Notes: generated by a model from the sequence alone, not told the origin. Positions 1-64,000 are shown, numbered from the stretch's first letter. The stretch is 64,000 nt of DNA from Candidatus Poribacteria bacterium (GCA_965242965.1 OZ251518.1:2944001-3008000); one strand, 5' to 3'. Made by a program: numbers and translations.

Positions 1-44
1 TTTATCATGTTGACGCGCGCCTCGGCGAGAAACATTGGTGGTAA

Positions 45-640
45 TTTTTTGTTGTTCGCAAGGCGTTCGGTAAGGGTTGTCGGTGCAATGGCGTTCTTCT
101 ACGTAATCCGTCATTGACGTTGTCAATGACTACGTTTCCTGGGCTACCGGTAGGAGAGACCTCCTGGTCTCGATGTTCCCGTAGCGCGGGGGCCTGTCCC
201 TCGCGTTGGCCCTCGCCATGCGTTTGGCTGGCAGACCGCCTCACTCCTGTAGGTCAAGATCGCCTGATCTTGACCCGTTTGTGATCAGGCGATCACAAAC
301 TACAGAGGGGAGTGGGTCTGGGGTACGCGAGGCACGGCGAGGGACAGGCCCTCGCCCTACGATGAAGGAGGGCGGCCTTGACAACCGTAGCGCGGGGGCC
401 TGTCCCCCGCGTTGTCCATCGTCAAGCGGCAGCGTTTTAGGTCCTTTAGGTCCTTAATGTCTATAGCAGCACGTGTCGGCCCATGTCAAGGTCCTTTAGG
501 TCCTTAATAAAAAACGCGCGGCCCTGGCAAAAACTATTAAGGACCTAAAGGACCTTAGGATTCTTCGCGGGCGCGCATGCTATAGACATTAAGGTCCTAC
601 GGACCTGAAGAGAACAAGAGACGTTTTTTCCGTAGCGCGA
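45..640. repeat. Cluster of GTAG-palindrome (REP-like) units plus a nested inverted-repeat element (452-594)
   Basis: Units GTAGGAGAGACCTCCTGGTCTCGA, GTAGCGCGGGGGCCTGTCCC.., GTAGGTCAAGATCGCCTGATCTTGACC and GTAGTCATTGACAACGTCAATGAC (minus strand); related units recur elsewhere in the window. Confidence 0.9.
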
Positions 641-715
641 ACGATTTTGATGAGGGTTTGTTGGTGCGCTGACGTTATACTCATCAAAAATGAACGATGC
701 ATTGCGAACGCAAAA

Positions 716-1504
716 ATGTTTTTTTTGACGATTTTCATATTCGGTTTGGCGATGGGCAGTTTTCTGAATGTGTGTATCTATCGCATGCCGCGCGCCGGGA
801 TGTCCATTCATACGCCGCGCCGCTCCTTCTGCACAGCCTGTCGCGAACCGATAAAGGCGGTGGATAACATCCCACTGGTGAGTTATCTGCTGTTGCGAGG
901 AAAGTGCCGGCACTGCCACGCGAAAATTTCAGCGATGTATCCCGCTGTGGAACTGACAACGGCGTTGCTATACCTCAGTCTATTTTGGCACTTTGGGTTG
1001 ACGCTCGATTTTGTGCACGCGCTCATCTTCGTCACGCTGCTCATTCCGATTGCGATGATTGACGCGCAGCACTACATTATCCCGAACGGCATCATCGGCA
1101 CTGGGATGGTTTTGGGGATGCTCATCGTCTCGCTCATCGCATATCAACGAGGCGATGTTGGGTATCTGCTGACACGCCTCATCGGTGCTGTCGCTGGCGG
1201 CACCGTGCTGTGGCTGGTTGCAGTTATCGGTGGCGCGATTTTACGGAAAACGGCGATGGGCGGCGGCGATGTGAAGTTGATGGCACTCAACGGCTTGTTC
1301 CTCGGCGCGTGGCCCGAACTGGCGATGGTGCTCGCTTTGTCGGCGATAGGCGGCGCGGTTATCGGGAGTCTGCTGGTGCTTGCTGGACGCAAGAGTCGGC
1401 AGAGCCCAATTCCTTATGGGCCGTTTCTCGCCGCCGCCGCGGTTATTGTGCTGCTCTGGGGCGATTTGCTCTGGCGGAAATATTTGCAGTTAGTCGGTTT
1501 TTAG
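716..1504 (+). CDS. pilD: Prepilin peptidase / N-methyltransferase (peptidase A24)
   Basis: GSFLNVCIYR, two CxxC pairs (CTAC, CRHC), MGGGDVKL, IPYGPFL and multiple TM helices; start trimmed to MFFLT. Confidence 0.9.
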   Translation: MFFLTIFIFGLAMGSFLNVCIYRMPRAGMSIHTPRRSFCTACREPIKAVDNIPLVSYLLLRGKCRHCHAKISAMYPAVELTTALLYLSLFWHFGLTLDFVHALIFVTLLIPIAMIDAQHYIIPNGIIGTGMVLGMLIVSLIAYQRGDVGYLLTRLIGAVAGGTVLWLVAVIGGAILRKTAMGGGDVKLMALNGLFLGAWPELAMVLALSAIGGAVIGSLLVLAGRKSRQSPIPYGPFLAAAAVIVLLWGDLLWRKYLQLVGF

Positions 1505-1552
1505 ACTTACGCAATTTCATTGAGTATACAAAAATACGGAGGGTTTTTTATC

Positions 1553-2122
1553 ATGGACGTTAAAGACGCGATTCTTTCACGCCGCACGATTTTTAAGTTC
1601 AAACCGGAACCGGTGCCGAACGATGTCATTGAGCAGGTTTGCAGCTACGGCATCTGGGCACCGAACCATCACGTCACCGAACCGTGGCGGTTTACCGTCA
1701 TCGGCGCGGAGACGAAGGAGATTCTCGCCGAACGCTATCGCGAGATTAAAATCGAGGACACGCCAGAACACGTCGATGCCGAGAACCTCGCGAAGATAGG
1801 CGAATTGGCTTACGAGAAGTTCATGTCTAAGCCAACTATCATCGTCGTTTCGTGCCTGCAGGAAGGGGACGAACAGCGGCAACGCGAAGATTACGCCGCC
1901 GCTTGCTGCGCCATGCAGAATGTCCAACTCGCCGCCTGGGACGCGGGTGTCGGCATGCAGTGGAGCACCGGCAGAATCACGCTGGAGGAGCAGACTTACC
2001 GGCTGCTCGGTATTGATGCCGCGCAGGAATACATCATCGGGTTCTTCTATACCGGTTACCCTGCCGAGATTAAGGATCCGAAACGGCAACCTGCAGGGGA
2101 ATTTATGCGTTGGGTGGCCTGA
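1553..2122 (+). CDS. Nitroreductase family protein
   Basis: SRRTIFKF, APNHHVTEPWRF, AMQNVQLAAW; GGAGG RBS upstream. Confidence 0.88.
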   Translation: MDVKDAILSRRTIFKFKPEPVPNDVIEQVCSYGIWAPNHHVTEPWRFTVIGAETKEILAERYREIKIEDTPEHVDAENLAKIGELAYEKFMSKPTIIVVSCLQEGDEQRQREDYAAACCAMQNVQLAAWDAGVGMQWSTGRITLEEQTYRLLGIDAAQEYIIGFFYTGYPAEIKDPKRQPAGEFMRWVA

Positions 2123-2131
2123 ATTCCTATG

Positions 2132-2160
2132 CGATAGGCGCGGTTTCAAACCGCGCCTAC
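2132..2160. terminator. REP-like hairpin between convergent genes, possible bidirectional terminator or mRNA stabiliser
   Basis: GATAGGCGCGGTTTCAAACCGCGCCTAC palindrome between two stop codons; no U-tract. Confidence 0.45.
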
Positions 2161-2165
2161 GGAGT

Positions 2166-3014
2166 TCATTCCGATAGTCCATACGCTGTCTTCGCGTTTT
2201 GTGCGAAAAACTTCGCCGTGATGGACTCCCCCGCCTGCGCCGCCTTTTCGCTGAAATAGGCGTTCACAATCTGTTGCACCGTCGCATAAGAGGCGAAACG
2301 TTCAGAAACGGGCCAGTTACTGCCGTAGATGAGCCTGTCTTCGCCGAATGCATCCCACAAAACGTCGATTGTCGGCGCGTAATAGCCCGGGTCTGACGGC
2401 GCGGGAATTTGCCCTGTATGCTCAGCTAAGCCGGAGACTTTGCAGTAGATATTCGGATAGCGCGCCACTTCGTTGATGGCATCTACCCACGCCGCATCTG
2501 GCGGATTGCCATCAACCCGCACGCCGGCGATGTGGTTAATCACCACCCGCATCGCCGGCGTATGCTCAACCAAAGCCGGTATCGCTGACAGCAACTCCGG
2601 TCCGATTAGTAAATCGAGGGAGAGGTTTTTCTCCGCCAGTTTCTCAAGGTTGCCCAGGACTGTTTTGTCTCCGATGGCTCGGAGATGCCCGCTGCCGATG
2701 CGTATGCCGCGAAAAAGCGGATTCGCCGAGAACCGTTCCAAATCGCGAGCAAAATTAGCATCGTCAGGCTCAAGATGGCCGACGAACCCGACGATGAAAG
2801 GTTCTTCCGCCGCCAAATCGAGAATCCACTGGTTATCTTCAACCCATTTGCTTGCTTCAACGACGACGGTGCCGGTCACGCCTTCTGGCACGGCGAGTGC
2901 TTTGTAGTCGTCGGGCATCACTGTGCGATAAAGGACTTCGTCGTTTGGATTCGGCCACGGCACACCCTCTGGCCGGGAGGGATTGTAGAAATGCGTATGT
3001 GTATCAATAATCAT
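2166..3014 (-). CDS. Amidohydrolase_2 family (sugar lactonase-like)
   Basis: IIDTHTH metal motif, VVINH, CKVSGL, GSNWPV. Confidence 0.88.
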   Translation of the reverse strand: MIIDTHTHFYNPSRPEGVPWPNPNDEVLYRTVMPDDYKALAVPEGVTGTVVVEASKWVEDNQWILDLAAEEPFIVGFVGHLEPDDANFARDLERFSANPLFRGIRIGSGHLRAIGDKTVLGNLEKLAEKNLSLDLLIGPELLSAIPALVEHTPAMRVVINHIAGVRVDGNPPDAAWVDAINEVARYPNIYCKVSGLAEHTGQIPAPSDPGYYAPTIDVLWDAFGEDRLIYGSNWPVSERFASYATVQQIVNAYFSEKAAQAGESITAKFFAQNAKTAYGLSE

Positions 3015-3128
3015 ATTTTTCTTGCCTTCAAAGGACTAGGTAGGAGAGACCTCCTGGTCTCAATGTGGTTCGCGTATTTGCGCGAGACAACTCTTCGCGT
3101 TCTAGGTAGGAGAGCCCTCCCGGTCTCG

Positions 3129-3926
3129 ATGTGGTTCGTATGTTTACTTCTCCTCGCGGCGTGCAATGCGCAGGATAGCGCGCAACAGCGGCGGCGAGAG
3201 TTGCAACGCGATGCCATTCAACTCCGAATGGGCCGCCAGCTCAACCCTACCGATGCGGAGGGACATATTCAGTTAGGACAGGTTTACCATCAACTCGGTG
3301 AATACGAAAACGCGCTGAACGCCTTTCAATCTGCCCTCGCGCTGGATGAACAGCACCCGCACGCCTATAACAACATGGGGCTCGTCTATCTCGATCTACG
3401 GTTCTATTCAGAGGCCATCTCTATGTTCCAAGCCGCGCTTGAAATTGCGCCGTGGAACGCCGCCTTCCTCAACAATTTGGGTTACGCGTATGACAGCGCG
3501 GACAGGTTTGAAGAAGCATTGGACGCGTATCACCGTGCGCTTGAGGCGGACGCTACTTTTGTCGATGCCCATTCCAATCTCGGCGATGCGTATCTGAATC
3601 GCGAGATGTATGCGGAGGCGATTCAGTCTTATGAGCAGGCAGTCGCGCTTGATGCAACCGATGCCACTGTCTATTTTAACCTCGGTTTCGCCTATGAGGA
3701 GAGCGGCGAATTTGCGCGCGCCATCCGGGCTTACGAGAAGGGGCTTTCCCTTGACGAGACAGAGGTAGAGGCTTACTATCGCCTTGCGCATACCTATCAG
3801 AAAAATGGTGATACGCTGATGATGCGCCGCTATTTAGACGATTTCCTGGCACGCGCCGAGGGCATCTCGCATCTTGAAGCGCAATTCAGGGCGGCACAGC
3901 AGATGAAAACCGTCGGTGACCGGTAG
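3129..3926 (+). CDS. TPR-repeat lipoprotein
   Basis: Lipobox LAAC followed by about 6 TPR units (AYNNMG, FLNNLG, AHSNLG, VYFNLG); start uncertain (3063 or 3129). Confidence 0.8.
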   Translation: MWFVCLLLLAACNAQDSAQQRRRELQRDAIQLRMGRQLNPTDAEGHIQLGQVYHQLGEYENALNAFQSALALDEQHPHAYNNMGLVYLDLRFYSEAISMFQAALEIAPWNAAFLNNLGYAYDSADRFEEALDAYHRALEADATFVDAHSNLGDAYLNREMYAEAIQSYEQAVALDATDATVYFNLGFAYEESGEFARAIRAYEKGLSLDETEVEAYYRLAHTYQKNGDTLMMRRYLDDFLARAEGISHLEAQFRAAQQMKTVGDR

Positions 3927-3949
3927 GCCGAGGTAAGCGCGGAGATGAA

Positions 3950-4165
3950 CGTAGGGCGAGGGCCTGTCCCTCGCCAGCGTCCGCACGCCAGGCACTGTAG
4001 GTCAGGATCGCCTGATCCTGACCCGTTTGTGATCAGGCGATCACAAACTACAGAATGGGAAACACACCTCGTGACGATGGACGATCGCGGGGGACAGGCC
4101 CCCGCGCTACGGTAACGGGGGGGGTTCTTCACGCTCGCGGGGGACAGGCCCCCGCGCTACGGTAC
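3950..4165. repeat. REP-like cluster
   Basis: GTAGGGCGAGGGCCTGTCCCTCGCC, paired GTAGGTCAGGATC../GTTTGTGATC..CTAC, and two CGCGGGGGACAGGCCCCCGCGCTAC. Confidence 0.9.
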
Positions 4166-4223
4166 TGTGAGGGTTTCTTGGCAGCAGTGCCTGTCCTTCG
4201 CCGTGCCCCGCGCCTTTCACCGA

Positions 4224-5135
4224 TTACGTATATACCCTCGCGTCTGTCAACCCCTGAATCGGACTACTGTCTTCAATCGGGTTATTTTTGATGCTCACAT
4301 TGTTCAATTTTCCCAGATTAGCGAGAGGCGTGATGTCACTGACCTGATTTTTCGCGAGCCACAAGGCTTCAAGTTCAGTCAGGTTAGCGATGCACGTGAT
4401 GTCGGCAATCTGATTCCCGGCAATCCATAACCATCGGAGGTTTGTCAGGTTAGCGATGCACGTGATGTCACGAATTTTATTCTGCGCGACATGCAGTCCA
4501 GCGAGGTCTGTCAGGTTGACAATTGCCGAGATATCGCGAATCTGATTCTTCCCCAGATACAACCATTTGAGTTGCGTCAGATTCACAAGTGAAGAAATGT
4601 CGCCAATCCGATTGCTACCGAGTTCTAACCGTTCAAGGTTGGTTAGGTTCGCCAGTGGCGCGATATCGTCAATCTCATTTTCCGTGAGATATACCCCTTC
4701 AAGTTGCGTCAAATTCGCGAGTGGGGAAAGATCGCGGATGTGGTTCCGCCTGAGCTCCAATGCCGAGAGTTGCGTCAGATTCGCGAGCGGTGCGATGTCG
4801 CAAACCTGGTTCTTCGGGAGCGTTAACGCCGCGAGGTTCGTCAGGTTAGCGAGGGGTGTGATGTCACCGATGTGATTTCGCCCGAGGTCTAACTCCGCGA
4901 GTTGTGTTAACTTGGCGAGGGGTGCGATATCGCAAATCTGATTTTCCGAGAGGTATAACTCCGTCATATTCGTGGCGTGTTCCAGCCCTGTTAGGTCGAC
5001 TATCTCCTGTCCTTGGGCAACCAAGTAGGTGATTTGTTGCATCGTCTCCTGTGTGAGCGGCGTGCTTGGAGTTATGCGGAGTCTTTCGCGGATAGCATGC
5101 TCTAAGTGGGCATCCGGGATGGCTATAGGTTTCAT
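4224..5135 (-). CDS. Internalin-type leucine-rich repeat protein
   Basis: IPDxxLxxAIR cap plus about 10 22-aa LRRs (LxxLxLxxNxIxDIxPLANLT). Confidence 0.92.
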   Translation of the reverse strand: MKPIAIPDAHLEHAIRERLRITPSTPLTQETMQQITYLVAQGQEIVDLTGLEHATNMTELYLSENQICDIAPLAKLTQLAELDLGRNHIGDITPLANLTNLAALTLPKNQVCDIAPLANLTQLSALELRRNHIRDLSPLANLTQLEGVYLTENEIDDIAPLANLTNLERLELGSNRIGDISSLVNLTQLKWLYLGKNQIRDISAIVNLTDLAGLHVAQNKIRDITCIANLTNLRWLWIAGNQIADITCIANLTELEALWLAKNQVSDITPLANLGKLNNVSIKNNPIEDSSPIQGLTDARVYT

Positions 5136-5247
5136 TTTTATCGCCTCAGTTGAAAAATTAACGTTGTTGTCCCGCGCGGTGTCGGGATGGGAAAGTCTAA
5201 CCTATAATACGTATCCAAGCGCGTTTTCGTTTCATTATTTGGCGAAC

Positions 5248-5430
5248 CGTAGGAGAGACCTCCTGGTCTCGATTCCTCGCGAACGTCCGATGGCGCGCCG
5301 TAGGAGAGTCAGACCGCCTCACCTCTGTAGGTCAAGATCGACCAATCCTGACCCGTTCGGGATCAGGCGATCCCGAACTACAGAGGTGGGCCCAATGCCT
5401 TATCGAGACCAGGAGGGCTCTCCTACCGGT
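5248..5430. repeat. REP-like cluster
   Basis: GTAGGAGAGACCTCCTGGTCTCGA, GTAGGTCAAGATC.. pair and an inverted TCGAGACCAGGAGGGCTCTCCTAC. Confidence 0.85.
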
Positions 5431-5436
5431 CCCAAA

Positions 5437-6939
5437 TTAATACGCATCCAAATCAATCTCCTCCTCACTAAACCGAAGGTGCGACTGATTGACGAGTTCA
5501 ACGATGGCATCCCACTGTGCGCGCGTCGCATCGGAAATCCCCTCGCGTTCCAGTGCCTCGGCGAATTGCGTCAGGTCCTCAATAAACCTATTTTGTAAGA
5601 AGGCGTATTCCTCAGTCTGCGCCGCGTTTTTCGGGGGTTCAAAGTTCAAGATGAGTTTCGCATAAGCCGCCAACTGCTTTGCCGCCGAGACCGCGGACTC
5701 CTTCCCCTCGCCGCTGTCAAAATAGTCGACGACCTCGTAATAGTCTTCTATCATGAGAGCCATGAGTGCCTTCAGGTCTTCGACATCTGTCTCAATCAAG
5801 AGCTCTTCGTTCTCATCATCCTCATCATCTGTTGCACTCGGGAGTTCGCTTTCACCGGTATCCGTAGGCGCGCTTTGTAAGCGCGTATCGGTTGTCTCCA
5901 ATTTCGGGGAACGCGCCCCGAGGATGGTTAACCCCACAATCGCGACAACAGAGAGACTCGTGACTGTCAGCGCGACCGGGCGTTTCCAAAGCACCTCGCG
6001 TTCACTTTTATCTAAGAAGGGTAAAAAAAGCAAGAGCAGGATGCCGACTGTCGGAATCACAAACGTGCCGACGATTTCTAGCGGGCCTTGGAAATACTTC
6101 AGCAGTTGGAACAGAAAGAGGAAATACCATTCTGGCCTCGGGTCATAGTCTGCATTCGTCGGGTCGGCGACATCTTCCAGCGGCACGGGGACAAACAGCG
6201 CGACCGATGCCAGAACCACAAACAGAATCAGCATTCCGAGAACGTCTTCAAATACCTGATGCGGATAGAACGGTTTGCCGGTTTTCATCTCCTCTGGGGT
6301 ATTTCGCGGTTCTCCTGATGAGCCGTAGAACCGGACGAAGAGGAGATGCACACCGACGAGCCCGAACGCAATCCACGGCAGCCAGATGGTGTGAATCGCG
6401 TAAAACCGCGAGAGTGTCACCGCGCCGATTTCTGAACCGCCGCGCAGCACCTTCGCAACGAAATCACCTAATACCGGTGCGGTGCTGGCGATTTCCACGC
6501 CGACGACGGTCGCCCAATACGCTTTCTCATCCCACGGCAGCAGATAGCCGGTGAAGCCGAAGCCGAGCACGACGAGGAGGAGCAGCACGCCGACTATCCA
6601 CGTCAATTCACGCGGGGATTTGTAGGAACTATAAATCACGACGCGGAGCAGGTGCAGGAAAACGACAATCACCATCGCGCTCGCGCCCCAGTGATGCAAG
6701 CCGCGCACGAACGCGCCGAACGGCACTTCTTCGCTGATATAGGTGACAGCGTTATGCGCGTGGTCTGGGGATGGCGAGTAGTAGAGTGCTAGAAACGCGC
6801 CTGTCGCCGCCTGTAGCAACAGGAGAAACATCGCCAAGCTGCCGAGCGAAAAGAGCAGATTGATGTGCTTCGGCAACGGTTTGCGCAAGTGGTTGCCGAT
6901 TTCTGTCAAGGGGAGGCGTTCTTTGAGGAACTGTTTCAT
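5437..6939 (-). CDS. petB: Cytochrome b (fused b6 + subunit IV) with an extra C-terminal helical domain
   Basis: GLHHWGASAM, LHLLRV, GYLLPWD, RFYAIH, PEWYFL; about 150 extra residues after the last TM. Confidence 0.92.
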   Translation of the reverse strand: MKQFLKERLPLTEIGNHLRKPLPKHINLLFSLGSLAMFLLLLQAATGAFLALYYSPSPDHAHNAVTYISEEVPFGAFVRGLHHWGASAMVIVVFLHLLRVVIYSSYKSPRELTWIVGVLLLLVVLGFGFTGYLLPWDEKAYWATVVGVEIASTAPVLGDFVAKVLRGGSEIGAVTLSRFYAIHTIWLPWIAFGLVGVHLLFVRFYGSSGEPRNTPEEMKTGKPFYPHQVFEDVLGMLILFVVLASVALFVPVPLEDVADPTNADYDPRPEWYFLFLFQLLKYFQGPLEIVGTFVIPTVGILLLLFLPFLDKSEREVLWKRPVALTVTSLSVVAIVGLTILGARSPKLETTDTRLQSAPTDTGESELPSATDDEDDENEELLIETDVEDLKALMALMIEDYYEVVDYFDSGEGKESAVSAAKQLAAYAKLILNFEPPKNAAQTEEYAFLQNRFIEDLTQFAEALEREGISDATRAQWDAIVELVNQSHLRFSEEEIDLDAY

Positions 6940-6964
6940 CGTTTTGTTTTCCGAAGGCAGCAAT

Positions 6965-7180
6965 TGAGACCAGGAGGTCTCTCCTACCGGGCCATCACTT
7001 GCATCGAGACCGGGAGGTCTCTCCTACTGTGGGACAGTGCATCGAGACCGGGAGGTCTCTCCTACCAGTAGGAGGGACATCCTTGTCCCGACAGGTAGGA
7101 GGGACATCCTTGTCCCGACAGGTAGGAGGGACATCCTTGTCCCGATAGGGTGTGTGTCGAGTCCGGGCGGTCTCTCCTAC
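6965..7180. repeat. REP-like cluster with a 3x tandem 27-bp GTAGGAGGGACATCCTTGTCCCGA(CAG) unit
   Basis: Three (TC)GAGACC.GGAGGTCTCTCCTAC units, then tandem copies at about 7068-7145. Confidence 0.9.
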
Positions 7181-7182
7181 GG

Positions 7183-7656
7183 CTAATTCTCCTTCACGTA
7201 TAAAACGCCGGCTTCCACTTTGACATCAAATTTCTGCAACGGACGCGGGGGAGGCCCGGCGATGACGGTGCCGTTTTTATCAAATATCGCGCCGTGGCAG
7301 GGACAGAGGAATTCGCCGCGCTGCTCATTCCAACGGACGAGGCAGCCGAGGTGGGAACACGTTCGCGAAAAAACGTTCCACTCGCCATTGCCGATATCAG
7401 TGACATAGACAGAACGCTTTTTCGTGGCCTTCACCCATCCATCTTTCGCCGTGAAGGTATAGTTTACCTTCTTGAATTGGCTATTTTTCAGCCGAGCGAC
7501 CAGGCCCAAGTCAACCCATTTCGATTCGCCTTTTTTGAAGGCGGGTGCAATTGCGAAGCCGATGAGCGGGATGCCGGCGGCGAAGCCGATGATGCCGCCG
7601 ATGCATGCCGTCAGTTTTTCTAAAAATGAGCGGCGCGGCGGGTATTCTTGACTCAT
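7183..7656 (-). CDS. Rieske [2Fe-2S] subunit of a bc/b6f-type complex
   Basis: Tat-like PRRSFL, TM helix, CSHLGC and CPCHG motifs; adjacent to cytochrome b. Confidence 0.92.
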   Translation of the reverse strand: MSQEYPPRRSFLEKLTACIGGIIGFAAGIPLIGFAIAPAFKKGESKWVDLGLVARLKNSQFKKVNYTFTAKDGWVKATKKRSVYVTDIGNGEWNVFSRTCSHLGCLVRWNEQRGEFLCPCHGAIFDKNGTVIAGPPPRPLQKFDVKVEAGVLYVKEN

Positions 7657-7719
7657 GAGGTTCTCCTGTTGAGACGAGGCGTTCTCTGTTACCAAGTGGT
7701 TTTTGGTTGTGACACGAAT

Positions 7720-7945
7720 GCGAGGGACAGGCCCTCGCACTACGGTGGCGAGAAGTTTTTGGCCCGTAGCGCGGGGGCCTGTCCCCCGCGATCGTTCGAT
7801 CTGCGCGAAAACCGCACGCCAGCCACGGCCGCTGCCCCGCCAGAGGCATGGCGAGGGGAACCCGCTCGCCATGCGCGTGTGGCATGCGAGGGCCCTCGCC
7901 CTACGGTGCCAGCGGCACGTTGAGCGATTTATGAAACACCCTCAT
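7720..7945. repeat. REP cluster ending in the TTATGAAACACCCTCA terminal motif
   Basis: GTAG palindromes plus ACGTTGAGCGATTTATGAAACACCCTCA. Confidence 0.85.
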
Positions 7946-7959
7946 GTAACCTTCCGAGG

Positions 7960-9027
7960 CTACCGTTTCCGCGTTTGGCCTTCAAACGGCGCGCGCAAAT
8001 CGTATCTGCCTTCTTCCAAGACAGGCAGCGTGCCGTCGTTCACCATCAATTCCAGCGGCAATTCCTTCGTCTCTAGTGGCATCGTGACGACGTTTTTGAT
8101 GCGCAGCGATTCGTAAATCGCCATCATAATCTCAATCGTGTAGCGCGCCTGAACGCCGCTGCCACGATGGTTGTCGATTTTTCCCTCTATCCATTCGGTG
8201 AGTTCTTGGAACTGATTTTTCGGTTCCGAGGGCGGCGTGATTTGCTGCCATCCCTGCGCGTCACCGTTTTGGAGGAGGAGGGTCCCGTCCGGTCCGGTCC
8301 GAATCATGCCTTCGGTGCCAGCGATTTTCGGCATAGAGACGTTCGGTTCCGGCAGGTCACCTTCGTAGATGCCGCGTGCGCCGCCTTCAAAGCAGACGAG
8401 GCCCATACAGAGGTCTTCGCAGATTGTGCGGCGTTCCCACCGGTCGGTAGTGCGCGCAGTCTGGCCGATTACCCATAATGTCTCCGGATCGGACAAGAGG
8501 AACCGCCAGCCATCGATTGCGTGTGTGCCGGTGTTCAGCAGTCCGGCGTGCGGTTTGGCGCGATGGTGCACCGTCGTCGGTTCTCCAATTGCGCCAGCTG
8601 CGACGAGTCGGCGCGCTTCGATGTTCGCGGGTGCGTATCGTCCCTGATGCCCGATGACGAGTTTCACGTTATTCGCCTCGCAAGCGGCAAGCATCTCGTC
8701 GGCTTGTCCGAGGGAGGCGGACATCGGTTTCTCGCCGATGATGCCTTTCACGCCGGCGTTTGCGGCGGCTACCGTGGCTTCTGCCCGCGGTCCCTGCCAC
8801 GTCGTGATAGAGACGATGTCCAAGTCTTCCTTCGCTAACATTTCATTCACGTCGGTGTAAATCGCGGGGACATCGTATTCGTCTGCGACGCGCTTCGCCG
8901 ATTCTTCGTAAATATCTGCCGCGGCGACGACGGTGGCGTTCGGCTGTTTTGTCCAGGCTCTGGAGTGGGAGCGTCCCATCCCGCCGCATCCGATGATGCC
9001 GATTCGGTATGTCTGGTTGGTTTCCAT
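7960..9027 (-). CDS. Gfo/Idh/MocA family oxidoreductase
   Basis: IGIIGCGGMG, GEKPM, GTHAID. Confidence 0.9.
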   Translation of the reverse strand: METNQTYRIGIIGCGGMGRSHSRAWTKQPNATVVAAADIYEESAKRVADEYDVPAIYTDVNEMLAKEDLDIVSITTWQGPRAEATVAAANAGVKGIIGEKPMSASLGQADEMLAACEANNVKLVIGHQGRYAPANIEARRLVAAGAIGEPTTVHHRAKPHAGLLNTGTHAIDGWRFLLSDPETLWVIGQTARTTDRWERRTICEDLCMGLVCFEGGARGIYEGDLPEPNVSMPKIAGTEGMIRTGPDGTLLLQNGDAQGWQQITPPSEPKNQFQELTEWIEGKIDNHRGSGVQARYTIEIMMAIYESLRIKNVVTMPLETKELPLELMVNDGTLPVLEEGRYDLRAPFEGQTRKR

Positions 9028-9167
9028 AAGTTCTGCCTCCTGTGTCCATCTTGTGGGTATTTTAGCAACTTTCGTCATTTTTTTCAACAAAAAAAAGGAA
9101 AATGTGTTATACTATGCATAGTGGCGATGTCCTGAACAAGAATTGAAACCGCTCAGCGAGAAATTAT

Positions 9168-9687
9168 TGAGGGTGTTTCATATTTCAATGTCTGCCCGGT
9201 AGGCGCGCCCGGTCTTGATGTCTTCCCGGTAGGAGAGACCTCGGGTCTCGATGTTCCCGTAGCGCGGGGGCCTGTCCCCCGCGTTGGCCATCGTCAGGAG
9301 TGGGCGTTTTAGGTCCTAAAGGACTAAAAGAACCAGAGACGTTTTTCCGTAGCGCGAACGATGGCGAGGGACAGGCCCTCGCCCTACGGTGAGGGGGATG
9401 GCGTTTTTTCATCGTAGCGCGGGGCCCCTCGGATGCCATACGCGCATCCGAGCGGGTTTCCCCCGCGATCACCATCGTCACGATGTGTTTACCTCTCTGT
9501 AGTTTGTGATCGCCTGATCACAAACGAGTCAGGATCAGGCGATCCTGACCTACAGCGGTGAGGCGGTCTGACAGCCAAACGCATGGCGAGAGACAGGTTT
9601 CCCTCGCCCTAAGTGAAGGGGAGGCGTTTTTTCACCGGAGCGCGGGGCCTGTCCCCGCGACGTTGAACGAATTATGAAACCTCCTCG
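9168..9687. mobile_element. MITE-like element: TIR-bounded REP cassette
   Basis: Left TGAGGGTGTTTCATA, right TATGAAACCTCCTC; interior made of REP modules; non-coding. Confidence 0.65.
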
Positions 9688-9732
9688 CTTAAATTGCTGT
9701 GAAGTTTTTATTGCCTATAGAGGAAATAGCAA

Positions 9733-10833
9733 ATGGAAGCCCACTACCAAGATACCGCGTCCCACATTCGTGTGACAAACCTCACCGCGTTTCCCATGGG
9801 TGTCAAGTCTTATGTCAAGATTGAGACGAACATGGATGTCACCGGTTGGGGTGAAATTAACAACATGGAGCCCACCGTCTCCTGCGCGCTGGCACGTTCG
9901 CTGTCCGAACTCATCATCGGCGAGAACCCGACGCGCATTGAACATCTCTGGCAGCGCATGTTCCGCGCGCATCGCAACATCCGCGGTGGCGGTATCATGG
10001 TGCATACGCTTTCTGCCATTGATATGGCACTCTGGGATATCGCCGGCAAACTCTGGGGCGTGCCAGTGTATCGCCTCCTCGGCGGGCCCTGCCGCGACAA
10101 AATTTGGAAATATCCGAGCCCTAAGGCGATTAAAACCGGTCCCGGCGGTTCCAAACCGTTCGCAGGCACGCCTGACGAGATTGAGGGACTCCTGCAACGC
10201 GTTCGCGAGACAAGAGAAAAAGTCGGTTCCGACGGTGCTGTCATGTTTGACGCACACAGCTGCCTCCCGCCGCCGATTGTCAAGCAATTCGCGAGTTACC
10301 TCAAACCCGACGATTTGCTTTTTTTAGAGGAAGCATGGGTGCCCGGCAACATTGAAGTCATGCGCAAGGTTCGCGAATCTGTCCCTGTGCCTCTCGCTAC
10401 TGGCGAACGCGACCGGACGATTTGGGAGGTGCGCGAAATTTTGGAGGCGCAGGTGATTGACATCTTGCAACCCGATTGCGGGCACGGCGGCGGCATCACG
10501 CAGGTGAAAAAGGTAGCCGCCCTCGCCGAAGCGCATCACGTGCCGATAGCACCGCACTGCACGATGTCCTATCTCGGACTCACCGCCAGTTTCCAACTCG
10601 CCGCGTCCGTGCCGTTCTTCCTTATCCACGAAGGGTATGAGAACGTGTTGCCAGATGGCGTTGCGCACAAGACGTGGGTGATGGACGCAGAGGGATACGT
10701 TTCATTACCGGAAGGCCCGGGCTTAGGCGTTGAGGTTGACGAGGCGCGCGTCATTGAAGTAGGGAATGAATCCGGGAGGCGTTTCACCTGGCCCAATAGC
10801 CGTTTGAGGGACGGTTCTGTTGCTGATTATTAA
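9733..10833 (+). CDS. Mandelate racemase/enolase superfamily sugar-acid dehydratase (DgoD-like)
   Basis: SAIDMALWDIAGK, MFDAH, FLEE, ATGER, LQPD, PGLGV. Confidence 0.88.
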   Translation: MEAHYQDTASHIRVTNLTAFPMGVKSYVKIETNMDVTGWGEINNMEPTVSCALARSLSELIIGENPTRIEHLWQRMFRAHRNIRGGGIMVHTLSAIDMALWDIAGKLWGVPVYRLLGGPCRDKIWKYPSPKAIKTGPGGSKPFAGTPDEIEGLLQRVRETREKVGSDGAVMFDAHSCLPPPIVKQFASYLKPDDLLFLEEAWVPGNIEVMRKVRESVPVPLATGERDRTIWEVREILEAQVIDILQPDCGHGGGITQVKKVAALAEAHHVPIAPHCTMSYLGLTASFQLAASVPFFLIHEGYENVLPDGVAHKTWVMDAEGYVSLPEGPGLGVEVDEARVIEVGNESGRRFTWPNSRLRDGSVADY

Positions 10834-10837
10834 CCGG

Positions 10838-11222
10838 TAGGAGAGACCTCCTGGTCTCGATGTTCCCGTAGCGCGGGGGCCCTCGGATGCCACACGCGCA
10901 TGCGAGCGGGTTCCCCTCGCCATGCGTTTTGCTGTCAGACCTCATCACCCCTGTAGGTCAGGATCGCCTGATCCTGACCTGTTTGCGATCAGGCGATCGC
11001 AAACTACAGAGGTGGGCCCGATACGCACCACATCAAGACCAGGAGGGCGCGCCTACCGGAAGGCATCGAGACCGGGAGGTCTCTCCTACCAGCAGCGCGG
11101 GGGCTATCCACGCGACGTTGAGCGAGTTATGAAACACCCGCACTTAATCCTGGAAATCCTGGAAATCGTGTAAATCCTGCTCGTCATCGTGGAAATCTTG
11201 TAAATCGTGTAAATCCTGCTCC
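10838..11222. repeat. REP cluster with right TIR motif, followed by AAATC(C/G)TG short repeats
   Basis: ..GTTGAGCGAGTTATGAAACACCCGCA ending at about 11142; then GAAATCCTGGAAATCGTGTAAATCCTGCTC-type repeats. Confidence 0.8.
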
Positions 11223-11828
11223 TCATTCAAAAAGTCTCCAGACTTCACACGAAAATCCCGGCACCACCTCTTCCCCTGTCAGCGTGTCTTCGCGCGTGAG
11301 CAACGTGATGTCGGTTTCGGAACGATAGATTGTCACCGTTTGCGCCACTGGTTCGACAACCCAGACGAGCTGCGTGCCGGCATCCAAGTAGTTCAGCACT
11401 TTTTGGACAATCCGAAACTGCACGTCTGATGGAGAGACTACCTCTACCGCCAGGTCTGGTGGAATTTCAAACGCCTTGCGCCGTTCTTCCGGCAGCCGCG
11501 CGTTTGAGATAAACGCGATGTCGGGGATCAGGACGCGCTCGCCGACCTGGAATCCCGTGTCAGGTAGATAGACGCGGCCCAATTGATTCTCACGGACATG
11601 CGCCTGCAAATGCCAATCAATATTGGTGCTAATATCACCGTGTTCGCCTGATGTAGGTGACATCTCTATTAATTCTCCTTTGACGTATTCATATCCCTCT
11701 AAATCGCTCGCGAGGAATTCCTCCAAGGTCATCGCTGGCAGGGAGAGGGGTTCCTGCGCGAAATCTGATTCCTCTGTTGGTGGGGGTTGGATGCCCACTT
11801 CCGCGGGGTGAACTTGCGGTATGCTCAT
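11223..11828 (-). CDS. Uma2 family endonuclease-fold protein
   Basis: YEYVKGEL, PDIAF, PDLAVEVVSPSD, YLDAG.LVWVV. Confidence 0.9.
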   Translation of the reverse strand: MSIPQVHPAEVGIQPPPTEESDFAQEPLSLPAMTLEEFLASDLEGYEYVKGELIEMSPTSGEHGDISTNIDWHLQAHVRENQLGRVYLPDTGFQVGERVLIPDIAFISNARLPEERRKAFEIPPDLAVEVVSPSDVQFRIVQKVLNYLDAGTQLVWVVEPVAQTVTIYRSETDITLLTREDTLTGEEVVPGFSCEVWRLFE

Positions 11829-11846
11829 GTTTTTCTCCTCTTAATC

Positions 11847-12066
11847 TGAGGGTGTTTCATATATCGCTCAACGTCGCGGGGGACAGGCCCCCGCGCTACG
11901 ATAAAAATCAGACGCTCCTCAGTAGGTCAGGATCGCCTGATCCTGACCCATTCGGGAGCGGGCGCTCCCGAACTACAGAGGTGGGCCCGATGCCTTCCGG
12001 TAGGAGAGACATTGAGACCGGGAGGGCGCGCCAACCGGGAAGGCATCAATTTATGAAACACCCTCC
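11847..12066. mobile_element. MITE-like TIR-bounded REP cassette
   Basis: TGAGGGTGTTTCATATATCGCTCAACGTCGCG ... TTATGAAACACCCTC; TTAA near both ends. Confidence 0.7.
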
Positions 12067-13440
12067 TTAATCTATCCACTCCATCGTTTGCCGGAGTTTC
12101 TCTTTGGCTTTCGCGTGGTCCCGGCGTGCCTGATAGAAGACGCGTTGCGCCTCGGTGAACTGCGCCTGCGCTTGGAATGCATCGTCAAATGTCAACCCGC
12201 GATAATTTGGCAATTCTACCGTGACTTCATCCAGCACGCGCTCAATTGCACGGAGCCGTTGCTCATAGATTTCCACGCGCCGCTGCTCAATCTCAATTCG
12301 TTCTTGCGCATTGGCGACAGCACGGTAATCGCGGCGGACTGCGACGCGGAGGAGGTCGCGCTTTTCGGCGGCATCCAAGTGGAGTCGCTCAAGTTCGGCG
12401 AGTTCTGCCGAGCGCAGGTTCTCTGTCTGTTTCCCATCGAAGAGCGGCAGGTTGAGATTGAACTGCAGTGCCCATCCCTCTTCGGCGCGGGGCGTGCGTT
12501 CAAAAATGCTCGGCACATCGCGTTCTCTGTCCAAAAGCACCGGCGTGTAGCGTGCGGTTGCATCCCACGTCCGTTTGCCGGGGTGCTGCTCCAATAACAC
12601 GCGCAGGTCGCGATAGCGTGCCTCGGCTGACACTTCCGGGAACCGGTTCCAGAGTGTTTCGCCGACGATGCGTTCTTGACGCGCGATGTCCCCCGCCAGG
12701 TCTCGCAGAGTGAGGCTATTTTTCAATGCCAGTTCGACAGCGGCTTCCAGCGTGATGTCATCCGCCGGCAAGGGTTGCGCGAGAGTGACGTTTGTGAGCG
12801 GGTCCAACCCGGTGAGCCGGATGAGTTCCGCCGTGTCCACGTCTAAGCGCCGCTGGAGTTCGTTCAAGGCGAGTTGCTGCTCCGATAATTCGAGTTCGGT
12901 ATTGAGGCGGCTCAGGAACAGCACGCGCTTTTTTTCGTGCTTAATTTGCGTGCCTTTGAGTTTTTTGACGAGTTCCACCTCAATCGCGCGGCGTTGGGCA
13001 ATCTCTTCCTGCGTCAAAATCATATCGTGCCAGAGGTTGCGGAGTTGGGAGATAACGTCTTTTTTAACGCGTTCCAACGCAATCGTCGATTTGCGGACGG
13101 CTTCCTGCGCCGTGTCTAACCCTTCTGGCACTTCACCGAATTGTGCGAGCAGCACGCTCAATTGGGCGCGGGAGAGGTAGTCCCACTCGTCGCTCGCGCC
13201 GTCCTTTTGGCGTTGATATTCGCCGGTGACACCTACCTGTGGCAGATAGATGGCGCGTGAGATGCGGTGATGTGCCTCGGCACGTGCCACGACTTTCTCG
13301 GCTTTTTTGACGGCCGCGTTGTTTTTCAAGGTGAGTTCGATGGCGCGTGCCGGCGTGAGGATGACGTGGCGTTGCGCGGGGACAGCACGGACGGCGAGTA
13401 AGAGTAAGCAGAGTGTCAGTGCTGTCAGTCGTGTGTTCAT
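12067..13440 (-). CDS. TolC family outer-membrane efflux protein
   Basis: Signal peptide; two OEP-like halves (AIELTLKNN..YLPQV, AVELALKNS..FPEV), NLPLFDG, long helices. Confidence 0.8.
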   Translation of the reverse strand: MNTRLTALTLCLLLLAVRAVPAQRHVILTPARAIELTLKNNAAVKKAEKVVARAEAHHRISRAIYLPQVGVTGEYQRQKDGASDEWDYLSRAQLSVLLAQFGEVPEGLDTAQEAVRKSTIALERVKKDVISQLRNLWHDMILTQEEIAQRRAIEVELVKKLKGTQIKHEKKRVLFLSRLNTELELSEQQLALNELQRRLDVDTAELIRLTGLDPLTNVTLAQPLPADDITLEAAVELALKNSLTLRDLAGDIARQERIVGETLWNRFPEVSAEARYRDLRVLLEQHPGKRTWDATARYTPVLLDRERDVPSIFERTPRAEEGWALQFNLNLPLFDGKQTENLRSAELAELERLHLDAAEKRDLLRVAVRRDYRAVANAQERIEIEQRRVEIYEQRLRAIERVLDEVTVELPNYRGLTFDDAFQAQAQFTEAQRVFYQARRDHAKAKEKLRQTMEWID

Positions 13441-13506
13441 GGTTGTGTTGCGTCTCCTCTCTGTCTGGCGCGGGACAAGCCTTCGCGCGACGATAACAGC
13501 CGGTTT

Positions 13507-15825
13507 TCATCGGCGGCTAATCCGAATCGTCACAATAGCGATACCGATGACGAGGAGGATTAACGCCACGAACAGCAGCGTCTGGATGGACAGTTGCGTC
13601 TGTGACTCCACCTTCACCGTGATGGAGCGTTCGCGTGCCTCCTCCTTCCGATTATCCACCGTGACTTCGGCGTTCAGTTTCGCCTCGTATTCCCCGACAC
13701 TGATGTCCGCGGGCGGGTTCAACGCGACCTGAATCTCCTTCTCTTCATTCCGTTTCAGCGCACGGATGACTTCGGGTGACACCGTATAGTTCCACTCGGT
13801 GTTCACTTCTACCACCATGCGGATATCCACCAAGTCCCGCGTGCCAATGTTTTTCAACGTCGCAGTCAGTTGCACCGGTTCTCCCACCTGAATCGTCTGG
13901 AACGCGTTCGGGACGAAGAGTTCAATCTCCGGCACGCCTTTTGGAATTAGTTCAAACCGCTCGATGCCGCCTTGGATGTCCGCTATCCGTTCAGGTGCTA
14001 AGTCCAGCCGGTTGTTGCCGCCGCCGAGGGCGTTCGCCTCCGCTTCATCAAGCACCGCGACGTAAAATTCCAGCGTGTTATCGAGATAGGCGGCATCCAA
14101 TTCTTCCGGCAGATACACAATCAGTTGCAACTGCCGCTTGGATTGTTCTTGTGTAAACTTCACCTGCGACTGCCGCGATTGTGTCTCGGGGTCTTGAAAT
14201 TCAAACGTGAGGCGATTTAGCAGGTTAATGACGCGCAACTGAAACGTGTTCTCTGTCTCTGCCAACCGGTCCAACGTCAAATCGTATGTGACGCTACTGC
14301 CGAGATTGCCCTCTTGTGAAAACCGCAACGAACTGACATTGACGACATCCAACGCCGATTCCTTCTGCAGGTAAATCAGCCGCCTATCGGGCTCGGTTAA
14401 CTCCGGATAGTTGAGCGACACCTTCAGGCTCTCCACATCTTTTTGGAGTTGGAACGTCAAGTCCACCGTTTCATTATAGCCGAGCACCGGAATTTTGGCT
14501 TCGTAAGGTTTGACGATGTTCGTGTCATCGGTGACATCTAACAACGATACATAAATTGAACGGATTTCATTGGCGGCGGCGATTTCCGCCGGGGTTGCAT
14601 TCATCGGCATCGCCTCTGTCGTGGAGGTATTCTTCAACTGCAGCGTCACCATCATTTGCCCCCCTGTGCCGCTGTCCACCCGGAACTTCTTCGCACTTAA
14701 AATCGAGATGTAGCGCGTGTCTTCCTCCAAGTGGATTTTATAGGGATAATCCTTGTCAAGGTAGCGCAGATTGACGGTGAGGCTGTCCACATTCCGGCGG
14801 AGTTCAAAGTCCAGCAACTTCTCCTGTCCATCCTTGAGCGTCGGAATGCGATGCTCGTAGGGGTACCCGATGATAGCCTCGGTGTCATCCTTGATGGCGA
14901 CATAAACGTTGTTGATTTCCTGCGCCGTCGATTGGGCATCGGTGTCCGCCGCTGTATCATCAATGCTTGTCACGGCACCGTAGGTGAGGATGACCTCTAA
15001 TCGCCGCCTGTCCCCCTCTTTGTAGCGGCGCGCCGAAACGACAGAAATGTAAGGGTCTTCCTGTTTCAAGTGGATGTTGCGTTCGTCGACAATATCAAGA
15101 TAATCCAATTCAACGATGACGCTGCGCACATCTTCTTTGATAAGTTCAAACTCCAGCGTCACCGCCTCGCCTTCTTTCAACGTCTCGATGCGGCGTTGGT
15201 AAGGTTCGGCGATGATGGCACCGCTGCGGCCGTAATCCTCTGCCTCTTTAATAGAGACGAAGATGTCATCCACCTGCGCGCTCACGACAACCTCGCGCCC
15301 GAGCACTTTGGAACTCTCGGTGAGCGTGACAGGCAGCGAACTGTTGCGCAGCGTAATCGAGAACAGTTCCCGGCCGTCACGCGATTCATAGAGCCGCGTG
15401 CTTTCGACGGTGATGTGCCAGGCATCCTTCAACGAATCGAGCTCCACCTGTTGCAGATTCAGTTTCGCCTTTTCATATTCGGCGATGGCGCGTTTATGCT
15501 CTTCCTCGGCACGATTCACCTCCGAGACGGTGACGATGTTGTTCTCTTCACGCATCATCGCCTGCAGATTTTCGAGTTCAATCTGCTTCTCTTTCATCAG
15601 GTTCTCGGCGAGTTCCATCTCCAAACGGGCGCGTTCAATGGCGATTTCACGACTCTGCTCATCTCTCGTCTTCGCCGATGCGTCCCCCTCCTGCGCAAAC
15701 AGCGGCGACAGTGACACCGCTGCCAGCAGGCACACGATGCAACTGCAGACGATGACAGCTTCGGCGAGAAAACGTGAGTGCACGGGAAACATCCCCGAAC
15801 GCAGTGCGCCAAACAAAAACATCAC
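13507..15825 (-). CDS. Exported protein with coiled coil, 3 repeated beta domains, NEW3-like Ig domain and C-terminal TM anchor
   Basis: Signal peptide; coiled coil around aa 55-135; repeats of IYVS..D...I..PYE..I..L; LKNIG..DL...VGEYE; TM followed by RISRR. Confidence 0.75.
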   Translation of the reverse strand: MMFLFGALRSGMFPVHSRFLAEAVIVCSCIVCLLAAVSLSPLFAQEGDASAKTRDEQSREIAIERARLEMELAENLMKEKQIELENLQAMMREENNIVTVSEVNRAEEEHKRAIAEYEKAKLNLQQVELDSLKDAWHITVESTRLYESRDGRELFSITLRNSSLPVTLTESSKVLGREVVVSAQVDDIFVSIKEAEDYGRSGAIIAEPYQRRIETLKEGEAVTLEFELIKEDVRSVIVELDYLDIVDERNIHLKQEDPYISVVSARRYKEGDRRRLEVILTYGAVTSIDDTAADTDAQSTAQEINNVYVAIKDDTEAIIGYPYEHRIPTLKDGQEKLLDFELRRNVDSLTVNLRYLDKDYPYKIHLEEDTRYISILSAKKFRVDSGTGGQMMVTLQLKNTSTTEAMPMNATPAEIAAANEIRSIYVSLLDVTDDTNIVKPYEAKIPVLGYNETVDLTFQLQKDVESLKVSLNYPELTEPDRRLIYLQKESALDVVNVSSLRFSQEGNLGSSVTYDLTLDRLAETENTFQLRVINLLNRLTFEFQDPETQSRQSQVKFTQEQSKRQLQLIVYLPEELDAAYLDNTLEFYVAVLDEAEANALGGGNNRLDLAPERIADIQGGIERFELIPKGVPEIELFVPNAFQTIQVGEPVQLTATLKNIGTRDLVDIRMVVEVNTEWNYTVSPEVIRALKRNEEKEIQVALNPPADISVGEYEAKLNAEVTVDNRKEEARERSITVKVESQTQLSIQTLLFVALILLVIGIAIVTIRISRR

Positions 15826-16556
15826 TCGCTCTCCTCCTCTGCCGGTTCATACCCGGCGACGTACCGAAGATACAACGCCTCCAGATTCTCCTCGGCTATC
15901 TCCTCGCGCGTCAACTCGCGCTCCAGCGTGCCGGCTACCAGAATGCCGATTTTGTCGGCTATCGCCTTGGCGCGGAAGATGTCATGCGTGGACATGAAGA
16001 TGGCTTTCCCTTCCTCCCGCAAGTCACGGAGCAAATTCAAGAAATCCGCACCACCCTTCGGATCCAACCCCGATGTCGGCTCATCCAACAGCACGGCTTG
16101 CGCATTCTTCATCATCGCAATCGCAATACCGAGACGCTGCCGCATCCCTTTAGAAAACGTCTTCACCCGCCGCGTGAACGCCGCTTCTGGTAACCCGACG
16201 CGTCCAAGGGTAGCATCCAGTTCGTCGTTGGATACCTTCTTCCTGCCGCCCAGTTTCGCAAAAAACGCCAAGTTCTGCCGCGCCGTAAAGTTGCGATAGA
16301 GCTCCACATTCTCCGAGACGTAGGCCAAATGCCGCTTCGCAGCCAGCGGAAACTTCGGAATCTCAATATCACCGATGAGTGCCGTGCCGCTTGTTGGTTC
16401 AATGAAGTTGAGCAACATTGATATCGTCGTGCTTTTCCCCGCGCCATTCGCGCCGAGCACGACGTAGATTTCACCCGCGTTGACGGTGAGGTTCAAGGCA
16501 TTCACCGCCAACACCGTCTCGTTGAACACTTTCGTTAAGTCACGCGTTTGTAACAT
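15822..16556 (-). CDS. ABC transporter ATP-binding protein
   Basis: Walker A GANGAGKST, FSKGMRQR, LLDEPTSG, STH. Confidence 0.95.
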   Translation of the reverse strand: MLQTRDLTKVFNETVLAVNALNLTVNAGEIYVVLGANGAGKSTTISMLLNFIEPTSGTALIGDIEIPKFPLAAKRHLAYVSENVELYRNFTARQNLAFFAKLGGRKKVSNDELDATLGRVGLPEAAFTRRVKTFSKGMRQRLGIAIAMMKNAQAVLLDEPTSGLDPKGGADFLNLLRDLREEGKAIFMSTHDIFRAKAIADKIGILVAGTLERELTREEIAEENLEALYLRYVAGYEPAEEESE

Positions 16557-16669
16557 GAAGAACCTCCGTTTACGGTCAGGTTTGTTTGAGCCTCGCGTTG
16601 CAGGTTTTCCTGAAACGCGTTCTTTTGGTAAGTAGTTTGTTCTATACGATGAAAAAACGTCTCCCTTCA

Positions 16670-17225
16670 CGTAGGGCGAGGGCCTGTCCCTAGCCATGCG
16701 TTTGGCTTCAGACCGCCTCACTCCTGTAGGTCAGGATCGCCTGATCCTGAACTGTTCGGGAGCGGGTGCTCCCGAACTACAAAGGTGGGCCCAATGCCTG
16801 CCGGTAGGAGAGACCTTCTGGTCTCGATGCGAGCAATGTTCCCGTAGGAAAGCCCTCCCAGTTTCTATGTTATTATACCTTATTTCCTGACAAAAATTCA
16901 GAAAAAAGGGTGTCTATTGATATGAACTACAGAGTTATTCCGTTCGCGAAAAAAACTGCCTTAAGCCTTACACACCTGTGATGCCAAAAGGTTGCATCTT
17001 TTTTGGCTCAGTTCAGGTTTGCGAGGGACAGGCCCTCGCGCTACGATGAAAAAAACGCCTCCCCTTCACGTAGGGCTTGGGCCCTCGCATGCCATACGCG
17101 CAGGCGAGCGGGTTTCCCTCGCCACGCGTTTTGCTGTCAGACTGCATTCCCCCTGTAGGTCAGGATCGCCAGATCCTGACCTGTTCGGGTGCAGGCGCAC
17201 CCGAACTACAGAGGTGGGCCCAATG
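16670..17225. repeat. Two REP clusters flanking an AT-rich spacer
   Basis: GTAG palindrome families at 16670-16865 and 17020-17225. Confidence 0.85.
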
Positions 17226-17230
17226 CCCCC

Positions 17231-18676
17231 TCACTTCACCTCGCTCTTCAAAAACGAAATCTGCGCGATGATGAAAAACAACGCATTAAATAGAATTAAC
17301 AACCCCACCGGCATCAGCACGCTTTCGTATGAGAGCCGCTCTTTAAATTGCGGCACAGCATTCGGGTTCACCGGTTTTTGGGACAATCCCTCTTTCACGG
17401 GATAGATGTGCAGACTGCCCGGGTCGCTTCTATCCTCCGTTTTGACGAAATCGGTAAACGTTTGCCGATACCGACGCGCCTGCTTGACGAAATTCATATA
17501 ACTGCCAATCCCCGTGTTTGCGAGGGCTTCCATCGCCTGTTGGAAGCACGCCAGGGGCGAAAACTGCGTCAGGTCTCGGGCGAGTTGCACCTGTCGTAAC
17601 TGCCGGTCGATCTGGGCATCAGCCAGCTGCGTTTCCGTATCTCTGCGCTTGAGAAAGTAAGTGGCCCATCGGCGCGTCGCCTCGGGGTTTTCGGCAGATG
17701 GGGATTTTTGCAACCGTGTCGAGTGGGGGTGCCGAAATTCTTCTTCGATTTGCGCCAATTGTGCTGATTTCTGTAACGCAACTTCGTCAATCGAAGGAAT
17801 AGGATTCAGGTTGCCGACAAAGGTGCCGAGCAGACTCGGAAAGGCGAACGCAAGGCAGACCCAGGTTAACAAAAGCCAGACTAAACTCGTGATAGAGTTG
17901 GAGACACGACTGGAGACAAACAGCCCGAGGAAGATGAAACTTGAAACCAGCAGTGCCATGAGCCCTACCATGCCGAGGATGCGCAGCCACTCGCCGCCTG
18001 CCAGCGGGATACTTTTGGTAAGCAGGAGCACCAGCAAATTCATCAGGATACCGATGGCGAGGGGCACCATGAGCGTGAGAAACGCCCCGAGGTATTTGGC
18101 GAACAGCACCTGTCCGCGGGAGACCGGATTTGACATGATGAGGCTCAGTGTGCCGCGGGCGCGCTCGCCGGCGATGGCATCAAACGTGAACAAGATAGTG
18201 AAGAAACTCATGAGAATCCCGATGAACACCCAGTCTAGCTTGATGCGTTGTGTCGCCTGTCCACTCTCACTCGGCAGCGGATATTGTAATGTCCACGGAG
18301 AATTCCATGCGTAAGGTTCCAAATCGCCAAAGCCGCTGCGGCTACTTTGAATGTTGCCTGACATCACGACGAATTTCGGGATGACTTCGTCGGCACCATC
18401 GGCGCAGAATGTCAGCGGGCTGGGCCGCTTGGAAAGGAGCCTGGGTCCGCTGATGGCTAACGCCGCCAGACTCTCCGCTGCTGACGCTTTGAGTCCGGTG
18501 CTCGTTCTGGATACACGTTGCTGATGCGCGTTGTTTTCTGCCATCCAACCGCCGCCGGCTAAGCCGTAGATGAGCGCGTTCGCTAGCATCAGGAGCGGCA
18601 GCAGGAGGAGCATTAACGCGAATCTCAGCGTCGTGAGGTTATGATAGATTTCTTTCGTTGCAATGTGCCAAATCAT
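17231..18676 (-). CDS. ABC-2 type permease (type B)
   Basis: IATKE, FDAIAGERARGTLSL, FAKYLG; six TM with large external loops. Confidence 0.88.
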   Translation of the reverse strand: MIWHIATKEIYHNLTTLRFALMLLLLPLLMLANALIYGLAGGGWMAENNAHQQRVSRTSTGLKASAAESLAALAISGPRLLSKRPSPLTFCADGADEVIPKFVVMSGNIQSSRSGFGDLEPYAWNSPWTLQYPLPSESGQATQRIKLDWVFIGILMSFFTILFTFDAIAGERARGTLSLIMSNPVSRGQVLFAKYLGAFLTLMVPLAIGILMNLLVLLLTKSIPLAGGEWLRILGMVGLMALLVSSFIFLGLFVSSRVSNSITSLVWLLLTWVCLAFAFPSLLGTFVGNLNPIPSIDEVALQKSAQLAQIEEEFRHPHSTRLQKSPSAENPEATRRWATYFLKRRDTETQLADAQIDRQLRQVQLARDLTQFSPLACFQQAMEALANTGIGSYMNFVKQARRYRQTFTDFVKTEDRSDPGSLHIYPVKEGLSQKPVNPNAVPQFKERLSYESVLMPVGLLILFNALFFIIAQISFLKSEVK

Positions 18677-18769
18677 TTGGAACTCCTTTGAGATCAGATA
18701 CCCACCCTGGTAGACGCGGTTTCTAACGGCGCAGACTTGCGGTGAGCGCGCCTACCGTTCGCGATGCCC

Positions 18770-20317
18770 TCAACTCAAGTCAGAGCGGAGGAACGAGACA
18801 TACGCCGCCAGAAACAGGATGATATTCCATGCGACTAAAATCAGAATGTCGCCCGCGGCGCGCGAGAAGCTTTCTGATAGCGACGGCCGCCGGTGCTGAA
18901 AAACGGGCATATCGGTGAGCACCGCCTCGCCCCGGTCGCTGGAAAACCACTCCCGCGAGGAAAACGCCGCTCTATCGGTGAGGTAGGCAACCAGTTGCCG
19001 CCTATAGGTACGCGTGGCGGACAGAAAATCGGTGTAACTCTCCCTGCCGGTGCCAGCGAGCGTGCCGACAGCAAAACTATAGACATCGGCGAAGGAGAGC
19101 CGCGAGATGTCCGCTGCCAATTGCGCGTGCTTTGCGGCGGCTTGACTCGGCTGATTCAGCACTGCCTCGACTTTCTCTGCATAGCGAATGCGCAGCGGTT
19201 CCTGATACCCTAGGATGTCCTGAAAAACGGACAAGTCGGCGTGCTCAATATTGCTCACGCGATAGGTATCTTTAAAATACCACGGGGCTGTAACAGAACC
19301 GTGATTTGTTTCGCTTGCAAGTGCTTTGGATGGATAGGAAATTGCATCTTGCGGATTCTTCCAGTCGGCCGCCTGTTCCTGGCCTCTCTGTTTCACATAG
19401 GCGTTCCGTTCTTTTTTGAAGTCTTCCCAGACTTGATGGGCTTCTTGAAAAACCGGTCGGAAAGATTCCTCCGTTGCCTGCGAGGGAAAAAGTCGCTCCA
19501 CGGCGAACGTCGCAACATTTGAATGGACGGTTGTCACAATCACCCAGACAAACATGGACAGGATGAGCGTTGTGGCCGCCGTCTTCGTCCAGACAGAAAA
19601 CAGCAGTCCGAGCAGATACCACGTTGAGACATACACCAATGAGACAGCGAAGATGAGCGCGATGTATCCCAGGTCATTTCCATCAAAGGCTGTCGCCGGT
19701 GAGGCGTAGGCAAAAAGGAGCGCGAACAGGAGACTCACGCCAACGATGGGCAGCAGCGAGCACATCCCACCCAAGTATTTCCCGAGCACTATCGTGTCCC
19801 TCGGCACGGCGTTTGATAACACCAGTTTGAGGGTGCCGTCCTCTCTTTCTCCTGAAATCGCGTTGTAAGCGAACAGAATCGCCAACGCACTGAGCACGAT
19901 TTTGAAGATGAACGTCACATCCACCGACAGAAAAATCGAGAGGAAGGGATTGTCCGTGCCCATCTTCTGAATGGGGGCGAAGAACCCGCCATGCGGTCCG
20001 CTCCAAATCGGGGTGGCGGGTTCAACACTCACGGTATTGCCACCGAAGGTTTCCATCCCGACGTGAAAGATGCCGAGGGGGTTCGGCTTTCGGTGTGCTT
20101 TCGGATTGATTTCAGAGTAGATATCCCACGTCCGTGCTTCCCTCTGTGATGCCCGCGCGGCGGTGTGGTAAGCCGTCAACCGTTTTTCGTAATCGTCGAC
20201 TTGCACCATCACGGCGACACCGGTAGCGAGCAGGCATACCAGAAATCCGATGATGAAGCGCGATGTCAGCACATTGGAGATAACTTCGCGGCGGATAATC
20301 AGCCAAAGTATTTGCAT
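18770..20317 (-). CDS. ABC-2 type permease (type A)
   Basis: IIRRE, YNAISGEREDGTLKL, GKYLG; AGGAGG RBS. Confidence 0.88.
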   Translation of the reverse strand: MQILWLIIRREVISNVLTSRFIIGFLVCLLATGVAVMVQVDDYEKRLTAYHTAARASQREARTWDIYSEINPKAHRKPNPLGIFHVGMETFGGNTVSVEPATPIWSGPHGGFFAPIQKMGTDNPFLSIFLSVDVTFIFKIVLSALAILFAYNAISGEREDGTLKLVLSNAVPRDTIVLGKYLGGMCSLLPIVGVSLLFALLFAYASPATAFDGNDLGYIALIFAVSLVYVSTWYLLGLLFSVWTKTAATTLILSMFVWVIVTTVHSNVATFAVERLFPSQATEESFRPVFQEAHQVWEDFKKERNAYVKQRGQEQAADWKNPQDAISYPSKALASETNHGSVTAPWYFKDTYRVSNIEHADLSVFQDILGYQEPLRIRYAEKVEAVLNQPSQAAAKHAQLAADISRLSFADVYSFAVGTLAGTGRESYTDFLSATRTYRRQLVAYLTDRAAFSSREWFSSDRGEAVLTDMPVFQHRRPSLSESFSRAAGDILILVAWNIILFLAAYVSFLRSDLS

Positions 20318-20388
20318 AAACCAACCTCCTAATGTAAAATAAAAAATGAGCAGGATTTTCAAGATTTACAAGATTAGCACGATGAGTC

Positions 20389-20835
20389 CGTAGCGCGGGG
20401 GCCTGTCCCCCGCGATCGCACGCGTGCCCCAGAGACTGTAGTTCGGGCTCGCCTAATTCCGAACGGGTCAAGAGCACGGCCTCCTCACTACCGTAGCGCG
20501 GGGGCCTGTCCCCCGCGATCGTTCGCGTGCCCCAGAGCACGGCGAGGGACAGGCCCTCGCCCTACGGTGAAACGGAGACGGCCTTGCATACCGTAGCGCG
20601 GGGGCCTGTCCCCCGCGATCGCTCGACCTGTGCGAAAACCGCACGCCGGCCAAGGCCGTTTCCCGTTCCGATCGAGGCACGGCGAGGGACAGGCCCTCGC
20701 CCTACGGTGAAACGGAGACGGCCTTGCATACCGTAGCGCGGGGGCCCTCGGATGCCACCCGCGCATCCGAGCGGGTTTCCCCCGCGATCTCCCGCGTGCC
20801 CGATGGCCTGGCGAAGGACAGGTCCTCGCCCTACG
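20389..20835. repeat. REP cluster with an internal tandem duplication
   Basis: GGCGAGGGACAGGCCCTCGCCCTACGGTGAAACGGAGACGGCCTTGCATACCGTAGCGCGGGG occurs twice (about 20541 and 20681). Confidence 0.9.
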
Positions 20836-20866
20836 GGTATATGTGACGCATCAACCACATTAGGTG

Positions 20867-22561
20867 TTATTGGCCAGACATCCTATCCGTGGCAAACGTG
20901 AAAAACAAGAAAGGTGCCAGTTTCGCCATCGCTTCACTCCCCGTTTCCTCCGGTGCGTGGCGGATGTCCAGCGATGTTGTCTTCTCTTGGACAACCAGGG
21001 AGGCGAAGAGCGGGGCCATCTGTCCCGTGGATGCCACTACCTCCGCGGGCATCGACGAGTTGTTCGGTGCTGATGCCCGGATAAGTGCCCCGAAGTCAAA
21101 TTGGAGACAGGCTGCGGGCGTTGCGGTGAACGCCGCGATCCGCTGCTGCAAACCACCCGATACCGGTGCCGCTAGCAAACTGTCCACCAGCGTCTGGAAC
21201 TGTTTCTCCGAAAATGCTAACAGAAAGATGTCGTCGACAGTGCCGTAGTGAAGGGAACCAGGAATATCCACGATGTTGCAGGTAACGCCGCGATAGTCCA
21301 CTTGTCGGAGCGGGTGAACGGCACATTTTTCCACAATTCCTTGGAACATCGCCTTCCATTTTTCCGGTGCATCGGGAATGAAGAGGAAGCCGACGTTGAG
21401 CTCTTCAAAATCAATGCCGACTGAGTCTAGCACGCCATCTGTTGTGTCCTTGATAACCTTGTATAATGTAGAGCGCGACCCGAGGTTGGCAAGCTCTATC
21501 GTGCAGGTGAGTTCACCGGCGAGAGCGGCTTGCAATTCGGCAGTCGGCGGAAACAGAAAGTTGCGGACTTCCGAGGGAGTCTGACTACCCAGAACGGTTT
21601 GCCAGAAGAGGGCCGCTGTCTGCGTCGGGAATGCAAGGAAAAATTCCTCTGTCCCGGCGATTCCCCGCGTGGTTTGCATCGCCGTGGTCTCCTGCAACCG
21701 AGAGATCAGCGTCTCTTTTCCCTCGGTGTTGAGGTGTCCATACAGCCGATGTCCGCCGCCGGGACGTAACAGATTCAAGGTGTATCCCAACGTGCGGAAG
21801 CCTGCGAGTTCTCGGCTAATTACCTGCGGTAGCAGGAGTTGCAGATAGGGACTTCCGCCTGTCATATCGACGAAGGCAAACACTTCGTTTGGCCCTGCCA
21901 TCTCCACCACCGAACGATACGCCGCGTTTGTGCCTATCGATGCCTGCTCGGCGCGGTAAACATCCACCACCTTCTTGAAACTGGCCGGGGTGAATCCGAC
22001 GAGGAAGAGGTCTGCGTCTAGGTTACCATAAGTGAGCTGCTGTCCACCCACCGAGGCCGTGTGATACGTGATGTCCCGATAGGTATCTTCCGCCACGTTG
22101 ACTTCGTTCCCCATGCTGGAAAGCGTTTGGGTGAGTGTCGTGAACGTCTGTTCGGCGGCGGCTGCCTTAACCGCGTTCTGGACGACGAGCCCGACGAGGA
22201 GTCCTTCTGCCCCAGCGGAAACCGTCAGCGCAACCTGGTCTTCCAGAAACGTGTTGAGGATTCCAGGAATGTCTGTGCCGGTGAACATCGGCACCATTTG
22301 CAGCATTTGGTTCATCGGTGCCCAACTAGGGCTTGCGGTGATAAACTCGGCGGCTGCCTTCCAATTCGCCGAGGTTCCCATTGCCTCGCGGCACGCAGCC
22401 AAGTTTTGGAGTTTGAGATAAAGGAAGCTATCCGCGGGGATGACATCCTCTATCGTTTTGGCATGAGAAGTGACTATCATCGCGAGGGTGAAAAGGAACG
22501 TGAAAAGGACTACGAGCCCGAATCGAATCCCTCCGTAATGACGGCGTGTTTTGTTAAACAT
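20867..22561 (-). CDS. Secreted hypothetical protein (DUF3352-like)
   Basis: Signal peptide; 'VIPADSFLYL' start and two 'YR.ITY/YRGV' beta motifs typical of this class; AAAGGAG RBS. Confidence 0.6.
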   Translation of the reverse strand: MFNKTRRHYGGIRFGLVVLFTFLFTLAMIVTSHAKTIEDVIPADSFLYLKLQNLAACREAMGTSANWKAAAEFITASPSWAPMNQMLQMVPMFTGTDIPGILNTFLEDQVALTVSAGAEGLLVGLVVQNAVKAAAAEQTFTTLTQTLSSMGNEVNVAEDTYRDITYHTASVGGQQLTYGNLDADLFLVGFTPASFKKVVDVYRAEQASIGTNAAYRSVVEMAGPNEVFAFVDMTGGSPYLQLLLPQVISRELAGFRTLGYTLNLLRPGGGHRLYGHLNTEGKETLISRLQETTAMQTTRGIAGTEEFFLAFPTQTAALFWQTVLGSQTPSEVRNFLFPPTAELQAALAGELTCTIELANLGSRSTLYKVIKDTTDGVLDSVGIDFEELNVGFLFIPDAPEKWKAMFQGIVEKCAVHPLRQVDYRGVTCNIVDIPGSLHYGTVDDIFLLAFSEKQFQTLVDSLLAAPVSGGLQQRIAAFTATPAACLQFDFGALIRASAPNNSSMPAEVVASTGQMAPLFASLVVQEKTTSLDIRHAPEETGSEAMAKLAPFLFFTFATDRMSGQ

Positions 22562-22667
22562 GGTATTTCTCCTTTTGGTGCGCGCTATTAAGGCGCGTGC
22601 TTGTCAATGAGACGTAGTGGTAGGTAACGTCAAGTTGCGGTGACGAGACGAACCAACCTCCTTAGTT

Positions 22668-24182
22668 TTAAACCTCCGAACGGACAAAGACGAGGAAGGC
22701 ACCTAATAGAAACCCTCCTAGTAATAACACGAGCAACAGGATATCCCCCACCGCCGTGTTCAACGTATCTCGGAATGTCACCTTATCCTCAAAAATCGGG
22801 ATTGCCTGCGGCGGTACCGGCTTCTCGGACATGCCTTGCGGAATGCCGATGAGGTGAAGACTGGCGGCATCGGCGCGCTCCCGTTCCTCAATGAATCCTC
22901 GGAATTGGCGGATATGCATCTGCACACTGTCAAGAAAGTGCAAGTGGCGGTTAAATCCGGTGCCCGCCATGGACTCCAAGGCATATTGGACGGTGGCGGC
23001 GGGCGAAAACCGGGTGATAGCTCTCGCTCGCAAGACTTGGGCACTTTGTGCGGCGAGATGTTCGCGGTTGAACTGCTCGCGAACCTCTACATCTTTCCTC
23101 ACAAGTTCCGCCAGCATCGGTAAATCAGCATCGTCAACCTTTGCCGCCTCGGTTTCCACCAAGGCTTGCGCTTCTGCCGGTGTCATTTTAAGCAGGCTGC
23201 CGAGGGAATACCTTGATAGCAACTGTTTTTCAAATCGTTCCTGCATCTGTTTGATGGGTGCGTCTATTGCCTGCGCCAGTGCCGCCGCTTTTGCCTTATT
23301 GAATTGGTGTTGTGTTTGGACAGGCGACATCCATTTGGCTGCGAGCGTCCCGAGTGTGGACGGCATAAACACGACTATGGTAACCCAGATTAACAACAGC
23401 AGAATGAGCGTTAGTCGGCTCTCGCGAGTTGCGGCGGAGACGATGAGCCCAACGGCACAGAAGATGCCGGCATAGCACGATGCAATGAGCACGATGAGTC
23501 CCAATCTGCCCCACGCGGCCGTATCCAAATGCGTCCAAGTATCTGTGGAGAGAATCGCTAAGTTGAGCAACACGGCGAAACAGAACGGGAGCAACACGGC
23601 GAGGAGGGCCCCGATGAATTTGCCGAGCAAGAGCGCGTGGCGGGAAATGGGGTTCGCGAGACATAGGCGCAGCGTCCCCTGCTCGCGCTCACCCGAAAGC
23701 GCGTCAAACGTAAACAGGATCGGGAGAAACGAAAGCAGATAGGTGATGATAAACACCCAATCTATCTTCGTCGCTGTCGGACGCAAACTGCTCATTGATC
23801 CCAAGTTGAGATAGGGATATCCCAACCACCAAACGCTTTTTAACGATTTGCCCGGGGACGTTGTCTTTGTCCAAGAACCGCCGCTCCCGAGCTGACTCGG
23901 CAGCAATGCCTCACCGCCATCAGCGATGAAGGCGAGAGGTGAGGGCCGTTTGTGAAAATCGCCCGGTCCCTTTTGCAGCAAGAGATAGAGCTGCGTCCGT
24001 GACTTCACTGCGTTGCGCGCAGCGGTGACGTTTTTGGAATACTGCCGGACCCGGCCCGGATACCGCCCCAGATGCACCACGGCGTTCGTCACCATGAGTG
24101 CCACCAAGATAAGCGTGGTTAAGGCGAAACGCAGGCTGTTGATATGGTCAAAGAATTCGCGAGTGATAATGTGCCAAATCAT
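22668..24182 (-). CDS. ABC-2 type permease (type B)
   Basis: MIWHIITRE, FDALSGEREQGTLRL; paralog of 17231-18676. Confidence 0.88.
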   Translation of the reverse strand: MIWHIITREFFDHINSLRFALTTLILVALMVTNAVVHLGRYPGRVRQYSKNVTAARNAVKSRTQLYLLLQKGPGDFHKRPSPLAFIADGGEALLPSQLGSGGSWTKTTSPGKSLKSVWWLGYPYLNLGSMSSLRPTATKIDWVFIITYLLSFLPILFTFDALSGEREQGTLRLCLANPISRHALLLGKFIGALLAVLLPFCFAVLLNLAILSTDTWTHLDTAAWGRLGLIVLIASCYAGIFCAVGLIVSAATRESRLTLILLLLIWVTIVVFMPSTLGTLAAKWMSPVQTQHQFNKAKAAALAQAIDAPIKQMQERFEKQLLSRYSLGSLLKMTPAEAQALVETEAAKVDDADLPMLAELVRKDVEVREQFNREHLAAQSAQVLRARAITRFSPAATVQYALESMAGTGFNRHLHFLDSVQMHIRQFRGFIEERERADAASLHLIGIPQGMSEKPVPPQAIPIFEDKVTFRDTLNTAVGDILLLVLLLGGFLLGAFLVFVRSEV

Positions 24183-24324
24183 TTTTTCGTATTTCCTTCG
24201 GTGGTTTGACGTTTCTTCCATGCTAGGCATGCCAGTAGGAGAGACCTCCTGGTCTCGATGTAGTCTTGCCTCCTGGTCTCGATGCAGTCTTGCTCCCATC
24301 GGACACTTTGCGAACGCCGAAACA

Positions 24325-25806
24325 CTAAACCTCCATTTTGACAAAGATGAGAAATGTCCCCATGAACAAGCCGACATTGATTAACAATAGCACCAGCAGT
24401 TCCGGTAGGGCGCGCTGCGCATAGACACCCACCGCGGCTTGCTGAAAGCGGAAAGGCGGCAGATCTGACCAGGTGACTGGCCCGTCATTCGTGGCAAACC
24501 ATTGTCGACTGCCGAACGCCTCTTTATCTTGAAGATAGGTGATGAAGGAACGCCGGTATCGCCGCGCCGCACGGAGATAATCCACTATTCCGTCCACATC
24601 GGTGCCGGCCCATGCCGCCGTGGCAAAGGTGTAGAGACTTGCAGGACTCAGCTTCATGAGGCGTTCATCCCACTTCGCTTGGCGCAGATAGGTTTCTGCC
24701 ACCATCTGCTGTCTCACTAAGCCTGTCTTCTCAGCGAGACGCATTTGCACCTGGCACATGAATTCATGATACTGTTGGAGATGCGGCACAAGCGGGTGAG
24801 CGGTGTTTCGCAATGTGCTGATGAGCTGGTCTGCTCCGTGTCCATCATACATCCGCCGATTTTCGCTGAAGTCAATATTAAACCACGGCGGCTTGCCTGT
24901 CAGAGGGCTGTTGGCGAGGAACCGGCGTTCCTCTCGTTCTTTCTCTTCCCGAATTTGATTTATCTGTTGATAGGCGGCGGTGCGGCGGGCACTCGTGTCG
25001 CCAATCGGTTCGATAGCAAACCGACTCCAGTTCGGATAGACTAGGACTAAAACTACCCATGCGAACATGCAAAGGATGAGCGATGTCGCAGCGCGGCGCG
25101 TCGTCGTGGAAATGAGTAACCCGAGCAGGTAGAACCCCGACAGATAAACCACTGTCGTCACCACGATGCCGCCGATACGGAGAAACTCGCCCGAACCGAG
25201 TTGCAGCGAGGGAGAAAGCGTGCACTGAATCAGCACCAGCAGCAGACTCATCAGCAGTGGCAGCAGCAGGCAGACCATGGCGGCCAGATATTTCGCAAAT
25301 AAGACGGCCCCGCGCCCGATAGGATGCGAGAGCACCAGCCGCAAGGTGCCGGCTTCCGCATCGCCGGCAATTGCATCATAAGCGAAAAGCAGCGCAAGCA
25401 GGCTCAACACGACTTGGAACAGAAACACCAGATCGATGTGCGAAAAGAGGGTTAGATACGGGTTCTTTGAGCTGAGCGGCGCGCCCGAGCTTAAAAGGGA
25501 CGGCACCTGCTCATGGAAGATGCTAATGGTGCTACCATACCGCGTGTCCAACCCCGCGCTAAAGAGACTCAGCGGGTTCGGGGGCCGGACTACTGCCAGC
25601 CTTAAAGATGAGTAGGTGGGTGCTTCGGCGATTTTCTCGCGTATCACCGCTTCGCGCTGGCTATAGTTTGCGAGCCGCTCTTCATACGCACCGAGCAACA
25701 CAAACATATTGGCAACGACGAGCAGCACGGTAATCACCACGGCAGCGAAAAACCGCGCACTCATCAAATGCACGAGCAACTCTTGACGTATCAGTGTGCG
25801 TAGCAT
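24325..25806 (-). CDS. ABC-2 type permease (type A)
   Basis: LIRQE, PPNPLSLF, YDAIAGDAEAGTLRL; paralog of 18770-20317. Confidence 0.88.
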   Translation of the reverse strand: MLRTLIRQELLVHLMSARFFAAVVITVLLVVANMFVLLGAYEERLANYSQREAVIREKIAEAPTYSSLRLAVVRPPNPLSLFSAGLDTRYGSTISIFHEQVPSLLSSGAPLSSKNPYLTLFSHIDLVFLFQVVLSLLALLFAYDAIAGDAEAGTLRLVLSHPIGRGAVLFAKYLAAMVCLLLPLLMSLLLVLIQCTLSPSLQLGSGEFLRIGGIVVTTVVYLSGFYLLGLLISTTTRRAATSLILCMFAWVVLVLVYPNWSRFAIEPIGDTSARRTAAYQQINQIREEKEREERRFLANSPLTGKPPWFNIDFSENRRMYDGHGADQLISTLRNTAHPLVPHLQQYHEFMCQVQMRLAEKTGLVRQQMVAETYLRQAKWDERLMKLSPASLYTFATAAWAGTDVDGIVDYLRAARRYRRSFITYLQDKEAFGSRQWFATNDGPVTWSDLPPFRFQQAAVGVYAQRALPELLVLLLINVGLFMGTFLIFVKMEV

Positions 25807-26284
25807 GATGGATTCCTCCGTGCCGGTAGGCGCAATTGAAAACCGATCGCGCCTATCGGGTTCGTTCTGCGTAAATCCTCATCGAATGTTCGGTTTACTT
25901 GAATAGAGTCAGTTGAACCGAAAAAGGATAGTGAAGAAAAATAGAGTTTGGACAATTTCAGGGGTAACCTCTCTGCGCGGCAGAAGTTGCCGCCTTTCTG
26001 CAACAGAAATAGCCCGCGACGCGCGCGGGAGGGAAGAGATAACGCCGATGCAGCATCGATGCTGCCGAGTTTTTGAAGGTTAACACTTGTAGGGTAAGGG
26101 GGGGGTCTTCGGGGAGTAGGAAATCCGTGATGGCGCGACGAAGGATCTTGACGCGCACGAGAGGTGCGGCATCACGCCGGATTCGTTTTTGGCAATAGCA
26201 TTGAGTCGTCGCAGATTCACGGTGTTTTCCCCTATTCAGTAAGGTGTGCGGATGTGGTTTTTCTCAACATTTAAACCAAATTTT

Positions 26285-26313
26285 ATTTTAACTTAATTGC
26301 GAATTTTTGTCAA
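26285..26313 (-). promoter_or_regulatory. Sigma70-type promoter, copy 1
   Basis: TTGACA-17-TAAAAT on the minus strand, pointing into the ABC cluster. Confidence 0.7.
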
Positions 26314-26412
26314 GTTTTTTTCGTGAAGTTCAGAGCGATTCAGTTTTCCTCGGTAGGAGAGACCTCTTGGTCTTGACTCGCCTCGGTAGGAGAGCCCGCT
26401 AAACCAAGTTTT

Positions 26413-26442
26413 ATTTTATCTTAATTGTCGGATTTTTGTCAA
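26413..26442 (-). promoter_or_regulatory. Sigma70-type promoter, copy 2
   Basis: TTGACA-18-TAAAAT; flanks homologous to copy 1. Confidence 0.6.
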
Positions 26443-26503
26443 GTTTTTTCGTGAAGTCTCGATTTCCGGTGGGAGAGCCCTCCCGGTCTCGATGCAATTC
26501 AGT

Positions 26504-26782
26504 GAACGTGTTTCATAACTTGCTCAACGTCGCAACTGATGAGGGATTTCTGCTGGCTTTAGGTCTGTAGGACCTGAAGAGCCGTTTTTTCAAAAGCGAT
26601 TTCGCCGCTGCGAATGAACACCGCCGTTTTTCCGTAGCGCGGGGGCCTGTCCCCCGCGATCTTCCGGTAGATCGCAGCATGGCGAGGGACAGGCCCTCGC
26701 CCTACGGTAAGCGAGGCCGTTCTGGATACCGTAGCGCGGGGCCTGTCCCCCGCGACGTTGAGCGATTTATGAAACTCCCTCA
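26504..26782. mobile_element. MITE-like TIR-bounded REP cassette
   Basis: GTGTTTCATAACTTGCTCAACGTCGC ... GCGACGTTGAGCGATTTATGAAACTCCCTCA. Confidence 0.65.
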
Positions 26783-26810
26783 TTTTATATTAATTCCTGA
26801 TTTTTGTCAA
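26782..26810 (-). promoter_or_regulatory. Sigma70-type promoter, copy 3
   Basis: TTGACA-17-TAAAAT; spacer similar to copies 1 and 2. Confidence 0.6.
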
Positions 26811-26848
26811 GTTTTTCCTGACAATCATCACATCTCTCCAAAAGCGCG

Positions 26849-27259
26849 TTACATTCCCAAAAGTTCCGCCTTGTATGCCTCAACAATCGCATCCAAAACG
26901 GCTTCCGGAATCTCTTCCAGTTGCGCCGCTAATTCCTCCTCAACATTTACCATGAGGCTGTGATCGAACGTTTCACGTTCCTCGCATGCGTCAAAGAATT
27001 CGCCGTGTGCTTCCAACATGCGTGCCAAGCGTGCCGGGGTCAAACCTGCTGAGATGCCGTGCAGGTCCCACGCGGTGCCTCGGTAGCCTTTCTCATAATC
27101 TGCGCCGAGGTGTTGCTGCGCGATTGCCTCGCGTTGCGCGCCGTCCGCGCCGCTGGTTTCTATCGCTTCCGCCGCGGCGATGGCGCGGGCATCTAATTCT
27201 ATCTGGAAGGCGGTGGAGGCATCTGCCGCCGCCACGGGGTAAATTTTGTAGGTGTTCAT
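26849..27259 (-). CDS. Hypothetical acidic protein
   Basis: 136-aa ORF, protein-like composition, non-repeat sequence. Confidence 0.7.
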   Translation of the reverse strand: MNTYKIYPVAAADASTAFQIELDARAIAAAEAIETSGADGAQREAIAQQHLGADYEKGYRGTAWDLHGISAGLTPARLARMLEAHGEFFDACEERETFDHSLMVNVEEELAAQLEEIPEAVLDAIVEAYKAELLGM

Positions 27260-27279
27260 TTTGTGTATTTCTCAATCAG

Positions 27280-27455
27280 CGTTCGCGGGGGCCTATCCCC
27301 CGCGCTACGGTGAGGGGAGTGTCTCGCGGTTCGTAGGGCGAGGGCCTGTCCCTCGCCGTGCAACGATCGCGGGGGACAGGCCCCCGCGCTACGGTTCTGG
27401 TGCGGGTCTGGGAGGTCTCTCCTATTGCATCGAGACCGGGAGGTCTCTCCTACCA
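27280..27455. repeat. REP-like cluster
   Basis: GTAG palindrome units. Confidence 0.85.
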
Positions 27456-27467
27456 GGTCCGCGCTTC

Positions 27468-28250
27468 TTATACTACTGCGGAGAGCCCACCGTCAATATT
27501 AATCGCGGTGCCGGTGATGAACGCCGCGCAATCTGAAACCAGAAAGGCGACTAAATTGCCGACTTCCTCTGGTTCGCCTAGCCGTCCGAGTGGATGTTCC
27601 GCGCCGCGCTCGTTCCAATACGCCGCTAGCGTTCCCGGTGAACCCGCCGCCTTCCACGCGCGTTCTCCCTGCGCGCTCTTAATAGAGGTGAGACACACGG
27701 TGTTTACCAAGATCTTGTGCGGTAAAAGTTCTTTGGAGAGTGCCTTCGTTAACGCGATGCCTGCCGCCCGACTGACAGAAGTGGGGACTGAAACTGCTCC
27801 CGGCTGTTTGCCGCCCGGATGTGTGATGTTGATGATACGGCCGCTACCGTTCGCTTTCATGTGCGGGATGACTAAGCGCGAGCAGCGCACCGCGCCCATC
27901 AACTTCAAATCCAGATCGGCGTACCATTCTGCGTCGCTAGTCGCTTCAAACGCGCCTGCTGCTGAACGTCCGGCGTTGTTGACTAGGATGTCGATCTTGC
28001 CAAAATGCGAGGCGGTTTGTCCGATAAAATGCTGTAGCGTTTCAGGCGCGGTTACGTCTGCAGGGATTGCGAGGACTTCGCTGCTGGTTTGCGCTTGGAT
28101 TGCCGCTGCGGCATCCGTTAAAACTTCCTCGCGTCTTGCACAGATGGCGATGTTCGCGCCTTCGGCGGCGAGGCGCGTCGCGATACCTTTGCCAATTCCT
28201 TCGCTGCCGCCGGTAATCACGGCGACTTTTCCGCTTAATCCGAGTTCCAT
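27468..28250 (-). CDS. Short-chain dehydrogenase/reductase
   Basis: TGGSEGIG, LVNNAG, IDGG; catalytic Tyr apparently absent (atypical subgroup); AGGAGG RBS. Confidence 0.9.
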   Translation of the reverse strand: MELGLSGKVAVITGGSEGIGKGIATRLAAEGANIAICARREEVLTDAAAAIQAQTSSEVLAIPADVTAPETLQHFIGQTASHFGKIDILVNNAGRSAAGAFEATSDAEWYADLDLKLMGAVRCSRLVIPHMKANGSGRIINITHPGGKQPGAVSVPTSVSRAAGIALTKALSKELLPHKILVNTVCLTSIKSAQGERAWKAAGSPGTLAAYWNERGAEHPLGRLGEPEEVGNLVAFLVSDCAAFITGTAINIDGGLSAVV

Positions 28251-28319
28251 TGATGATTTCCTCCTATAAACATTTGACCCAAAGGGGTTTTATATCCAAG
28301 TGCAAACTGAAACCTAAAT

Positions 28320-28817
28320 TGAGGGTGTTTTATAACTCCGTTTCGGTATTTATCCCGCCTTGGAGGGCGGGCGAATACCGGCAGGCATCGGGCCCTTCTC
28401 TGTAGTTTGTGATCGCCTGATCACAAACGGGTCAGGATCAGGCGATCCTGACCTACAGGGGTGATGTGGTCTGACACCAAAACGCTTGGCGAGGGCTTGT
28501 TCCTCGCCATGCTTGCTTGCCGCTTTCACCGTAGGGCGAGGGCCTGTCCCTCGCCATGCCTAAGGTCTGTAAGACCTTAATGTCTATAGCAGCCTTAATA
28601 AAAAAAACGCGCGGCGTGTCAAAAACTATTAAGGACTTAAAGGACCTTAGGATTCTTCGCAGGCACGCGTGCTATAGACATTAAGGTCCTACGGACCTAA
28701 GAGACGTTTTTTTAAGGGGGCTTTCTGCCGCCGCGCCCCCGGTAGGCGCGCCGTCCTATTGCATCGAGACCAGGAGGTCTCTCCTACCGGGATCCATCGA
28801 GTTATGAAACACCCTCA
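28320..28817. mobile_element. MITE-like TIR-bounded REP cassette containing the nested-IR element
   Basis: TGAGGGTGTTTTATAACTC ... GAGTTATGAAACACCCTCA (19-bp TIR, 1 mismatch); ATT flanks the GAGGG..CCCTC core on both sides. Confidence 0.75.
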
Positions 28818-30440
28818 TTTAATTACAGAGAGTTGGATATTAATCGCCTGCGGTACTGCATTAAGCACATCGCTGGCTATCAATCCGTGCATGCCCGAGG
28901 CTTCAGCGGCGATGTCACCCGCCAAGCCGTGAAGATAACTGCCAAGCACCGCCGCCCTTTCGCCTGACAACCCCTGCGCCATCAAACCTGCGATGATGCC
29001 GGTGAGGATATCTCCCATGCCAGCTGTCGCCATGCCGGGGTTACCCGTTGGATTTATCCACGTGCTGCCGTCAGCGTGCGCGGTGACGGTAGGCGCGCCT
29101 TTAAGCAGAAGCGTCACACCCCATTCCTGTGCAAATTGCTGTGCCGTGCCAATCCGGTCTGCCTCTATTTCTGGGATAGTTGTTCCTATTAGACGCGCCA
29201 TCTCGCCCGGATGCGGTGTAAGGACGATGTCAGCATTTGAGCGAGCGCGAGGGACAAGAGTGGGCGGCCGCGCTACGTTCGTTTGTGCTAGCGCGTTCAA
29301 CCCATCTGCGTCAATGACTATACCCAATCCCGATTTCGCATGGACTAAGCGATGAACCAACGCCGCGGTCCCCGGATGTTGTGATAACCCCGGCCCGATA
29401 GCCATCACCGATTTCGTTTTTTCCGCAAATTCGAGGATGGATTCGGCGGCGGACTCCGCCAAACTACCCGCCTCCGTTTCGGGCAATGGCAACGTCATCA
29501 CTTCAGACAACTTCACCTCTAAAATCGGGTTCAAACTTTTCGGAATTGCGAGCGTGACGATGCCCGCGCCGATGCGCAAGGCGGCCTCACTTGCCAAAGC
29601 CGCCGCGCCTGTCATCCCCGTTGAACCGGCGACGACGAGGACGCGGCCATAACTCCCTTTATGCGATGCCCGCGGCCGAGGTGGCAGCCAAGATGCCGCA
29701 TCCTGCGCTGTTGTCCAATTCACACCGATATTTTGCGCGTCAACAACCGATTTGGGAAAACCGATGTCCGCAACTTCTAGTTGTCCTGCGAACTCGGCAC
29801 CGGGGTGCAACAACAGCCCGCGCTTCGGCAGCCCGATTGTTACCGTTTTGTCTGCGCGGATACACGCGCCCAGCGGCTGCCCAGTATCGGCATCCAGTCC
29901 GGAAGGTAAATCAACGGCGATGACAGGCACGGAGAGGCGATTGATGTCCTCAATCACAGCCGCAATCTCCCCGACAACCGGGCGGCGGAGTCCCGTGCCG
30001 AAAATCGCATCGACAAACAGTTCACATTGCGCGTGGCAAGGGACAGGCCCTCGCGCTACGGTATGCAGCGCGGTTGTCTGTGTCCGGGAAATGGTTCCTA
30101 CCAGCTCTGTTAGGATTTCCTCCATCGGCAATCCTAAATTCCGGGCAATGTGGAGGTTCGTTGCTGCGTCGCCGGTAAAACTTTCCGCGGGAGAGACGAG
30201 GAAGATATGCACATCGCGACCGGCATGCGCCAACTGCCTCGCGATGACGAGCCCATCGCCGCCGTTATTCCCCTTGCCGACAAAGATGCCGATGCGCCGG
30301 CAGTCAGGATAGTCGCGTTGGATGGAACGGACGATGGCACTCCCGGCGGTTTCCATCAGGACGATGCCGGGAATGCCGATGCGTTCTATCGTATCGCTGT
30401 CGATCTGGCGCATTTCCGCCGCTGTGACAATCTTCATCAT
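28815..30440 (-). CDS. nnr: Bifunctional NAD(P)H-hydrate epimerase/dehydratase (NnrE-NnrD)
   Basis: LMETAG, GKGNNGGDG, DAIFGTG, HKGSYG, IGPGL, DADGLN, TPHPGE, GMGDILTG. Confidence 0.95.
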   Translation of the reverse strand: MMKIVTAAEMRQIDSDTIERIGIPGIVLMETAGSAIVRSIQRDYPDCRRIGIFVGKGNNGGDGLVIARQLAHAGRDVHIFLVSPAESFTGDAATNLHIARNLGLPMEEILTELVGTISRTQTTALHTVARGPVPCHAQCELFVDAIFGTGLRRPVVGEIAAVIEDINRLSVPVIAVDLPSGLDADTGQPLGACIRADKTVTIGLPKRGLLLHPGAEFAGQLEVADIGFPKSVVDAQNIGVNWTTAQDAASWLPPRPRASHKGSYGRVLVVAGSTGMTGAAALASEAALRIGAGIVTLAIPKSLNPILEVKLSEVMTLPLPETEAGSLAESAAESILEFAEKTKSVMAIGPGLSQHPGTAALVHRLVHAKSGLGIVIDADGLNALAQTNVARPPTLVPRARSNADIVLTPHPGEMARLIGTTIPEIEADRIGTAQQFAQEWGVTLLLKGAPTVTAHADGSTWINPTGNPGMATAGMGDILTGIIAGLMAQGLSGERAAVLGSYLHGLAGDIAAEASGMHGLIASDVLNAVPQAINIQLSVIK

Positions 30441-30477
30441 AATAACCGTTTCCCGAGCAGGATTTCCACGATATAAC

Positions 30478-30630
30478 CGTAGCGCGGGGGCCTGTCCCCC
30501 GCGATCGTTCGCTTCTCCGTAGCGCGGGGGCCTGTCCCCCGCGATCGTTTCCTTTTCCGAGCAGGATTTCCACGATTTCCAAGTTCTGTAGTTTGTGATC
30601 GCCTGATCACAAAGCCTGTCCCCCGCTAAC
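30478..30630. repeat. REP-like cluster
   Basis: Two CGTAGCGCGGGGGCCTGTCCCCCGCGATCGTT units and a GTAGTTTGTGATC.. unit. Confidence 0.85.
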
Positions 30631-30639
30631 GCGGTGACA

Positions 30640-31053
30640 TCAGACCGCTGCCGTTTCCGTTGTCAACTTATCGGCAAATTCCAGCAGTTGCGCTTCCATC
30701 GCGCGCGATGCCTGTTCAAGGCGTTCCGCGTCAACTTGGACTGCCTGCACCCGTTCGTCTTGATGCGTCTGGAGACAGAAGCCGAGGTTATTGCGAAGAT
30801 CGAACAGGCTCTGCTGGATGTGTTCGTGGAACGAACCTTCAGGATACATCCACCGTCTGCCGCGCGTCTGCCGCAGATTGAAGTGGCAGTGTCCGTTATC
30901 GCCGCCGAAGCAGTCGAAGCGCATAATTTCGTCGTCATGCACATATAGCGATGCCGCGGGCCCGCGGCCGCCAGCATCGTCTCGCCAATATGCTTCAAGC
31001 CGCACGTTAGCCTGGATGGGGTATTCAACCAGGTCATGTTTGACGTTCGCCAT
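30640..31053 (-). CDS. Hypothetical protein
   Basis: 137-aa ORF, AAGGAGG RBS, consensus promoter upstream. Confidence 0.8.
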   Translation of the reverse strand: MANVKHDLVEYPIQANVRLEAYWRDDAGGRGPAASLYVHDDEIMRFDCFGGDNGHCHFNLRQTRGRRWMYPEGSFHEHIQQSLFDLRNNLGFCLQTHQDERVQAVQVDAERLEQASRAMEAQLLEFADKLTTETAAV

Positions 31054-31097
31054 TTTGTTGTTCCTCCTTTAGTTCTGGGTTCAGGTAAAAAATTGCC

Positions 31098-31153
31098 TTG
31101 ACATTTTAACTCAATTTGCGGTAAATTATATCAGAATTAGAAATTGGTGTCAA
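31098..31153. promoter_or_regulatory. Overlapping divergent sigma70 promoters
   Basis: Minus strand: TTGACA(31153-31148)-17-TATAAT(31130-31125), perfect. Plus strand: TTGACA(31098)-18-TAAATT. Confidence 0.7.
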
Positions 31154-31212
31154 TAGCGAAAAAATATCTTTCAGGGAGGGCTTTATGCCCACATTCTATA
31201 AAGGCGCGGGCA

Positions 31213-31638
31213 TGGCGAGGGACAGGCCCTCGCCCTACGGTGTTTGGAGGTGCTCTTCCTTACCGGTGCATGGCGGGGGACAGGCCCCGCCCTACGGTGC
31301 GTGGGAGCCGCTCCTCCTTATCGTAGTGCGAGGGCCTGTCCCTCGCGATCTCGCGATCAAACGAACACGGCGGGGGACAGGCCGGTGCTTGGAGGTGCTC
31401 TTCCTTACCGGTGCATGGCGGGGGACAGGCCCCGCCCTACGGTGCGTGGGAGCCGCTCGTCCTTATCGTAGTGCGAGGGCCTGTCCCTCGCGATCCTCCG
31501 ATCAAACGAACTCGGCGAGGGACAGGCCCCCGCCCTACGGTGTTTGGAGTTGCTCGTCCTTATCGTAGTGCGAGGGCCTGTCCCTCGCGATCGTCCGATC
31601 AAACAAACCCGGCGAGGGACAGGCCCTCGCCCTACGGT
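31213..31638. repeat. Tandemly amplified REP doublets
   Basis: Repeated GGCG.GGGACAGGCCC..GCCCTACGGTG...TATCGTAGTGCGAGGGCCTGTCCCTCGCGATC units. Confidence 0.9.
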
Positions 31639-31648
31639 AGAATTAACG

Positions 31649-32563
31649 ATGAGCCGATTTGAAATGCGTTTCGTTGATCTGAAAGAGGTTAACGAGAGGA
31701 ATTCCATAGCGTTCCTTCGGATGGAATTTCTTGACATCCGGAGATACGGACCGACTTTTGGCGGGCGCGTCCGGTATGCCCGTGATGGCGTTGAGCAAAA
31801 AAGCGGGTTCCCCATGGATCTGGGCAAAGGCATCTTCATCGCGACGCTTGAAGATGATGAACTCGACGGCATCTCTCGGAACGAATTAGAGGAAAGTTTG
31901 CGGGAAGCGGCAGCAGAGATTATAGAGATTATCCGGCGAAACAACACGCCGAGTGCGCTGCATCGATTCCTCGCATTTGATGACGATTTTGAATACGATG
32001 AAGGCGGCTCGGAACCGCCCAATCTCTTAAGATGTCGTGTGCTGGAATCGCCCGGTCCGCAGGATGCACAGCCTCTCTTTGATATAAGCCGCGAGTTCAG
32101 CAACCTGACCGGGGTACCCTATCGCGTAGAATCCTACGGCGCAATTTACCCGAACGGAGACAAAACTGAAACGGCATGGCGCGAATTCGCTTTACAACGC
32201 TGCAACGGCACATCCGCCGCACTGCCGCCAAAGGCGTTGGCAGAAGCCTCCCAGAAAGCCGTCGCAACGCTCATCCATCGCCGAAGTGAAACGCCGCCGC
32301 TACTCCAGACGATTTTGAAGGACTACGCGCATCTCGCCTATGATGAACGCCACTCGCAGGCACCGAACTTTCTGAAGTGTCGTGTCACGGAGCCGGAACA
32401 CCCTCGGCATGAAAGCGAGTTGTTTGAGATAGCCGATGCCTTAAGTGCCGAGACCGGGAAGGCGTATCGCGTTGCCTCTTACGGCGGCAGGTATTACGAA
32501 AATAAGGGGTTTGATGAGGCGTGGACGCACTTCGCGTTGCGGGTCGTCAATTTTGGCACGTGA
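31649..32563 (+). CDS. Hypothetical protein with an internal duplicated domain of about 100 aa
   Basis: YDE...PN.L.CRV.E...LF.I...S..TG..YRV.SYG..Y.......AW..FAL occurs twice. Confidence 0.75.
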   Translation: MSRFEMRFVDLKEVNERNSIAFLRMEFLDIRRYGPTFGGRVRYARDGVEQKSGFPMDLGKGIFIATLEDDELDGISRNELEESLREAAAEIIEIIRRNNTPSALHRFLAFDDDFEYDEGGSEPPNLLRCRVLESPGPQDAQPLFDISREFSNLTGVPYRVESYGAIYPNGDKTETAWREFALQRCNGTSAALPPKALAEASQKAVATLIHRRSETPPLLQTILKDYAHLAYDERHSQAPNFLKCRVTEPEHPRHESELFEIADALSAETGKAYRVASYGGRYYENKGFDEAWTHFALRVVNFGT

Positions 32564-32659
32564 GGATATTGCTGTCCAAAACGCGACTTGTATTTTAACC
32601 GGATTTGTGATACAGTAAAAACGTTCCTGAATCCGTATCTGGAGCCGTTCCTCCTTATC

Positions 32660-33198
32660 GTAGCGCGAGGGCCTGTCCCTCGCGATCCTCCGATCAACGA
32701 ACACCTCTGTAGTTCGGGAGCACCTGCTCCCGAACGGGTCAGGATCAGGCGATCCTGACCTACAGGGGTGACGAGGGCTGCGAGCCAAACAAACACGGCG
32801 AGGGACAGGCCCCCGCCCTACGATGTTTGGAGTTGCGCCTCATGAACCGTAGCGCGAGGGCCTGTCCCTCGCGCTCTCCCGATCAAACGAACACCTCTGT
32901 AGTTCGGGAGCACCCGCTCCCGAACGGGTCAGGAGCAGGTGCTCCTGACCTACAGGAGTGAGGCGGTCTGCCAACAAACGCACACGGCGGGGGACAGGCC
33001 CCCGCCCTACGATGTTTGGAGTTGCGCCTCATTAACCGTAGTGCGAGGGCCTGTCCCTCGCGATCGTCCGATTAAGCGAACACCTCTGTAGTTCGGGAGC
33101 GCCCGCTCCCGAACGGGTCAGGATCAGGCGATCCTGACCTACAGGGTTGATGAGGTCTGCCAGCAAAGCACACGGCGAGGGACAGGCCCTCGCCCCAC
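32660..33198. repeat. Three tandem REP cassettes of about 190 bp
   Basis: GTAG(C/T)GCGAGGGCCTGTCCC..CTGTAGTTCGGGAGC..GGTCAGGA..CTAC..CACGGCG.GGGACAGG occurs three times. Confidence 0.9.
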
Positions 33199-33226
33199 AG
33201 AAACCATGGCGAAAAGGAGAATGTGC

Positions 33227-34240
33227 ATGGAAACCACCTACAAAGCAGGTATCATCGGATGCGGCGGACGCGGACGCTCACACGCTCGCGGATATGAGGC
33301 ATCCCCAGAGGTTGACATCGTCGCATGTTCTGACCCGGTTGAAGCCGCACGCAACGCCTTCGCCGAGCAGTTTAACGTGCCAAATACTTACGAAAACTAT
33401 CAGGAAATGCTAGCCAACGAATCGCTCGATTTCGTCAGCGTCTGCACATGGATTGCCCTTCATAAAGACATGGTTATCGCCGCAGCCAACAGCGGCATCA
33501 AGGCAATCCACTGCGAGAAACCGATGGCACCCACCTGGGGCGATGCAAAAGCACTCTATCAGGCGTGCGTTGATAACGATGTCGTCATCACGTTCTGCCA
33601 TCAACGCCGGTTCGGTGCGCAGTTTATCAAAGCGAAACGCCTCGCAAATGAAGGCGCGATCGGCGAATTGCGGCGGCTCGAAGCAGCCTGCCCGAATTTG
33701 CTTGACTGGGGAACGCATTGGTTCGATATGTTCTTTTTTTACAATAATGACGAACCTATTGACTGGGTTATCGGTCAAATAGATGTAGCCGAAGAAAAAA
33801 CCGTTTTCGGGACGCAGGTAGAGACGAGCGGCATCTCGTGGCTCCGCTGGAAAAACGGCGTAGAGGGGTTGCTGGCTACTGGCGGCACCGGCTTATCAGG
33901 CTTCGCGAATCGGCTCATCGGCACGAAGGGTATCATTGATGTCGGCGGCGGTGGCACGCCTATCCGCATACTCCGCGAAGGTGCCGGGTGGGAACAGCCC
34001 GATATCAGCGGGTTAACCCCCGAACGCGATGCGACGACGCTCTCTGTCCTCGATCTTGTCCACTGTATCAAGACTGGACGTGAGCCGGAGTTAAGCGGCC
34101 GCAAAGCACTGCAAGCGACAGAGCTTATTTTCGCGACTTATGAGTCAAGCCGCCGCCGCGCGAAGATTCATCTGCCGCTGACTACGAACGATTCGGCGTT
34201 ATTGACGATGGTGGCGAATGGGGAGATTGGCGGTGCGTAA
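33227..34240 (+). CDS. Gfo/Idh/MocA family oxidoreductase
   Basis: GIIGCGGRG, CEKPM, GTHWFD. Confidence 0.9.
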   Translation: METTYKAGIIGCGGRGRSHARGYEASPEVDIVACSDPVEAARNAFAEQFNVPNTYENYQEMLANESLDFVSVCTWIALHKDMVIAAANSGIKAIHCEKPMAPTWGDAKALYQACVDNDVVITFCHQRRFGAQFIKAKRLANEGAIGELRRLEAACPNLLDWGTHWFDMFFFYNNDEPIDWVIGQIDVAEEKTVFGTQVETSGISWLRWKNGVEGLLATGGTGLSGFANRLIGTKGIIDVGGGGTPIRILREGAGWEQPDISGLTPERDATTLSVLDLVHCIKTGREPELSGRKALQATELIFATYESSRRRAKIHLPLTTNDSALLTMVANGEIGGA

Positions 34241-34244
34241 AATC

Positions 34245-34775
34245 GTAGCGCGAGGGCCTGTCCCTCGCGAGGTTTTGATGGACCGAGGCGTGGCGGGGGA
34301 CAGGCCCCCGCCCTACGGTGTTTGGAGGCGTTCCGTTTTACCGTAGCGCGAGGGCCTGTCCCTCGCGATCTCCCGATTAAACGAACACCTCTGTAGTTCG
34401 GGAGCACCTGCTCCCGAACAGGTCAGGATCAGGCGATCCTGACCTACAGAGGTGATGAGGGTCGACAGTATCCAAACGCATGGCGGGGGACAGCCCCCCG
34501 CCCTACGGTGTTTGGAGGGGATCCTCGCGATCTCTCGACCGAGGCGAAAACGAAACACGCGCTATGGATACTTTTTTTCAACCTTTTTAACAGTTCTGCG
34601 TCTAATAATTTAAACTGCGAATTCAGGGGGCGAAATTCGTCCCATCTTTCAAACCCGTTCTCATAACCGTAGCGCGGGGGCCCTCGGATGCCATCCGCGC
34701 ATCCGAGCGGGTTTCCCCCGCGAGCACCAAGAGACCTATTGTCATAACCGTAGCGCGAGGGCCTGTCCCTCGCAG
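34245..34775. repeat. REP-like cluster
   Basis: Same cassette as 32660-33198 plus the CCCTCGGATGCCA..GCATCCGAGCGGG module. Confidence 0.85.
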
Positions 34776-34821
34776 TGCCAGGGGATAACTCGGTTCCCCA
34801 TGTTTTAACGAACAAAATGCC

Positions 34822-37800
34822 ATGGAGAAACCAGTGCCAAAAAACAACACTAATACATCCGTGAAAAACTACCACGTGTTATTAACAGCCCTAATTCAGG
34901 GTGTCATCTGTCTAACCCTCTTTATCATGCTTGCTGTTCCTGTAGAAGCACATGAGGGAAAAACTCAACCGCATGACGCTTTTGGAGAAGCCTGGGATGT
35001 TCGGTCCTCCATCAGTGTTGATGCACACCAATTTTCGCCCAACAACGACGGTGTCCAAGATACCATCAACGTTTCCTATAGCATCTCCGAAAATGTCCAA
35101 ACAACGGAGCTCGTGTTCCTCCAAAACGGAGCCGAGTTTCAAGTTCCCAATTCTAACCTCCGAACTAGCAGCGGGAGTTATATCTACCGTTGGGATGGGG
35201 AAGATGGCAGCGGGCGAGAATTACCCGACGGTTCCTATACGTTGCAACTTCGTTTCACCATTGTCCACACGCCTGTGGAGATACGGGGGAATAATGTTCG
35301 CCATCCCTTAGGGCCAGAACATTCAGACAAGTATCTGGTGGGAGCAACTGCTCCAATCATCATCGATCGCGAGCCCCCCATCATTGCGCGCGTGCAAGCA
35401 AACGGAAACGTCACTCTCGTCGATGGCGGCTATATCGCCGGATCCCTTACCGCCATCACCGTGACAGCGGACAAAGGCTCTGGGACAGATATTGATTTCA
35501 CTGCGCATGAGACAGCCATCAGTCTCACCGCCGAAGATGGCACAGTGTTGAGCGGCGCGACGACACTTCAAGGGACAACCCTCACCTTGACCTTGGGAAA
35601 TCCGCTTGACACGCGCGGCGAAAACGGCACCTATACTCTGGCCTATACCATCGTTGATAAAGCCGGCAACGCCGCCGAAGGCACAACCACGTTTACCTAC
35701 GATACCGTCGCTCCCACGTTAGTCAGCGTAGCCACCAGCAACGGGGACATTCCGCCGAGCCGAGGCGTAAAAGGGGAGGTGACATTCGTTGAGGCAACGT
35801 TCGAGGATAACCTTGAGGACGGCTTCAGCCGCGGTTCTTCAACTATCCGTTTAAACGCGCCCGATGAGCTGCCGGTTTTGGGACGGCAGCTTTCTCCCGA
35901 AGAAGACAAAATCCGCTTGGAGTTCCTCACGGCGTTAGTTTCACCAGATGGCGAACGAGATGGCACCTACACGATAGTTATCGATGCTGTCGATAGGGCA
36001 GGGAACCGGACGGAGACGCAGGTTCCCTTCATTTATGATAATCGTGCGCCGCAGCTCGTCACCTTAAGCGCAAGTGAAGACGGAGAGGCGTTTAGCGGCA
36101 TCCAGAAGAGGCTTTACCACTCGGCACCCCTATACCAAATCGTTGCAACGTTTGACGATGGCGATACTGGCACTGGGGTAGATGTGGAAAAGGGGGCAGC
36201 AACTATCACTTTTCATCCGGTCGGCGGAACCCCTCCTTCCAAACCCAATATAATTCGAGACCGGGATAACAACCGCGTCGCGCTCTTGTTAGACACGCCG
36301 CTTGTCAGCAGAGATGGCAGCCAAGATGGGATATACACGCTGGAGGTCACGGTTGCAGATAGACTCGGTAACACAGAGACTGAAGATTTCCAACTGATTT
36401 ACGATACACAGATTCCGACGCTTGTCTCCACGGTGCCTGCGGCAAACGAGACGGTGTCGTCTCTCACGCAGGTGCAGGTGAATCTCAAGGAAAGCACGAG
36501 TGGGATTGACTTCGTCCAGAGCACTTTCCGGCTCATTCACAATGATGCCGAGGTGCCGGTAAACATCACGAGCAACGGCACGGAGACAGCGACGCTGACA
36601 GTCCTCGCTCCCTTCGCCGTAGATGGTTCAGATGATGGGCTTTACGTCATAGAGGTTACGCCGGTCGATCGTGCTGGAAACCAAGGCGCGGCGGCGCGCC
36701 GAGAGTTCTTTCTGGTGAGTCAAAGGGCACCCAAAATCCGCTTGCTCCGTCCGGAAACGTCAACGGTAAACAGTCTAACCTCGGATGCCGAGGGACTCGT
36801 CGCCGTAGAGCTCGTTGACTACATCGGTGTCGGCATAGACTTCGATGCCTCGACGCTCGTCGTTAAATCCCCCGATGGTGCCTCTATTCCGAGGAACATC
36901 GCTCCCGCACCGGCTGATGAAGAAAACCGCCGTCTGACCTGGCGCACAGAAACCGTTCTTCCTGACGATGGCTCAGCGGATGGAGAATACACCATCACCG
37001 CCACGTTTGTGGATTTTAACGGGCAGCGGTGGACAGAGGATTTCACGTTCAACGTGGATACCCAGTTTCCGCGCATTACCACCGTGCAAGCGTTGACAGA
37101 AACGCCGATGGACATGGGGGCAGAACGCATTCCTGTCATCACAGAGGCGTTCTCCCGCATCGCGGTAGGGTTTGAAGAAGACGATATTGACATCGGAAAC
37201 ACGGCTGTGGTGCTCACGGGCCCAGGCGAAACGGACATCGCTATCAACCTCAATGTTAACGTAGCGCGAGGCACGGGCACTCGCAGTAGCACGGTAAACC
37301 TTAACTTTTCAAAGTTGCTTGCATCGGGAGATTACACCCTCTCCATTACGCCGCAAGACTATGTCGGGAACGTCAGTGCGCGTCCGTTTATCTACCGGTT
37401 CCGTTTAGATGTTGACACGGAGTTGCCTGCGATTACGAGCGTTGTTGCGTTGACAACGCCGCCTACGGGGATAGGGGCAGAACGCATTCCTGTCATAGAG
37501 AAGGGGTTCTCGCGCATCACGGTGACGTTTGAGGAAACCGCAGGGGATGCCCCGACACCGCTTGACATTGACATCGGCAATACCGCTGTATCTTTGACAG
37601 GGCCAGATGACGCGGACATCGCGATTAATGTGACGCATGATGGCAACAACAGTTTGACGCTCAATTTTTCACGGTTAACAGCGTCGGGGAACTACAGTCT
37701 TTCGGTTACACCGCAAGACTACGCTGGCAATGTCAGTCCGCGCCCGTTTGTCTACCCATTTCGGCTCGATCTCGCGCTGCCGAAAGTGAGTGCTGTTGAA

Positions 37801-40800
37801 ATCGGTGGCAAAATCGGGACTGTCGTTTATGTCAACGGTGAAGCGACGCGTATCGTCGCTACCTTGGCAGACCCGACGGGGACAGGTTTGGCGTTTGGTA
37901 ACGAAGGTTCAAGAATCAGTATCACCAATGCCGATGGCACGGAGATACCGGGCGTTACAACCGTTCAGGGAACAAACCAGCTCGTCTGGCAGGCAATTGG
38001 ACAGCCGACAGATGGCACCGCCGATGGACGCTACACCGTCACTGTCACCCCGATAGATAAAGCCGGGCGGCAAGGCGAAGTGGCGCGGCGGCAGTTTATT
38101 TATGATACGCAACCGCCACAGATAACAGAGGCATCGCCGCTGGTATTGACGCAACCTGTTACCTTTGTCCGTGCAGGCTTTGCAAGCGATACCCAACTCC
38201 AATTCACTGTGGCAGATGTTGGACCCGCGGGCGTGAAGATGGCGGAACAAACCGCGCAACTCCTCGGTGCCGATGGAACGGTGCTCAGCACGGTTGTGAC
38301 TCGGAATCAGACGGATCTGATGTTCTTAACGCTCACGGAACCCTTGGCGAGAGATGGCAGCGCGGACGGTAGTTATGTTGTCAGCGTGTCGTTGGTGGAT
38401 AGAGCGGGCAACGAGACAAAAGCGGATTACGCCGTGGCTTATGATACATTGGTGCCGCAAGTCACCGGTGTGACGTTAAACACAACGGAACCGACACCGC
38501 TCGTCGCCACGCAGCCGACGGTGATAACGGAGCTCGGTTTCAGTGCGCTTGACATTGCGTTTGAAGAAACAACCACCCGCGTGGATTTTGCCAACACGAC
38601 GATAACGTTGACGGGCCCGGACGATGCAGCCATTCCGTTGACACTGATTCCGCAAGGGAAGGCGCAGGTGACAGCGGCGTTCGTTGCGCCGCAGGCACTC
38701 GGCGTGTATACGCTCAGCATTACCCCGCAGGACATTGCCGGGAATGTGGCGCGCGGCGCGGTGACTTACCGGTTCCGCCTTGATGTCAACGTGCCGAGTG
38801 TGAGTTCGGTTGTGATTGATGGTAAAGTCGGCGGCACCGTGTATGTCAACGGCGCAGCCACGGGCATCGTCGCCACGCTAGCTGACCTGAGTGGTGCAGG
38901 CATCGCCCTCGGTGAAGGCGGTTCTACCATCACCGTTGCAAATGCCACTGGCATACCTGTCCCCGGCACGACAACCGATGATGGTGTTGACACCTTGACA
39001 TGGGTGCCCGGCGTATTGCCCTTGGATGGCACGGCGGATGGCCGTTATACGGTGACGATAACGCCGCGCGATAAAGCGGGACGGCAAGGCAATGCAGTCT
39101 ACCGCCAGTTTGTTTTTGATACCCAACCGCCGCGGGTGAACGAAGCGACACCCATAAACTTGAATCAACCGCGCACCTACCTCAATGCCAGTTTCGCGCA
39201 AAATCCGCAGGTGCAGTTCACCGTTGCAGATGTCGGTCCGGCGGCGTTAGACTTAGCGGCGCAGCGGGTTCACTTCCGCACGGCTGATGGAAACGAGGTG
39301 CCCGCGGCGATGAAGTATAACGAAACAGGCAATGAGACAGGCAATGAGACAGGCCAGGTGTTCCTCACGTTGACGGAACCGTTGCCGATAGATGGCAGTG
39401 CCGATGGCGATTATACCGTCATGCTCACACTAGTGGACAGAGCGGGCAACGAGACAAAAGCCGATTACGTTGTCGTTTACGACACCCAGGTCCCACAAGT
39501 CACCGATGTGACGTTAAACACGGCGGAGCCGACACCGCTCGTCGCCACACAGCCGACGGTGATAACGGAGCTCGGTTTCAGTCAACTTGACATTGCGTTT
39601 GAAGAAGCAACCACCCGCGTGGACTTTGCCAATACGACGGTGACATTGACATCCCCGGACGACGAGACGCTCTCTCTGACGCTCGTGCCTGAGGGTGAAG
39701 CGGCGTTAAGCGCGCAGTTCGTTGCGCCACAGGCACTGGGTATCTATACCTTGAGCATTACGCCACAGGATATCGCCGGCAATACTGCACGCGGCGCGGT
39801 GACTTATCGCTTCCGCTTGGATGTTGACTTGCCGAGAGTGAGTTCGGTTATGATTGATGGCAAAGCCGGTGGCATCGTGTATGTCAACGGCGAGGCGGCG
39901 AGCATCGTCGCCACGTTGGCAGACCCGAGTGGTGCAGGCGTTGCCCTCGGTGAAGGCGGTTCTACCATCACCGTTGCAAACGCCACTGGCACGCCTGTCC
40001 CCGGCACGACAACCGATGATGGTGTTGACACCTTGACATGGGCTCCGGGGGCATTGCCGCTGGATGGCACCGCTGACGGCCGTTATACGGTGACGATAAC
40101 GCCGCGCGATAAAGCGGGCCGGCAAGGCAATGCAGTCTATCGCCAGTTTGTTTTTGATACCCAACCGCCGGAGATAACGGCTGCATCCCCGATAGACTTG
40201 AGTCAACCTGTCACCTATCTGTCCGAATTTTCCCAGATAAGTGTCACCGTTGCAGATGTTGGGCCCGCCGAATTCTGGGTAGAAGAGCAGGTAATGACGC
40301 TCCTTGATACCGCGGGGAATGCGGTGGCAGCGAACCTGACGCATAACGAAGAAGACCGGATTTTCCTCACGTTGCCGCAACCGCTCGCGAAAGATGGCAG
40401 CGAAGATGGGGAATATACGGTGCAGGTAACCCTCGTTGACAAATCGGGGAATAAGTATGCGGCAGAACACAGCATCGTCTATGACACGCAGGCACCGCAA
40501 CTCGTCAGCACTGTGCCAGCCGATGGCGACATTCTCACCGATGACGTATCACAAGTGCAGGCGACTTTGGAAGACGCAGGCGGCAGTGGGATAGACTTCG
40601 CTGCAACGACGTTCACGTTGGTTGCACCCGATGGGACATCTATCACGGGTGCCCTCAGCAACGATGGCGAATCGGAGTTAACGCTGGATCTTAATCCGTT
40701 GGTGGAAGATGGACGTTATCGCATCCGTGTTGAAGCGCGAGATAGAGCCGGCAACGGCGATGAATTGCGGTTTGAGCGCAGTTTCCTACTCTCGCGCACG

Positions 40801-42534
40801 TTACCGAGCGTCGTCTCCACAGAACCAGTCACCGCACCGGCGGAAGATGCCTTCACTAACGAGAGAATTTCACAGATAGAAGTGACATTGGAATCGGCCG
40901 ATGCCACGACAGAGGCAAAACATCTCTCCACACTTCGGTTGCTCGGCCCTGGCGCGAGCGTCATTCCTGGGCAGCAACAGCGAGAGGCTTCCCGGCTTAC
41001 CTATACGCTAGCACGCCCGCTCGCACAAGATGGCTCGGAAGATGGCATCTATACCATTGAGTTTACGCCGATTAGTCCCTCCGGACGAAGTGGTGATGTC
41101 CAACGCTTGACGTTCACCTACGACACGGAAGCACCGGAATTGGAGAGTGAGGACATTCAACTCGTCGTCGCCGAATCGGGAGTTAACAACTCCCTCACGG
41201 AGATTCGGGTGAAACTCACCGATAACCAATCCGGCATCGATTGGGAGAACTTGGACGATGACTGGCTCTCGCTTGAACGCATCTCACCGAACGCCTTGAA
41301 CAGTGAGAAGACGATTTCGGGTAAGGTGGAGGATGCCTCGCAGGATACACTCCGCTTCCGGTTGGCATCGCCGCTCGCAGACGACGGTTCAAACGATGGG
41401 CAGTATCGCATCACCGTCGCACCGAAGGACCGGGCGGGGAACGGCAGTGAACCTTATGAAAAGGTGTTTACCTACGATACCGCACCGCCGGTTATTGATG
41501 ACAGCACGTTGCTCATCAACGACGCGCCGCTGCTGGTAGATGCAAACGCGCTGGACTACCCGACAGCGATTTCAACGACAGGCGGTGTCGTCATCCAAGC
41601 AAATATGTTTGACAACGGCTTGGGTGTCAACCTCGCGCAATCGCGCATCGTTGTAAGGGCCCCTGACGGCGCGCAACTCACCGGCACGACGCAGCAAAAC
41701 GGAGTGGATACGCTAGTGTTCAAATCGGCAGGTTTGAACACGCGCGGGCTTTATCAGGTAACGGTGACGAGCGTTGGCAACGACTCCGAATTCCTCGGCT
41801 TCGCGCCACAGGATTCGATCACGACGGAATTCCTCTATGAAACGACAGTGCCAACTGCCACTATCACAAGCGATGGAGGCGAGAAGGAGTTGACAGACGA
41901 GGCGTTGCCGCTGGAAGGCACGGCGACAGACCCGAGCGGCACGCAACGCATCGGAGACCGGGAGCAACCAGTCCCAGCATCCGGTGTCTGGCTTGTCGAA
42001 GTTGTCGGCACGGGACCTGATGGACAACCCATTGAACCGGTGCCAGCGGTAGACGATAGCAACGCCGAAGAAGAACCGTGGAGCCGCTGGTCCTTAGATT
42101 TCCTCCCCTCGCGTTCTGGCGAGTATGACTTGGATGTCCGTGTCACTGACAACGCCGGCAACTACGATGTTTACGACATCGGCAAGTATACGATGTCTGT
42201 CTCGCTGACGTTCCGCGGTTCAACGTTCGGATGGCCGAACCCGCTGCGCATCTCCAAAGGCGATGTAGCGTTCTTCTCGTTTGACGTGAACGTGCCGATG
42301 GGCGACACGGTGGAATTGACGCTGAGCATCTACGACTGGAGTGGCGATATGGTGCTTTCGCGCACCTATCCGGATGTCGTATCGGGGGTTCGGAATGACC
42401 AGCTCCTAAAATGGGATCTGAGAAATCAGGCGGGCAATCAGGTTGCGCGCGGCATCTACGTTTTCCGTTTAGAGGCAGTCAATGCTACTGGCAACCGTGC
42501 GAATGTTGTTGGGAAAGTGCTTGTTGTTGATTAG
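34822..42534 (+). CDS. Giant (2570 aa) secreted Ig-like repeat protein with FlgD-like N-domain and T9SS-type C-terminal domain
   Basis: Signal peptide; FSPNNDG..D and WDG.D..G..LPDG.Y; about 20 Ig-like repeats ending D.AGN...DT..P; C-terminus WPNP..IYD.SG..WD.RN..G..VARGIY...K. Confidence 0.88.
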   Translation: MEKPVPKNNTNTSVKNYHVLLTALIQGVICLTLFIMLAVPVEAHEGKTQPHDAFGEAWDVRSSISVDAHQFSPNNDGVQDTINVSYSISENVQTTELVFLQNGAEFQVPNSNLRTSSGSYIYRWDGEDGSGRELPDGSYTLQLRFTIVHTPVEIRGNNVRHPLGPEHSDKYLVGATAPIIIDREPPIIARVQANGNVTLVDGGYIAGSLTAITVTADKGSGTDIDFTAHETAISLTAEDGTVLSGATTLQGTTLTLTLGNPLDTRGENGTYTLAYTIVDKAGNAAEGTTTFTYDTVAPTLVSVATSNGDIPPSRGVKGEVTFVEATFEDNLEDGFSRGSSTIRLNAPDELPVLGRQLSPEEDKIRLEFLTALVSPDGERDGTYTIVIDAVDRAGNRTETQVPFIYDNRAPQLVTLSASEDGEAFSGIQKRLYHSAPLYQIVATFDDGDTGTGVDVEKGAATITFHPVGGTPPSKPNIIRDRDNNRVALLLDTPLVSRDGSQDGIYTLEVTVADRLGNTETEDFQLIYDTQIPTLVSTVPAANETVSSLTQVQVNLKESTSGIDFVQSTFRLIHNDAEVPVNITSNGTETATLTVLAPFAVDGSDDGLYVIEVTPVDRAGNQGAAARREFFLVSQRAPKIRLLRPETSTVNSLTSDAEGLVAVELVDYIGVGIDFDASTLVVKSPDGASIPRNIAPAPADEENRRLTWRTETVLPDDGSADGEYTITATFVDFNGQRWTEDFTFNVDTQFPRITTVQALTETPMDMGAERIPVITEAFSRIAVGFEEDDIDIGNTAVVLTGPGETDIAINLNVNVARGTGTRSSTVNLNFSKLLASGDYTLSITPQDYVGNVSARPFIYRFRLDVDTELPAITSVVALTTPPTGIGAERIPVIEKGFSRITVTFEETAGDAPTPLDIDIGNTAVSLTGPDDADIAINVTHDGNNSLTLNFSRLTASGNYSLSVTPQDYAGNVSPRPFVYPFRLDLALPKVSAVEIGGKIGTVVYVNGEATRIVATLADPTGTGLAFGNEGSRISITNADGTEIPGVTTVQGTNQLVWQAIGQPTDGTADGRYTVTVTPIDKAGRQGEVARRQFIYDTQPPQITEASPLVLTQPVTFVRAGFASDTQLQFTVADVGPAGVKMAEQTAQLLGADGTVLSTVVTRNQTDLMFLTLTEPLARDGSADGSYVVSVSLVDRAGNETKADYAVAYDTLVPQVTGVTLNTTEPTPLVATQPTVITELGFSALDIAFEETTTRVDFANTTITLTGPDDAAIPLTLIPQGKAQVTAAFVAPQALGVYTLSITPQDIAGNVARGAVTYRFRLDVNVPSVSSVVIDGKVGGTVYVNGAATGIVATLADLSGAGIALGEGGSTITVANATGIPVPGTTTDDGVDTLTWVPGVLPLDGTADGRYTVTITPRDKAGRQGNAVYRQFVFDTQPPRVNEATPINLNQPRTYLNASFAQNPQVQFTVADVGPAALDLAAQRVHFRTADGNEVPAAMKYNETGNETGNETGQVFLTLTEPLPIDGSADGDYTVMLTLVDRAGNETKADYVVVYDTQVPQVTDVTLNTAEPTPLVATQPTVITELGFSQLDIAFEEATTRVDFANTTVTLTSPDDETLSLTLVPEGEAALSAQFVAPQALGIYTLSITPQDIAGNTARGAVTYRFRLDVDLPRVSSVMIDGKAGGIVYVNGEAASIVATLADPSGAGVALGEGGSTITVANATGTPVPGTTTDDGVDTLTWAPGALPLDGTADGRYTVTITPRDKAGRQGNAVYRQFVFDTQPPEITAASPIDLSQPVTYLSEFSQISVTVADVGPAEFWVEEQVMTLLDTAGNAVAANLTHNEEDRIFLTLPQPLAKDGSEDGEYTVQVTLVDKSGNKYAAEHSIVYDTQAPQLVSTVPADGDILTDDVSQVQATLEDAGGSGIDFAATTFTLVAPDGTSITGALSNDGESELTLDLNPLVEDGRYRIRVEARDRAGNGDELRFERSFLLSRTLPSVVSTEPVTAPAEDAFTNERISQIEVTLESADATTEAKHLSTLRLLGPGASVIPGQQQREASRLTYTLARPLAQDGSEDGIYTIEFTPISPSGRSGDVQRLTFTYDTEAPELESEDIQLVVAESGVNNSLTEIRVKLTDNQSGIDWENLDDDWLSLERISPNALNSEKTISGKVEDASQDTLRFRLASPLADDGSNDGQYRITVAPKDRAGNGSEPYEKVFTYDTAPPVIDDSTLLINDAPLLVDANALDYPTAISTTGGVVIQANMFDNGLGVNLAQSRIVVRAPDGAQLTGTTQQNGVDTLVFKSAGLNTRGLYQVTVTSVGNDSEFLGFAPQDSITTEFLYETTVPTATITSDGGEKELTDEALPLEGTATDPSGTQRIGDREQPVPASGVWLVEVVGTGPDGQPIEPVPAVDDSNAEEEPWSRWSLDFLPSRSGEYDLDVRVTDNAGNYDVYDIGKYTMSVSLTFRGSTFGWPNPLRISKGDVAFFSFDVNVPMGDTVELTLSIYDWSGDMVLSRTYPDVVSGVRNDQLLKWDLRNQAGNQVARGIYVFRLEAVNATGNRANVVGKVLVVD
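38401..40170 (+). repeat. Near-identical intragenic duplication (period 1038 bp = 346 aa)
   Basis: 38401-39130 matches 39439-40170 closely at DNA level. Confidence 0.85.
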
Positions 42535-42595
42535 AAATTAACGCATCACGAACCCGGTAGGTGTTGTCAAGCGAAAATAGCATACGAGGTAACTC

Positions 42596-42892
42596 ATGAG
42601 CAATGAAGAACTTCAGCAATGGATTGCCGCAGAACTGGCTCGGTTGGACGAACGTTCCGAGACACGCCATGTCAAGCTGCGCGATGAGATGAACACACGG
42701 TTTGACAAAAACGATAACCGGATTGATGGCCTGGATGAGCGCGTGCGCGGGCTGGAATTGGCTGTTGAGCGCGTCAAGACTATCCTTGAAACCCGCAAGG
42801 AGCAAGCGGCTGGCTTATGGGACCGCTGGAAGTATTGGGTGACGACTGCTATCGCCGTAGCCGCCCTCCTGCTAGCATGGTTTAAGTCTTAA
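42596..42892 (+). CDS. Small coiled-coil protein with C-terminal TM helix
   Basis: GAGG RBS; heptads then WVTTAIAVAALLLAW. Confidence 0.75.
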   Translation: MSNEELQQWIAAELARLDERSETRHVKLRDEMNTRFDKNDNRIDGLDERVRGLELAVERVKTILETRKEQAAGLWDRWKYWVTTAIAVAALLLAWFKS

Positions 42893-43010
42893 GTAAGGTG
42901 ACAGGACTGAATTTTCAGATGTGTCTCCCGCCGGACTCACTTATAGAAACAAACGCACCACGAACCCGGTAGGCGCGGTTTCCAATCGCGCTCTCCTGAG
43001 GAGAAAAACC

Positions 43011-44009
43011 TTGCAAAATTTGTGCATACGAACAATTCAACTAATACTCATCGCAGCCCTATCAATTTGCGCACTATGCCTTCTTAACCCAAGCGCGCTG
43101 GCGGTGAATATCCATGACAATGCCGGCACCGCCGGTGCCGCCTTCCTGAAAATTGAGGGAGGAAGCCGCCCCGCAGGCATGGGCGGCGCGTTTGCAGGCA
43201 TCGCAAACGATATTAACACCATCTTTTGGAACCCCGCCGGGCTCACCTCCGTTCACGACAGAGAGCTCACGGCGATGCAGCACTTCTCGTTTGCCGACAT
43301 TAATAACCAGACCGTGGGTTACGCGCAGCGCACCGAACGGTTCACTTGGGGAGCCAGTTTCCTCGGCAGTTTCACCGAAATTGAACGGCGCATCGGTCCG
43401 ACGAAAGAGCCGGATAGCACCGTGACAGTAGGCGGCTTCGCCACTGGGCTATCCCTCGCGTTCCCGTTAGGTTCGGCGATGTCTGTCGGCGGCACAGCGA
43501 AGTTAATCTCGCAGCAACTTGACATCCAAGATGCCTACGGTGTCGCGGCGGATGTCGGCATCCTCCTGCATCTCGTTGACAACCATTTCGGAATCGGGGT
43601 TGCGGTGCAAAATGCGGGGGTGTTAGATGGCGGCGAGAACCTCCCGATAGCCATCCGTGCAGGCATGGCATACCGGACGTGGAAGGAATCTGTCGGAGAT
43701 AACCCAGGTCTTGATGCTCTGCCGCGCGAAGTCTGGGCACTCGGTGCGGATGTGCATATCCCGTTGATTGATGCCTCGCCGAGTTTCCACATCGGCGCGG
43801 AACGGTGGTTTTACGATGTCGTGGCGGCGCGGCTTGGTTACCGCATCGGCTTGAACGACAATCCGGCGAACGGGTTGGCACTCGGCATCGGCGTGCGGCG
43901 CAGCGGCGATGATGCCTTAGCGAACATCGACTTCCAATTTGATTACGCCTTTGTCCCTGATGCTTATGTAGGCAATGCGCATCGGGTTTCTGTCATTACG
44001 CGGTTTTAG
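43011..44009 (+). CDS. PorV/PorQ-like (UPF0164-type) outer-membrane beta-barrel
   Basis: GTAGAAFLKI..GSRPAGMGGAF...D......WNPAGL; ends FDYAF....G..HRVSVITRF; TTG start after GAGGAG. Confidence 0.82.
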   Translation: MQNLCIRTIQLILIAALSICALCLLNPSALAVNIHDNAGTAGAAFLKIEGGSRPAGMGGAFAGIANDINTIFWNPAGLTSVHDRELTAMQHFSFADINNQTVGYAQRTERFTWGASFLGSFTEIERRIGPTKEPDSTVTVGGFATGLSLAFPLGSAMSVGGTAKLISQQLDIQDAYGVAADVGILLHLVDNHFGIGVAVQNAGVLDGGENLPIAIRAGMAYRTWKESVGDNPGLDALPREVWALGADVHIPLIDASPSFHIGAERWFYDVVAARLGYRIGLNDNPANGLALGIGVRRSGDDALANIDFQFDYAFVPDAYVGNAHRVSVITRF

Positions 44010-44035
44010 TTCATCCGAGGGTGTTTTATAACTCG

Positions 44036-44650
44036 TTGTTGTCAAAATGGTCTCATGAGACCCCGAACGATTCCGTTTCCCCGGTAGGAGAGACCTCCCG
44101 GTCTCGATGCAATAGGGCGGCGCGCCTACCGGGACAGCGGCGGCAGAAGGTCCCCTTCATCGTAGGGCGAGGGCCTGTCCCTCGCCATCGTCCGCGCACT
44201 CCAACGATCTCGGGGGACAGGCCCCCGCGCTACGGCAAAAAAACGTCTCTTGTTCTCTTCAGGTCCGTAGGACCTGAATGTCTATAGCACGTGAGGCTGC
44301 GAAGAACGCTAAGGGCCTTTAGGTCCTTAATAGCCTTTGAGATGCCGCGTGTTTTTTATTAAGGTCCTAACGGACCTTGCCGTGGGACCGGCACGTGTTT
44401 CTATAGACATGTAGGTCCTAAAGGACCTAAAACGCCACCGCTTGACGATGGTGCTCGCGTGGGCCTGTCCCCCGCGCTACGGGGAAATCGAGACAGTGAG
44501 GTCTTTCCTATAGGGAAGCATCGAGACAGGGAGGTCTCTCCTACCCAGAGGGATTGAGCTCGGAAGGGGCCGCCCACCGGCAAGTCCCCATTTTTCACAG
44601 CAGCACGGGGCCTGTCACCGCGACGTTGAACGAATTATGAAACCCCCTCA
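44036..44650. mobile_element. MITE-like TIR-bounded REP cassette
   Basis: GAGGGTGTTTTATAA ... TTATGAAACCCCCTC; interior REP modules and an inverted copy of the nested-IR element. Confidence 0.7.
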
Positions 44651-44784
44651 GTTAACCGAGATCCCGCAATTGTAAGGGCGGATTTCTATATCTGCCCATA
44701 GATTTTAGCAAGCGGGTATCAGACATTTGCTATCCGCCAACAAAGATTGTGAGCGCATGCTCCCTCTTGGATAAGGAGAGATAT

Positions 44785-45129
44785 ATGCCAAATGTTAGCG
44801 AGATTACGCAGACGCTAAGGGATATCATAGAATCTGAGTCCGAGCTTAACGATGTTTGGACGCAAGGTGATATTTCAAACGTCAAACGTCCTCCAGGTAG
44901 TAATTGCTATTTTACACTGAAAGAGGATGGTGCCAAAATTGAATGTGTCGTTTTTCCTTGGGCTTCTTCCTACCATGATTGGATATCATCCCCGGATTTA
45001 CGGCTGGATGGGACAAGTTGGCTTGTGAAGGGGTCGGTTGAACTTTATTCAAAGGAAAGCGGATATAGGTTCGTCGTTACGGATATACAACCGCTAGATG
45101 ACGCGACGGTTCAACCTGAATTCCCATGA
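44785..45129 (+). CDS. XseA-type (ExoVII large subunit N-terminal) OB-fold protein; possibly the 5' part of a disrupted fusion
   Basis: VSEIT..L...E.....VWTQGDISN......CYFTLKE..AKIECVVF...G.VELY...GY; AAGGAG RBS. Confidence 0.75.
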   Translation: MPNVSEITQTLRDIIESESELNDVWTQGDISNVKRPPGSNCYFTLKEDGAKIECVVFPWASSYHDWISSPDLRLDGTSWLVKGSVELYSKESGYRFVVTDIQPLDDATVQPEFP

Positions 45130-46354
45130 CGGTGGAACGCCTGATGACCTTATTGAATTTGCACTCCCTAAATGGGTTGCAACTAGTCTGTCCTTTTCTG
45201 CTACGGAAGGCGGTAGGGTACGTGCCAATGGACGATTTGGTATTTTTGCCCAGAGAAGCGTCTATCAAATCAAGATTTACGCTCCTGCCAACATAAGCGC
45301 AGATGAGGCGAATGGTACCGTTACTGTTCAAGAACAGCCTTCGCCACAGTGCCGCGAGTGTGGTGAACCTCGCCATCCGCAATATGAGTTGTGCGATATG
45401 TGTCATTATGCGCTTTTAGAACATGAGGGCATCGTAGTGGGGACAGTCCTTCGCTATCTCAAAACCGCCGGATTGGAAGGGTTCTCTACGTCGCGGGAAT
45501 ATAGAATCCAGATGGGTTCTAACAACCGCCGAGCCGACGTTGTGCTTTGTAGAGAAGGGAATTCTACCCCCAATGTCATTGCAGAGTGTAAACACATTGG
45601 ATACGCAGACAGCGGAGAGGCAAGATCTCAGTTGCAGTCTTACCTAACCGCCACAGGTGCACCCTTCGGTATCCTTGCCGCTGATACCGACCCATATAAA
45701 TGGGAATTTCTCAAAAACCGTCAAGGGGACAACGACTCGGATGAGATTGAACGTTCCCAGTTTGAGAAAGAGGTCGGTTTTCGTTCGCCAGTTCCATCAT
45801 CGGTGCTGCCACGGATGGAACTTATCCGCGGCGACATAACCGAAGCGAAGGTTGATGCCATCGTGAACGCTGCAAACTCTCAGCTTAGCGAGGGGGACGG
45901 TGTAGATGGCGCAATTCGGCGTGTTGGTGGTGAAGCAATAGAACAAGCACTCGCGGAGATTCGCAATGCCGGCAGAATTCTTCCAGATGGGGACGCTGTT
46001 ATTACACCCGGCGGCAACTTGCCTGCAAAGCATGTCATTCATGCGGTAGGGCCCATTTGGAAAGGTGGCAATAGAAGTGAAGCCGAATTGCTCGCTGATT
46101 GCTATCGAAATAGCCTTCAGGTTGCCGTGGAGAAGGATCTCCAAACGGTCGCGTTTCCAGCGATTAGCACTGGCAACCATGGATATCCACCCGAGCAAGC
46201 GGCACCCATTGCACTGAAAGCCGTCAAGGAATTTGTTGAACAGAACGGCGCACCAAAACTCGTTCAGTTCTTCTTGTTTGATGAGGCAATCTATTCCTGT
46301 TACGTCAACGCGTTAGCAGAACTTGGATTGGGGATATCTTGTCCGATAAGATGA
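45098..46354 (+). CDS. Partial OB fold + Zn finger + HsdR_N-like PD-(D/E)XK nuclease + macrodomain
   Basis: CRECG..CDMC; RRADVVL..IAECK..QLQSYL; GDITE..VDAIVNAAN...GDGVDGAI..VIHAVGP..FPAISTG. Confidence 0.85.
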   Translation: MTRRFNLNSHDGGTPDDLIEFALPKWVATSLSFSATEGGRVRANGRFGIFAQRSVYQIKIYAPANISADEANGTVTVQEQPSPQCRECGEPRHPQYELCDMCHYALLEHEGIVVGTVLRYLKTAGLEGFSTSREYRIQMGSNNRRADVVLCREGNSTPNVIAECKHIGYADSGEARSQLQSYLTATGAPFGILAADTDPYKWEFLKNRQGDNDSDEIERSQFEKEVGFRSPVPSSVLPRMELIRGDITEAKVDAIVNAANSQLSEGDGVDGAIRRVGGEAIEQALAEIRNAGRILPDGDAVITPGGNLPAKHVIHAVGPIWKGGNRSEAELLADCYRNSLQVAVEKDLQTVAFPAISTGNHGYPPEQAAPIALKAVKEFVEQNGAPKLVQFFLFDEAIYSCYVNALAELGLGISCPIR

Positions 46355-46369
46355 GGTATTGGAGAAGGA

Positions 46370-46507
46370 CGAAGGGCGGCTATAGGAATCCGCCCTTGCA
46401 TCGAGACCGGGAGGGCTCTCCTACCGAGAGGGCATCGAGACCGGGAGGTCTCTCCTACTGGGTTTTCTGAAGAAGGACGAAGGGCGGATATAGGAATCCG
46501 CCCTTAC
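46370..46507. repeat. REP-like cluster
   Basis: AAGGGCGG(C/A)TATAGGAATCCGCCCTT twice and TCGAGACCGGGAGG.CTCTCCTAC twice. Confidence 0.8.
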
Positions 46508-46527
46508 AATCCAAGGCATCGCGCCTA

Positions 46528-47643
46528 CTAACTCATTTCCAGCATCCGCTCAATCGGCGCGCGGGCATTGTCGATGACAGCTGCATCCAGCGTCACTTCA
46601 AATTCCCCGAGGTCTGCCCCCTCATCGATAGCCTCAAGGATGTTGGCGATTTTGCCGAGACTGACTTTCGCCATGTGCGTGCATCGGACAGAGCAAGCCG
46701 TCCAGAATTGGACAGCCGGGAACTCCTGCGCGAGGTTTGAGGTGAGCTCACACTCCGATGCGACGAAGGCACGCTCAAGTCCATCTCCCGCGACGCGTTC
46801 GGCGATGTCCTTCATAATCTGACTGGTGCTGCCGTAAAAATCGGCTTCCTGCAGGACATCCGGGCGGCATTCCCAGTGCGCATACAATTTGCGATGTGGA
46901 TGCCTTTTCGGAATCTCAAACGACTCGCGGATTCCAACCAGGTCTGCCAGAGTGAACCGTTCGTGCACCTCGCAGACTGCGCCGCGCGCCGTGTTATCCT
47001 TGCCGGGGTAGACTACCTGCTTTTCACCCTTGAGTTCTTCCTCAAGATTTTGCGCGAAGAAGATATCCGGGACAAAAATGACGGTATCCCCCGGTAGCGA
47101 CTTGGCGATATGCGCCGCATTGGCAGACGTGCAGCAGATGTCCGATTCTGCCTTCGCGTCGGCATAGCTGTTGACGTAAATCATCACCGGTGCGCCGGGG
47201 TAAAGTGCTTTCAACGCCTTGACATCGTCTGCGCCGAAGTTATCGGCAAGCGAACAGCCCGCGGTCTTGTCCGCGACTAGCACGGTTTTGTCGGGGCTCA
47301 GAATCTTGGCAGTTTCCGCCATGAACGGCACACCGTTAAAGATGAGGTATTGTGCCTCTGTCTTTGCGGCATACATGCTGAGCCCGAGTGAATCGCCCTG
47401 TTCGGTTTTTTCGGATAACCCAAAAACGAGGGGCTCCATATAGTTGTGCCCGAGCATGACAACGTCGTGCTTCTGCTTGAGGGTGCGTATCCTATGAATA
47501 GTCTTGGCGTGTGCCTCTATGTCAAGGAACGTTAAACTCGGGTGATGCCGGTTATACAGTTCCTGTTTCACGTCCTCAAGCGTCAATGCTGTCGTGCCGT
47601 TCGTGGCAGCTTCCGTGTGGCGAGTTCCTTCCGTGGAATTCAT
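46528..47643 (-). CDS. nadA: Quinolinate synthase
   Basis: GHNYM, GDSL, FMAETAKILSPDK, AGCSLAD, YVNS, CTSANA, CEVH, HWEC, CTHM (3 Fe-S Cys). Confidence 0.93.
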   Translation of the reverse strand: MNSTEGTRHTEAATNGTTALTLEDVKQELYNRHHPSLTFLDIEAHAKTIHRIRTLKQKHDVVMLGHNYMEPLVFGLSEKTEQGDSLGLSMYAAKTEAQYLIFNGVPFMAETAKILSPDKTVLVADKTAGCSLADNFGADDVKALKALYPGAPVMIYVNSYADAKAESDICCTSANAAHIAKSLPGDTVIFVPDIFFAQNLEEELKGEKQVVYPGKDNTARGAVCEVHERFTLADLVGIRESFEIPKRHPHRKLYAHWECRPDVLQEADFYGSTSQIMKDIAERVAGDGLERAFVASECELTSNLAQEFPAVQFWTACSVRCTHMAKVSLGKIANILEAIDEGADLGEFEVTLDAAVIDNARAPIERMLEMS

Positions 47644-47662
47644 GCCAATCACGCTCCAATTT

Positions 47663-47731
47663 TTTTGTATTGTCGCCAAGCTTAACTTTTGCTGCACAGT
47701 TGCAGCGAAACCACCGCTAGGCAATACAAAA
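47663..47731 (-). promoter_or_regulatory. Long imperfect hairpin in the putative nadA 5' UTR
   Basis: TTTTGTATTG/CAATACAAAA outer stem, TTTCGCTGCA/TGCAGCAAAA inner stem; downstream of TTGACA-18-TATTCT (47775-47746). Confidence 0.5.
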
Positions 47732-47866
47732 GTAGTATTCAGGATAGAATACACGAAAAGCACCTTTTTTGTCAAGGTTAAACACAAAAAAGTCATATTT
47801 TTGCGACATTTCAGTCTTTTTTTGTTGCTGGAAAAAACGGTGCCTATTTGCGAGAGAGGCTAAACA

Positions 47867-48556
47867 ATGAAATCTTGTCTGCTTCACCCACACAAAAATC
47901 CGAAAAAACTGGTTTGTCTCTTCCTCATCGCCTTCCTCTTTTGGGGAGGAATGCCACGGGCAGAAGCATTCCTTTCCGCGAAAAATAGAGGGAAACTCAC
48001 CCTCGCCGGGATTCTCGGTGGGCTCGCGTATCTGACGCACACGCTTGTCACGCGCGATAAACAAGCGGCTGAAGATTTGCATCGCCGCCTCGGCACGCCG
48101 GTGCGCGTCGTTGAATTTGAACGGGGGTTTGACCGGTGGCGGATTGAATTTTATCGCACCCGGTTCTATCGATTTCGGAATGGATGGATATGGGAGGCAG
48201 ACGTGGCGAGGGACAGGCCCTCGCCCTACGAAATGAGGCATCATCGCAGCGTGGCGAGGGACAGGCCCTCGCCCTACGATTTCGGTGGGTATTACCGATA
48301 CGCCTTTTTGAGAGAGCCCCACGTCGTCGCCGCTTTGCCTTTTGCATCCACGGCGAGGCCCTCAATCTGGATTTTCCGGTCCTTGTCGGTAGGCAGGCGG
48401 ACGTTTGCGGCATCCTCGGCTGTCGCTTTGACGTTTGACGTGACGAACAGCGCGTCTAGCATCGTCGCATCTTCTCGGACAGCAATGCGGAGGGTGGTTT
48501 CGCCGGCTTTCGCGAATTTCCACTCCCGCTCGAAGGTGCCGCCATCAAGCCAGTGA
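47867..48556 (+). CDS. Hypothetical membrane/secreted protein; C-terminal half is REP-derived or antisense read-through
   Basis: GAGG RBS, hydrophobic N-terminus; after about aa 110 two 'VARDRPSPY' REP translations, then overlap with the opposite gene. Confidence 0.45.
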   Translation: MKSCLLHPHKNPKKLVCLFLIAFLFWGGMPRAEAFLSAKNRGKLTLAGILGGLAYLTHTLVTRDKQAAEDLHRRLGTPVRVVEFERGFDRWRIEFYRTRFYRFRNGWIWEADVARDRPSPYEMRHHRSVARDRPSPYDFGGYYRYAFLREPHVVAALPFASTARPSIWIFRSLSVGRRTFAASSAVALTFDVTNSASSIVASSRTAMRRVVSPAFANFHSRSKVPPSSQ

Positions 48557-48966
48557 TTGATTCTGTCCCAATGCCATGCGCCGCCTTGTGCGACACCCCA
48601 GCGGAACTCGGTATTCTGCGTCTGTTGCGCGTCTTCGTCCGGGTCGGCGGGTTGCCATGTTACCCAAAAGGAATCGCTATTGCCATCCCACGCGGTAACA
48701 TGTCCCCAAAGTGCGTACTTGCCGGGCTCGGGAATGTTGACGATAAATTCTGCATAACCGGTTCCCCCGCCGCCGGTGGCAGGTGCGCCTTCCATCCAGA
48801 TGAATTTTCCATCGGACGCAGTCTTTTCTTCGTCAATAATCATCGGTTCTGCAATCTCGTCTGCCAGTTCAGCTTCCAGAGCGATTTCGATATCGGCACC
48901 GAAGCCGGTTGCAACACCGACGAACATCGGCAGGAGGAGTAGCAGAAAAAATATCCGGTATTGCAT
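48292..48966 (-). CDS. Secreted beta-sandwich (CBM-like) protein with TTWGxLK tail
   Basis: Signal peptide, LEAE, G.Y.LWG, NSDSFWV, REDAT.LD; tail AVDAKGKAATTWGSLKKAYR. Confidence 0.8.
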   Translation of the reverse strand: MQYRIFFLLLLLPMFVGVATGFGADIEIALEAELADEIAEPMIIDEEKTASDGKFIWMEGAPATGGGGTGYAEFIVNIPEPGKYALWGHVTAWDGNSDSFWVTWQPADPDEDAQQTQNTEFRWGVAQGGAWHWDRINHWLDGGTFEREWKFAKAGETTLRIAVREDATMLDALFVTSNVKATAEDAANVRLPTDKDRKIQIEGLAVDAKGKAATTWGSLKKAYR

Positions 48967-49040
48967 AAGAGTCTCCTATTTGTAAAGAGGCCGATAGGCG
49001 TGCGTGTGAACACACGCACGCCTACGGGAAGATACGGCAG

Positions 49041-49688
49041 TTACCGTGCCTGTTTCAGTTTTCCCCACGTCGTGGCGAGTTTATCTTGCGGTTCGACCGG
49101 CGTGAGGGAGTCTTCGGGGCCCGGGTCCCGCGGTCCTACTTCTGCTTCATCTTCGGAGAGGTTATCCGTGATGAAAATGACATCTAACTTCGTTGCATCT
49201 TCGCGGACAGCGATGCGGAGAGTGGTTTCGCCGCCGGGTTGTTCCCATTCCCGTTCAAACGTTCCGCCGTCTAACCAGTGATTAATCCTGTCCCATTGCC
49301 ACTCTGCGCTTTGTGCGACACCCCAGCGGAACTCGGTATTTTGGGTTTCCTGCGCGTTTTCGTCCGGATCAGCGGGTTGCCACGTTACCCAGAACGAATC
49401 GCTATTGCCATCTTCGGCGATGACTTTTCCCCAAAGCGCGTAAGTGCCAGCCGGGACGTTGAGTTTGTATTCCACCCAGCCTTCACCACCGCCGCCGGTT
49501 GCAGGCGGGCCTTCCATCCACACATATTGTCCGCCGGAGGCATCTGCATCGTCAGCAACTATCATCGGTGCTTCGACGGCATCCGCCATTTCCGCTTCAA
49601 TTGCCCAATCAAAACCGTAGCTAAGCCCGCTAGTGAGCAGGATACCGGTGATGAAGAGCATCCCAAATATGAACGTTCTATACTGCAT
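49041..49688 (-). CDS. Paralog of 48292-48966 with TTWGxLK tail
   Basis: Near-identical core segments; tail PVEPQDKLATTWGKLKQAR. Confidence 0.8.
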   Translation of the reverse strand: MQYRTFIFGMLFITGILLTSGLSYGFDWAIEAEMADAVEAPMIVADDADASGGQYVWMEGPPATGGGGEGWVEYKLNVPAGTYALWGKVIAEDGNSDSFWVTWQPADPDENAQETQNTEFRWGVAQSAEWQWDRINHWLDGGTFEREWEQPGGETTLRIAVREDATKLDVIFITDNLSEDEAEVGPRDPGPEDSLTPVEPQDKLATTWGKLKQAR

Positions 49689-49710
49689 CAAAATATCTCC
49701 TTTGTGTTAT

Positions 49711-50679
49711 CTATTGCGGGGCTCTAATCTTGCCCCACTGCCGAATTTGGAGAGGTGGTCCAAGCTGTTGACTGCTGTTTCCACCTGCACTGTTGATTCG
49801 CAGTGCCTCCGAATTGTTAGGTTTCCATTTCGGTTGCGCCGCCCATGCAGCGTTGTCAATGAGTTCCCGGCGTTCGCTGCCATCCGCCTTCATGAGATGG
49901 ACAACCCATCTGCCGTCCTTTTCAAACTGAAACGCAAGGTAGTTCCCCTCGGCAGACCAGGCAGGAACGGCTTCGTCTGTCGGCGTGTCAGTGAGGGGTG
50001 TCTTGTCGCGCCCATCGGTGTCCATCGTCCAAAGATCGAAGTCAATACCCCGCATGGAGGCATACACGATGTGTTCACCGTCGGGTGCCCACGCCGGATA
50101 GACATCCATTAACGGCTGATGTGTCAACCGCTGTTCCATTCGGTTGTTGACATCTATCACGTAAATATCCCAATTGAGTCCCCGTTTTGAATGGAAAACG
50201 AGTCGGTTTCCATCGGGGGACCAGGTTGGCACCTCGTCTTTGAACGGGTTTTCGGTGAGGCTGACGACTTCGCCGCTTTTGAGATGCAGCAGGTAGATGT
50301 CAAAATGCCCCTTCCGATTGGACGTGAAGGCGAGGTGTTCGCCATCGGGTGCCCAAGCGGGTGCCTTATCGGTTGCAGGGTGATGCGTCACACGTCTCTG
50401 ATTTGTGCCATCGGCGTGCATCACGTAGAGTTCGTGGTTGGCATCGCGCCGTGAGAAAAAGGCGAGCTGCGTGCCATCAGGTGCCCAACTCGGATAGTAA
50501 TCCGCATCCGGATGATTCGTGAGATTGACAGGGGGCGCGCCCATTGAGTCTGTCAGGTATATGTCCCAATCGCCGTTCACATCCGACGCGAACGCGAGGG
50601 GAACAGGCGGTATCGGTTGTCCTGAAGTGTTATCGATAGCAAACACGAGACTCAACAAGCATATTAGCAAAATTCGCAT
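49711..50679 (-). CDS. TolB-like PD40 beta-propeller protein
   Basis: P.W(A/S)PDG..L.F repeats; degenerate tail QWGKIR. Confidence 0.85.
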   Translation of the reverse strand: MRILLICLLSLVFAIDNTSGQPIPPVPLAFASDVNGDWDIYLTDSMGAPPVNLTNHPDADYYPSWAPDGTQLAFFSRRDANHELYVMHADGTNQRRVTHHPATDKAPAWAPDGEHLAFTSNRKGHFDIYLLHLKSGEVVSLTENPFKDEVPTWSPDGNRLVFHSKRGLNWDIYVIDVNNRMEQRLTHQPLMDVYPAWAPDGEHIVYASMRGIDFDLWTMDTDGRDKTPLTDTPTDEAVPAWSAEGNYLAFQFEKDGRWVVHLMKADGSERRELIDNAAWAAQPKWKPNNSEALRINSAGGNSSQQLGPPLQIRQWGKIRAPQ

Positions 50680-50689
50680 TTTTTGTCAA

Positions 50690-51472
50690 TCAATATGCAG
50701 CCTTGATGCCTGCCCAGGTCGTGCTCAATTTCGCCCCCGGGTCTACGGCAAACAGCACGCCTCGGTTCATGTCGGCGTTAATTTCAGCCTCTGTCAAGGC
50801 GCGCGTATAGAAGGCGAACTCATCAATAAAGCCGTTGAGATGCTGGATGTCCGCTTCGTTGTCCTTGCCGAGGACGATAGCACCCGCCGGCGAAGGGAAG
50901 ATAACGAATTTTCCACTCCACGCATCCTCACTCACGACTTTGCCGTTGAAATAGGACTTCTGGACTTTGCCATCATAGGTGCCGGCGATATGCACCCACT
51001 TTTTGGTGGGCAATTCGGGAATCGGTGTCCGATGTTCGGTGCCTTTCGTGTCGTATATGTAAAACACCATATCGGCACTACCTTCGATGAAAGTCTCTGC
51101 GGGCCAAGCACCAGCGGCGTTTAACGACTCCCAAATCTGCTGTGTATCGCCGGTTATCGCGCTGAGCATTACCCAATGTTCCACAGTCATCGCCGTTAAT
51201 TCACCATCGGTGAGCCCGGGGATTTCCGGTGGGCTTTTGACAGCACTGCTCGCGCCATCGAATTCCATCGCCCCGCCGAACTTACCGTCTTTGCTCCAAT
51301 CCGCTGCAGAGATTTCGGCATCGAACCCGTTCCCGCTGTCGTCTGCCACCTCTTTTTCATCTTTGTCAAAGGAGTAGTAGAGAACCAGGTCTGCGTCATT
51401 GCGAATCGCATCGCTGTGCCTCCCCATCGCGAGCATCGCGACGATGATAAGCCAAAATAACAGTCTTTTCAT
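50690..51472 (-). CDS. LamG-like jelly-roll protein with TTW tail
   Basis: LVLYYSFD, D.SGNG, GKFGGA, WVHIAGTYDG, G.IDE...Y.RAL; tail AVDPGAKLSTTWAGIK. Confidence 0.88.
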   Translation of the reverse strand: MKRLLFWLIIVAMLAMGRHSDAIRNDADLVLYYSFDKDEKEVADDSGNGFDAEISAADWSKDGKFGGAMEFDGASSAVKSPPEIPGLTDGELTAMTVEHWVMLSAITGDTQQIWESLNAAGAWPAETFIEGSADMVFYIYDTKGTEHRTPIPELPTKKWVHIAGTYDGKVQKSYFNGKVVSEDAWSGKFVIFPSPAGAIVLGKDNEADIQHLNGFIDEFAFYTRALTEAEINADMNRGVLFAVDPGAKLSTTWAGIKAAY

Positions 51473-51586
51473 GAGAATCTCTCCTTTTTTCTTGCAAACT
51501 TCGCGTTAAAATGATATAACATTATAGCAGCGGATGAAAAAATATGCAATAACCGAAACGAACTCTTCTCAGCGAGGTATCTCATC

Positions 51587-52192
51587 ATGACGTATAGGAA
51601 TTGGACCTTAGGAACAGTGCGGAAAGAGTTTGAGCTTGCAACAGTTCAGGCGCGAGGCATCTTTGCTGAAACCGAGCCGGTGGCACCGAGCGCAGACCTC
51701 GCCAAAGCACTGGCAAAAAAGACACCGTTAGCCTTCGCTATCGGGACGGAGAAGGCGAAATCCGAACTAATTGTCGCCGATGTGCTCGTTGAACTCCGCG
51801 AACACTTCAAGCAGCGCATAAGTCTCTTTTCGGGGATTGACTTCAACGTAGATATGGACAACGGCTTGGCCGGTGTCTGCGATTTTTTGATAAGCCTGTC
51901 GCCAGCTCAGTTTTCTATGGAGGCACCTGTCATCGTCCTTGTAGAGGCGAAAAGAGATAATTTGACAGAAGGGCTCGGACAGTGCGCTGCGGAGATGGTG
52001 GCGGCGCAACGCTTCAACGCCGAAGAAGGGAATGACATTCCTCGCGTTTATGGCGGTATCACATCAGGCCTAAATTGGCTCTTCCTGAAATTGGAGGGGC
52101 AGCAACTTCACATTGACATGAACGCCTACCAACTCTCGCAGTGCGACAAAGTTCTAGGTATCCTCGCCAGCATGGTAGAACAAACGGCGTGA
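51587..52192 (+). CDS. PD-(D/E)XK restriction-endonuclease-fold protein, copy 1
   Basis: EKAKSE, GVCDFL, VEAK, GQC.AEM. Confidence 0.8.
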   Translation: MTYRNWTLGTVRKEFELATVQARGIFAETEPVAPSADLAKALAKKTPLAFAIGTEKAKSELIVADVLVELREHFKQRISLFSGIDFNVDMDNGLAGVCDFLISLSPAQFSMEAPVIVLVEAKRDNLTEGLGQCAAEMVAAQRFNAEEGNDIPRVYGGITSGLNWLFLKLEGQQLHIDMNAYQLSQCDKVLGILASMVEQTA

Positions 52193-52287
52193 GATGTGTC
52201 ACAATCCTAACGGACGGCGCGCCTGTCATCCCAACAAAGACCGGGCCCGACATCGTTGCGCAAACTCTTCTCACGGAGGAACTCATC

Positions 52288-52893
52288 ATGGCGTATAGCA
52301 ATTGGACTTTGGATACGGTGCGAGAAGCATTTCACCTTGAAGAAATTGATGTCGCAGGACTTTTCGCTGACTGTGAGCCTGTGAACCCGAGTGAACTTCT
52401 TGTGATGACGTTGGAGCGGAATGTGCCGTTAGCTACCACTATCGGTTCAGAGAAGGCGAAATCCGAACTGATTATTGTGAATGTGCTGATTGAACTTCGA
52501 GAGCACTTTGAGCAGCGCATAAGTCTCTTTTCGGGGATTGACTTCAACGTAGATATGGACAACGGCTTGGCCGGTGTCTGCGATTTTTTAATCAGCCTGT
52601 CGCCGCGGCAATTTTCTTTGGAGGCTCCTATCATCGTCCTTGTTGAAGCAAAAAACGATAACCTTGAAGCCGGGCTTGGGCAATGTGTCACAGAAATGGT
52701 AGCCGCGCAACGCTTTAATGCCCAAAACGGAAATGAGATTCCTTGCGTTTATGGGGCCACCACGACAGGCGTGACGTGGCGATTCCTCAAATTGGAGGGA
52801 GAGAAACTCTACATGGATATGGGAGTCTACACACTTGACAGGTGTGACAAACTCCTCGGCATTCTCGTCAGTATGGTAGAACAAACGGCGTGA
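52288..52893 (+). CDS. PD-(D/E)XK-fold protein, copy 2
   Basis: 201-aa paralog, GGAGG RBS. Confidence 0.8.
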   Translation: MAYSNWTLDTVREAFHLEEIDVAGLFADCEPVNPSELLVMTLERNVPLATTIGSEKAKSELIIVNVLIELREHFEQRISLFSGIDFNVDMDNGLAGVCDFLISLSPRQFSLEAPIIVLVEAKNDNLEAGLGQCVTEMVAAQRFNAQNGNEIPCVYGATTTGVTWRFLKLEGEKLYMDMGVYTLDRCDKLLGILVSMVEQTA

Positions 52894-52988
52894 GATGTGT
52901 CACAATCCTAACGGACGGCGCGCCTGTCATCCCAACAAAGACCGGGCCCGACATCGTTGCGCGAACTCTTCACACGGAGGAACTCATC

Positions 52989-53594
52989 ATGGCGTATAGC
53001 AATTGGACTTTGGATACGGTGCGGGAAGCATTTCACCTTGAAGAACTTGATTTTCAAGGCATCTTTGCCGACATTGAACCAGTTGAACCGAGCGCAGAAC
53101 TTACCAAGGCGTTAGCGAAAAAAGCACCGTTAGCTGTCGCTATCGGAACAGAGAAGGCGAAATCCGAACTGATTGTCGCCGATGTGCTCGTTGAACTCCG
53201 CGAACACTTCAACCGGCGTATCAGTCTCTTTTCAGGGATTGACTTTACCGTTGAGCCCGCAAACGATTTGAACGGCGTATGCGATTTTTTGATCAGTTTG
53301 TCCCCACGGCAATTCTCTTTGGAAGCTCCAGTCATTGTCCTTGTAGAGGCGAAAGACGATAATCTGGAGATGGGGCTTGGGCAGTGTGTTGCGGAGATGG
53401 TGGCGGCGCAACGCTTCAACGCGGAAAAAGGGAATGACATTCCTCGCGTTTATGGAGCCACGACGACAGGGATACTCTGGCTTTTCCTGAAATTGGAGGG
53501 GCAGCAACTCCACATTGACATGAACGCCTATCAAATTTCGCAGTGCGACAAAGTTCTGGGTATCCTCGCCAGCATGGTAGAACAAACGGCGTGA
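52989..53594 (+). CDS. PD-(D/E)XK-fold protein, copy 3
   Basis: 201-aa paralog, same spacer and RBS as copy 2. Confidence 0.8.
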   Translation: MAYSNWTLDTVREAFHLEELDFQGIFADIEPVEPSAELTKALAKKAPLAVAIGTEKAKSELIVADVLVELREHFNRRISLFSGIDFTVEPANDLNGVCDFLISLSPRQFSLEAPVIVLVEAKDDNLEMGLGQCVAEMVAAQRFNAEKGNDIPRVYGATTTGILWLFLKLEGQQLHIDMNAYQISQCDKVLGILASMVEQTA

Positions 53595-53616
53595 GGTATC
53601 TTTGAGAGGACTCACG

Positions 53617-55176
53617 ATGACAATTTTCTCAAAACCGACATGGCTCCTAGGCGCGCTCATTATCGCCTATCTGCTACCGATCTGGCTCTTCCCCTATTTC
53701 CCAACCCAGGACGGCGTGAGCCACGTCTATAACTCGCAGATTTTAACCGAATACCGCAATCCCGACTACGAATTCCGCGCCTATTACGAGATTAATGGGT
53801 ATCCGTTCCCGAACTGGCTATCGCATTTCGCGTTAGCGATGCTGATGTTTGTCTTCCCACCGCTCATCGCAGAAAAGGTGTTTCTGAGCCTCTACGTTAT
53901 CTTTTTCCCGCTGGCGATGCGCTATTTTCTCAATGCCGTGCAGTCGGGACGGCACTCGCTGGTAATCCTCAGTTTCACCTTTATCTACAACTACCTCCTT
54001 TTGATGGGGTTCTATAACTTCGCCGTGAGTGTGCCGCTCTTCTTCCTTACCCTGGGGTATTGGTATCGACATCGGGACGCGCTGAATGTCAAACGCGCAG
54101 TGTTGCTGAACCTGCTCATCGTCATCACCTATTTTGCGCACCTCATTTCCTATGCGTTCAGTTTGTTCTCAATCGCGCTGTTATCCGTGCTTCATTTTTA
54201 CCGCGTATCCGAACAGGGAGAACCCGCCTCTCGGTTTAGGCAAGCCTTGCGCCCGGTTCTCCGGACAGGGCTCTCTGTCTTACCCGCAGCACTGCTGTTG
54301 CTTGTCTACCTTCCAACATCAGATTTGTTGGCAGGCGAGCCCCCGGAATTCGGACTGAGCCGCGTTGGTGAATTGTTGGATAACCTCCTCGGATTGAAAG
54401 TGCTAATCGCCTTTAACGAAGCGCAGGGACTGATTGCTTACGCTGTCGTCGCCATTCTGATTTTTCTTGCCGTGTGGACATTTTGGAAAAATTGGGAAAA
54501 TAGGAAAACCCCTCCTGTGAATGCCCGCAGTGCCTTCCTCATCCTATTCGGTGTGCTTTTCGGGTTGTATCTCATCTTGCCGAATTCCATTGGACCGGGG
54601 GGTTGGGTAAACGATAGACTCGCCATTCTCGCCACACTGACGCTATTCGCGTGGTTTCGTGAAAGTGATAAACCGCGGTGGCGACGCGTTTTTACCGGCA
54701 TCGTGACACTTCTCGCCTTGGTAAACGTGCTTTATATTGGGGTGCTTTGCAAAAATCTCAACGCCGAATTGCGGGAATTCAACGCCTTTGTTGGGAAGGT
54801 AGAGAAAAACAGCGTTATCCTGCCGCTCCATTTTGAGCCGAGGGGCAGTTCCCTCAAAGTCGGCATCTTCGTCAATGCCGCGAACTACTACTGTCTTGAC
54901 AACGGGGGCATTAACCTCGGCAACTACGAAGTGCAGTTTGACTATTTCCCAATTCGCTTCAACGCCGATTTTGAGACACCCATACCAGAGAAGGAGTGGG
55001 TGCAAATCGTCCATTGGCATCCCGAGGAAATTGATTTGTGCGGGTATGCCGACAACGTTGATTATCTCCTGTTGTGGGGCACCCCAGATGAACCTGTCGT
55101 CGCGGCCGCGATTGAGGCGTGTTATACCTTGATAGCCGCCGAAGGCAAGTTGAAATTATTCAGAGGAACCCGATGA
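53617..55176 (+). CDS. Polytopic membrane protein, GT-C glycosyltransferase-like
   Basis: PTQDG.SH loop after TM1, GFYNF, about 11 TM, C-terminal soluble domain. Confidence 0.6.
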   Translation: MTIFSKPTWLLGALIIAYLLPIWLFPYFPTQDGVSHVYNSQILTEYRNPDYEFRAYYEINGYPFPNWLSHFALAMLMFVFPPLIAEKVFLSLYVIFFPLAMRYFLNAVQSGRHSLVILSFTFIYNYLLLMGFYNFAVSVPLFFLTLGYWYRHRDALNVKRAVLLNLLIVITYFAHLISYAFSLFSIALLSVLHFYRVSEQGEPASRFRQALRPVLRTGLSVLPAALLLLVYLPTSDLLAGEPPEFGLSRVGELLDNLLGLKVLIAFNEAQGLIAYAVVAILIFLAVWTFWKNWENRKTPPVNARSAFLILFGVLFGLYLILPNSIGPGGWVNDRLAILATLTLFAWFRESDKPRWRRVFTGIVTLLALVNVLYIGVLCKNLNAELREFNAFVGKVEKNSVILPLHFEPRGSSLKVGIFVNAANYYCLDNGGINLGNYEVQFDYFPIRFNADFETPIPEKEWVQIVHWHPEEIDLCGYADNVDYLLLWGTPDEPVVAAAIEACYTLIAAEGKLKLFRGTR

Positions 55177-56426
55177 AAAACATATCGTTCTACAAACGCC
55201 GCAAACTGAACAGCGTGTTACCCGCACGCCGTTTCTTACATATCGCTTTTTGCATAAGCATGCTCATTGTAGGTGCCCCCTTCTTGGCAGAGGCGCAATT
55301 CCAGAGTGAATTCGGGCAAAACCTCCTAGAAAAAAGGGAGGAAACTGCCGAGGCGGAGCGAGCAGAACTCACAATTGATTATCACTTCTCCAACACATTC
55401 AACAATCACATTGAACTCGGGCTAAGCGTCGATCCTTACACGAGCAGCCTCGCCGGACAAGAGAGTCCACAGTTGGAAGGGCTCATCCAGCGCGCCGGTG
55501 TTAACTTACGCGGCGAATTGCCCATAGCGAACAGTTTCCGAATCAACCTGCAATACGCGCCGCAAATCGAAAACTATACCGGTGCCCAAGGAAAACTGGA
55601 CGAATTTGACGCTTTCAACGATGCCTTCTTGACAGAGTTCAGTTTCCTACCGGCGGAAGGGTTACCACCCATCGTCGCCTCGCATCAGTTTCAACGCTTG
55701 GCGCGGACATCGCCTGTTTACAACAACACCGAAAGGCAATTCGGACTTCGGTTCGGACGCGTGCTGGAATATCAGCTGCGCATCCACCGCTTTGACGATG
55801 AAAGTTCCCTCCGAGAAGACTTTCTGCTCATCGGTTCAACCATGCACAAAAGCACCGCCCGACTGCAATTCAGTTTGCCAAGACAGATGCTTGTCAAAAC
55901 CGAATACGGACTGGAGTACGGAAGTTACCAAACTAACTTGAACAACCTCATTTTAGGCGTTACCGGACTTGCAGATGACGAACGCCGGCGCGATTGGCGG
56001 CATTACGGTTCGGCGAAGGTGCTACAAGTAGCAGCAGAACGCCTCGTTTTTCAGGAAGAATTCAACCTCTTTCTGAACCGTTCCAACGTCAATTTCTTCA
56101 ATTTCGCCAGTGCCGAAGCCGCGCTAAGCGCGTTTTATCGGGTGGATACCGCGCGATGGTTTCGGCTGCGGTTCTCTCGGCTGTGGTTGCGATTTGAAGA
56201 TAGACAGATTCGCGATGAAACTGGGCTGAGTCCAGAAAACGCGCCGAACCGCAGCGATACGCAATTCGGCGTGATGGCACAAGCGAATTGGCAATTCCGT
56301 TCCTATCTCACCTTGAATGCCGAGTATCAGTTCACACAAAACCGCACAAATGAGGAAGACTTGCTGCTGGATTTCCTCAACTATCAGCATCATGTCGTGA
56401 GTGTGACGTTTCGGGGGAATTATTGA
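55173..56426 (+). CDS. Putative outer-membrane beta-barrel protein
   Basis: Signal peptide, alternating amphipathic strands, aromatic C-terminus; ATGA overlap with the upstream gene. Confidence 0.6.
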   Translation: MKNISFYKRRKLNSVLPARRFLHIAFCISMLIVGAPFLAEAQFQSEFGQNLLEKREETAEAERAELTIDYHFSNTFNNHIELGLSVDPYTSSLAGQESPQLEGLIQRAGVNLRGELPIANSFRINLQYAPQIENYTGAQGKLDEFDAFNDAFLTEFSFLPAEGLPPIVASHQFQRLARTSPVYNNTERQFGLRFGRVLEYQLRIHRFDDESSLREDFLLIGSTMHKSTARLQFSLPRQMLVKTEYGLEYGSYQTNLNNLILGVTGLADDERRRDWRHYGSAKVLQVAAERLVFQEEFNLFLNRSNVNFFNFASAEAALSAFYRVDTARWFRLRFSRLWLRFEDRQIRDETGLSPENAPNRSDTQFGVMAQANWQFRSYLTLNAEYQFTQNRTNEEDLLLDFLNYQHHVVSVTFRGNY

Positions 56427-56551
56427 AGACGCTATCGCTTTTTCTATGCGCGAGGGCCTGTCCCGCGTGGGCACCCGAATCGAGACAGGGAGGGCTCTCC
56501 TACCCAGGGCAGCGGAGAATTGAATGGTTCTGGAGCAAATCCTAATTTCAC

Positions 56552-56581
56552 TTGCAATGTTTATGAAAATTATGATACAAT
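56552..56581 (+). promoter_or_regulatory. Putative glnE promoter
   Basis: TTGCAA-18-TACAAT in an AT-rich stretch. Confidence 0.45.
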
Positions 56582-56635
56582 AAATTAATTCTAACCGATG
56601 TTAGACACCGCGCGCAACGCGGAAAGGAACAGAAC

Positions 56636-59600
56636 ATGAATCCCACAACCAATTGGCTCACACATGTGCCTGAAGAGCAACACGCTCTTCTCGCGCAAGT
56701 TACACGTGAAGTCGCAGAAAACGCAGGGCTGCAACAGAACGAGGTTGAACGGCGGTTAAAAGTGCTTGCCGGTGACGATGCCGGCACGCAAGCCGCCTTC
56801 GCACAACTCGCCACACCGATGCTCGTGCAGGCACTCGATTCGCCCAGTGCAATTGCAGCCTTGAACCACTTCTCTCGGTTTGCAGAAGCAGCATTCAGTC
56901 AAGAGTGGCTCTATGAACTGTTAGTCAACACCCCCGAGCTCACGCGGCGCGTGCTGCAGAGTCTCGGTGCCTCCTCGTATCTGTCGGATATCCTCATCCG
57001 CAACCCCGAATTCTTCTTTGACATCCTGAATCCGAGCATCATGGAAGTCACTAAAACGCGGCAGTTCTATTACGATGAGCTCGGCGAACTGCTTGAAGAA
57101 GTGCCGGAACTTGATGGCAAGCTCAACGAGATGCGCCGCTATAAACGGCTAGAGAGCCTCCGCATCGGCGTACGCGACCTGCTTGAAATCGCGAACCTTG
57201 AGACTGTCACGTTAGAGTTGAGCGGGCTTGCAGACTCGACGTTACAGCACTGTTATGAGCTCGGCCGTGATGTCGTATTGAAACCGAAATTCGGCACCCC
57301 GCTGAACGAAGATGGCGACGCGCCTGCCGAGTTCGTCGTCATCGGCATGGGGAAACTCGGCGGTTCTGAACTCAATTTTAGTTCCGACATCGATCTACTC
57401 TTCGTCTATTCAGACGACGGCTACACCGACACTGGCACGCCGAATTATCAGTATTACGCGCGGTTGTGCGAGTTTATCATCAAGGCGATGAGCGAGATAA
57501 AGTCTGAGGGATACGTCTTCCGCGTCGATATCCGCTTACGTCCCGAAAGCAGTGCCGGCGTGATTGCCCGTTCGATGGAAAGTTATGAGAGCTATTACGA
57601 AGGCTGGGGCGAACTTTGGGAACGGCAAGCGTTGATTAAGGCGCGCCCCGTTGCAGGCGATGTTGACACCCTCGGACACGAGTTCATCCAGATGATCCAC
57701 CCGTTTGTCTATCAACGCTATTTAGATGGCGTGACGTTGAGCGAAATTAAGGCGGACATTCGGGGGACGAAGGCGCGCATCGAGGAACGCATCGTGAGTG
57801 AAAAGGGGGATTTGCAGAAGCACATCAAACTCGGGCCCGGTGCAATTCGGGATATTGAGTTTACCTGCCAGTGCCTCCAGATGATTCACGGTGGCAAGCG
57901 CAAGTCGCTCTGCTCGCAGAATACGTTGGAGACGCTCGCGGCGTTGGAAGAATGCGAGTTGCTGAGTCCGGACGATGTAGAAGCAATGGCAAGCGCGTAT
58001 CGGTTTCTACGCACGGTAGAACACCGCATCCAAATTGAAGCAGACCAGCAGCGTTACTCCATTCCTGATAAAGAGGAAGAAGAACGCGAACTCGCTCGGC
58101 GCAGCGGCTATCGAAGCACGAAAGATGGTGATGAATTGGAGGCGTTTCGGCGGCAGCACCGTGCGCATACCGAACGCGTCCGAGCCATCTTTGAAGAGGT
58201 AACCGCAACCGCGCTGCAACATGAGGAGACCGGGGTGGATATCGGCGTGTTGCTTGCAGAAGACGAGACGCAGCAACTTGACGAACTCCTCCGTTCTTAC
58301 GGCTTTGAGAATGTGAAGGAGGCGCAGCGGTTGCTGAAACGGCTCGCGAACGGCGGCGATGGTATCCAGTTTTCGCCGGGGGTGCGGCGTTCCTTCTTTA
58401 CCCTCGCGCCAACGCTCCTGAACATCTTGCGTGACTCGCCGAATCCGGATGTCGCACTCCGGTACCTCTCCGCATTTGCGGATAAGGTCGGCGCGCGGAG
58501 CAGTTACTACACGATGTTCCTTGAGAAGCCCTCAACGCTTGAGGCGCTCACCGGTGTCTGCGGCACAAGTCTTTACCTCGCCGAGCTGCTCGTCGGGAGC
58601 CCGGAACTCTTCGACCTGCTCACGGTGCCTGATTTGGTAGAACGCGCCAAGACGCTGGAGGAAAAACAGGCGGAGGCACTCAAGGTTGTGGAAACCGCGC
58701 CATCCGACAAGATGCTGCCCCTCTTACGGCGGTATAAGAACGACGAAATCTGGCGCATCGCCTTGCGGAATATCCTCGGCAATGCCTCGCTACCGACCAC
58801 AACGACAGAACTTTCTGACCTGGCTGAGGCGGTCACGCAGGCACTTTACCCGCAAGTGGAAGCGCAGATTCGCGAGGAGCACGGTATCCCCCTGGATGCC
58901 GATGGAAACCCAGTGACGTTCGCGGTTATCGGCCTCGGCAAGTTTGGCGGCAGGGAGCTCAACTTCAGTTCCGATTTGGACATCCTGTTTGTCTATTCGG
59001 AAGATGGCGAGACGACGAAAGGCACGCCGAACGTGAACTATTTCTCTGCACTCGGATTGGAGCTGGTAAAGCAGCTCGCGGGCGACCAGGGGATGAGTAT
59101 CTATGAACTCGATCTTCGGCTTCGGCCGCACGGGAAAGGCGGCGCGATTGCAATGCCCTTGGCCGGGTATCAGCACTACTACGATACCACAGCGCTGATT
59201 TGGGAACGGCAGGCATTGACACGCGCCAGACCGGTTGCTGGCGACACGGAGGGTGTGGGCGCGCGGTTCTTGGAAATTGCACACGGGTTCGCATACGGAC
59301 AACCGCTCACGCAGGAAGGCATCGCCGAAATTGTCCGCACGCGACAACGGAAGGAGGCACAAGCCACCCGGAAACCGACGACACGCCGCAGGCGCCGCAG
59401 ACAAACGACGACTCCCGCACCCAATGTGAAGTCCGGTTATGGCGGCCTCGTGGACATTGAATTCGCCTTGCAGACGCTGCAACTCGTTCATGGAACCGAT
59501 GAGCCTGCCATTCGGGAGCAAAACACGCTCCTTGCGGCTGACAGATTGCACGATATCGGCGTGCTAACAGCCGAACAGCGAGATCGCGTGACAGAAGCGT

Positions 59601-59818
59601 ATCAATATCTCCGGCGCGTTGAGAACGCCCTACGGATTGTGCATGACCGGCCGTTGGATGCATTACCGACGAATCGTTCGGAATTGGAGCAGTTGGCGCG
59701 GCGGCTTGGGTACCCGCATACCGACGACAATCCGGCGGATGCAGCGTTTCTGAAGGATTACGGCCAGTGGACAGAAACGACGCGCGCGCTGTTTAATGAG
59801 CTCCTAGTGAGTAAGTAG
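56636..59818 (+). CDS. glnE: Bifunctional glutamine synthetase adenylyltransferase/adenylyl-removing enzyme
   Basis: Two NT domains: GMGKLGG.ELNFSSDIDL and GLGKFGG.ELNFSSDLDI; D.RLRP; WERQAL. Confidence 0.95.
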   Translation: MNPTTNWLTHVPEEQHALLAQVTREVAENAGLQQNEVERRLKVLAGDDAGTQAAFAQLATPMLVQALDSPSAIAALNHFSRFAEAAFSQEWLYELLVNTPELTRRVLQSLGASSYLSDILIRNPEFFFDILNPSIMEVTKTRQFYYDELGELLEEVPELDGKLNEMRRYKRLESLRIGVRDLLEIANLETVTLELSGLADSTLQHCYELGRDVVLKPKFGTPLNEDGDAPAEFVVIGMGKLGGSELNFSSDIDLLFVYSDDGYTDTGTPNYQYYARLCEFIIKAMSEIKSEGYVFRVDIRLRPESSAGVIARSMESYESYYEGWGELWERQALIKARPVAGDVDTLGHEFIQMIHPFVYQRYLDGVTLSEIKADIRGTKARIEERIVSEKGDLQKHIKLGPGAIRDIEFTCQCLQMIHGGKRKSLCSQNTLETLAALEECELLSPDDVEAMASAYRFLRTVEHRIQIEADQQRYSIPDKEEEERELARRSGYRSTKDGDELEAFRRQHRAHTERVRAIFEEVTATALQHEETGVDIGVLLAEDETQQLDELLRSYGFENVKEAQRLLKRLANGGDGIQFSPGVRRSFFTLAPTLLNILRDSPNPDVALRYLSAFADKVGARSSYYTMFLEKPSTLEALTGVCGTSLYLAELLVGSPELFDLLTVPDLVERAKTLEEKQAEALKVVETAPSDKMLPLLRRYKNDEIWRIALRNILGNASLPTTTTELSDLAEAVTQALYPQVEAQIREEHGIPLDADGNPVTFAVIGLGKFGGRELNFSSDLDILFVYSEDGETTKGTPNVNYFSALGLELVKQLAGDQGMSIYELDLRLRPHGKGGAIAMPLAGYQHYYDTTALIWERQALTRARPVAGDTEGVGARFLEIAHGFAYGQPLTQEGIAEIVRTRQRKEAQATRKPTTRRRRRRQTTTPAPNVKSGYGGLVDIEFALQTLQLVHGTDEPAIREQNTLLAADRLHDIGVLTAEQRDRVTEAYQYLRRVENALRIVHDRPLDALPTNRSELEQLARRLGYPHTDDNPADAAFLKDYGQWTETTRALFNELLVSK

Positions 59819-59833
59819 CGCGATTGTTAGGAG

Positions 59834-59861
59834 GCGGAGCGGATAGAGACATCCGCTCCGC
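59834..59861. other. Perfect 11-bp hairpin directly upstream of the AAA gene RBS
   Basis: GCGGAGCGGAT-AGAGAC-ATCCGCTCCGC. Confidence 0.6.
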
Positions 59862-59875
59862 AGGAGGAACTGACT

Positions 59876-61552
59876 ATGGAACATCGCCAAACCAAAACCT
59901 TTGAAACCCGCGGGCCCGTGAAACCCGAACGCAACTATGTTGTCGCACGCACGGAGGAACTCGCCGATTTCATCAACCGCGTGAAAGAGGGACGTTACGT
60001 CGTCATCTTCGCGCCGCGTCAAACGGGAAAGACGACGTTCTTCCGTCGCGCCTTAGAGCTGCTTGCAACGGAAGACTCGGACTATTTTCCGCTTGCGTTG
60101 AGTTTCCAAATCTATAGCAACGCCACACCGCCTGTTTTTTACGAGAACCTTTACAAGGACATCCGTTTGTCAATCGGCCGGGTTTTTCGGCGGTGGGAAC
60201 GTGTGCCGCCGGACACTTTGACGCAGTTCTTGGACAACGCAACCTTCACAGACCACTTCTCGCTGAGACGGTTCTTTCATGGACTGCCGGACGCGCTTGA
60301 GGGGCGGCAGGTGGTGCTGGTGATTGACGAATTTGACGGCATTCCGCAAACTGTCTTGAGCGATTTTCTTTACACGCTTCGCGATATCTACCTCGAAGAC
60401 GACACATCCATGCGGTGTCCTTACAGCGTCGGCATCGTCGGCGTTAAAAGCATTACGCAGCTGAATTATGATAGGAGTATCTCGCCGTTCAATATTCAGG
60501 ATGAGTTCGCGCTGCCTAATTTCACACTCGCACAGGTGCAGGAACTCTTCGGGCAATATACCGACGAGGTGGGACAGGCGTTCGCACCGGAGACGATTGA
60601 AATGCTGCATCGGCAGACAGCGGGGCAGCCGTTTCTCGTCAACCGCCTCGCGCAAATTCTTACCGCTGAGCTGGATATCCCGAAAACGGAGACGATTACT
60701 GTCGCGCATTTTGCAAAGGCGCATGCCGCACTCCTGCGGGAACAAAACGTCAACTTCCATCATCTGACTACCAATGTCCGCCGGCATCCGCAGTTTGAAC
60801 GCGTTCTGATGAGAATTGCGACTTCGGAGAAGAAGGTGCCATTCAACGCCGGCAGTGACGTGATGAACGAACTCGTTACCTACGGTGTTATCGCCGAAGA
60901 TGCCGAGGGGAAGTGTCAGATTGTCAACCCGATTTATCAACGCCGCGTCTTACAAGCGTTCCAACCGGCGATTAACGGACTGGAGGAAGACTACTTCCCC
61001 GAAGACAGCGGTATCCAATTCTCGGATTACCTCACCGATGATGGGCACCTCGCCATGGAGCCGCTGCTGGATAACTTTCGCGACTTCATCGCGCGCATCG
61101 GATTCCGAATCCTCCAAGAACCAGACCTGCCCAGGGAATCAATTGGACAACACCTGCTGGCGACATATCTCGATGCATTCGTGCGGACGACGCGCGGGAA
61201 CATGTATCTGGAACTGCCGACAGGGCGGGGCCGGATGGATCTGGTAGTGTTGCACCGCGAGCGGAAGTATGTCGTGGAATTCAAGATATGGGGGAGTGAA
61301 CGTGAGTATCAGAGCGGCAAGAAGCAACTGGCTGCTTATCTCCAGTTAGAGGCGGCATCGGAAGGCTACTATGTCGTGTTCGACCATCGCGAGAATCCAG
61401 AGCCGCGCACGGAGACAGAGACGGTGGATGGTTCCCGTATTCGGAGTTATGTGATTCCGGTGGTGCAGGAGCGGCCGTCCGATCTGTCTGAGGAAGAGGC
61501 GGCATATCGCCGTTCGGTCTCGCAATTGGAAAATCAGCACCGTAAATTTTGA
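59876..61552 (+). CDS. AAA-type P-loop NTPase with C-terminal PD-(D/E)XK domain
   Basis: APRQTGKTT, LVIDEFD, SPFNI, GQPFLVN; GRGRMDL..VVEFK. Confidence 0.85.
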   Translation: MEHRQTKTFETRGPVKPERNYVVARTEELADFINRVKEGRYVVIFAPRQTGKTTFFRRALELLATEDSDYFPLALSFQIYSNATPPVFYENLYKDIRLSIGRVFRRWERVPPDTLTQFLDNATFTDHFSLRRFFHGLPDALEGRQVVLVIDEFDGIPQTVLSDFLYTLRDIYLEDDTSMRCPYSVGIVGVKSITQLNYDRSISPFNIQDEFALPNFTLAQVQELFGQYTDEVGQAFAPETIEMLHRQTAGQPFLVNRLAQILTAELDIPKTETITVAHFAKAHAALLREQNVNFHHLTTNVRRHPQFERVLMRIATSEKKVPFNAGSDVMNELVTYGVIAEDAEGKCQIVNPIYQRRVLQAFQPAINGLEEDYFPEDSGIQFSDYLTDDGHLAMEPLLDNFRDFIARIGFRILQEPDLPRESIGQHLLATYLDAFVRTTRGNMYLELPTGRGRMDLVVLHRERKYVVEFKIWGSEREYQSGKKQLAAYLQLEAASEGYYVVFDHRENPEPRTETETVDGSRIRSYVIPVVQERPSDLSEEEAAYRRSVSQLENQHRKF

Positions 61553-61690
61553 TAATGTCAAGAGTCAAGACGCTCTGGGTGGGAAATGCTGATACACTCA
61601 CAGGTTTCACAACGCAAAAAAAATCGCGCTTGCGAAATTGCGGGAAACCTGCTAAAATTCCTACTAAATCGTTTTGACTGGAGAGGATTC

Positions 61691-62551
61691 ATGATTTTTG
61701 GACAAGGCACACATCAATACACGGTGCAAGAAAATTGGTGGACGCTACCGGAAGGATGGGAGTTTGGCTGGATCCCCGCTGTTGCCGTGGATTCGCAAGA
61801 CAGGGTTTACGTTTACAGCCGCAGCGAACGGCCGATGATAGTTTTCGACCGGGACGGCAATTTCCTTGCCTCTTGGGGTGAGGATATCCTCAAGGACGCG
61901 CACGGCATTTTCATTGATGCCGAAGACCACGTCTACTGCGTTGAACGCGACACCCATGTCATGCGCAAGTTTACTACGGACGGAGAACTGCTGATGACAC
62001 TCGGCATACCCGACAAACCGGGTGCCGAAGGCGAACCCTTTAACCAGCCAACCGATCTGGCTCTCGGCCCCGATGGCGAGATGTTTATCTGCGATGGATA
62101 CGGCAATGCCCGCATTCACAAATACTCCCCTGATGGAGAACTGATCAAGTCTTGGGGACAACCGGGAAGTGGCCCTGGCGAATTTGACTTGCCTCACTGC
62201 GTCAAAGTCGATCCTCGCAATCGACTCATGGTAGCGGACCGGGAGAACAATCGCATCCAATTTTTCACGCTTGATGGCGACTACATTGAAGAATGGCGCG
62301 ATTTCTTGCATCCCGACACTATCTATATTGATGCCGATGAGTTCATATACGTCGCCGAGTTAGATCAGCGCGTGACTATCCTGACGCTGGATGGGGAGAT
62401 AGTCTCGCAATGGGGTAGCGAGCGCGGGAGCACCGTCCCCGGCGAATTCCTCGCCTGTCCGCACGGTATCTGGTGCGATTCGCGCGGCGACATCTACGTC
62501 GGCGAGGTGCAGGCGGATGCGCGGTTACAGAAGTTCATCCGGCAACGGTAG
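61691..62551 (+). CDS. NHL-repeat protein (peptidyl-alpha-hydroxyglycine lyase-like)
   Basis: VAVDSQDRVYV, FNQPTD, DGYGNARI, G.F.LPH, VADRENNRIQ. Confidence 0.88.
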   Translation: MIFGQGTHQYTVQENWWTLPEGWEFGWIPAVAVDSQDRVYVYSRSERPMIVFDRDGNFLASWGEDILKDAHGIFIDAEDHVYCVERDTHVMRKFTTDGELLMTLGIPDKPGAEGEPFNQPTDLALGPDGEMFICDGYGNARIHKYSPDGELIKSWGQPGSGPGEFDLPHCVKVDPRNRLMVADRENNRIQFFTLDGDYIEEWRDFLHPDTIYIDADEFIYVAELDQRVTILTLDGEIVSQWGSERGSTVPGEFLACPHGIWCDSRGDIYVGEVQADARLQKFIRQR

Positions 62552-62691
62552 CTGAAGAAGCACGCTCACGGTAGGCGCGCTTTCACAGCGCGCCAAACGC
62601 ATGGCGACAGACGAAAGTGCTGAGTTAGGACAACCTCAAAAACCGAGTCGTTGACAACGTCGACAACGTCAATGACGGATGACGCAGAAAT

Positions 62692-64000
62692 ATGTCATTG
62701 CAAAAACCACCCTCACCGAACGCCTCGCGCGATACAAAAGTTCTTCCCTTTTTTCAAAAGGTGAACCAACATTTTGAGCACGCGGCGCGTTTTACAACGC
62801 ACCCGCGGGGGATGTTAGAGCAGATTAAGATTTGCAATAGCATCTGTCATGTGACGTTCCCGATTAAGCGTGACGATGGCACGATTGAGACGCTGCACGG
62901 CTGGCGCGCCGAACATAGCCATCATAAACTGCCGACGAAAGGCGGCATCCGCTACAGCACACTCGTGAATGAAGACGAGATCATGGCATTGGCGGCGTTG
63001 ATGACTTACAAATGCGCGATTGTCGATGTCCCGTTTGGCGGCGCGAAAGGCGGAATTCAGTTAGACCGGGCTGCCTATTCCTCAAGCGAATTGGAACGCA
63101 TCACGCGCCGCTATACCTACGAACTCATTCAGAAAAACTACATCGGCCCCGGCATAGACGTGCCGGCACCCGACTTCGGCACCAGCGAAACCGAAATGGC
63201 GTGGATTCTGGATACCTATCTGAGCATAGCCCCGGATAAACTTGATGCTATTGCCTGCGTGACCGGGAAACCGATTGAACTGAACGGGATTCGCGGGCGG
63301 CGGGAAGCCACCGGCAGAGGCGTTTTCTTCGGGCTGCGCGAGGCATGCACGGTTGCCGAAGATATGAAATCGCTCGGGCTGTCACCCGGACTGCCCGGCA
63401 AAACCGTTGTAATACAGGGATTCGGCAACGTTGGATACCATGCCGCCAAGTTCCTCAGCGAAAGCGACGCAGTTGTGACAGGTATCCTTGAGATAGATGG
63501 CGGACTCTATCACCCGAAGGGCCTTGATGTCGAAGCGGTTTCCGCTTGGTATGAGGAGAACGGCTCAATTCGCGATTATCCGGATGCCACGCTCATTGAT
63601 AATCCACAGGACGGGTTGGAGTTGGAGTGCGATATCCTCGTGCCGGCGGCGGTGGAGAATCAGATTACGGCGGAGAACGCGCCGCGTCTCAAGGCGCGCA
63701 TCCTCGCCGAAGCGGCAAACGGCCCAACAACCGCTGCCGCAGACGCACTCCTCAAACAGCGAAACATGCTGATTCTGCCGGATACCTACCTCAACGCCGG
63801 TGGTGTCACCGTCTCCTATTTTGAGTGGCTGCGTAACCTATCGCACGTGCGGTTTGGCAGACTTGGCAGGCGATTTGAAGAAAATCAGCATAAAAGCATG
63901 CTCAATGCCGTTGAAAAAGCGACAGGGTATCAGTTCTCAGCGGAAGAGATTGAACTGATCGGGCACGGAGCCGACGAAAATGACCTGGTGAATTCGGGAC
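62692..64000 (+). CDS. Glu/Leu/Phe/Val dehydrogenase (glutamate dehydrogenase), truncated by the window end; absent from the ORF track
   Basis: Translated by hand: PTKGGIRY, MTYKCA, GGAKGG, GPGIDVPAPD, VTGKP, ATGRG, QGFGNVG, EAANGP, NAGGVTVSYFEW. Confidence 0.93.
   Translation, partial: MSLQKPPSPNASRDTKVLPFFQKVNQHFEHAARFTTHPRGMLEQIKICNSICHVTFPIKRDDGTIETLHGWRAEHSHHKLPTKGGIRYSTLVNEDEIMALAALMTYKCAIVDVPFGGAKGGIQLDRAAYSSSELERITRRYTYELIQKNYIGPGIDVPAPDFGTSETEMAWILDTYLSIAPDKLDAIACVTGKPIELNGIRGRREATGRGVFFGLREACTVAEDMKSLGLSPGLPGKTVVIQGFGNVGYHAAKFLSESDAVVTGILEIDGGLYHPKGLDVEAVSAWYEENGSIRDYPDATLIDNPQDGLELECDILVPAAVENQITAENAPRLKARILAEAANGPTTAAADALLKQRNMLILPDTYLNAGGVTVSYFEWLRNLSHVRFGRLGRRFEENQHKSMLNAVEKATGYQFSAEEIELIGHGADENDLVNSG

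Follow-up and report, generated by a model that had tools for sequence, protein, structure and literature searches.

Results

Repeat Arrays and Terminal Motif of the Window

The window (the whole stretch of DNA that was analyzed, 64 kb in length) belongs to the 5.66-Mb genome of Candidatus Poribacteria, a sponge symbiont, and was studied together with loci from related Poribacteria. It contains 23 mosaic arrays of GTAG-type hairpin modules, located at positions 147..48277 and occupying 6,237 bp in total (9.7% of the window). The REP modules are extragenic, clustered, and present in mixed orientations, and they fill most of the gaps between genes. The arrays are composed of module families A, B, C, D1/D2, F, G, and H. 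REP-A is represented by 55 copies in 64 kb, 52 of which carry the GTAG/CTAC tag, and families B, C, D, and F likewise begin with GTAG; the characterization of the interior modules as GTAG-tagged palindromes in the preliminary description was therefore correct. Transposon ends are located on seven of the 23 arrays. No trace of an end was detected in the other 16, even when two mismatches in the 13-mer core were permitted.

A search of the window for the end motif TGAGGGTGTTTYATAA with up to two mismatches gave 11 matches versus 0.03 expected (100 shuffles, none of which reached 11), namely, 7929(-), 9168(+), 11127(-), 11847(+), 12051(-), 26503(+), 26767(-), 28320(+), 28802(-), 44016(+), and 44635(-). 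A 12th, decayed end at 9672-9687(-) has 4 mismatches to the 18-mer consensus. These 12 ends form five inward-facing pairs (left copy on the plus strand, right copy on the minus strand) and two lone right ends. When 12 ends were placed at random, at least five such pairs were obtained in none of 100,000 trials, either within the 23 repeat arrays (mean 0.79 pairs) or throughout the window (mean 0.34 pairs). The pairing bears out the earlier proposal that the window contains five non-coding elements bounded by terminal inverted repeats (TIRs). Most of the coordinates proposed for them were retained; the starts of two elements, E5 (44016 rather than 44036) and E3 (26503), were corrected. No ORF of at least 100 aa was found inside any of the five elements (220-635 bp).

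As had been described, the interiors vary in length and in module order. In E1 (9168..9687, 520 bp), the left end is TGAGGGTGTTTCATAT and the decayed right end reads CGAGGAGGTTTCATAA on the minus strand; the modules between them follow in the order C, (B), A, F, A, H, D2, D1, A. E2 (11847..12066, 220 bp) has five REP modules between its ends. E3 (26503..26782, 280 bp) has the REP-A-tailed type of end on both sides, with one REP-B module immediately beyond the left one; the element separates the second and third copies of a ~125-bp local unit. E4 (28320..28817, 498 bp), both ends of which are exact to the search motif, contains a palindromic F/G sub-element in its interior. E5 (44016..44650, 635 bp) carries a REP-A junction at its right end. 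The two lone right ends, terminating at 7944 and 11142 as reported before, have REP arrays on their inner side. The first (7929..7944, minus strand) is exact to the 18-mer consensus and adjoins the array 7719-7928, and the second (11127..11142, minus strand) adjoins the array 10834-11126, which begins directly after the TAA stop of the gene 9733-10833. A left partner was found in the window for neither of them.

Two elements contribute to the ends of genes, in agreement with the earlier observations. The TGA terminating the right end of E4 (28815-28817) serves as the stop codon of nnr (28815-30440, minus strand), and the OEP/TolC-like gene 12067-13440(-) stops at the TAA (12067-12069) of the TTAA flanking E2.

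The end motif is outermost and inward-facing in 12 of 12 cases, a geometry found for no other module. The window ends have on average 1.8 mismatches in 18 positions, that is, they are decayed and ~10% diverged. Left and right ends differ consistently and the variants pair up; for example, the left ends of E4 and E5 share TTTTATAACTC, and those of E1 and E2 share CATAT. The preliminary description had extended the inverted repeat to GCGACGTTGAGCGA, but this 'extension' lies outside the repeat proper and consists of ~4 further end bases followed by the usual tail of the adjoining REP-A hairpin. The elements have in common only the ends (~18-55 bp) and one adjoining REP.

Insertion Sequence with the Same Ends in Related Genomes

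The genome scan returned 100 loci, of which 13 belong to Poribacteria. In one related Candidatus Poribacteria genome (L029), an insertion sequence of 1,124 bp (IS; 3482-4605) has the same 18-bp repeat at both termini. Its ORF 3721-4578, which is frameshifted near the start, matches the Pfam model DDE_Tnp_1_3 (E 1.3e-8, 35.4 bits versus a cut-off of 27). Full-length homologues of this transposase have a length of 332 aa. At E <= 1e-3, 772 matches were obtained, and the named ones among them are from Candidatus Poribacteria; PF13612 is precomputed on the homologues listed. According to the comparison with NCBIfam models, IS982 is the best-scoring family, but the three full-length homologues compared reach 55-59 bits, below the equivalog cut-off of 130. 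Judged from these sequence scores, the parent transposase appears to be distantly related to IS982, and the IS family seems to be confined to Poribacteria and claimed by no curated family model.

Shortened copies of the IS are present in other relatives. They include a 685-bp internally deleted copy on a single contig (L085/L086), truncated copies in two further loci (L014 and L011), and a 152-bp miniature copy (L009, 9864-10015) with a single REP doublet inside. In L009, two copies have the end, the subterminal sequence, and the REP doublet in common. In the window itself, 12 of the 19 bases adjacent to the left end of E5 (counted by eye) agree with the subterminal sequence at the left end of the IS in the relatives.

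The motif is thus a real transposon end. The earlier assignment of the ends to the DDE type is upheld by the L029 element and by the 685-bp and 152-bp derivatives. A transposase with the same ends, which had been suggested as a check, exists in L029; a tblastn search of the window, including each of the seven loci, revealed no copy or relic of it (best E 0.26).

Target Sites

Exact TTAA is located at positions -5 to -2 outside 6 of the 12 window ends and outside 8 of 14 ends in related genomes, and the consensus outside the end is nAnTTAAn. A TTAA-like motif just outside the end had been noted previously; this holds exactly for the above six window ends, whereas the other six carry one mismatch. 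In the window, exact TTAA lies beside five of seven right-hand ends versus one of five left-hand ends.

The target duplications may be 4 or 6 bp long. Only one of the five window elements, E2, has a clean duplication, a perfect 6-bp direct repeat TTAATC at 11841-11846 and 12067-12072. Agreement is 4/6 positions for E4 and 3/6 for E5 and is poor for E1 and E3; the flanks of E1 (AATTAT versus CTTAAA) contain no clean duplication. As for the relatives, the 152-bp copy has a perfect 6-bp duplication (GTTATT), the flanks of the L029 IS agree at 5/6 positions (AATAAT versus ATTAAT), and those of the L085/L086 copy agree at 4/6.

The left-right asymmetry of the TTAA sites bears on an explanation in which the motif would no longer act as a transposon end in this genome but would be a further module of the REP mosaic, copied by the agent that spreads REPs, or a boundary conserved for protein binding or as a terminator-like signal. 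The TTAA flank missing from most left ends would fit this explanation, as would the end welded to REP-A at 7 of 12 sites (see below) and the composite repeats described in Pseudomonas, in which degenerate GTAG units are combined with unrelated stem-loops (PMC3733652). However, in relatives the motif flanks a gene of a DDE transposase rather than a tyrosine transposase, its outermost inward position at all 12 ends is the geometry of a transposon, and left and right variants pair consistently. In addition, Rfam yielded no match at its gathering thresholds. A boundary module of this kind is therefore very improbable.

Junctions and Interiors of the Elements

One fixed junction, end + ATCGCTCAACG + REP-A, is present at 7 of the 12 ends. 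Two sub-lineages of it can be recognized: the right ends of E1 and E5 (59 bp, 91.5% identical) and the left end of E2 with the right end of E3 (54 bp, 94%). Since REP-A is joined at an identical position in these seven cases, the ancestor seems to have carried a REP already when it was spreading. Judging by the junction, REP-A was probably part of the unit that dispersed. Alternatively, the fixed junction could originate from site-specific REP insertion or gene conversion.

The junction is also informative about independent decay in place, according to which each locus would have received a full-length IS, the transposase gene of which was deleted and replaced by REPs, and no miniature form would have transposed. 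Relatives do contain IS copies in various states, from full-length and frameshifted to truncated and internally deleted, and the interiors of the window elements are all different, as would be expected. The exact junction at seven ends in two sub-lineages nevertheless points to copying of a short common progenitor, a coding trace of the transposase is present at 0 of 7 loci, and the 152-bp copy with its perfect duplication demonstrates that miniature forms insert. Independent decay at every locus is accordingly rated as quite unlikely.

The module families of the elements are also present in the 16 arrays without ends. The best matches of the interiors were found precisely in such arrays: for E5 in the array at 147 (84.9% over 258 bp), for E1 in the array at 3951 (81.1% over 159 bp), for E3 in the array at 20390 (83.6% over 128 bp), and for E4 again in the array at 147 (86.2% over 130 bp). 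Between elements, no match is longer than that of E4 and E5 (130 bp at 81.5%), and no colinear interior is common to any two window elements. The preliminary description regarded the REPs as cargo tied to the shell; the identical modules of the end-less arrays, and the position of the closest relatives of the E1, E3, E4, and E5 blocks there, contradict this.

RAYT genes, which had also been proposed as an object of search, were not detected: neither RAYT nor Y1_Tnp was found among the 52 ORFs of the window or the 89 ORFs of the relatives' loci. An agent mobilizing the REPs is therefore assumed here.

The same data are relevant to an active two-tier container, in which the DDE transposase would at present excise and reinsert whole end-to-end units, REP arrays included, and the shells would seed such arrays at new TTAA sites. 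E2 combines five REP modules with the perfect TTAATC duplication, both E4 ends are exact to the search motif, and the L009 copies share the end, subterminal sequence, and REP doublet, all of which would agree with such movement. On the other hand, the absence of a shared colinear interior, the resemblance of four interiors to end-less arrays, the ~10% divergence of the ends together with the loss of four of five target duplications, the lack of a transposase in the window, and the 16 arrays without a trace of an end all argue against it. Further evidence on both movement and turnover comes from the nnr locus.

nnr Locus in Close Relatives

The nnr comparison was based on protein C-termini and covered 16 of the 22 proteins with at least 90% identity. 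The C-terminus ...SVIK was found in five relatives; in the window, the stop at this point is supplied by the E4 end. Four relatives have ...TQLA, and four others have ...SVIA(V/E)H(R/Q)DQEVSPT, where the gene runs directly into REP-B with no end. In two relatives, the C-terminus is ...AINRG(C/S)FITPFR; this is what an inverted end of the E4-left type yields in frame when placed at a different ATTAAT site, 21 nt upstream. The window encodes GCFITPFR at a single position (28323-28346). Past PFR, these two relatives are unlike each other (KASGPPL versus a stop), and the window differs from both by 36 nt more behind the E4-left-type end. Because the sequences behind one and the same type of end differ, the filling appears to turn over in place. 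At the protein level, close relatives thus display four junction states at nnr; in one of them an end occupies a different TTAA site, and others lack an end.

The two relatives with the E4-like left end also have the linker module of the window beside nnr, at the other TTAA site and inverted, an arrangement expected from a local hop of the whole unit. The entire end-to-end unit may thus transpose together with its filling, for which the nnr locus offers a hint. The 21-nt shift could alternatively reflect an inversion together with a deletion between ATTAA(T/A) direct repeats. The two one-ended arrays of the window and the end-less REP-B at the nnr site in four relatives can also be adduced for the active container, since the end-less arrays could then be shells stripped of their ends. 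With the evidence from the interiors included, an active container is considered unlikely. It is similarly doubtful that shell and REP filling are functionally coupled, with shells having seeded, at TTAA sites on gene boundaries, the arrays now present in most intergenic spacers and end-less arrays being end-stripped shells.

Discussion

The explanation that we favor, with a probability of approximately 0.6, is that the five elements are miniature non-coding (MITE-like) shells of a Poribacteria IS, the interiors of which have been remodeled as REP mosaics. They look like old miniature transposons colonized by a second repeat type. The parent IS would have a length of ~1.1 kb, an 18-bp terminal inverted repeat TGAGGGTGTTTCATAAAT, and a 332-aa DDE transposase, and would prefer TTAA-centered sites at gene boundaries. 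In this lineage, REP-A was probably already joined to one end of the founder copy or copies, and the shells may have been mobilized in trans by the IS transposase. After dispersal, the genome-wide GTAG-REP (BIME-like) system would remodel the interiors: hairpin modules would be inserted, lost, and duplicated, and multi-module blocks would be exchanged with other arrays, REPs presumably spreading by means of a RAYT-type enzyme or recombination. The succession from founder fusion through dispersal to remodeling is likewise a proposal.

Since the ends abut genes or promoters, the shells resemble 'containers', and spacer DNA free for repeats would therefore be available only between the ends (a 'safe space'). 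From the original notion of a DDE-type MITE shell with REP cargo, the shell and a founding REP (the junction at 7 of 12 ends) are retained, whereas filling bound to the shell is abandoned in view of the 16 end-less arrays.

Counting against the favored explanation are the four of five duplications that are not clean, the left-right asymmetry of TTAA, the inhomogeneous interiors, and the window without a transposase.

Correia/NEMIS of Neisseria and RUP of Streptococcus pneumoniae are named as bacterial MITEs derived from IS elements (PMC3733652). The window elements resemble such MITEs in being short and non-coding, in having IS-matching TIRs, in their insertion beside genes at targets that are short and rich in A and T, and in the ability to provide stop codons. 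Classic families are, as a rule, homogeneous in sequence, whereas each window copy possesses its own mosaic of REP hairpins and shares only ~18-55 bp of the ends. In addition, the parent in our case is an unclassified IS982-like IS found in Poribacteria only.

The BOX element of Streptococcus pneumoniae, consisting of boxA, a variable number of boxB, and boxC, is similar to the window elements in its fixed outer and variable inner modules. In contrast to the window elements, BOX draws its inner modules from a single, non-REP family. We know of no autonomous IS with the same ends as BOX.

In E. coli and other bacteria, REPs are grouped with linker motifs and outer motifs into clusters called BIMEs (PMC2817692, PMC3333891, PMC3733652). 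Like the window arrays, BIMEs are mosaics outside genes in which GTAG-tagged palindromes alternate in orientation, the linkers are conserved, and the composition varies; they are not known to be bounded by the ends of a DDE transposon, while 7 of 23 window arrays carry such ends. The D1/D2 doublets (GTAG...CTAC) and the L009 REP-B doublet are REPIN-like, and the high copy number and extragenic location of the repeats also recall the REPIN/RAYT systems as outlined in PMC3116915 and PMC3337134. According to the same accounts, REPINs move as doublets and not in a TIR shell; in our material, no RAYT occurs in the ORFs searched. REP-targeting IS elements likewise link REPs and IS physically in extragenic space, but in the cases reported (PMC1525189, PMC12288879) the IS is inside the REP or BIME, whereas here REPs are inside an IS-derived shell.

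The composite TIRs of P. putida and P. fluorescens consist of degenerate GTAG-1 units and unrelated stem-loops, and TIRtrons are described in the same source (PMC3733652). From its account, the resemblance lies in a GTAG REP welded to an unrelated repeat and in a long end unit present in many copies. The composite TIRs and TIRtrons covered there flank genes of tyrosine (HUH) transposases, whereas the end analyzed here flanks a DDE transposase. TIRtron/TIRYT identity was rejected on this basis, the gene between the L029 ends encoding a DDE and not a tyrosine (HUH) transposase. The outer motifs of E. coli BIMEs and the TIRs of TIRtrons are the parallels that can be named for a boundary module.

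A search of the open full-text literature for Poribacteria combined with REP or MITE terms returned nothing relevant, so it seems that this repeat content has not yet been described in the openly searchable literature. To our knowledge, the window is among the densest GTAG-REP mosaics, with ~10% of the sequence consisting of repeats and a single hairpin family reaching 55 copies in 64 kb. Two repeat systems are nested in it, REP mosaics being located within IS-derived ends. Movement of complete shells together with their filling, if real, would constitute a new route for the spread of REP arrays and a natural case of two transposition systems cooperating; if shell and filling are coupled, HUH-type REPs would gain a second, DDE-driven route, and the element would be a true two-system composite. 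The repeats also break assemblies (the motif is at a contig end in 5 of the 13 Poribacteria loci) and alter protein C-termini between close strains, as the four variants of the nnr tail demonstrate. Both effects matter for the annotation and comparison of metagenome-assembled symbiont genomes.

Terminal sequences and their pairing

The terminal motif TGAGGGTGTTTYATAA was found 11 times in the 64-kb window with no more than two mismatches, against a mean of 0.03 in shuffled sequences (0 of 100 shuffles reached 11), and a twelfth, more decayed end is located at 9672–9687. The 12 ends form five pairs, each with a plus-strand left copy and a minus-strand right copy, which bound the non-coding elements E1 (9168–9687), E2 (11847–12066), E3 (26503–26782), E4 (28320–28817) and E5 (44016–44650); two lone right ends, S1 and S2, finish at 7944 and 11142, respectively. 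When 12 ends were placed at random, five pairs were obtained in none of 100,000 placements, either within the repeat arrays (mean number of pairs, 0.79) or over the whole window (0.34). The end-bounded elements of the preliminary description are thus real, with the start of the fifth moved from 44036 to 44016 and that of the third corrected to 26503. None of the five contains an ORF of at least 100 aa.

All 12 ends are outermost in their own array and face inward, and only at E3 does a module, a REP-B, lie just beyond one end. In addition, the ends occur as matched left and right variants, TTTTATAACTC being common to the left ends of E4 and E5, and CATAT to those of E1 and E2. The left end of E5 retains 12 of 19 bases (counted by eye) of the left subterminal sequence of the insertion sequence (IS) described below. 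Outermost inward-facing ends, matched variants and a common junction between the end and a REP-A module are signs that the shells (the transposon ends of each element) represent real two-ended units. The sequence AGGGGTTTTATAT at 28283–28295, 37 bp to the left of the left end of E4, was matched by the 13-mer core of the end at up to two mismatches and may be a decayed additional transposon end.

Two genes were claimed to take their stop codons from the elements or the DNA abutting them, and this was confirmed. The stop of nnr (28815–30440, minus strand) at 28815–28817 is the terminal TGA of the right end of E4, and that of the OEP/TolC-like gene at 12067–12069 is the TAA of the flanking TTAA.

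The probable parent insertion sequence and its derivatives

The 15-mer end motif was compared with 596 Gb of genome contigs. Among the 100 loci listed, 13 came from eight Poribacteria genomes, which sets the number of Poribacteria loci at at least 13; the other 87 were unrelated chance matches, which by our arithmetic should number about 2,200 for a 15-mer in this amount of DNA. The combination of TTAAN before the motif and one of two conserved inner sequences after it was found, among the listed loci, in Poribacteria only. The motif is found at the end of a contig in five of these 13 loci, which fits a repeat present in multiple copies.

In one related genome (locus L029), two inverted copies of the motif bound a 1,124-bp element (3482–4605) with an ORF (3721–4578, frame broken near the start) that matches Pfam DDE_Tnp_1_3 above the gathering score. 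The proposed DDE type of the ends therefore stands. Full-length homologues of this transposase have 332 aa; 772 proteins were found at E ≤ 1e-3, many on contigs of 1.1–1.3 kb, and the few named ones are Poribacteria “hypothetical proteins”. The best curated family was IS982, with 55–59 bits against a cut-off of 130, and the transposase is therefore called IS982-like, unclassified. A TIRtron was considered and rejected, since the gene flanked by the ends encodes a DDE transposase. The ATG of another L029 ORF, 4592–5731(+) (MKHPQLIK..., weak Cohesin match), falls within the right IS end (TTATGAAACACCCTCA), so that an IS end can supply an outward-reading start codon; the equivalent ATGs of E1 and E5, read by eye, run into stops after 9–12 codons.

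Other relatives carry shorter copies. An internally deleted copy of 685 bp was found on one contig (L085/L086), and truncated IS copies in L014 and L011. Locus L009 contains a 152-bp miniature copy (9864–10015), flanked by the perfect 6-bp duplication GTTATT and enclosing a single REP doublet, as well as a second, one-ended copy (~17440–17583) with the same REP–subterminal–end junction. As judged from their sequences, these copies form a decay series. No transposase relic was detected in the window (best tblastn E 0.26). A TnpB gene (OrfB_IS605 and Cas12f-like TNB domains) is located in L009 at 11500–12573(-), 1.5 kb from the miniature element, with no TnpA beside it.

Target site

Alignment of 20 ends gave the outside consensus nAnTTAAn. 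Exact TTAA stands at positions -5 to -2 at 6 of the 12 ends in the window and 8 of the 14 in relatives, the others being one base off; in the window it is kept beside five of seven right ends versus one of five left ends. The flanking duplication is perfect for E2 (TTAATC) and the L009 miniature copy, matches at 5/6 positions for the L029 IS, 4/6 for L085/L086 and E4, and 3/6 for E5, and is poor for E1 and E3. Either a 4-bp (TTAA) or a 6-bp duplication would fit these flanks.

REP modules and arrays

Short GC-rich hairpins crowd the majority of non-coding stretches in the window. Family A consists of GTAG plus CGCGGGGG-cctgt-CCCCCGCG and variants, with 55 copies in the window, 52 of them tagged by GTAG/CTAC. 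Families B, C and H are further hairpin modules, D1/D2 is a doublet reading GTAG...CTAC, and F and G together make up a palindromic sub-element of ~140–200 bp. At least seven module families are present in the window, where repeats are very dense, and the genome (5.66 Mb) would hold thousands of REPs if this density were typical.

Together the modules make up 23 arrays with a combined length of 6,237 bp (9.7% of the window), and only seven arrays carry a transposon end; in the other 16, no hidden end was detected with the 13-mer core at up to two mismatches. The ends might be read as a boundary module of the REP system itself. With the same ends bounding a transposase gene in L029, this reading is very unlikely.

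GTAG REPs, their clustering into variable arrays, their RAYT transposases and TIRtrons have been described (PMC3733652). A link of the present hairpins to an HUH transposase would follow from the GTAG tag and published knowledge; no Y1 match indicating a RAYT was found among 52 window ORFs or 89 ORFs of the relatives' loci, and Rfam gave no match at gathering thresholds. The window's modules were not detected in the relatives' loci at the thresholds used, and the REP families appear to be lineage-specific.

The F/G sub-element is found in E4 (28560–28700), in E5 (44258–44431) and in an array that lacks transposon ends (~430–640). Bounded by inverted ends of its own, TAAGGTCC...GTCTATAGCA and TGCTATAGAC...GGACCTTA, it has the appearance of another small mobile element, nested in its turn. 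Around E3 (26283–26830), a unit of ~125 bp (TTTTATTTTAnCTTAATTG..GATTTTTGTCAAGTTTTTT, then REP-B) occurs three times, copies 2 and 3 lying directly on either side of E3; a terminator-like hairpin (26804–26824), downstream of the gene 26849–27259(-), is contained in copy 3.

Junctions and interiors of the elements

The extended inverse, previously taken as part of the inverted repeat, is an end of 18–22 bp with a REP-A joined to it. The REP-A tail, usually GATCGTTCG, reads GACGTTGAGCGA at the end junction; a longer transposon end was rejected in favour of this reading. The exact end-to-REP-A junction is common to 7 of the 12 ends and falls into two sub-lineages, one joining the right ends of E1 and E5 (91.5% over 59 bp), the other the left end of E2 with the right end of E3 (94% over 54 bp). 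Because of this exact junction, the simplest reading is a common short progenitor already bearing a REP. Independent decay of full IS copies, locus by locus, would draw on the deleted and truncated copies of the relatives; set beside the junction common to 7 of 12 ends, it seems quite unlikely.

The filling belongs to the general REP mosaic of the genome. The same module families occur with and without ends, and the interiors of four elements, all but E2, are matched best by arrays without ends: 147–640 for E5 (84.9% over 258 bp), 3951 for E1 (81.1% over 159 bp), 20390 for E3 (83.6% over 128 bp) and 147 for E4 (86.2% over 130 bp). The best partner of the E2 interior is the one-ended array S2. 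The longest match between elements is that of E4 to E5 (130 bp, 81.5%), and pairwise comparison of E1–E5 showed common modules and no colinearity. E1 and E2 were also considered as inverted copies of one element, a reading rejected because only single modules align. The REP modules are therefore not cargo special to the shell. From the idea of a DDE-type shell carrying REP cargo, the DDE ends and the two-ended shells are retained, and the specific filling is not; an active two-tier container is unlikely.

Variation at the nnr locus in close relatives

With the stop codon of nnr provided by an end, the sequence that follows the gene can be read from the C-termini of Nnr proteins. Among 22 Nnr proteins at least 90% identical, 16 (P0241 and P0361–P0374 among them) were examined at the level of protein C-termini, and four states were found: ...AIN(T/I)QLSVIK in five proteins, the window's included, ...AINTQLA in four, ...QLSVIA(V/E)H(R/Q)DQEVSPT.PCR in four and ...AINRG(C/S)FITPFR in two. 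Translated REP-B reads HRDQEVSPT, which the window encodes four times; in the four relatives with the third tail, REP-B would therefore follow GTAATT directly, without an end.

The window encodes GCFITPFR at one place, the left end of E4 (28323–28346), with a TGA before it. To judge from the tails, an E4-left-type end adjoins nnr directly after GCGATTAAT in the two FITPFR relatives, 21 nt upstream of the window's junction and with the element in reverse orientation relative to nnr; the window's uninterrupted run of ATTAAT into ATCCAAC would then be the empty form of their site. Beyond PFR, one relative has KASGPPL and then a stop, and the other stops at once; KASGPPL is the linker encoded in E2 at 11976–11996, and E4 has 36 nt more at the same point, a degenerate REP-C. 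From the four tail states and the differing sequence behind PFR it would follow that the filling changes in place and that the position and orientation of the shell vary between close strains. The 21-nt shift could also result from inversion plus deletion between ATTAA(T/A) direct repeats.

The repeat lying after nnr thus sets the Nnr tail, and repeat turnover rewrites the protein end between close strains. Downstream, the ORF 27358–28269(+) has its start within a REP array and translates into low-complexity sequence, and 27468–28250(-) may be the real gene, in which case E4 would separate nnr from a downstream gene that runs in the same direction.

Other features of the window

The NadA and Nnr proteins of the window are 69–84% identical to proteins named Candidatus Poribacteria (NCBI). 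Its gene content is also in keeping with Poribacteria, encoding TPR, LRR and NHL repeat proteins, GFO/IDH/MocA oxidoreductases and a 2,570-aa Ig-repeat protein, whose gene has near-identical DNA repeats at 38910–39065 and 39948–40103, ~1 kb apart. Five consecutive ORFs (51587–56426; 201–524 aa) had no match in Pfam. The first three contain DNA repeats (51666–53595), among them a 21-bp hairpin present in identical form at 51857 and 52558. The only match to the window among the relatives' loci was one gene segment in L009 (65% identical), and no orthologous intergenic DNA was found in these loci.

Origin of the elements

We consider it probable (roughly 0.6) that the elements are MITE-like shells of a Poribacteria IS, descended from a founder with a REP beside one end and subsequently reshaped in their interiors by the genome's general REP system. 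Composite ends, in which degenerate GTAG units are welded to unrelated stem-loops, have been reported (PMC3733652), as have IS elements inserting into REPs (PMC1525189). The topology here is the inverse of the latter, with the REPs inside DDE-type ends. A limited literature search brought up no account of DDE-type ends enclosing REP arrays and no paper on REPs or MITEs in Poribacteria.

The container-like look of the shells comes from their ends adjoining genes or promoters; E2, for instance, has a start codon 18 bp away at one end and directly borders a stop codon at the other. In such spacers the only free DNA would be that between the ends.
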